Position numbers and translations under genes: made by a program
Part shown: one piece after another, positions 1-27,943 of the stretch
Position numbering within the stretch: position 1 is the stretch's first letter
Layout: each line of letters starts with the position of its first letter
The notes under the pieces: model-generated
What the model saw: only the letters and a program-made list of their open reading frames with translations
Databases searched by the model: none
What the model was told of the DNA's origin: nothing
From: Chloroflexota bacterium
GTDB lineage: Bacteria > Chloroflexota > UBA4733
Direction of reading: 5' to 3'
Length of the DNA stretch: 27,943 nucleotides
Assembly: GCA_025980355.1 (NCBI GenBank)
Contig: JAICXR010000001.1
Coordinates: 1 to 27,943, forward strand

Positions 1-479
1 GCCGCCAGGGCGGAGATATTCACGATCAGGCCGGAACGTTGGGCGATCATGAGCGGCGCGGCCAGCATGCTGCTGACATAATGGGCGCGCACGCCGGCCT
101 CGAACATCGCGTCCCAGCGAGCGATCGGCACGGTCCAGAAGTACTCGTAGCCGCCCCAGACGTTATTGACGAGAATGTCCAGCTTCCCGTGCTCGGCGCC
201 GATGCGCGCGAAGAGCGCCGCCACCTCCGTGTCGTTGCGGTGGTCGCAGCGCACGGGAATCGCCTGCCCGCCGAGTCGATTCACGGCGACGGCGGTCTCA
301 TGGATCGTGCCGGGGAGGTTCCCGGCACTCTGCCCCTCCTCGACCGTCCGCCCGGTCAGGTAGACCGTGGCGCCCTCTTCGCCCAGGCCGAGCGCGACGC
401 CCTTCCCGACCCCGCGACTCGCCCCGGTGACCAGGGCGACCTTCCCACTTAAGGGCGACGTGGCTAGACTAAGCTGCAT
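1..479 (-). CDS. SDR family NAD(P)-dependent oxidoreductase (partial, runs off window start)
   Basis: Missing from the ORF track. My translation from ATG 479 gives MQLSLATSPLSGKVALVTGASRGVGKGVALGLGEEGATVYLTGR...LDILVNN...GLIVNIS, i.e. the TGxxxGxG and NN motifs. GGAGG lies upstream. Frame stays open to position 1. Confidence 0.9.
   Translation of the reverse strand, partial: MQLSLATSPLSGKVALVTGASRGVGKGVALGLGEEGATVYLTGRTVEEGQSAGNLPGTIHETAVAVNRLGGQAIPVRCDHRNDTEVAALFARIGAEHGKLDILVNNVWGGYEYFWTVPIARWDAMFEAGVRAHYVSSMLAAPLMIAQRSGLIVNISALA
465..470 (+). promoter_or_regulatory. Candidate -10 element (TAGACT) for the arylsulfatase, lying inside the antisense SDR 5' end
   Basis: TANNNT hexamer 27-42 nt upstream of the sulfatase start options; the same TAGACTAA string precedes tilS. 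Confidence 0.35.
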
Positions 480-512
480 GACTGCCCCTCCGCTGGGATG
501 AAAGGTGCGCCC

Positions 513-2339
513 ATGGTAGCAGCACACCGGCCGCCCAACATCGTCTTCGTGCTCACCGACGATCAGGGCTACGGCGATCTTGGTTGCCACGGCAACCCGT
601 ATCTACGGACGCCGAACATCGACCGGCTGCACGGCCAGAGCGTCCGCCTCACCAACTTCCACGTCGGCCCGACCTGCTCGCCCACCCGCGCCGGTCTCTA
701 CACCGGGCACTATGCCAACAGCACCGGTGTCTGGCACACCATCGCCGGGCGCTCGTTATTGCGCCGGGACGAACGCACGCTGGCCGACCACCTCGCCGCC
801 GCCGGCTATGCGACCGGCCTGTTCGGCAAGTGGCACCTGGGCGATGCCTATCCCTACCGACCGCAGGATCGCGGCTTCCAGGAAGTCGTCACCCACGGCG
901 GCGGCGGCGTCGGCAACACGCCGGACTTCTGGGGCAACAACTACACCGGTGACCACTACTGCCGCAACGGCGTCTGGGAGCCGTTCGACGGCTACTGCAC
1001 CGACGTCTGGTTTGGGCTGGCCACCGACTTCATCACGCGCCACCGCGACCGGCCGTTCTACTGCATGCTGACACCCAACGCGCCCCACTCCCCCCACATC
1101 GTGCCGGAGCGGTTCAGCCGGCCCTACCTCGACCTCGCCCGATCGGACCCGGCGGCGGCCCGGTTCTTCAACCATCCGGCCTCCGACCAGATGGTCAAGT
1201 TCTACGGCATGGTCGCCTGCATCGACCAGAACGTCGGCCTCTTGCGCGCCCGCCTGGATGACCTCGGCCTGGCCGAGAACACCATCTTCATCTTCATGAC
1301 CGACAACGGCAGCGCCGGCGGCCTGGCGCGGGACCGGGAGCAGTTCATCACCCACGGCTACAACGCCGGGATGCGGGGCGGCAAGGCGACCCCCTACGAG
1401 GGCGGCCACCGCGTCCCGTTCTTTCTGCATTGGCCGGCCGGCGGCCTTGCCGAAGACCGCGACCTCGCCACGCTGACGGCGAACGTGGACATCGCGCCCA
1501 CGCTGCTCGACCTCTGTGGCGTCCCGAACGACCCGGCGGGGTTCCACGGGCGTAGCCTCCTCCCGCTCCTGCGCCCGACGGCGGCGGTGCCGGACTGGCC
1601 GGACCGGGCGATCGTGACCGACTCGCAGCGCCTGCTGCAGCCGCTCCAGTGGCGGCTGAGTTGCGCGATGCGCGGTCCGTGGCGGTTGATCAACGGCCAC
1701 GCCCTCTACCACCTCCCGAGCGACCCCGAACAACGCCACGACGTCGCCGGCCAGCACCCGCAGATCCTGGCGCAACTGCGCGCCGATTACGAGGCCTGGT
1801 GGGCATTGGTATCCGCCCACACGGACGAGGAGATCCCTATCCTGCTCGGCGACCCGACGGCCCCGCGGGTCTTGCTCACCTCCCACGACTGGCGCCGTAC
1901 GTCCACACAGGCGATTGGCATCGAAGAGTACGGAGATGACTCGCTCTGTGTCTGGAACCAGGCGCAGGTCCACGCCGGGCCGGAAGCAAACGGCTACTGG
2001 GAGGTGGAGGTGGTGCGCGCCGGCCGCTATCGGATCGAGCTACGCCGCTGGCCACGCGAGGCCGATCTGGCGCTGGCCGCCGGCATCCCCGGCGACGTGA
2101 CGCGGTATACCGACAGCATCGCCGACGGCTACGGCGGCGGCCGGGCGATCGCCATCTCCACGGCGGCGATTGCCATCGCCGGCGTCGGCGCCGAGCGCGC
2201 GGTCGATCCCGCCACCGCGGCGGCGGTGTTCGAATTGGACTTGCCGGCCGGGCCGGCGCACCTGCAGACCACGCTCCGCACGGTCGACGGCGCCGCGCTC
2301 GGCGCGTACTACGTCTACGTCGAGCCGGCGGGACATTAG
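513..2339 (+). CDS. Arylsulfatase (formylglycine-dependent, Cys type) with C-terminal extension
   Basis: PNIVFVLTDDQG, CSPTRAGLYTG (CxPxR), GLFGKWHLG, TDNG and YEGGHRVP motifs. ATG 513 follows AAAGG; ATG 498 is an in-frame alternative. No signal peptide seen. Confidence 0.95.
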   Translation: MVAAHRPPNIVFVLTDDQGYGDLGCHGNPYLRTPNIDRLHGQSVRLTNFHVGPTCSPTRAGLYTGHYANSTGVWHTIAGRSLLRRDERTLADHLAAAGYATGLFGKWHLGDAYPYRPQDRGFQEVVTHGGGGVGNTPDFWGNNYTGDHYCRNGVWEPFDGYCTDVWFGLATDFITRHRDRPFYCMLTPNAPHSPHIVPERFSRPYLDLARSDPAAARFFNHPASDQMVKFYGMVACIDQNVGLLRARLDDLGLAENTIFIFMTDNGSAGGLARDREQFITHGYNAGMRGGKATPYEGGHRVPFFLHWPAGGLAEDRDLATLTANVDIAPTLLDLCGVPNDPAGFHGRSLLPLLRPTAAVPDWPDRAIVTDSQRLLQPLQWRLSCAMRGPWRLINGHALYHLPSDPEQRHDVAGQHPQILAQLRADYEAWWALVSAHTDEEIPILLGDPTAPRVLLTSHDWRRTSTQAIGIEEYGDDSLCVWNQAQVHAGPEANGYWEVEVVRAGRYRIELRRWPREADLALAAGIPGDVTRYTDSIADGYGGGRAIAISTAAIAIAGVGAERAVDPATAAAVFELDLPAGPAHLQTTLRTVDGAALGAYYVYVEPAGH

Positions 2340-2370
2340 GTGGCGGTCAGGGCTTGTCGCCACCGCTTTT
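2339..2370 (+). terminator. Candidate intrinsic terminator after the sulfatase
   Basis: GGTGGCG (2339-2345) pairs with CGCCACC (2358-2364), followed by GCTTTT. Confidence 0.45.
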
Positions 2371-2502
2371 GGAGCCGTGGTAATGCCTTGGTAGCCAGCC
2401 GATTCCCCCCACCCGGATACCGTTCCGCTACGCAGTCGCTGGAAGTATTGGACGCAAGCGGACGGCCATGGTAGCGTTTTTTCGGATTGCATAAGAAGTC
2501 AA

Positions 2503-2508
2503 TATGAT
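2503..2508 (+). promoter_or_regulatory. Candidate -10 (TATGAT) for the dehydrogenase
   Basis: TATGAT in an AT-rich patch 18 nt before ATG 2527; -35 match is weak (TTTCGG). Confidence 0.4.
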
Positions 2509-2526
2509 CGCCGAAGGGCAGGGGCT

Positions 2527-3522
2527 ATGCAGATCGCCATCCTCATTCCCGACACGACCTACGCCCAGTTGTACCCGCCGGACGTGCAGGCGCGCCTTCA
2601 CCGGCTCGGGACGGTGGAGCAAGCGACGGGCAATAGCGCCGCCCTGGCGGAACAGGCCCCCGCCCTGCTGGCCGGGGCCGAAGCGCTCCTGGCCGGACCC
2701 GGGACGCCCAGCCTGAAGGAGGAATGGCTCGACGCCGCCCCCAACCTGAAGATCATCGGCTACTCCACCGGCAGCGTCCGCGGCATCATCCCGCCGACCA
2801 TCTTCGGGCGAGGCATCCGGCTTTTCCATAATGCGCCCGTGATCGCCGATGCCGTCGCCGAGTTTTCCATCGGCCTGGCGCTCTTCTGGCTGCGCCGCTT
2901 CCACGCCCACGATCAGCAGTTCCGCGCCGGCGTCCCCTGGAAGGAGATCCAGGTGACCCCCGGCCGCCTGCTGGCCGGGCGGTGGGCGGGGCTGGTCGGC
3001 GCCGGCTACGTCGCGCAGCGCCACATCCGGCTGCTGCTGGCCTTTGGCGCCCATGTCCGCGTCTATGACCCCTACCTCACCCCGGAGCGCGCCGCCGAGC
3101 TCGGCGTCGAAAAGGCGTCGCTGGAGCAGGTCTTCGGCGAGAGCGAGATCATCGCCGTGCATGCCCCGAAGACGCCGGAGACGTATCACATGATCAACGC
3201 CGATATTCTCGCCCGCATCCAACCCGACGCGATCCTGATCCAGAACTCCCGCGCCTGGGCGATGGACCAGGACGCCCTGTTGCGGGAGCTGCAGACCGGG
3301 CGCTTCTGGGCGGCGCTGGACGTCTTCGACAAGGAGCCGCTGCCGGCCGACAGCCCCTTCTTTCAGTTGGACAACGTGCTGCTGACTCCCCACATGGCCG
3401 GCAAGGCCCGGTCGACGCCCGGCAAGCTGGGGCATGCCCTGGTCGACGAGCTGGAGCGATACCAGCGCGGCGAGCCGCTACGCCAGGAGATCCTTGCCGA
3501 GAAATACGACCAGCTCGCCTGA
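2527..3522 (+). CDS. D-isomer-specific 2-hydroxyacid dehydrogenase family protein
   Basis: GLVGAGYVA nucleotide-binding loop, YDPY, NSR (Arg), LDVFDKEP (Glu) and TPHMAG (His). Confidence 0.92.
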   Translation: MQIAILIPDTTYAQLYPPDVQARLHRLGTVEQATGNSAALAEQAPALLAGAEALLAGPGTPSLKEEWLDAAPNLKIIGYSTGSVRGIIPPTIFGRGIRLFHNAPVIADAVAEFSIGLALFWLRRFHAHDQQFRAGVPWKEIQVTPGRLLAGRWAGLVGAGYVAQRHIRLLLAFGAHVRVYDPYLTPERAAELGVEKASLEQVFGESEIIAVHAPKTPETYHMINADILARIQPDAILIQNSRAWAMDQDALLRELQTGRFWAALDVFDKEPLPADSPFFQLDNVLLTPHMAGKARSTPGKLGHALVDELERYQRGEPLRQEILAEKYDQLA

Positions 3523-3630
3523 TGACGTAAGCCATCGATGTCCATCCGACGGCGGCCGCCATGGACTTCCTTCCCTTGCAGACGCGACTCCTGCCGCCCG
3601 TCAATATCAGCCCGGCGTTCCTTTGGGCAG

Positions 3631-3636
3631 TAGACT
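3631..3636 (+). promoter_or_regulatory. Candidate -10 (TAGACT) positioned for a leaderless tilS mRNA
   Basis: TAGACT, 6 nt, then GTG 3643; no SD sequence upstream. Confidence 0.45.
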
Positions 3637-3642
3637 AACAGC

Positions 3643-5049
3643 GTGAGCGGAGCAGCGGTCCCCCGGCGCGGCGATCCATTGCTTGCTGCCGTGCGTCGCT
3701 ACTGTCGCCAACTGGACCTTCTTCCGCCCGGTGCGCTCGTCGTCGCCGTGTCCGGTGGGGCCGATTCGGTCTGCCTGCTCCATGTGTTGCAGCGACTGCG
3801 CGGGGAATTCGGTCTGGAGCTCCACGTCGCCCATTTCAACCACGGGTTGCGGGGCGCGGAATCCGACGCCGATGCCCGGTTTGTGGCTGAGCTGGCGGAT
3901 CGCTTGCACCTGCCGGCGTCCTTCGGCGGCGGCGATGTGGCCGGGGCGGCGAAGGCCGCTCACCGGTCGCTCGAAGCGGTCGCCCACGACCTGCGTTGGG
4001 CCTTCCTGGAAGCGGTACGGCGGTGCTGCGGAGCGGAGGCGGTCGCCACCGGCCACACGGCCGACGATCAGGCGGAGACAGTCTTGCTGCACCTGCTTCG
4101 CGGCAGTGGCCTGCCCGGCCTGGCCGGCATGGCCCCCGTCGGCGTGCGGGTGCGGCGGCCCCTGTTGGCGGTCCGCCACAGCGACTGCTTGGCCTGGTGC
4201 CGGGAGCGGAGCGTCGCCTGGCGGGAGGACGCCTCCAACGCCGAGCCCTGGTGCCGTCGCAACCTGGTCCGCCTGGAGGTGCTGCCGGCTCTCCGCCGCT
4301 ACAACCCCTCCATTGCCACGGCGCTCGCCGGTCTGGCGGAAACGGTGCAGGTCGACCTGGCGTATCTGGACCAGCAGGCCGAGGTCGCCTTCAACGGTCT
4401 GGTCCGCCCGGCGGATGACGGCGTGGAACAGGTATCGCTGGCGGGATATCAATCCTTGCCGGGGGCGCTGCGCCGCCATCTCCTCGTGCGCTGGCTGGGC
4501 CCGGGCGTCCGCCGCGCGCACGTCGCGGCCGTCGACACGTTGCTCCGTACCGGCCGCGCCGGGGATGCGGTCGCCGTCTCCGGCGACCGGCAGGTCGTCC
4601 GGCGCTACACCGATGCCGTCCTGTCGCCGCGCGGCGCGCCACCGCCGCTTCCGGCGATTGCCGTGGCCGTGCCGGGCACGACATTTGCCCCGGGCTGGGA
4701 CTGGACGATCGAGGCGGACCTGCTCCCGGCCCCGGTCGGGCCCCCGCCCGATCGCTGGACGGTGGCCCTGGACGCTGACCGCGTGCGGTTGCCGCTCACG
4801 CTGCGCAGCCGCCGCCCCGGCGATCGCCTGGAGCTCCCCGGCGTGGCCGGCGCGACGAAGCTGCAGGATCTGCTCGTGGACGCTAAGATTCCGCGACGGG
4901 AGCGGGATCGTGTCGGCGTCGTGGAGGCGGCGAATGGGATCGTCTGGCTGGCCGGCCGGCGGACGGCCGGTTGGGCGCTGGCCGACGCCGGCAGCGCCCG
5001 TGTCCTGCGTCTGACGGTGCTGCGGAACGAGAGCCGGGAGCAACGATGA
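3643..5049 (+). CDS. tilS: tRNA(Ile)-lysidine synthetase
   Basis: VAVSGGADS PP-loop, HFNHGLR, GHTADDQAET, RNLVR and TilS C-terminal RSRRPGDR...KIPRRER; directly upstream of hpt. Confidence 0.96.
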   Translation: MSGAAVPRRGDPLLAAVRRYCRQLDLLPPGALVVAVSGGADSVCLLHVLQRLRGEFGLELHVAHFNHGLRGAESDADARFVAELADRLHLPASFGGGDVAGAAKAAHRSLEAVAHDLRWAFLEAVRRCCGAEAVATGHTADDQAETVLLHLLRGSGLPGLAGMAPVGVRVRRPLLAVRHSDCLAWCRERSVAWREDASNAEPWCRRNLVRLEVLPALRRYNPSIATALAGLAETVQVDLAYLDQQAEVAFNGLVRPADDGVEQVSLAGYQSLPGALRRHLLVRWLGPGVRRAHVAAVDTLLRTGRAGDAVAVSGDRQVVRRYTDAVLSPRGAPPPLPAIAVAVPGTTFAPGWDWTIEADLLPAPVGPPPDRWTVALDADRVRLPLTLRSRRPGDRLELPGVAGATKLQDLLVDAKIPRRERDRVGVVEAANGIVWLAGRRTAGWALADAGSARVLRLTVLRNESREQR

Positions 5050-5678
5050 ACGGCCACGCCGATGCCGCCCCGCCGCGGTCGCTCGTCCCCGGCCCCCGGG
5101 TCTTGTCGCCGATGGACGACGACATGCTGGCGGTCCTGATCGGCCCGGAGGCGTTGCAGCGCCGGGTCGGTGAACTGGCCGCCGAACTGGCCGGCGTCTA
5201 CGCCGATCGCAACCCGGTGCTGGTGGGCGTGTTGAAGGGGGCGGTCGTCTTCATTGTCGACCTAATGCGCGCCATGGCGATCCCCTTGCAGGTGGAATTC
5301 ATGGCCGTCAGCAGCTACCAGGGCGGCACGCGCAGTAGCGGGGCGGTGCGCATCCTCATGGACCTCAGGACGAGCGTCGAGGGCCGCGATGTGCTGATTG
5401 TGGAGGACATCGTGGATAGCGGCCTGACCCTCCGCTATCTGCGCGACTACCTGCTGGCGCAGCGCCCGGCCAGCCTCCGAATCGTCGCCTTGCTGGACAA
5501 GGAGGTCGAGCGGAGCGATGGCGTGCCGATCGATTACACCGGTTTTCGCATCCCCGACCGCTTCGTGGTCGGTTATGGCTTAGACTACGCCGAGCGGTAT
5601 CGCAATCTGCCCTTTGTGGGCGTGATTAAGCCGGCGATCCTGGGCGGGGAGTCCGCCGAGAATGCGCGGCAACGCTAG
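5046..5678 (+). CDS. hpt: Hypoxanthine phosphoribosyltransferase
   Basis: VLKGA, VSSY, LIVEDIVDSGLT and FVVGYGLDY motifs. ATGA overlap with the tilS stop gives start 5046; ATG 5112 is an alternative. Confidence 0.96.
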   Translation: MNGHADAAPPRSLVPGPRVLSPMDDDMLAVLIGPEALQRRVGELAAELAGVYADRNPVLVGVLKGAVVFIVDLMRAMAIPLQVEFMAVSSYQGGTRSSGAVRILMDLRTSVEGRDVLIVEDIVDSGLTLRYLRDYLLAQRPASLRIVALLDKEVERSDGVPIDYTGFRIPDRFVVGYGLDYAERYRNLPFVGVIKPAILGGESAENARQR

Positions 5679-5714
5679 GCGTTGCGCTGTGTGACCGTAA
5701 TGGGAGGAACAACC

Positions 5715-6107
5715 ATGGCCGATGAGAAGCGGATCGTCCGCACGAACCTTGCGCCCCAGCCGGTGGGGCCCTATTCGCAGGCGACCGTCTGGAATGGCCT
5801 GGTCTTTGTCGCCGGGCAAGGGCCGACCGATCCGGCCACGGGCCAGCGGGCCGAGGACATCGAAGGGCAGACGCGCCAGGTGCTGAACAACCTGCGTGCC
5901 ATCCTGGAGGCTGCCAACAGCTCGCTCGACCTGGCACTCCGCTGCACCTGCTACCTGCGCGACATGGACGACTTCACGAAGTTCAACGCCGTCTACGCGC
6001 AATACTTCCCGCAGAATCCCCCCGCCCGCACCACCATACAGGCTGGACGCTTGCCGGGCGACATCTCGGTGGAGATCGACGTGATGGCCGCGGTGCGGCA
6101 GGCATGA
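5715..6107 (+). CDS. ridA: RidA/YjgF family reactive enamine/imine deaminase
   Basis: PVGPYSQA, FNAVYAQYF, PPARTT (catalytic Arg) and VEID. GGAGG precedes ATG 5715. Confidence 0.93.
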   Translation: MADEKRIVRTNLAPQPVGPYSQATVWNGLVFVAGQGPTDPATGQRAEDIEGQTRQVLNNLRAILEAANSSLDLALRCTCYLRDMDDFTKFNAVYAQYFPQNPPARTTIQAGRLPGDISVEIDVMAAVRQA

Positions 6108-6113
6108 GGTAGA

Positions 6114-6153
6114 CGGGCCCTCACCCGGCGCCGCGGCGCCGGGTGAGGGCCCG
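6114..6153. terminator. Perfect 40-bp GC-rich palindrome between convergent ridA and sigma genes; probable bidirectional terminator
   Basis: CGGGCCCTCACCCGGCGCCG|CGGCGCCGGGTGAGGGCCCG, checked base by base; no U-tract on either side. Confidence 0.6.
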
Positions 6154-6158
6154 CTCGC

Positions 6159-7130
6159 TTAGTTCGACACGTGCCCGCGGAGCAACGCCGACACGTCTTC
6201 GTGGCGGAGGCGGCGGAGCGCCTTCGTCTCGATCTGGCGGATGCGCTCGCGGGTCAGGCCGAGGGTGCGTCCGACTTCCTCCAGCGTGTGTTCGCGGCCG
6301 TTATCGATCAGGCCGTAGCGGAGGCGGATCACTTCGCGCTCCCGCATGTCGAGCACCGACAGGGCCTGGGTCACGGCCGAGCGGCGGTCTTCCGCCTCGG
6401 CCAGCTCTTCGGCGCCGGGGTCGCTGTCGCGGATCAGGTCGCCCAGCGCCAGTTCGCCGTCTTCGCCCAGCGGCGCGTCCAGCGAGGCGACGGGGCGCGA
6501 CGCCTGGGCCAGCGCCGTCACCTGCTCCACCGGAACCTGCGCCTCCGCCGCCACTTCCGCGTCGGACGGCGTCCGCCCGAGCCGCTCGCGCAGCGCCTCG
6601 CGGGCGTGGTCGACCAGGTTGCGCCGGCCGGAGAGGTATTCGGGCAGGCGCACCAGGCGCGACTGCTCGTTGAGCGCGCGCAGGATCGCCTGACGGATCC
6701 ACCAGGTCGCGTAGGTCGAGAAGCGGAAACCACGGGAAGGATCGAACTTCTCTGCGGCGCGCATCAACCCGACGCTGCCTTCCTGGATCAGGTCGAGCAA
6801 CGACATGCCCAGGTTCTGATATTTCTTGGCCACGCTGACCACCAGGCGCAGGTTGTGCTGCACCAGAGCGTGGACGGCGCGGCGATCGCCCGCCTGCGCC
6901 CGGCGCCCCAGGCTCACTTCCTGGGCGGGGGTCAGCAGCGGCGCCGCGCCGATCTCCGCGAGATAGGCCGCGAGGCTGTCCAGCGCCGGAGCGTGCGGAT
7001 CTTCCTCTTCATAGCGCGCCCGCGTCGGGCGACTGGCAACGGGCAGCGCCCATTCGGTCGAGTTCGCTTCGTCGGAGGTCAGCGTATCACTGGTGTTTGT
7101 GTGGTACCATTCTTCCATAACTGCCGCCAT
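6159..7130 (-). CDS. RNA polymerase sigma-70 factor, RpoD/SigA-like, lacking region 1.1 (group 2-like)
   Basis: Region 1.2 [11 protein letters not shown], region 2 [13 protein letters not shown]...DLIQEG...[13 protein letters not shown], region 4.2 [28 protein letters not shown] lies 6 nt before ATG 7130; GTG 7133 is an alternative. Confidence 0.95.
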
Positions 7131-7184
7131 CACGCCACCTCCTCGGGGATTGCATATTCTATGCCCGGATTTTTCGGGCCTAGT

Positions 7185-7213
7185 ATGTTACCAGGGTTTG
7201 CACAATAACACAA
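7185..7213 (-). promoter_or_regulatory. Candidate sigma-70 promoter for the sigma gene
   Basis: Minus strand TTGTGT-N17-TAACAT with TG-G directly before the -10. A second -10-like TAGAAT lies at 7156-7161. Confidence 0.55.
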
Positions 7214-7271
7214 CCGTCAGGCGGCGTAGGGTCCCCCAACGGTACCGTGTTGCCGTCGCTTTGCTGCATAA

Positions 7272-7291
7272 GGACGCACGAAGCGGCGTCC
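7272..7291 (-). terminator. Candidate weak terminator hairpin after mntR
   Basis: GGACGC-N8-GCGTCC followed by TTAT, 2 nt after the TGA stop. Confidence 0.35.
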
Positions 7292-7293
7292 GG

Positions 7294-7989
7294 TCACGAC
7301 GCGATCCGGGACAGAGGATCGACGGTTAGCTCCGCGGCGAGGTCCAAGCTGATCGTCCGCTCTTCCGCGCCGACGCGCAGGCGCAACGGTTCTCGGAAGG
7401 GACCGCGGGCCAGGATGGTCACCTCAGCGCCGGGAGTGAGGCCCAATTCGGCAAGGTAGCGTAGCTTGGCGGGATCGCGGTCGCTCACCCGTCGCACGAG
7501 CGCGGACACGCCCGCCGGCAGATCGGCCAGACGCCGTTCCGCCGACGCCGGTACCTGGCCGGCCAGGGTCGGAATCGGGTCGCCGTGCGGATCGGCGGCC
7601 GGGTTGCCGAGCTTGTCGGCGATGCGTTCTTCCAGTCGCTCGGACATGGCGTGTTCCAGCCGCTCGGCGTCTTCGTGCACCTCGTCCCACGCGTAGCCGA
7701 GGACCTGGACCAGGAACTGCTCGGCGAGGCGGTGATGCCGGATCACCTCCAGCGCCGCTCGATTCCCCGTCTCGGTCAGGCGAACGCCATAATAGGGGGT
7801 GTGGTCGACGAGGCCAAGCTGCGCCAGTTGACGCAGCATATGCGAGGTGCCGGCCGGACTGATGTGGAGCCAATCCGCCAGCGCCGTGGTACTGACCGGC
7901 TGTTCGGCGCCACCCAGGTGGTAAATGGCCTTGACGTAATCCTCGACGGCCTGGGTGGTCGGGCGACCCTGGGCGTCTTGTGGCATCAT
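7294..7989 (-). CDS. mntR: DtxR/MntR family metal-dependent transcriptional regulator with C-terminal FeoA-like domain
   Basis: VEDYVKAIY wHTH start, RHHRLAEQFL, HEDAERLEH and DPHGDPIP, then FeoA-like LAELGLTPGAEV. Glu at the DtxR Cys102 position suggests the Mn-type. Start is ATG 7989 or 7986 after GGAGG. Confidence 0.9.
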   Translation of the reverse strand: MMPQDAQGRPTTQAVEDYVKAIYHLGGAEQPVSTTALADWLHISPAGTSHMLRQLAQLGLVDHTPYYGVRLTETGNRAALEVIRHHRLAEQFLVQVLGYAWDEVHEDAERLEHAMSERLEERIADKLGNPAADPHGDPIPTLAGQVPASAERRLADLPAGVSALVRRVSDRDPAKLRYLAELGLTPGAEVTILARGPFREPLRLRVGAEERTISLDLAAELTVDPLSRIAS

Positions 7990-8003
7990 CCCCTCCAATA
8001 CGG

Positions 8004-8009
8004 AGTGTA
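8004..8009 (-). promoter_or_regulatory. Candidate -10 (GG-TACACT) for mntR
   Basis: TACACT on the minus strand just upstream of the SD; no good -35. Confidence 0.4.
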
Positions 8010-8155
8010 CCTGACGGTCGGAATGGGAACCGGCGAAGTGGCCCGAAGCATGGTACTCCTACATTCGCTCGCCGCGCTTGCTGTTATCGTGACGGTACGC
8101 GCCACACTCTGGAGTATTACGGCGGGATTTTTGACCGAATGGTGAACGAAAGCCG

Positions 8156-11050
8156 ATGGAGGTAACGGCAGCTCCGGCTTCGGCCGTCATCGGCGTTGCC
8201 GGCGTCCCGCCCCGGCCCTGGAGGGCCGTCGGCGCGCGGGTCGGCCTCGCCGCGAGCGCCGGGCCGGCGGTCGCGCTGACCGCCTTCGGGTTGCGCTGCT
8301 GGCTGCTGGGCGCGCCGAGCCTCTGGTATGACGAGGGCGTGAGCTGGTCGCTTGCCCGTCAGCCCCTGACGGCAATGCTCGCCCAACTGGCGCATGCCGA
8401 CTTCAATCCGCCGCTGTACATCGCGCTGCTGCACGGCTGGTTGGGGCCGGCCGGCGACAGCGAATACGCCTTGCGTTACCTGTCGGTCATCGCCGGAACC
8501 CTGGTGGCGCCGTTGTGCTGGGTCCTTGCTCGCCGCCTCTTCCGGTCCCGGGCGGCGGCGGCGACGGCGGCGACGCTGGCGGCGACGTCGGTGTTCCTGA
8601 TCGACTACAGCCAGGAGGCGCGTGGCTATGCCCTGGCCGCCGCCCTCGGCGTGCTGTCCGCCTACGCGCTGTTCCGCCTCCTGGGGGCGGCGACGCCCGC
8701 GATCGTGCAGCGCTGGTGGTGGGGCTACGTGCTGGCGACCGCCGCGGCGCTCTACACGCACTATGCCATGCTGCTGTTGATGCCGGCCCATCTGGTGCTC
8801 GTGGTGCAGCATCGCCGACGGTGGGCGGCGGTCGGCGCGGCCTGGCTGGCCTGCGCCGCGCTGTATCTGCCCTGGTTACCCTCCCTGGGCCGGCAGTTGG
8901 CGACCATGCGGGCGGTTCCGGACTTCTGGGTCGGAAGCATCGTCCCGACCCTGGCGCCGGAACGCGTGCTCGCCGCCGTCGCCCTCGCCCCCGGCGCCCT
9001 GTCTAAGCAGACGGGTCTGCTGCTGGCCGGCGGCGGTGCGGCGGTGGCCTTCCTGGCGCTGGCGGCGCTGCTCGGGCCGGCCCGGAGCAAGGCGGCCGCG
9101 CTTTTGCCGCTGCAACTGGTGTGCCTCCCGCTCATGGAGGCGGCGCTGCTGACCGCCATCTTCCCGAAATTCATTGACCGCTACCTACTGCCCATCGCGC
9201 CGTTCGCCTATGTCGGCGCTGCCGCGCTGGCAGCGCTCCTCCCCACTTCCGCGGTCGCGAGTTGCCGGTTTTCGGGGCGGTGGCGGCCGGCGTTGGGACG
9301 GGCGACCGCCGTCGGCGCCGGCCTGCTGACCGTCGCCAGCGCGGCCCACGCCCTGGCCCACGCGCCGCTGGGGGCGCAGGAGATCAAGGACGGCGATACA
9401 CGGGCCGCCGTCGGCTATATCAACGCGCACGCCATCCCCGGCGACGCGGTGTTGCTGGCGCAGGACACCGGCCCGGTCTTCTCCTACTACTATAACGGCG
9501 CGCTGGGTGGTCCGGGCCGCGGCTGGTTTGGCGTGGTGCCGGAGTTCAGCCGGGGCGACGACTTGCCGGCCCTCGCCGCCGCCCTGAACGGCGCCGCTAC
9601 CGGGCACTCCCGCCTCTGGGTGGTGCTCTGGCACACCGATTTTGCCGACCCGACGGATTATCTCCGCAACGCCCTCGACGTCGGGGCGACGCGGTTGCTC
9701 ACCTACACGGGGGCCACCGGCTACGAGTTGCGCCTCTACCAATTGCGCCCCAACAGCCATTTTTCGCCGCAGGCGTCACCCCTGCACCCGATGTCGGTGC
9801 GCTTCGGCCAGCACATCACCTTTCTCGGCGACGGCATCGAGGACGCTATCCTGCCGGCGGACGTGCCATTCGCCGTGCATACCTGGTTTCGGACCGACGC
9901 ACCGTTAGACCGCGATTACCAGGTGGTGCTACGCCTCGAACGCGACGGCCACGTCTGGAGCCAGATCGCCCTGCGTCCGTCGCTGTACGGCTACCCGGCG
10001 CAGCACTGGCTGCCGGGGATCGACGTGCCGGGGCGTCTGGACTTCAAGGTGGGCGCCGACGTCCCGCCCGCCGACTACCAGCTCACCCTCGCCGTCTACG
10101 ATCCGACCACCCAACAGGACCTGTCGGCGGTGGACGCGACGCGTGGCGCCATCGGCACGCGGGTCGTCCTCGGCACGGTGAAGGTGCTGCCCCCGCAACA
10201 GCCCGGCAAGCCGGCGCCGCCGGCACGCCTGCTCGGCCTCCCGGTCGATAAGGGCTTGGAACTCTGGGGCAGCGGCGCCATCCCGGCGCGCCTGCAACAG
10301 GGTGCCGCCCTGGAGCTGCCCCTGATCTGGCGGGCGACGGGCCAGCCCCAGGCGGACTACCGGGCACAGGTGGAGCTCGCGCCGCTCAGCACGTCGGCGC
10401 CGCCGATCGTGCTCGCCGCCGCCGCGCCGCCAGCACCGAGCCTCGGCACCCGAAGCTGGCCGGCGGGCGACACGTTCGAGGATATTCGGACCTTGCAACT
10501 GCCGCCCAATGCCCCGGTCGGGCCGGCGGCGCTGCAAATGCGTATCCGGAGGATCGACGGCGCCGGCAATGATCGGGTGATTCCCCTCGCCACCATCGTC
10601 GTTGACCCGCGCCCGCGCGACATGGCCGCTCCGGCGGACATCGGTACGCCGGTCGGCGCCCTTTTCGGCGACGCCGCGCTGCTGGCCGGCGTCCAGGTCG
10701 ACAGCCAGGCGGCGCAGCCCGGCGGGCAGGTGACCGTGACGCTCTTCTGGCAATGCCGGCTGCCGCTGGACCGCGACTACACCGTCTTCGTCCATCTGCT
10801 CGACGCCAATAATGCCATCGGCGGACGGCAGCACGACGGGCCGCCCGACGGCGGCGCCGACCCGACGACCAGTTGGGCGCCCAACCAGTGGATCACGGAC
10901 CGGCACGTCGTCCCCATCCCCGCCACGACCCCTCCGGGCGTCTACCGCCTCGAGGTCGGCCTCTATCGCCAGAACGGGGAGCAGTTCCTCCGCTTGCCGC
11001 TCGCCGCGGGCGGCGACGCGCTGATCGCCGGTACGGTGACGGTTCGTTGA
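8156..11050 (+). CDS. GT39/PMT-like (GT-C) membrane glycosyltransferase with three tandem C-terminal extracytoplasmic domains
   Basis: SLWYDEGVS acidic motif after TM1, PPLY..LLHGW, YSQEARGYAL, about 10 or more hydrophobic segments, then three repeats ending in xPPGxYxLxVxxY-like motifs. Confidence 0.85.
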   Translation: MEVTAAPASAVIGVAGVPPRPWRAVGARVGLAASAGPAVALTAFGLRCWLLGAPSLWYDEGVSWSLARQPLTAMLAQLAHADFNPPLYIALLHGWLGPAGDSEYALRYLSVIAGTLVAPLCWVLARRLFRSRAAAATAATLAATSVFLIDYSQEARGYALAAALGVLSAYALFRLLGAATPAIVQRWWWGYVLATAAALYTHYAMLLLMPAHLVLVVQHRRRWAAVGAAWLACAALYLPWLPSLGRQLATMRAVPDFWVGSIVPTLAPERVLAAVALAPGALSKQTGLLLAGGGAAVAFLALAALLGPARSKAAALLPLQLVCLPLMEAALLTAIFPKFIDRYLLPIAPFAYVGAAALAALLPTSAVASCRFSGRWRPALGRATAVGAGLLTVASAAHALAHAPLGAQEIKDGDTRAAVGYINAHAIPGDAVLLAQDTGPVFSYYYNGALGGPGRGWFGVVPEFSRGDDLPALAAALNGAATGHSRLWVVLWHTDFADPTDYLRNALDVGATRLLTYTGATGYELRLYQLRPNSHFSPQASPLHPMSVRFGQHITFLGDGIEDAILPADVPFAVHTWFRTDAPLDRDYQVVLRLERDGHVWSQIALRPSLYGYPAQHWLPGIDVPGRLDFKVGADVPPADYQLTLAVYDPTTQQDLSAVDATRGAIGTRVVLGTVKVLPPQQPGKPAPPARLLGLPVDKGLELWGSGAIPARLQQGAALELPLIWRATGQPQADYRAQVELAPLSTSAPPIVLAAAAPPAPSLGTRSWPAGDTFEDIRTLQLPPNAPVGPAALQMRIRRIDGAGNDRVIPLATIVVDPRPRDMAAPADIGTPVGALFGDAALLAGVQVDSQAAQPGGQVTVTLFWQCRLPLDRDYTVFVHLLDANNAIGGRQHDGPPDGGADPTTSWAPNQWITDRHVVPIPATTPPGVYRLEVGLYRQNGEQFLRLPLAAGGDALIAGTVTVR

Positions 11051-11067
11051 GGCGCCCGTCCTGGCCC

Positions 11068-11118
11068 GCGCTGGTCGGTACGGACGTCCGCGCCGCCGAC
11101 GGGGACGCCGGCCAGCGC
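11068..11118 (+). terminator. GC-rich hairpin after the GT39 gene (possible U-less terminator)
   Basis: GCGCTGGTCGG (11068-11078) pairs with CCGGCCAGCGC (11108-11118) with one G-U; inner CGTCC/GGACG stem. Confidence 0.3.
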
Positions 11119-11229
11119 CTGCACGTCCGCCCCGCCCGCGTCGATGCGGCGTCTCCCCAGCGGAGATGCTATTGTTGAAGATGGCGTCGTCGCGGCGCCG
11201 GTGGACGCGAGCGGGGAGAGCGGGCCTTG

Positions 11230-11715
11230 ATGGAAGACAGAGCGGTCGGCTTGGATGCCGAGCCGCCGGTCAACGAACAGGCGCGCCGGCTCAAGGCGAG
11301 TAGCCTGCTCTGGTTCATCAGCAGCCGCCCCTACGTGCCGATGGCCGACATACGGCGGCGCTTCGGCCTGGCGACGGAGACCGGTACCCTGTTGCACGAC
11401 GACGAAGGCCCCGTCCATATCGGCCTACCGCGCCAGGCGGCGGAAACGTTGCTCGATCTGAAGCGCAAGCAGAAGGTGGAGCTGCAGTACGACCTGGAAT
11501 ATGCCACGCGCATCGCCGTCGGGGCCTATCCGATCCGCATCCGCCTCGCCCCTCCCGCCCCCATCGGGCGCGGGCACCAGCAGGCGGTTCCCAACGAATC
11601 GTTCGCGGCTCCGCCCGAGGCCGGCGAACCGGCGGTCGTGGCCGAAGCCTCCCTGGCGGTCGTGTCGCGCACCGTTCGGCCCTTGCCGTCGGGCCAACGC
11701 CGTCGCCGCCGCTGA
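11230..11715 (+). CDS. Hypothetical protein (globular N-terminal region, Pro/Ala-rich tail ending RRRRR)
   Basis: Fills the gap between GT39 and trkA on the same strand, has GGAG upstream and an ordinary globular composition over the first ~105 aa. No family recognised. Confidence 0.75.
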   Translation: MEDRAVGLDAEPPVNEQARRLKASSLLWFISSRPYVPMADIRRRFGLATETGTLLHDDEGPVHIGLPRQAAETLLDLKRKQKVELQYDLEYATRIAVGAYPIRIRLAPPAPIGRGHQQAVPNESFAAPPEAGEPAVVAEASLAVVSRTVRPLPSGQRRRRR

Positions 11716-11726
11716 AAGGGGAACGG

Positions 11727-11732
11727 TATAGT
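11727..11732 (+). promoter_or_regulatory. Candidate -10 (GG-TATAGT) for the trkA pair
   Basis: Near-consensus -10 27 nt before ATG 11760; no -35 match. Confidence 0.4.
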
Positions 11733-11759
11733 GATGGCACCTGGGATGGACAAAGCAGT

Positions 11760-12194
11760 ATGCATGTAGTGATCGTGGGCTGTGGTCGCGTCGGCGCCAC
11801 CCTGGCGACGATGCTCGCTCGCGGTGGTCATTCCGTCGCCATCGTCGACCACAATAGTCAAGCCTTCGACCGGCTGCCCGATGAGTTCACCGGCCAGACG
11901 GTCATCGGCACGGGCATCGACGAAGACGTGCTGCGCCGGGCCGGGATCGAACACGCCGACGCCTTCGCCGCGGTGATGACGGCGGACAACCGCAATATCA
12001 TGGCCGCCCAGGTGGCCAAGCACGTCTTCCAGGTGCCAAAGGTGGTGTGCCGCATCTACGATCCGCTGCGCGAGGAAACGTATCGCGATCTCGGCCTGGA
12101 GACCATCTGTCCGACCACCATCGGCGCCCAGCAGATCGTCGACTGTTTCGTCAGCAAGACCCCGGTGGCCCTCTCCGGGGCCTTGGAGCACTGA
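11760..12194 (+). CDS. trkA: TrkA/KtrA family K+ transport regulatory protein, RCK N-terminal domain only
   Basis: IVGCGRVG, GTGIDEDVLRRAGIEHADAFAAV, DNRNIM and RIYDP; 144 aa with no RCK_C domain. Confidence 0.9.
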   Translation: MHVVIVGCGRVGATLATMLARGGHSVAIVDHNSQAFDRLPDEFTGQTVIGTGIDEDVLRRAGIEHADAFAAVMTADNRNIMAAQVAKHVFQVPKVVCRIYDPLREETYRDLGLETICPTTIGAQQIVDCFVSKTPVALSGALEH

Positions 12195-12197
12195 CCG

Positions 12198-12884
12198 GTG
12201 TTTGCGCTCATCTGTGGCGGCGGCAAAGTCGGCTACTACCTGGCCAAATCCTTGCTGGTCCAGAACCAGGAATGCGTCCTCCTGGAGCGCGATGCCGACC
12301 GCGCCCACATGCTCGCCGACGAGCTGGGCGACGCGATATTGCCCGGCGACGCCTGTGACCCCCGGGTGCTCGCCCGCGCCGGCATCGAACGCGCCGATGT
12401 GGTGATCGCCGTCACCGGCGACGACGAGGACAACCTCGTCATCTGCCAGGTGGCGAAGCGCCGCTTCCATACTGCCCGCACGATCGCCCGCATTAACAAC
12501 CCGAAGAATGAGGCTATTTTCATCAAGCTGGGGATCGACGTCACGATCAGTCCGACCCAATTGGTCCTGGCCGCCATCTCCACCGACCTACCCGACCAGG
12601 GGGTCGTCCATCTGGCGACCTTACGGCAGTATGGCCTGGAGTTGGTGGAACTGACGTTGCGCTCCGCCTCGCCGGCGGTCGGCCGCACGTTCACCGATCT
12701 GGCCCTCCCGCCGGGCACCCGCTTGCTGTCGGTGTTACGCCAGGGTGAAGCCCCGATCTACGATCGTTCGCTGCTCCTGGCGGCCGGCGATGTATTGCTG
12801 GCGACGACCCGACAGGAAGACGAAGCGGAACTGCGCCGCGTCGTCGTCGGCGCGCCCGTCACGACGTACATGGGCCGGGCGTAG
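12198..12884 (+). CDS. trkA: TrkA family K+ transport regulatory protein (RCK_N + RCK_C)
   Basis: ICGGGKVG, GDACDP, AVTGDDEDNLVICQ and ARINNPKN, plus C-terminal SPAVGR...LAAGD; GTG 3 nt after the upstream stop. Confidence 0.92.
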   Translation: MFALICGGGKVGYYLAKSLLVQNQECVLLERDADRAHMLADELGDAILPGDACDPRVLARAGIERADVVIAVTGDDEDNLVICQVAKRRFHTARTIARINNPKNEAIFIKLGIDVTISPTQLVLAAISTDLPDQGVVHLATLRQYGLELVELTLRSASPAVGRTFTDLALPPGTRLLSVLRQGEAPIYDRSLLLAAGDVLLATTRQEDEAELRRVVVGAPVTTYMGRA

Positions 12885-12940
12885 GGGCAGTGGGCTGAAG
12901 CCATCGGCCATGGCCCTCGCCTGAACTGAATCGTATCCCG

Positions 12941-13612
12941 CTAATGCCACAGTCCGGCGGCGCCCAGCAGCGCCGCATAGCCGCCCAATGTCAGATACGT
13001 GCCATAGGCCGGCGCGTCGCCTAGCTTCGCCCGGCGCAACGCCACCAGGAAGAGCGACGCGACGCCGCCCAGGCAGACCCCGATGAAGACGGCGGTCAGG
13101 ATGCGTTCGGTCCCCACCATCAGCCCCATCAGGGCGGCGAGCTTCACGTCCCCGAGCCCCAACGCCGCCTGACGGAACACCAGCAAGCCCAACCCGTAAA
13201 AGGCCGCGAACAGCACGAGGCCGATGGCGCCCCCGGTCAAGGCGCTACGGAGCGAGAGATAGGCGGGGTGGGGGAGCGCAATCGCGGCGAGCACGGCGAG
13301 GAGGGCGAGCGGCGCCGTCCAGATGTCCAGGATGTAGCGCACGCGCAGGTCGACCGTGAAGATGACGGCCAGGGCGGCGGCCCAACCCGCCTGCACAGCG
13401 ACCACGGCCGTCAAGGGCCGGTTCCAGAAGAGGAGGAGCGCCGCCACCGCCACGGCCACGGCCAGCGCCGCCCCGCCGACCGGCGGCAACGTCGCCCCCG
13501 GTTCTTCCGGCTCCCGCCGGGCGATATAGGCGAGCAGCAGCCGGGTCGCGAGCAAGGCCGCGCCGCCCAGCCCGATCGCCAGCAGCACGCCGGCCAGCGG
13601 TGCAGTGCTCAC
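12941..13612 (-). CDS. A24 family prepilin peptidase (no N-terminal CxxC domain; TadV/CpaA-like)
   Basis: Multiple TM helices, first Asp in FTVDLRVRYILD, LGLGDVKL (GDxK) and PAYGTYL; GGAGG before GTG 13612. Confidence 0.85.
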   Translation of the reverse strand: MSTAPLAGVLLAIGLGGAALLATRLLLAYIARREPEEPGATLPPVGGAALAVAVAVAALLLFWNRPLTAVVAVQAGWAAALAVIFTVDLRVRYILDIWTAPLALLAVLAAIALPHPAYLSLRSALTGGAIGLVLFAAFYGLGLLVFRQAALGLGDVKLAALMGLMVGTERILTAVFIGVCLGGVASLFLVALRRAKLGDAPAYGTYLTLGGYAALLGAAGLWH

Positions 13613-13655
13613 CGCTTCTCCTCCCTCACGGTCTCACGGCTTCGCGGCGCCACGG

Positions 13656-14885
13656 CTATTGGGCGGTGGAGGACTGTTGGATGCGCTGCTGGTTCTGCGT
13701 CTGCTCCTGCAGGGTGTGGGAGAAGACGTGCGTGCCGTCGCCCTTGGCGACGAAGTAGAGATAGTCGCCGGTCGGGCTGAGCGCGGCCTGGATGCTGGCC
13801 AGGCCCGGGTTGCAGATCGGACCGGGCGGGAAGCCCAGGTGGTTGTAGGTGTTGAACGGGCTGTCCGGCGCCAGGGTCCGCGCCTGGGCGGTCAGTTGGG
13901 GCCACCAGTTGCTGGGCTGACCCAGGGCGTACTGCACCGTCGGGTCGGCGCACATGCACTGGCCCTGTTTGAGGCGATTCCAATAGACGCCGGCGATGAG
14001 CGAACGCTCCGACGGCACCGCCGCTTCCCGCTCCACAATCGACGCGACGATCAGCACCTGGTAGAGCGTGTGCCCCTGGGCCTTAGCCTGGTCGCGCATC
14101 GCCGGCGTCACGTGTTGGCCGAAGTTATCGAGGATCTTCGTGACCACATCGCTGGCGTTGTCTTTCTGCAGGAACTCGTAGGTATCGGGGAAGAGGTAGC
14201 CCTCCAGGCTCGCACCGGCCGGACGGTCGGCCAGGAAGTTTTCCCCGAACGTGGCGCTCTGACTCTTCGTGACGGAGAGGAAGTCCGTGGCGGTGACCAC
14301 GCTTTGCTTCTCCAGTTGGGCGGCCTCCTGTTCCATGCGCCAGCCTTCCGTGAAGCGCACGGCCACCGCCACCGGCGGCGTGGCGTTCTCCAGCACCGAA
14401 ATGATCTGGTCGGTGGTCATACCCTGCTTCAGCGTGTAGGTCCCCGCCTCTAGCGAGCCGTTGGAGCCGGTGAGCCGGACTTGGAGCCGGAAGACCAGGG
14501 CGCTGGAGATCAGCCCCTGCTGCTGCAACTGGTCGGCGACGTCCGTCCAGGTGGCGCCCGGTTTGACGATGAAGGGAATCGATTGGCCGGCGGCGATGCT
14601 GCTGCGACTGCTCGTCGCCGCCCGTTGGCTGCTGACGGTGCTGGCGGTCGTCGCCGCGCTCGCCGTCGTCGCGCCAGCCGTATTGCCGGCGAGGAGGTTG
14701 CGTCCACCGACATAGAGGGCGCCGACGATGGCGGCCAGGACCAGCAGCAGCAGCAGGCCGGCGAAACCGCCGCCGCCGCCGCCATTGGGCCGGCGGAACA
14801 TCCGGCGGCCGCCGGTACGTTGGACCCGCGAGCGGCGAATTGTCGATAACTCCCGGGTGCGCCCCGTGACCTGACGATTAGCCAT
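13656..14885 (-). CDS. mltG: Endolytic peptidoglycan transglycosylase MltG
   Basis: Single TM, LEGYLFPDTY, ASIVEREA (catalytic Glu), DPTVQY, SPFNTY...GFPPGPICNPG and YLYFVAKGDGTHVFS; abuts the ruvX stop (TGAATG). Confidence 0.95.
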   Translation of the reverse strand: MANRQVTGRTRELSTIRRSRVQRTGGRRMFRRPNGGGGGGFAGLLLLLVLAAIVGALYVGGRNLLAGNTAGATTASAATTASTVSSQRAATSSRSSIAAGQSIPFIVKPGATWTDVADQLQQQGLISSALVFRLQVRLTGSNGSLEAGTYTLKQGMTTDQIISVLENATPPVAVAVRFTEGWRMEQEAAQLEKQSVVTATDFLSVTKSQSATFGENFLADRPAGASLEGYLFPDTYEFLQKDNASDVVTKILDNFGQHVTPAMRDQAKAQGHTLYQVLIVASIVEREAAVPSERSLIAGVYWNRLKQGQCMCADPTVQYALGQPSNWWPQLTAQARTLAPDSPFNTYNHLGFPPGPICNPGLASIQAALSPTGDYLYFVAKGDGTHVFSHTLQEQTQNQQRIQQSSTAQ

Positions 14886-15308
14886 TCATCCGTCCTCGCG
14901 CCGGCTATCCAGGTATCCCTGCAATAACAACGTGGCGGCTACTTCGTCGACGTGCTGGCGGTGCTGGCGGCGCTTGACGCCCATACTGTCCAGTGAGCGA
15001 TGCGCCTGTACGCTGGTGAGCCGTTCGTCCAAGACCTCCACCGGCAGTTCCGTGTGGCGTTGCAGCGCCACCACCCAGCGCCGGGTCAGTTCGGCCTGGA
15101 CACCGGGCTGCCCGTTCATGCCGAGCGGCATCCCGACGACGATCCGGCCCACGTCCTCCGCGGCGATGATGCCGTCGATCGCCGCCATCTCCTCATCGCG
15201 CAGGCCGCGCCGGATCGTCCGGAAGCCGCCGGCGACATTGCCGGTCGGGTCGCTCAAGGCGAGGCCGATGCGTTGTTCACCAAGGTCGATGGCCATGATC
15301 CGCGACAT
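14886..15308 (-). CDS. ruvX: Holliday junction resolvase RuvX / pre-16S rRNA nuclease YqgF
   Basis: AIDLGEQRIGLALSD, VVGMPL, DERLTS and DEVAATLLLQ; follows alaS. Confidence 0.95.
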   Translation of the reverse strand: MSRIMAIDLGEQRIGLALSDPTGNVAGGFRTIRRGLRDEEMAAIDGIIAAEDVGRIVVGMPLGMNGQPGVQAELTRRWVVALQRHTELPVEVLDERLTSVQAHRSLDSMGVKRRQHRQHVDEVAATLLLQGYLDSRREDG

Positions 15309-15309
15309 G

Positions 15310-17940
15310 TCAGGCGCGCACCAGGTCGTCGCGCAAGCTGCTCAACGCCGCCGGAACGCCGCCAGGGACGCTGCTGCTCCCGGTCGCCATACGCGGATTG
15401 CCCCCGCCGCCCCCGCCGCCGCTCCGCTTCGCCAGCTCCTTGACCAGGCGACCGGCGTCCTGACCGGCCTTCGTCAGGTCCGGCGAGACGGCAGCGAGCA
15501 ACTGGGTCCGGCCATTGCCAGGGGCGGCCAGTAGGACCACCACCGGTTGGAGACGGTCGAGGAGATCGTCGGCGAGCTGGCGTAGCCCGGCCGTTTGGTC
15601 GGCCCGCACCTGCTCTGCCACGACGCGGAAGCCGTTGGCCGCCACGGCGTGGCCGGCCAGGCGTTCCGCCTCCCGCTGCAGCTGCTCCCGTTCGGCGGCC
15701 TGCAGTTTCCGGCGCAGTTCCTCCAGGTCCTGCTGCAGCGCCTGCACCCGTTGCGGCAGCTCCGACGGGGCGGTCTTAAACTGGCGGGCGAGGTCGTCGA
15801 GCAGCCATGCCTGTTGCCGGGCGTAGGCGACGGCGCTGAGCCCGGTCAGCGCTTCGATCCGGCGCACGCCGGCGCCGATGCCGCTCTCGGCGACGATGAA
15901 GAAGGGGCCGATCTCGCCACTCTGCTGGACGTGGGTGCCGCCGCAGAGCTCCTTGCTGTAGCCGTCCACGGAGACCACGCGCACCATGTCGCCATATTTC
16001 TCCCCGAACAGGGCCATCGCCCCCTCGGCGCGCGCTTCCGCCAGCGGCTTGATGGCGGTGGTCACCGGCACGTCCAGCGTGATCTGCTCGTTGACGTCGC
16101 GCTCGACGGCCTGCAATTCCTCCGCCGCGAGGCGGGAACCGTGCGTGAAGTCGAAACTGAGGTGGTCGGGCGCCACCACGGAGCCGGCTTGCTCCACGTG
16201 CTCGCCCAGGTGCTCACGCAGGGCGCGGTGTAGCAGATGGGTCGCCGTATGGTTCCGTCGCGTGTCGGCGCGCCGCCGCCGGTCGACGACGGCCGTGACG
16301 GCGTCACCTTCGTGGAGCTCGCCACCCGCCAGCGTCCCCGTGTGGAGCACGACGCCGGACGGCAGCCGTTCCAGTTCTTCCACGTTGACGAGGGCGTCGC
16401 CGGCCCGCAGTTCGCCGGTGTCGGCGACCTGGCCGCCGCTCTGGACGTAGAACGGCGAGCGGTCGAGGATGACGGCGAGGCGCTTACCCGGCTCGACCCG
16501 CCCCACCGGCTGCCCGTCGCAGACGAGGCGCAGGACTGTCGCCTCCGTTTCCAGCTCGGTGTAGCCGGTGAACTCCGTCGGCGGCAGGGCGGCGATCGCG
16601 CCGGAGGCGGTCTCCCCCACGGCCCCCGTCGAGCGGCGGCGATAGTCGCGCTTGCCGCTCGCCACCTGGCGGGCCATCTCCGTCTCGAAGCCGGCGACAT
16701 CGACGCCGAGGTTCCGTTCGGCCGCCAGCTCCTGCACCACCTCCAGCGGCAGCCCCTGGCTGTCGTAGAGGCGGAAGACGCGTTCACCGGGGAGCACCCG
16801 GTCGCCCCGCCGCTCCACCTCGTGTGCCAGGCGCTCGAACGCCGCCATCCCGGCCTGTAATGTCGCGCTGAAGCGTTGTTCCTCGTCTGTCAGCACCTGC
16901 CGGATGCGCTCCGCGCGCTGGGGCAACTCCGGATAGGCAGCGCCGTAGATGCGGATCACGACGCTCGCCAAGTCGGCCAGAAAGGGCTCGCCGATATCCA
17001 GGAGCACGCCGTGGCGCACGGCCCGGCGGATCAGGCGGCGCAGCACGTAGCCGCGCCCTTCGTTGCCGGGGCGCACGTTGTCGGCCAGGAGGAAGGTGAC
17101 GCCGCGAAGGTGGTCGGCGATGATGCGCAGGGAGCGGTCGTGGCCGGCGTCGGCGCCGTAGGAAACGTGGGCGATCGCCGCGGCGCGGTCCAGGATCGGC
17201 CGGAAGCGGTCGGTCTCGTAGTTCGTGCGCACGTCTTGCAGGAGGCAGGCCATTCGGTCCAGCCCCATGCCGGTGTCCACGTTCGCCTTCGGCAGCGGAT
17301 GCAGGTTGCCGGCGGCGTCGCGGTTGTACTGCATGAACACGACGTTCCAGAACTCCACGAAGCGCCCGCAGTCGCAGTCCGGTCCGCAGGTCGGGCGTTG
17401 GCAGCCGACAGCCGGCCCCCGATCGTAGAACAGTTCGGTGTCCGGGCCGCAGGGGCCGATCGCGCCCTCCTCCGGCCACCAGTTCTTGGCGAGGGGGACG
17501 ATCCGCGCGTCCGGCAGGCCGATCCGCCGCCAGAGGCCGGGGGTGACGTCGTCGTCCGGGTGCACCGTCACCGAAATGCGGTCGCGCTCCAGGCCGAGGT
17601 CGCCGGTGGAGAGTTCCCAGGCATAGGCGACGGCATCCTCCTTGAAGTAGTCGCCGATCGACCAGTTGCCGAGCATGTCGAAGAAGGTGTTATGGATGTC
17701 GTCGCCCACCTCGTCGATGTCGGTGGTACGGAAGACCTTCTGGATCGAGGCCAGACGGCGGCGCGGCGGCTCGGCGTGGCCCAGCATATAGGGCAGAAAT
17801 TGGTCGACGCCGGCGGTCGTGAAGATCAGGCCGGACTCCTTGGGGGCGATGAGCGACGAACTGGGCACGATCAGATGTCCACGCTCGGCAAAGAAGCGCA
17901 GGAAGGTCTCGCGAATCTGATCGCCCGTTGCGCCCGCCAT
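15310..17940 (-). CDS. alaS: Alanine--tRNA ligase
   Basis: HNTFFDMLGNWSIGDYFK, VEFWNVVFMQY, VDTGMGLDR, ADHLR, NHTATHLL (HxxxH) and ELCGGTHV editing site. Confidence 0.98.
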   Translation of the reverse strand: MAGATGDQIRETFLRFFAERGHLIVPSSSLIAPKESGLIFTTAGVDQFLPYMLGHAEPPRRRLASIQKVFRTTDIDEVGDDIHNTFFDMLGNWSIGDYFKEDAVAYAWELSTGDLGLERDRISVTVHPDDDVTPGLWRRIGLPDARIVPLAKNWWPEEGAIGPCGPDTELFYDRGPAVGCQRPTCGPDCDCGRFVEFWNVVFMQYNRDAAGNLHPLPKANVDTGMGLDRMACLLQDVRTNYETDRFRPILDRAAAIAHVSYGADAGHDRSLRIIADHLRGVTFLLADNVRPGNEGRGYVLRRLIRRAVRHGVLLDIGEPFLADLASVVIRIYGAAYPELPQRAERIRQVLTDEEQRFSATLQAGMAAFERLAHEVERRGDRVLPGERVFRLYDSQGLPLEVVQELAAERNLGVDVAGFETEMARQVASGKRDYRRRSTGAVGETASGAIAALPPTEFTGYTELETEATVLRLVCDGQPVGRVEPGKRLAVILDRSPFYVQSGGQVADTGELRAGDALVNVEELERLPSGVVLHTGTLAGGELHEGDAVTAVVDRRRRADTRRNHTATHLLHRALREHLGEHVEQAGSVVAPDHLSFDFTHGSRLAAEELQAVERDVNEQITLDVPVTTAIKPLAEARAEGAMALFGEKYGDMVRVVSVDGYSKELCGGTHVQQSGEIGPFFIVAESGIGAGVRRIEALTGLSAVAYARQQAWLLDDLARQFKTAPSELPQRVQALQQDLEELRRKLQAAEREQLQREAERLAGHAVAANGFRVVAEQVRADQTAGLRQLADDLLDRLQPVVVLLAAPGNGRTQLLAAVSPDLTKAGQDAGRLVKELAKRSGGGGGGGNPRMATGSSSVPGGVPAALSSLRDDLVRA

Positions 17941-17973
17941 GCCTGCCTACTCCCCCGCTCACGTCCTCAGTGC

Positions 17974-18003
17974 ATGATACGGGGCGCACGCTAGGCATGC
18001 CAA
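17974..18003 (-). promoter_or_regulatory. Candidate alaS operon promoter
   Basis: Minus strand TTGGCA-N18-TATCAT; the -35 overlaps the flp terminator U-tract. Confidence 0.5.
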
Positions 18004-18044
18004 AAGGCCGGATGACACGGCACTGGGTCATCCGGCCTTTTGGC
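17999..18044 (-). terminator. Intrinsic terminator downstream of flp (symmetric, could act on both strands)
   Basis: Perfect 18-bp inverted repeat GCCAAAAGGCCGGATGAC / GTCATCCGGCCTTTTGGC with a 10-nt loop; the core stem is followed by TTTT in both directions. Confidence 0.85.
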
Positions 18045-18081
18045 GGGGTCTCGGCACCGCCTTGGCTTGGACGCGCGGCGG

Positions 18082-18264
18082 CTACAGGGCGTTGCTGATG
18101 TTGCTGAAGACCGACGAGAGTTGCCCGTTCAGCGTGGTCAGCGCCACCACCAGGAGGATCGCTACCAGGGCGATGATCAGGGCGTATTCCACAAGGCCCT
18201 GGCCCTCTTCGCTCTCGCGAAAGGCGACCCAGGTTTGCACCATACGTGCCACCGTCAGGCTCAT
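18082..18264 (-). CDS. flp: Flp/Fap family type IVb pilin (60 aa)
   Basis: MSLTVARMVQTWVAFRESEEG|QGLVEYALIIALVAILLVVAL... has the Flp G|xxxxEY motif. AAGGAG precedes ATG 18264. This is the C-terminal third of track ORF 18082..18618. Confidence 0.93.
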   Translation of the reverse strand: MSLTVARMVQTWVAFRESEEGQGLVEYALIIALVAILLVVALTTLNGQLSSVFSNISNAL

Positions 18265-18315
18265 CGGCTCTCTCCTTACCGGGCGCAGCGGCGACGCCAC
18301 TCCGAATCCCGCTGG

Positions 18316-18321
18316 ACTGTA
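18316..18321 (-). promoter_or_regulatory. Candidate -10 (GG-TACAGT) for flp
   Basis: TACAGT in the 77-bp gap between the YfhO-like stop and the flp start. Confidence 0.4.
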
Positions 18322-18341
18322 CCGTGCGGTGGAGATCCTGC

Positions 18342-20612
18342 CTATGAGGTAGAGGTACCAGAGTAGCCCGGTACTTCTGGCGACTCGGTCGGCGTATTGC
18401 CGGGCCGCGACTGCTGGAGAAAAGCCACGACCGGTACCGCCAGCAGCACCGTGAGGAGCAGATACGCGGCGATCCCGGTGAGCAACATACCGACTTTGAT
18501 GCTCCACGGATCGAACGAGAAGACCACGGTATGCCGTCCGGCCGGGATCGCCACCGCCTGGATGGCATGGTCGGCGCGCAGGATTTCCGCCGGGCGGCCG
18601 TCGACCGTGGCCGTCCAACCGGGGTAGGCGGCGACGCTCCGCACGAGCAGCGCCGGCTGGTCGACCGTGGCCGTGACCACCGTCCGCTCCGGCGATACCC
18701 GCCGCTCCTGGATCTGTTGGTCGTGCTGGGGCAAGCTCGGGATCGCCAGGGCCGGGGCTCGATCCAGGACGACCTGTTGTCCGGGATCAAACGTGGGGGC
18801 GAGGACGGCGCTCAGCGAGGCATCGGCCGCCGGCAGGACCTGATACCGCCAGACCGCCCAGACATCCGGCAGCATATAGGAGAGGGCATAGGTGTTGACG
18901 CCGTGCTCGGTGTGCTGCAGGGTGTAGGGGCTGCCGAGCGTGCGGGTGGTCAGGAACTCGTGGACATCGAGGATCTGCCAGACGCGCCAGTAGTCCGTCG
19001 AGGTCAGCAGTTGATCGATGGCGCCGACCCGGAAGTCGTTGTAGCCCTGGTCGGTGGCCAGGCCGTAGTTCCCGAGGTCGTTGGCCGGGATGATCTGGTC
19101 GCCGTCCGTCACCACCCGGAACGGCTCTCGCAGGGAGCGCAGGTAGGCGATCGTCCCGGGCAACCCGTCGGCCGGGGCTGGGGGCGTCGGCGTGAGGTTA
19201 TTCCGCCAGTTGACGGCCATGCCGTCGATCCCCAGGAGCACGGCCAGCGCGAGTATGGGTAGGGAGCGAAGATAGGGGGGGCGGCGACTGCCGATCAGGC
19301 AGCCGAGGACGACGGCCACGGGCACGCCGCGCACCCAGAGCGGCGCATCGCGGGCAGCGGAGGCCAGGTGGTCGCCAGCGGCGTGGAGGAGCAGCGGTGC
19401 CGCGTCACCGGCGCAGGTGGCGAGCGTCGCCACGAACAGCAACCATCGCAGCGCGGGCCGGGCCTGGATACCCGCCGCTGCCAGGGCGACCAGCGCCGCG
19501 GTGGCAAAGCTCGTCAGGAAGATGGTGCGACTCTGGTCCCGAATGAGGCCGAAGCCGAGGTGCTCCATCAGGCCGTACACCGGCGTCTGGCCGCCCAGAC
19601 TCAGCAGTAGCGCCCCGACGGCGAGGCCGCACCAGAACCAGCCCTCGCGCTTCCGGGCCAGCCAGACGCCGCTCAGCGCCAGCACGACGCTGCCCGCCCC
19701 AAGCCAGAGGGCTGCCACATCGGCGTAATGCGGCACCACGAGGTTCGGCAGGGCCTGGATCAGAATGCCGGCGCTGGCGGCGGTGTCGGAGATAGCTATC
19801 CGGTTGGAGAGCGGGAAGAATTCCAGGGACGGTACCAGTTGGATCGCCGCCAGCCCGCCGGCCACCAGCGCCGCCAGGACCGCTTCGGCCCAGGAGCGGC
19901 GCAAGGTGCCATGGCGCAGACCGAGGAAGACTAAGTAGGCGACGGCGGCATCGACGATCAGCAGACAGGTCTGCGGATGGCCGGCCAGAAACGACAGGGC
20001 CAGGGCCAGCCCGCCGAGCATCGCCCAACGAAGCCGTTGCCGGCGCGTCGCCGCCGGATCGCCGAAGACATGGCGGACGGCCAGCAGGGCGAGCGGCAGC
20101 CAGGTACCCGACTCCAGGATATCCATCTGGTGCGGCGGATAGCTCGTGAGGTAGCCGCCGAAGGTGTAGACCAGCGTCGCGGTGAGTGCCGCCAGGCGCG
20201 AGCGGACCAGGTCACGGAAGAACAGGTAGGCGAGGGCAGCGGCAAGCAGGAAATCGATGACGACCCGCCATTCCATCCGCAAGAGCGTGACGCCACCCGC
20301 GCCAGCGGTCATGTCGAAGGCCAGGTCCATCGGGTAGAAGACGGCTGCCCCGGAGTCGGCCGCCAGCGGCTGGCCAGCATAGCTGTAGGGGTCCCAGAGC
20401 GGCAACTGCCCCGCCGCCCAGGAGCCGGCGGTGACGCTATCGGTCGCCTGTTCCTTCCAGGTGAAGTCGCCATTGACGTAATACTGACGGGCCGCCAGAT
20501 CCGGGGTGATGAGCCGCCAGAAGAACACCAGCACCAACAGCCAGACGAAAGCCAGCGCCCCGGCATCCCCGGCCCAACGTCGCGCCCTGTGGAGTGTCCG
20601 TGGCGTATCCAG
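18342..20612 (-). CDS. YfhO-like GT-C membrane protein (start uncertain: CTG 20612 proposed; track uses TTG 20537)
   Basis: GDF after TM1, GQLPLWDPYSYAGQPL..D, LSFLAGHPQ, many TM helices, and C-terminal YPGWTATVDG...QAVAIPAGRHTVVFSF plus a final TM. The frame is open upstream through RRWAGDAGALAFVWLL to a TGA at 20633-20631. Confidence 0.8.
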   Translation of the reverse strand: MDTPRTLHRARRWAGDAGALAFVWLLVLVFFWRLITPDLAARQYYVNGDFTWKEQATDSVTAGSWAAGQLPLWDPYSYAGQPLAADSGAAVFYPMDLAFDMTAGAGGVTLLRMEWRVVIDFLLAAALAYLFFRDLVRSRLAALTATLVYTFGGYLTSYPPHQMDILESGTWLPLALLAVRHVFGDPAATRRQRLRWAMLGGLALALSFLAGHPQTCLLIVDAAVAYLVFLGLRHGTLRRSWAEAVLAALVAGGLAAIQLVPSLEFFPLSNRIAISDTAASAGILIQALPNLVVPHYADVAALWLGAGSVVLALSGVWLARKREGWFWCGLAVGALLLSLGGQTPVYGLMEHLGFGLIRDQSRTIFLTSFATAALVALAAAGIQARPALRWLLFVATLATCAGDAAPLLLHAAGDHLASAARDAPLWVRGVPVAVVLGCLIGSRRPPYLRSLPILALAVLLGIDGMAVNWRNNLTPTPPAPADGLPGTIAYLRSLREPFRVVTDGDQIIPANDLGNYGLATDQGYNDFRVGAIDQLLTSTDYWRVWQILDVHEFLTTRTLGSPYTLQHTEHGVNTYALSYMLPDVWAVWRYQVLPAADASLSAVLAPTFDPGQQVVLDRAPALAIPSLPQHDQQIQERRVSPERTVVTATVDQPALLVRSVAAYPGWTATVDGRPAEILRADHAIQAVAIPAGRHTVVFSFDPWSIKVGMLLTGIAAYLLLTVLLAVPVVAFLQQSRPGNTPTESPEVPGYSGTSTS

Positions 20613-20735
20613 GGGGCGTCCCTCGTTCCCATCAGGCGGTCAGTCCGGCCCGCTGGAGCAGGCGCCGTGCCCTGATCATCAGGCTACCAGTGCTGTCACC
20701 GCCGTCGCCACTGGACATGTTCATCCCTGTCAAAA

Positions 20736-20768
20736 TCTTTACCTCCCCTGCCCGTTTCTTTACCTCCC
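20736..20768. repeat. 12-bp direct repeat TCTTTACCTCCC x2 (21-bp period) in the divergent intergenic region
   Basis: Exact copies at 20736-20747 and 20757-20768; reads GGGAGGTAAAGA on the minus strand. Confidence 0.8.
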
Positions 20769-20810
20769 GTACATAACTGCTTGGCTGCCGCAGTGGAGCG
20801 TGGCCTGGTC

Positions 20811-20838
20811 TTGCCGAGTCGTTGGCCTCGCGTATACT
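20811..20838 (+). promoter_or_regulatory. Candidate sigma-70 promoter for the large GT-C gene
   Basis: TTGCCG-N16-TATACT. Confidence 0.55.
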
Positions 20839-20894
20839 GAGCATCGGAATAGGCGGAATCTCCTGCGAATCGTCACGGAACGGGCGGGACATCA

Positions 20895-23800
20895 ATCGTT
20901 CGATCCTGGCGCAGCCTCAGAATTGCTCCTGGGTGGCGCGGCGCCGTTCCGCTCCTTCTGGCCTTCGCGCTGTGCCTGCCCGCGCTCTTTCCCCTGCTCT
21001 TGCCCGGCTTCATCGAAGGGCACGACGGCGTTGAGCACCTCTTCCGGGTACTGGCGCTGGCGACCGCCTGGCGCGAGTCGGGCGTCGTCGGCAACCTATT
21101 GCCCCGCTGGACACCGGATTTGGCGCTCGGCTTCGGCTACCCGCTGTTCGGCCTGTATTCGCCGCTGGCCTACGTCATCCCGGCGGCCCTGACGCTGCTC
21201 GGCGTCGCCCCGATCGTCGCCGTCAAGGTTGCGGTGGCGCTGGCCCTCCTGCTCGGCGGGTTGGGGGCCTTCCTCTGCCTGCGCCCACTGGCGGGAGCGA
21301 CGGCGGCCGTTATCGGTGCCGTGACCTACGTCTACGCGCCATATACGATGGCGAATGCCTTTGTGCGGCTCGACCTGGCGGAGCTGAGCGCCGGCAGTTG
21401 CGCCGCCCTCGCCCTGGCCGCCCTGCTCCGGCTCGACGCACCGGCGGGGGACGGCGCGGCAGGTCGCCGCGTCGTCCTGGCGGCCCTGGCGCTCGCCGCT
21501 ATCCCACTCTGCCACAACCTCAGCGCGCTCACCTTCCTGCCCCTCCTGGCGGCCGTCTGGTGCTGGCTCCTGGTGCGGGCCTGGGGGCACGCGAAGCCGG
21601 CGCAACGCCGCGCCGTGCTGCCGGTGCTCGCCGCCCCCCTGCTCGCGGCCGGCATCGCCGCCTTCTTCCTGCTGCCCGCCTGGCGCTGGCAGGCCTCGAC
21701 GCACCTGGCCCTGCTGGGCGGGGATCCCGCCTTCCTGGCGAAACTGCTGCACCCGCTCGCCCTCTGGCGGGCCCAGTTCGCCTTGCCCGGCTGGGGCTGG
21801 TTTGGCGCCGGCAGTGCCTGGTGGAACTTCAGCGTGGCGCCGAGCCCGGCTGGTGAGTTCGGCGCCGGCCCCAGCACGCTCGCCTGGCTGGCGGTGCCGG
21901 TGTCGCTGCTCCTCCTCCGGCGGCAATGCCGTCTGCGCGGCCTCGCCCTGGCGCTCGTGATCGCCTGCCTGATATCCGTACTGCTGCTGACCTCGTTGGC
22001 ACTGCCGTTCTGGCGGGCGTTCCCCCACCTCACCCTCCTCCAGTTCCCCTGGCGCTTCGCCGGGCCGCTCTGCCTGGCAACGGCGCTGCTGGTGGGGCTG
22101 TTGCTCGCGCCGATTCCGGGACGCCGTCGCCTTTTGCCGGCGGCCGCTTGCCTGACGCTGGCGGTCGTCCCGGCGCTCCTGTACCTGCGCCCGGACCCGA
22201 TCAGCTTGCCCACCGGTGCCATCACCTGGCCGGCTCAGCTGCGCCGCGAACTGATCGGCGGCTATGGCACCACCGGCAGCGGCCTCTTCCTACCGCGCTG
22301 GGTGCCGGGCCAGTCGCCACAGGTACCGGTGTTCGCCGCGCCGACGCCCGGCACCACCAGCCTCCAGCTCACCGAGCTTACCGGCCGCGCCGACGCCTTC
22401 GCCGCGAGCTACCAGGCGCAGCAATCGGCGACGCTCACGCTCGGCGCCTGGTATTTCCCCGGTTGGCAGGTGCGAATTGACGGGCAAGCCGCGCCGGTCG
22501 CGCCGGACACGAGCGGGCTGGTGCGGCTCGCCCTGCCGGCGGGCACGCACCGCTTGACTGTCGCTCGCGGACCGACCGGCGCCGAACTTGCCGGCGGCGT
22601 CATCACCCTGGCGTCGGCGCTGGTCGCCATCGTCCTGCTGCTCGGTCCCGGTCGCCCGGCGCTCATCGTCGCGGGCATCACGACGCTCGTCGGCGTTGCC
22701 CTGTCGGGGGCGATTCCCCGCTTCTCCTTTTCGATGCTTGGCGACGCCACTGCTGTCTGGTCGATCCCGGCGGCGTCAACGCCCCCGCAACCGTTGCAAG
22801 CGGCCGCCTGGCGGATCGTCCGTTCCCCGGTCTGGGGGCCGACCCCCGTCGTGGAGGTCGCCTGGCTCGCCCAACAGGCGCCGGTGGGCGACGTACAGCC
22901 AACGATCCAGGTGCGGTCTCTGGCCGGCGAGATCCTGGCCACCACGACCCGTGGCCCGCGCCTGAGTACGGTCAGCACCACGGGCTGGCCGGCCGGGACC
23001 CTGGTCTTCGATCACCTCACCATCCCCTTGCCGCCGGCCGTCGATGGCGTCTGCGCCGGCACCTACGGCCTTGCCCTGGCGATGGGAACGGCCGACGCAG
23101 CGTCGACCGCCCTGGGCCAGGTCGCCCTTCCCTGCGCGCCCGCCGCTGTCCCGACCGTGCCACAGGTCGTTGCGCCGGTCCTGCATGGCCTCGGCGCCGG
23201 GCGGTTGCCCACCGTGCAGCCCGGTGCGGCCGTCGATCTCGATCTGTCCTTGCGCGTAGCGGGGCCGACGGCGACCGATGAAGTGCTGGCCTTCCAACTG
23301 TTGGACGGGCGCGGCCAGCCGGTGGCGCAGGTGCAGAGCTACGGCAACATTGACCTGCGCTTCAGCACACTCTGGACCGCCGGCCAGGTCGTGCCCTATC
23401 ACCTGCACCTGCCGCTGCCCAGTACTCTGACCACCGGCGTCTACACCCTGAGTCTGCAACTCTTCTCCCCGGCGGGCGGCGCTTTGCAGCCGCTGCTGGC
23501 CCCGACCGGCCAGATCGGGCCGAAGCTGACCCTGGCGAGCGTGAAGGTTTCGCCGGCCCGAGTCTCCAGCGCCATGCCCCTGCTGGCTCGCTTCGGCCCA
23601 AGCATCGGCCTCCTGGCTCCCACTGGGCCGCCGCGGCCGGAATTGACGGCACAGCCGGGCACCACGGTCAGCATTCCGCTACGCTGGCTGGCCGTCGCCG
23701 CTCCAAACGCCGACGACACTGTGTTCGTCCACCTGGTCGACGCCAACGGGAAGCTGGCGGCTCAGGCGGACGGGCCGCCGCTGGCTGGCCGTTATCCCAC

Positions 23801-24002
23801 CTCCGCCTGGGACGCCGGTGAGCTGATCGACGACACCCGTCAACTGCCGCTGCCGGCCAACCTGCCACCCGGCCGGTATACCGTCCAGGTCGGCTGGTAT
23901 CTGCCTAGCACCGGCACCCGCCTGCCTGTGTCGCCGCCGGTGCCGGCTGATGCGGTAACCGTGGCGAATGTCGTGGTCCGTGCCGTCGCCGGGGCCAGTT
24001 GA
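20895..24002 (+). CDS. Large GT-C-type membrane protein (PTPS-related/YfhO-like core) with three C-terminal extracytoplasmic domains; start uncertain (ATC 20895 proposed; track uses TTG 21000)
   Basis: GHDGVEHLFR after TM1, PRWTPDL..GFGYPLFGLYSPL, YVYAPY, LQFPWRF, YfhO-like YFPGWQVRIDG...LPAGTH, then three repeats, the last being DTVFVHLVD...DGPPLAGRYPTSAW...LPPGRYTVQVGWY. Confidence 0.82.
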   Translation: MVRSWRSLRIAPGWRGAVPLLLAFALCLPALFPLLLPGFIEGHDGVEHLFRVLALATAWRESGVVGNLLPRWTPDLALGFGYPLFGLYSPLAYVIPAALTLLGVAPIVAVKVAVALALLLGGLGAFLCLRPLAGATAAVIGAVTYVYAPYTMANAFVRLDLAELSAGSCAALALAALLRLDAPAGDGAAGRRVVLAALALAAIPLCHNLSALTFLPLLAAVWCWLLVRAWGHAKPAQRRAVLPVLAAPLLAAGIAAFFLLPAWRWQASTHLALLGGDPAFLAKLLHPLALWRAQFALPGWGWFGAGSAWWNFSVAPSPAGEFGAGPSTLAWLAVPVSLLLLRRQCRLRGLALALVIACLISVLLLTSLALPFWRAFPHLTLLQFPWRFAGPLCLATALLVGLLLAPIPGRRRLLPAAACLTLAVVPALLYLRPDPISLPTGAITWPAQLRRELIGGYGTTGSGLFLPRWVPGQSPQVPVFAAPTPGTTSLQLTELTGRADAFAASYQAQQSATLTLGAWYFPGWQVRIDGQAAPVAPDTSGLVRLALPAGTHRLTVARGPTGAELAGGVITLASALVAIVLLLGPGRPALIVAGITTLVGVALSGAIPRFSFSMLGDATAVWSIPAASTPPQPLQAAAWRIVRSPVWGPTPVVEVAWLAQQAPVGDVQPTIQVRSLAGEILATTTRGPRLSTVSTTGWPAGTLVFDHLTIPLPPAVDGVCAGTYGLALAMGTADAASTALGQVALPCAPAAVPTVPQVVAPVLHGLGAGRLPTVQPGAAVDLDLSLRVAGPTATDEVLAFQLLDGRGQPVAQVQSYGNIDLRFSTLWTAGQVVPYHLHLPLPSTLTTGVYTLSLQLFSPAGGALQPLLAPTGQIGPKLTLASVKVSPARVSSAMPLLARFGPSIGLLAPTGPPRPELTAQPGTTVSIPLRWLAVAAPNADDTVFVHLVDANGKLAAQADGPPLAGRYPTSAWDAGELIDDTRQLPLPANLPPGRYTVQVGWYLPSTGTRLPVSPPVPADAVTVANVVVRAVAGAS

Positions 24003-24053
24003 GGGACCCCGGCGATGCCACGCGCCCTGAGGCCGGCTTCGGCGGGTCATTGC

Positions 24054-25442
24054 TCAGTGGATGGCGCCCTGGACGCCGGGCAAGGCCGGGAACGCCGCGC
24101 TGGGGAAGTCGAAGTCCAGCAATTTGGCGATGGTCGCCGCGATCTGCTCGGTGTGGACCACCGGATTCCGCGCACCGTGACCGTGCACGGCGCCGCCGGT
24201 GACGATCATGGGTACCGCCTGATCGCTGGGGTCAAGACCGCCGTGCTCTGCTCGCTTCGGGTCGTGGACGTTGCTGTCGTAGCAGTAGCCGGCGATCGGC
24301 AGCAAGGCGAAGTCCGGTGTTCGATCCGCCGGCGCCGCGCCCAATGCCACGAAGTCCTGCTGCGTCAGGATGCGTCGAATGGCGAACCGATTCGCAGCCG
24401 CGGGCGTTGAGAGGGCGGCGACCGCCGCTGCCGTCTGGGAAGGATCGCTGAGCCAGACATAATCGGCGTTGTCGGCCGTCTGTTGCACCAGGGAGATCGG
24501 CACGGCCTGTTGGCCAAGGAATGTCTGGACGGAAGCCGGCGAGATGAAGCTGCAGCCATTGGCCGCACTGACATCATTCTGGACGCAATCCGGTGGATTC
24601 GGACGGAGCGGCGTATTGCCGTGATCCCCGGTGATGATGAGCACCGTCTGGTCCCAGGCGCCGCTGGCCTGCAACGCCGTCACCAGACGCTGGACCTCGT
24701 TGTCCTCGAAGCCGATCGCCTGGTCCGTCGCTGCCGACGACACGCCGCCAAACTTCTGCGCCGAGGAGACGGCCTGCACGTAGTAGCCGGCGATGGCCGG
24801 AGCGGCGGGACCGGTCAAGGAGTTGATCAGCGACGTGAAATTCGCGTCGTCGTATCGCTCAAAGCACTGGTAGTCGAGGACATCCGGGCAGATAACTTTC
24901 AGGTTCGGCGTTTCCAGGCCGGTGATGCCCGGCCCGGCTGCCGGCGTGCCGTTGAGAAAGGCATACGCCGGATCCTTGGCGATGAACATCGACGTGAGGC
25001 CGGCGCTAGTGGCCGCCTGGAAGACCGACGGCATCCGGTTATAGTCTTGCGCCGTCGTCCCCGGCGCCAGGATGTTCTTATACTTCAGGCGGATCACCTG
25101 CTGGTAGTGCCGATCATAGAACGTGTCGTACAACAGTCCCGTGGCCGTCGGCTGGTTGCCGGTGAACATATCGGCATTCCCCGGCACCGAGTCGCCGGGG
25201 AAATCGGCCACCGCATTGACATAGTCGAGGCCCTGGCTCGCGAGCCGGGAGATCGTTGGCGCGACCGCCGGCGTGTACAGTTCCCGATGCCCACCGTCCA
25301 TGGTCAGAATGACGACGTGTTGGACGCGGTCGTGGCGCGCCGACGCCGGGACCGTACTATCCGCCTGGGCGCCGCCGGACAATAACGGCAACATCAAGAT
25401 CGCCCCCGCCGTCAGCACCCCGCTGAGCTTCCTCCAGATCAC
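24054..25442 (-). CDS. Secreted alkaline phosphatase superfamily protein (nucleotide pyrophosphatase/phosphodiesterase-like)
   Basis: Sec-type signal MIWRKL...GAQA|DS from GTG 25442 after GGAGG. VVILTMDG, FPGDSVPG (Ser at the NPP Thr position), IITGDHG and AEHGG metal-ligand motifs. Confidence 0.85.
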   Translation of the reverse strand: MIWRKLSGVLTAGAILMLPLLSGGAQADSTVPASARHDRVQHVVILTMDGGHRELYTPAVAPTISRLASQGLDYVNAVADFPGDSVPGNADMFTGNQPTATGLLYDTFYDRHYQQVIRLKYKNILAPGTTAQDYNRMPSVFQAATSAGLTSMFIAKDPAYAFLNGTPAAGPGITGLETPNLKVICPDVLDYQCFERYDDANFTSLINSLTGPAAPAIAGYYVQAVSSAQKFGGVSSAATDQAIGFEDNEVQRLVTALQASGAWDQTVLIITGDHGNTPLRPNPPDCVQNDVSAANGCSFISPASVQTFLGQQAVPISLVQQTADNADYVWLSDPSQTAAAVAALSTPAAANRFAIRRILTQQDFVALGAAPADRTPDFALLPIAGYCYDSNVHDPKRAEHGGLDPSDQAVPMIVTGGAVHGHGARNPVVHTEQIAATIAKLLDFDFPSAAFPALPGVQGAIH

Positions 25443-25550
25443 TGCTTCCCTCCCCCATTTCCAGTTCTTCTGCCGCAGACCGGCCACCGTGGTCCGGGCC
25501 CCGCTGCTTACCCTGCGGCTGCTCCAGGGCGATCAGCCGCGCGGGCCGGC

Positions 25551-25580
25551 AGTATAGGTGCGGGGCCACCTTTTTCGCAA
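25551..25580 (-). promoter_or_regulatory. Candidate sigma-70 promoter for the phosphodiesterase-like gene
   Basis: Minus strand TTGCGA-N18-TATACT, about 100 nt upstream of the proposed start. Confidence 0.55.
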
Positions 25581-25616
25581 GCAAAGTGCCGGCGTCTCGG
25601 CGTTGCAGCCGCCGGT

Positions 25617-27485
25617 CTACGTGCCAACGGACACGGTCGCAATCGGGGCGAGGCCGCTGCCAACGCCGGGAACCACCAGGCGGGGGCCCCCGCTGGACGG
25701 GTAGACGGCGACCGCCAGCGTATACCGACCGGCCAGCAACGTGGCCGGCAGGTGCAGGGTATGGGGATCGGGGATCGTCTCCCCCGGCAGCCAGCCGGTG
25801 GTGGGCGCCCGGCCGTCCTGGGGCACGGCGTCCAGTTGGGCGGCCAACCGACCTGCTGGGTTGAGCAATTGCACGCTCACCGTCTCCCCGCTCGGCGTCG
25901 GCGCGTTGGCAGTCCAGAAGAGGACGACCTGCCAGTCTTGCCCCGACACCGGATCGGTCGGCGTCAGTTCCGCGCCGGTCAAGCGCATGACACCGCCGAA
26001 CGTCAGGTGCAGCGCGACGTTGGGACGCCAGGGGGCGAACTCGATGACGTGGAAGCCGTTGGCCACCTGTCCCAGCGCCTGCAAGTGGCGATTGCACCAG
26101 GCCAGCACCGCGTGCCGGCTATCCCAGGCGCCGATGTCGTCCGGGATCAACCAGACCTCCCGCTTGCCGGCGGTGAGCCGGCTCAGGTCGGCGTTCAACG
26201 CCGTCGGGCTTTGGTCCTGCTGCGCCGGCTCGATGGCCATCGGCGCCGCCACGTCGCTACGTTGGGCGTAGTAGCGGACCACCGGGTCCAGGTGATTGAT
26301 GATGACGATATCCGAGGCGGTGGCGTGGCCGGCGAGGTAGTCCCCGAGCGCGGTGTAGGCGTGGCCGCGTCCGTCGGTCGGGTAAAAATACAACGACCAG
26401 AGTGCCGGGAGCAACGGTAGGGCGACCGCGGCGACCGCCACGGCGCCGGCCAGTGTCGCCAGGCGCGACCGCAGTCGCCACCACACCGCCGGCAGCGCCA
26501 GGAGGAGATAGAATGGCGGTGAGGCTTCGATCAGGTAGCGCACATCGAAGATCGGCCGCGTCCGCGAGCCGTACCAGATCGCGCCGATCGGTAGCACTAG
26601 CCAGAGCAAGAGCAGCAACAGGCCGAACCGGCCTGGGCGCAGCCGAGCGAGCGCCACGCAGCCCAGGATCAATGCCGCGGCATAGACCGGCAGCAGCGGG
26701 GTGGCGAACTGCTGCGGCAGATCCCAGCCGAGAGCGAAGGTGCGCACCGCCGCCCGCGCCGCGTCGCCCAGGCTTGGCGAGCCGGCGTTGCCGTGGTATG
26801 TCGTGAGCGTTTGCCAGGCGTAGACGACCCACGGTACGTACAGCAGTGCCACGAGGGCCTGCGCAGCGACCCAGAGGCGCAGCCCCCGTCCTTTCTGCGC
26901 CGCAAGCACCACGACCGCGAACAGATTCACCAGCACGAGCACATAGATGCTGTAGTAGTGGGTGTAGAGCGCGAGGAGCATGGTCAGCACATAGCCCAGC
27001 GCCGCCTGGCGGCTGGGCCGGCGATCGAACAGCAGCCGCCAGGCCCAGTAGACGGCGGCCGTGACGGAGGCGGTCGCCAGCGTGTACATGCGCGCGTCCT
27101 GGGCGTTCCAGACGTGGTAGGGGGCGAGCGCCAGCAGCAGCGCGGCGACGGCGCCGACGAGCGGCCCGGCCAGCCGGCGCGCCAGAACGTAGAGTAGGGC
27201 CACGCCCAAGGCGTCGCCAGCGGTGGAGAGCCAGCGCAGCGCGTAGGCGCCGTTGCCGGCGATGGGTATCCACGTATGCAGCAGCAGGTAGAACAGCGGC
27301 GGATGCGGCTCGCCCTGTGCCAGCGTGCCGATCACCTGACCGAGCGGCGCCGTCACGTAGTTAATGCCGAACACTTCGTCGCCCCGGAAGTCGTAAAAGC
27401 TGAGGTGCCAGCAGCGCAGCAGCCAGGCGGTGAATAGCACCGTCAGCGGCGGGGCGAGCCGGCACATCTGGTCACCGCGTTTCAT
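25617..27485 (-). CDS. GT39/PMT-like (GT-C) membrane glycosyltransferase with one C-terminal extracytoplasmic domain
   Basis: DFRGDEVFG, EPHPPLFYLLLH, WNAQDARMYTL, LYTHYY and RYLI motifs; C-terminal QLLNPAGRLAAQLDAVP...WLPGETIPD...AGRYTL. ATGA overlap with the upstream stop. Confidence 0.87.
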   Translation of the reverse strand: MKRGDQMCRLAPPLTVLFTAWLLRCWHLSFYDFRGDEVFGINYVTAPLGQVIGTLAQGEPHPPLFYLLLHTWIPIAGNGAYALRWLSTAGDALGVALLYVLARRLAGPLVGAVAALLLALAPYHVWNAQDARMYTLATASVTAAVYWAWRLLFDRRPSRQAALGYVLTMLLALYTHYYSIYVLVLVNLFAVVVLAAQKGRGLRLWVAAQALVALLYVPWVVYAWQTLTTYHGNAGSPSLGDAARAAVRTFALGWDLPQQFATPLLPVYAAALILGCVALARLRPGRFGLLLLLLWLVLPIGAIWYGSRTRPIFDVRYLIEASPPFYLLLALPAVWWRLRSRLATLAGAVAVAAVALPLLPALWSLYFYPTDGRGHAYTALGDYLAGHATASDIVIINHLDPVVRYYAQRSDVAAPMAIEPAQQDQSPTALNADLSRLTAGKREVWLIPDDIGAWDSRHAVLAWCNRHLQALGQVANGFHVIEFAPWRPNVALHLTFGGVMRLTGAELTPTDPVSGQDWQVVLFWTANAPTPSGETVSVQLLNPAGRLAAQLDAVPQDGRAPTTGWLPGETIPDPHTLHLPATLLAGRYTLAVAVYPSSGGPRLVVPGVGSGLAPIATVSVGT

Positions 27486-27943
27486 CGCGATGACTGGCGG
27501 CCGCGATGGACGTTGGACCCGACGTGCTGGGCGAACGTGGCAAGCGCCAGGACCATGCCCAGCGCGGCGAGCGCCATCCCCAGGCGCAAACTGGGCTGCT
27601 GGTAGCGCAGGGCGATCGTGTGATCGCCCGCCGGCAAGGCGACCGCCATCAGCGCCGCGTCGGCGTGATACAGCGACGTCGGGCGTCCATCGATGGTCGC
27701 CTTCCAGCCCCGGACGTAGGGCTGGCTGATCACCAGCAGCGCGTTGTCCGTGGTGGACGCCGAGAGCAGCAGGTCGCCGGGGGCGGTGCGGAGCCAGGTC
27801 TCGTGCTGGCTGCGGGGTGGGCTGGGACCGGCGATGGCGAGGTCCGGCGTCCCTTCCACAACGGCGGCCGTCCCCGGCTGCGGAAGGCCCAGCGTCATTT
27901 GCTGCGCCTGGGCGGCGGACGTGGCGAGTCGGAGGTCGCGTAC
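27482..27943 (-). CDS. YfhO-like membrane protein, C-terminal part (partial, begins beyond window end)
   Basis: LLVISQPYVRGWKATIDG...MAVALPAGDHTIALRY plus a final TM; frame open to position 27943. Confidence 0.85.
   Translation of the reverse strand, partial: VRDLRLATSAAQAQQMTLGLPQPGTAAVVEGTPDLAIAGPSPPRSQHETWLRTAPGDLLLSASTTDNALLVISQPYVRGWKATIDGRPTSLYHADAALMAVALPAGDHTIALRYQQPSLRLGMALAALGMVLALATFAQHVGSNVHRGRQSSR

Follow-up and report, generated by a model that had tools for sequence, protein, structure and literature searches.

The locus described here raises the question of whether several glycosyltransferase genes lying around a pilin gene constitute a single glycosylation machine or are independent genes that happen to be neighbours. 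The window, as the stretch of DNA analysed will be called, is the entire 27,943-nt contig JAICXR010000001.1 of the metagenome-assembled genome of an uncultured Chloroflexota bacterium (GCA_025980355.1). A first-pass annotation had read it as a single multi-enzyme assembly line of five GT-C-type enzymes around a lone Flp pilin, its peptidase and a secreted phosphodiesterase. The genes on which that reading was built (two PMT-like, two YfhO-like and one hybrid gene, together with flp, an A24 peptidase gene and a phosphatase gene) are all present, at or close to the coordinates proposed for them. Comparison with relatives suggests that the window genes are most likely ordinary members of a large envelope-glycosylation family rather than a machine dedicated to glycosylating the pilin. 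Little is known about the envelope chemistry of Chloroflexota, a phylum abundant in soils and sediments whose genomes each contain dozens of uncharacterised GT-C genes.

Gene content of the window

Five GT-C genes lie within these 27.9 kb: two of the PMT_2 family, two of the YfhO family and one of a PTPS_related/YfhO type. From the approximately 30 GT-C genes of the 3.63-Mb genome, about 0.23 would be expected in a stretch of this length, and the clustering corresponds, by our own arithmetic, to a Poisson P of approximately 4e-6. By family, the genome yields 22 matches to PMT_2, four to the YfhO Pfam model and seven to YfhO_A.

The first reading also held that no GT2 donor synthase or GtrA flippase is encoded here, and this is borne out: a GT2 or GtrA/Wzx flippase gene is found neither in the window nor on C598, the contig of the same genome that continues it. 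Both are encoded elsewhere in the genome, with 11 GT2 matches and with GtrA matches on contigs C122 and, weakly, C271. Position 27943 being the end of the contig, nothing of it lies beyond the window; what follows on C598 is the N-terminal part of yfhO_B. Elsewhere, contig C484 carries a GT2-GT2-PMT_2 trio.

The five glycosyltransferases

PMT2_A (8156-11050, plus strand; 964 aa) is a PMT_2 (GT39/GT83-like) GT-C glycosyltransferase that matches PF13231 at 36.0 bits, against a cut-off of 26.1; its N-terminal TM domain leads into a C-terminal region of some 450 aa made up of extracytoplasmic repeat modules. Its orthologues (58-75% identity) occupy the same position in three congeners. PMT2_B (25617-27485, minus strand; 622 aa) is a second PMT_2 GT-C glycosyltransferase, with a marginal match to PF13231 (27.4 bits against 26.1) and one C-terminal module. 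Its best NCBIfam match, far under the cut-off, is NF052499 (MT1671 mannosyltransferase; E 1.9e-9, residues 64-449). No PDB sequence matched either protein by phmmer, and their GT-C class is assigned from Pfam only, structure models having been made for YfhO_A and Hyb.

YfhO_A (18342-20537, minus strand), listed as a 731-aa ORF, is a YfhO-family GT-C glycosyltransferase that matches PF09586 at 55.2 bits (cut-off 28.5). YfhO_B (27482-27943, minus strand), truncated by the contig end to its C-terminal 153 aa, matches the same model at 52.2 bits (cut-off 28.5). In both proteins, the match covers profile positions 753-835 only, that is, the C-terminal part, and PF09586 is carried by all full-length homologues. 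The hybrid gene, Hyb (20895, or 21000, to 24002, plus strand), encodes a PTPS_related/YfhO-type GT-C core (some 560 aa, to which a beta-sandwich and a final TM helix are added) and, after it, repeat modules over a further 440 aa or so. A direct Pfam search gives no match for Hyb, and PF10131 is absent even at E <= 1; homologues at 28-33% identity carry this PTPS_related domain, and the membership of Hyb is by transitive homology only. The PTPS_related family counts among those of the GT-C clan (PMC7801869), CL0111 in Pfam. Additionally, the family profiles of Hyb and YfhO_A align over their full length (hhalign probability 99.9, E 7e-31). The best NCBIfam matches of YfhO_A, YfhO_B and Hyb are PgfM1 or PgfM2, far under the cut-offs and limited to the C-terminal beta-sandwich and TM part.

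AlphaFold models bear out the proposed GT-C fold for YfhO_A (pLDDT 91.8) and the N-terminal domain of Hyb (pLDDT 86.8), as Pfam does for the PMT_2 proteins. With Foldseek at E <= 0.001, the two models match GT-C enzymes exclusively, including ArnT, AftD, STT3, AglB, PglB, Pmt and Emb. The top folds for YfhO_A are ArnT, AftD, AglB and STT3. Hyb is structurally nearest to the protein O-mannosyltransferases Pmt4 and Pmt1-Pmt2 (Z 20-22), along with oligosaccharyltransferases (Pmt4: Z 21.9 by VIA-align, rmsd 3.7 A over 353 residues; ArnT: Z 16.6). An acidic residue or motif follows the first TM helix: YDEG in PMT2_A, RGDE in PMT2_B, D44 (nearly invariant in its family) in Hyb, and D24 and D61 (both invariant in theirs) in YfhO_A. 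These first-loop residues would face the outside of the membrane. Pfam matches, Chloroflexota homologues named YfhO or PTPS_related, and predicted folds thus support the classification of the window's five proteins as GT-C-type enzymes.

An acyltransferase-YfhO-PMT_2 operon and its possible acceptors

YfhO_B overlaps the start of PMT2_B by 4 nt, and PMT2_B orthologues (57-79% identity) adjoin YfhO_B in three congeners. C598 covers residues 1-312 of the YfhO_B orthologue, with the gene of a PatA-like acyltransferase in front. G001, G002 and G003 share the order acyltransferase-YfhO_B-PMT2_B, which, read across C598 and the window, would apply to this genome as well. In a family-level relative (G005), the acyltransferase-YfhO pair is retained, with a 4-nt overlap, along with divergently oriented genes for the Big_13 lipoprotein and FUR; beyond the family, no such coupling was observed. 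A second YfhO-to-PMT_2 tandem exists in G001, G002, G003 and this genome, and one such pair each was found in G004 and G005. More distant YfhO homologues occur in clusters of the polysaccharide type, in the company of PMT_2, Wzy_C, GT2 and GT4 genes.

The series from PatA-like acyltransferase through YfhO_B to PMT2_B is the one unit conserved more deeply, and for no other unit is there evidence that its members function jointly. As it combines an acyltransferase with translational coupling and faces a lipoprotein gene, it points to a glycolipid, lipoglycan or lipoprotein acceptor rather than a pilin. The best family of the acyltransferase is PatA, the phosphatidylinositol-mannoside (PIM) acyltransferase (NF005919), at 125 bits, which does not reach the equivalog cut-off of 209; the lipid A lauroyltransferase model gives 61 bits, and a second PatA-like gene does not lie in a PIM-type operon.

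A broader role in protein modification, namely, general extracytoplasmic O-glycosylation (PMT- or Pgf-like) of secreted proteins and of lipoproteins, the Big_13 lipoprotein perhaps among them, seems doubtful. It would agree with the structural proximity of Hyb to the Pmt enzymes and oligosaccharyltransferases, with the DE motifs of the PMT_2 proteins and with the lipobox-bearing, Ig-like Big_13 protein encoded opposite the operon, which is conserved down to the family level. Streptococcal YfhO homologues are, moreover, known to glycosylate membrane-associated proteins (10.1101/2024.05.05.592596). However, the Z scores are close across GT-C families and do not discriminate between kinds of acceptor, a Ser/Thr-rich disordered region is absent from the Big_13 protein, and the acyltransferase of the operon suits a lipid acceptor better. 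To this may be added our own impression that approximately 30 paralogues are beyond the needs of such a system.

A more specific proposal, which we regard as rather improbable, is that the operon and inositol-1-phosphate synthase (present in this genome and in the congeners) would build an acylated lipoglycan similar to PIM or lipomannan, with the YfhO and PMT_2 enzymes in PimE-, Mpt- and Rv1635c-type roles. If true, this would be a lipoglycan pathway assembled independently, outside Actinobacteria.

The pilin gene and its neighbours

The Flp pilin (18082-18243, minus strand; 53 aa) matches PF04964 at 42 bits (E 7.9e-11), has a G/LVEYAL processing motif and would mature to 37 aa that include several Ser/Thr residues and no Ser/Thr-rich disordered region. 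Orthologues (83-85% identity) adjoin alaS in G001 and G002. The pilin is not alone, as had been supposed: a second copy, 74% identical, is found on contig C179 of the same genome, among ABC-transporter, aroA and Clp-type AAA+ ATPase genes and with no GT-C neighbour. There are no tad ATPase or platform genes among the annotated ORFs of the window, and matches to a tad-type ATPase (T2SSE) occur on contigs C20 and C370. The A24 (TadV-like) prepilin peptidase gene (12941-13612, minus strand; 223 aa; PF01478, E 1.2e-11) follows alaS-ruvX-mltG in the same orientation, 4.5 kb from flp; it occupies the same site in G001 and G002 and was not found at that site in G003.

Two members of the supposed assembly are late arrivals. 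The phosphatase gene, AP (24054-25487, minus strand; 477 aa), encodes an alkaline-phosphatase-superfamily (NPP/Phosphodiest) protein that matches PF01663 at 70.7 bits and has a signal-peptide-like N-terminus and the motifs TMDG, DHG and EHGG. No orthologue is found in the relatives G001-G005; the only close homologue, 96% identical, has the same arrangement, and the next nearest homologues, at 49% and 37% identity, lack GT-C neighbours. AP is, to judge from these comparisons, a recent species-level insertion between Hyb and PMT2_B. Likewise, YfhO_A lies between flp and Hyb in this species-level clade only, contig L099 being the one other place where this arrangement is seen, and its orthologues (57-63% identity) are located elsewhere in G001, G003 and G004, without any of these neighbours; it, too, is a recent insertion. 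Both YfhO_A and flp are on the minus strand, with 98 bp between the end of YfhO_A and the downstream flp, so that co-transcription of the two would be possible.

The order flp-Hyb-PMT2_B-YfhO_B recurs in two congeners and, in part, in a third. Congener synteny covers the whole 28 kb, however, and includes tilS, hpt, dtxR, trkA, mltG, ruvX and alaS; with housekeeping genes retained as well, the conserved order reflects close kinship and not selection for a system. Beyond the genus, co-location is not conserved, an outcome that the first-pass annotation had named as refuting its reading. A phmmer survey (approximately 140 queries, plus a Pfam spot-check), which very divergent GT-C genes may escape, covered 40 further Chloroflexota genomes with 60 flp sites, and a single site has a GT-C gene within 6 kb.

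Dedicated glycosylation of the pilin, in which Hyb and/or YfhO_A would O-glycosylate Ser/Thr residues in the short C-terminal portion of mature Flp after A24 cleavage, as TfpW, TfpO or PglL do for the pilins encoded beside them, is very unlikely. What speaks for it, besides the Ser/Thr residues themselves, is the position of flp beside Hyb in two of the three congeners (G001 and G002) and beside both YfhO_A and Hyb in the window and L099; the chance of a GT-C neighbour for any gene is, by our own estimate, only a few percent; additionally, YfhO-family enzymes can modify proteins of the same cluster in Streptococcus mutans (10.1101/2024.05.05.592596). Yet this adjacency is limited to one genus with synteny throughout, the paralogous pilin gene lacks a GT-C neighbour, and the survey found 1 of 60 sites. 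In G003, which keeps PMT2_B and YfhO_B, the corresponding flp has degenerated and Hyb lies elsewhere. Furthermore, no called Flp_Fap (PF04964) gene is found in the neighbourhood of distant Hyb homologues (53%, 41% and 33% identity), and the structure of the Caulobacter Tad pilus has no glycan density (PMC10710030). The idea of one assembly line centred on Flp, with its peptidase and the phosphodiesterase, is thus only weakly supported, given the genus-limited gene order, the two inserted genes, the unlinked second flp and the scarcity of such sites elsewhere.

Start codons of YfhO_A and Hyb

In YfhO_A, a conserved first TM helix is encoded upstream of TTG 20537, without a canonical start codon. 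For Hyb, whose start had been placed at 20895, the candidates are ATC 20895, ATT 20922 and TTG 21000; since orthologues share a first TM helix further upstream, for which no canonical start codon is available here, ATC 20895 is a plausible candidate start. Partial decay of the cluster, with YfhO_A and Hyb no longer full-length and the five-enzyme set partly non-functional, would account for a conserved helix encoded upstream of the first ATG/GTG/TTG, in a frame that offers no canonical start between the preceding stop and the helix, where orthologues have ATG or GTG, but is highly improbable, as both frames are open over 731-1035 codons, full-length frames are kept in 89-99% identical relatives, and in-frame non-canonical starts (CTG, ATC, ATT) are available.

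A proposed model of independent envelope-glycosylation modules

We lean towards a reading in which the window holds independent members of a large, lineage-specific GT-C expansion for envelope glycosylation in a soil-type Chloroflexota bacterium, with flp as a bystander, and consider it somewhat the more probable outcome. To the observed family and fold assignments, gene order and conservation pattern, this reading adds a donor type, an acceptor and a topology of catalysis that we infer. GT2 enzymes encoded elsewhere would make a polyprenyl-phosphate-sugar donor and GtrA-type proteins would flip it, after which each GT-C enzyme would pass the donor sugar on to a glycoconjugate of the envelope, on the outside of the membrane. 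The targets would be envelope glycolipids, glycopolymers or lipoproteins, served by separate polyprenyl-phosphate-sugar-dependent modules, and the repeated C-terminal beta-sandwich modules probably help to hold the acceptor. Hyb is a divergently transcribed neighbour, and flp and the A24 peptidase gene would belong to the adjoining alaS-ruvX-mltG housekeeping block.

The claim of a pilin-glycosylation machine, tempting and weakly founded, is thereby removed, and a glycolipid or lipoglycan pathway takes its place as a testable lead. Genes that travel together (YfhO-PMT_2 pairs, one of them with a PatA-like acyltransferase) are set apart from those that would be accidental neighbours (flp, the A24 peptidase gene and the phosphatase gene), which narrows the search for the acceptor.

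Comparison with known systems

Glycosyltransferases encoded beside type IVa pilin genes include the GT-C arabinosyltransferase TfpW and the O-oligosaccharyltransferases TfpO/PilO and PglL. The window is similar in that a gene for a GT-C-fold enzyme adjoins a pilin gene. By contrast, the pilin here is of the Flp/type IVc kind, a Wzy_C domain was not detected and the adjacency is limited to one genus.

With the actinobacterial PIM/LM/LAM pathway (PatA; PimE, MptA/B, Rv1635c/MT1671), the window shares a PatA-like acyltransferase in a GT-C operon, an MT1671 model as the best NCBIfam match of PMT2_B and an inositol-1-phosphate synthase in the genome. However, all of these matches are well under equivalog cut-offs, a PimA/PgsA1 neighbour was not found, and the GT-C families here are YfhO and PMT_2 instead of GT87 or MptA-type.

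In the Pgf cluster of S. mutans (PgfS, PgfE, PgfM1, PgfM2 and adhesin genes), too, there are two YfhO-type GT-C genes, and their surface-protein substrates are encoded next to them. The window differs from it in having no GT-A or epimerase gene, and its candidate substrate is a 37-aa mature pilin.

Parallels in enzyme families come from Gram-positive transmembrane glycosylation, in which a CsbB/GtrB GT2 enzyme and a GtcA/GtrA flippase act with a YfhO or PMT_2 GT-C enzyme (PMC8035078, PMC5836110); those YfhO and PMT_2 enzymes that have been characterised attach sugars to teichoic acids, wall polysaccharides or Ser/Thr-rich proteins (PMC8035078; 10.1101/2024.05.05.592596). Although the window locus is without GT2 and GtrA genes, has a YfhO-PMT_2 tandem with an acyltransferase in place of GT2-GT-C pairs and belongs to a genome with far more numerous paralogues (approximately 30), it resembles these systems in its YfhO and PMT_2 families, in their large extracytoplasmic domains and in the acidic active-site residues predicted outside the membrane. 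Additionally, GT2 and GtrA are encoded in the genome, and distant homologues pair with a GT2 gene.

Gene order and GT-C membership

In the best-supported reading, the GT-C genes of the window belong to an expanded GT-C family and make up separate modules for envelope glycosylation. The gene order, established from the ORF listing and from Pfam and NCBIfam scans, begins with genes for a sulfatase and a 2-hydroxyacid dehydrogenase, tilS, hpt, ridA and an unknown gene. A dtxR gene (-) precedes the first PMT_2 gene, PMT2_A (8156-11050, +), and between the latter and two trkA genes lies the gene for a 162-aa protein (11227-11715, +), which has no match in Pfam or NCBIfam and keeps its position, at 63-80% identity, in three congeners. 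The A24 prepilin peptidase gene (12941-13612, -) is followed by mltG, ruvX and alaS (all -), the 53-aa pilin gene flp (18082-18243, -), the YfhO-family gene YfhO_A (18342-20537, -), the PTPS_related/YfhO-type hybrid Hyb (about 20895-24002, +), the signal-peptide-bearing alkaline-phosphatase-family gene AP (24054-25487, -), the second PMT_2 gene, PMT2_B (25617-27485, -), and the 3′ end only of a second YfhO-family gene, YfhO_B (27482-27943, -). No Rfam family reached its gathering score in the window, and a promoter and terminator scan of 17800-21100 returned weak consensus matches only. The window spans contig C323 entirely; this contig belongs to a metagenome-assembled genome of 605 contigs and 3.63 Mb, with 81% completeness and ~70% G+C, which the names of homologues assign to Chloroflexota.

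The window enzymes are of the GT-C type, as the first-pass annotation had proposed, and Pfam, homologues and structural comparisons of the Hyb and YfhO_A models agree on this. Both PMT_2 proteins exceed the Pfam threshold, PMT2_B barely (27.4 vs 26.1 bits), and both carry a D-E motif C-terminal to the first helix; neither matched any PDB sequence at E ≤ 1. YfhO_A and YfhO_B pass the PF09586 threshold through a match confined to the C-terminal part of the profile, and the full-length homologues of YfhO_A all have PF09586 and are all named YfhO family. Hyb has no direct match in Pfam, and its homologues of about 30% identity contain PF10131 (PTPS_related), which the GT-C clan includes (PMC7801869). 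As the Hyb-family and YfhO_A-family profiles align over their whole length (probability 99.9, E 7e-31), Hyb is a YfhO-type core to which repeat modules totalling ~440 residues are added. AlphaFold models of the Hyb N-terminal domain and of YfhO_A, built on input alignments of 58 and 67 sequences, were rated confident (pLDDT 86.8 and 91.8; pTM 0.90 and 0.91, respectively). At E ≤ 0.001, Foldseek matched these models exclusively to GT-C enzymes (ArnT, AftD, STT3, AglB, AftA and Emb), with PglB and Pmt4 next at E just above 0.001, and VIA-align of Hyb gave Z scores of 21.9 with Pmt4, 20.1 with Pmt1-Pmt2, 19.6 with STT3 and 16.6 with ArnT. Since the significant structural matches of both proteins are all GT-C enzymes, nothing speaks for a fold of another kind.

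C-terminal extracytoplasmic modules of ~110 aa are common to PMT2_A (about 9800-11050), Hyb (22800-24002) and PMT2_B (25617-26100), with cross-matches of 35-45% identity. Their only match in Pfam is a weak, Wzt_C-like one, and an Atlas search with the Hyb modules retrieved unnamed Chloroflexota clusters only. An extra gene built of such modules is found in the congener G002 (L032, G002:C389, about 4260-5513, -), between the gene for the 162-aa protein and PMT2_A.

The divergent genes YfhO_A and Hyb share a peculiarity at their 5′ ends, as a conserved first TM helix is encoded upstream of the first ATG, GTG or TTG (20537-20640, -, for YfhO_A; 20850-21000, +, for Hyb). No canonical start is present in either gene between the preceding stop and this helix, and the orthologues have ATG or GTG at the corresponding site. 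The in-frame candidates are CTG, ATC at 20895 and ATT at 20922; non-canonical initiation and early decay are the two possibilities.

Clustering and conservation within the genus

The genome contains 22 PMT_2 matches, four YfhO Pfam matches, seven YfhO_A matches and two further Hyb-like ORFs, ~30 GT-C genes in all, at a mean spacing of roughly 120 kb. The five observed in 27.9 kb compare with ~0.23 expected (Poisson P about 4e-6). The clustering of paralogues is real, and joint function is not shown by clustering alone. GT2 and GtrA genes are present in other parts of the genome; at G000:C484:4537-7078, two GT2 genes have a PMT_2 gene directly 3′, which resembles a classical GT2 plus GT-C glycosylation module.

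The five GT-C genes, flp, the peptidase gene and AP had been read as a single surface-glycosylation assembly line, for which conserved synteny would be expected. The complete order from tilS to YfhO_B, including the alaS-flp and flp-Hyb adjacencies, is indeed retained in the congeners G001 and G002, but the housekeeping genes of the window are equally syntenic, with 80-90% identity, and the conservation is therefore explained by kinship. The third congener, G003, retains PMT2_A through alaS, a degenerate flp, PMT2_B and YfhO_B at this site, where A24 and Hyb are absent. Its flp, beside alaS (L033, G003:C149, about 9150-9350, -), is divergent and ends early (...VFTGP*).

Two of the proposed components behave differently. 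YfhO_A is absent from the site in all three congeners; its orthologues (57-63% identity) in G001, G003 and the further relative G004 are on other contigs, away from all of the window neighbours, and the Hyb-YfhO_A-flp arrangement was repeated in one Logan contig only (orthologues of 71-72%). AP has no orthologue in five relatives, its arrangement is repeated in a 96%-identical strain, and near-full-length relatives were few in an exhaustive HMMER search, with at most 49% identity. From these distributions, YfhO_A and AP, two of the six components proposed, are recent insertions. A role for AP in the system was also rejected on the two relative contexts inspected, which had zero GT-C genes. The clustering noted in the first-pass annotation is confirmed and its interpretation supported in part: the GT-C identity is upheld, and a single Flp-centred system is not, given these insertions and a linkage limited to the genus.

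flp and the GT-C genes beyond the genus

PF04964 (Flp_Fap) matches were gathered in 151 Chloroflexota genomes, and 60 flp sites, in 40 genomes belonging to other genera, were considered with 6 kb on each side; neighbouring ORFs were screened by phmmer with ~140 GT-C queries, and ten TM-rich neighbours were spot-checked with Pfam. Only one of the 60 sites had a GT-C gene, a PMT_2 gene 3.4 kb away, and the remaining TM-rich neighbours were MFS transporters or had no family match. By a rough count, as the CpaF screen took in shadow frames, flp adjoins a CpaF-type ATPase gene at ~23 sites, the others being orphans. A second flp in the same genome (contig C179, L035, 2676-2834, -), 74% identical to that of the window, is likewise an orphan: it is flanked by aroA and a gene for an ABC-transporter binding protein, a Clp-type AAA+ ATPase is encoded close by, and the 5.4-kb contig carries neither tad nor GT-C genes. 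Thus, Chloroflexota flp genes are often orphans among housekeeping genes and show no general linkage to GT-C genes. More distant Hyb homologues, at 53%, 41% and 33% identity, had no called Flp_Fap gene nearby; one of these lies in a series of three genes for large membrane proteins, of which one is weakly PMT-like.

Glycosylation of the pilin is possible, since flp adjoins Hyb in two congeners and, in the window, has the end of YfhO_A 98 bp upstream. This reading has zero support outside the genus, and no glycan density was seen in the one Tad pilus structure consulted (PMC10710030).

The C-terminal FSNIS of Flp, kept in six copies, includes N-I-S. Endings of the F-x-x-I-S-x-x-L type are common among Flp pilins in general, so N-I-S was rejected as evidence of an N-glycosylation sequon; in the G003 copy, moreover, the end is truncated and an N-V-S occurs at another position.

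The probable acyltransferase-YfhO_B-PMT2_B operon

A 4-nt overlap joins YfhO_B to PMT2_B. Contig C598 of the same genome (L105, 1-3839) continues the window and holds the N-terminus of YfhO_B; 5′ of it, on the shared strand, is the gene for a 297-aa PatA-like acyltransferase (1204-2097, -), faced by a divergent gene for a Big_13/FlgD_ig protein with a lipobox (LLAAC; about 2293-3456, +). A FUR gene comes next in the relatives and is found on contig C29 in this genome. The acyltransferase-YfhO_B-PMT2_B order also occurs in all three congeners, and the family-level relative G005 keeps FUR, Big_13, acyltransferase and YfhO, with a 4-nt overlap between the last two, followed by unrelated genes. 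Additionally, a second YfhO-PMT_2 tandem is present in the congeners and in this genome, with one each in G004 and G005. Remote homologues of YfhO are encoded in clusters of polysaccharide type, together with PMT_2, Wzy_C, GT2, GT4, methyltransferase or deacetylase genes. An acyltransferase-YfhO linkage was not recovered outside the family, as the acyltransferase homologues (at most 34% identity) were not beside the YfhO matches listed.

The enzymes of this operon probably act on a glycolipid, lipoglycan or lipoprotein acceptor. The top family of the acyltransferase is the phosphatidylinositol-mannoside (PIM) acyltransferase model (125 bits, against a cut-off of 209 bits), lipid A acyltransferase models reaching no more than half of this score, and the top NCBIfam match of PMT2_B is the mycobacterial MT1671 mannosyltransferase model (E 1.9e-9, far under its cut-off). 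All three congeners, like this genome (at G000:C293:6660-6986), encode inositol-1-phosphate synthase (PF01658) and have two to four PatA-like acyltransferase matches each. The second PatA-like gene of G001 (contig C30) was discarded as part of a PIM operon, having helicase, MaoC and MerR neighbours and neither PimA nor PgsA. No canonical PIM operon was located, so a lipoglycan role is best taken as a lead rather than a result.

Comparison with known systems

Characterised YfhO and PMT_2 enzymes use C55-P-sugars to modify teichoic acids, wall polysaccharides or Ser/Thr-rich proteins (PMC8035078; 10.1101/2024.05.05.592596). The GT-C genes of the window add new members, from a little-studied phylum, to these known GT-C families.
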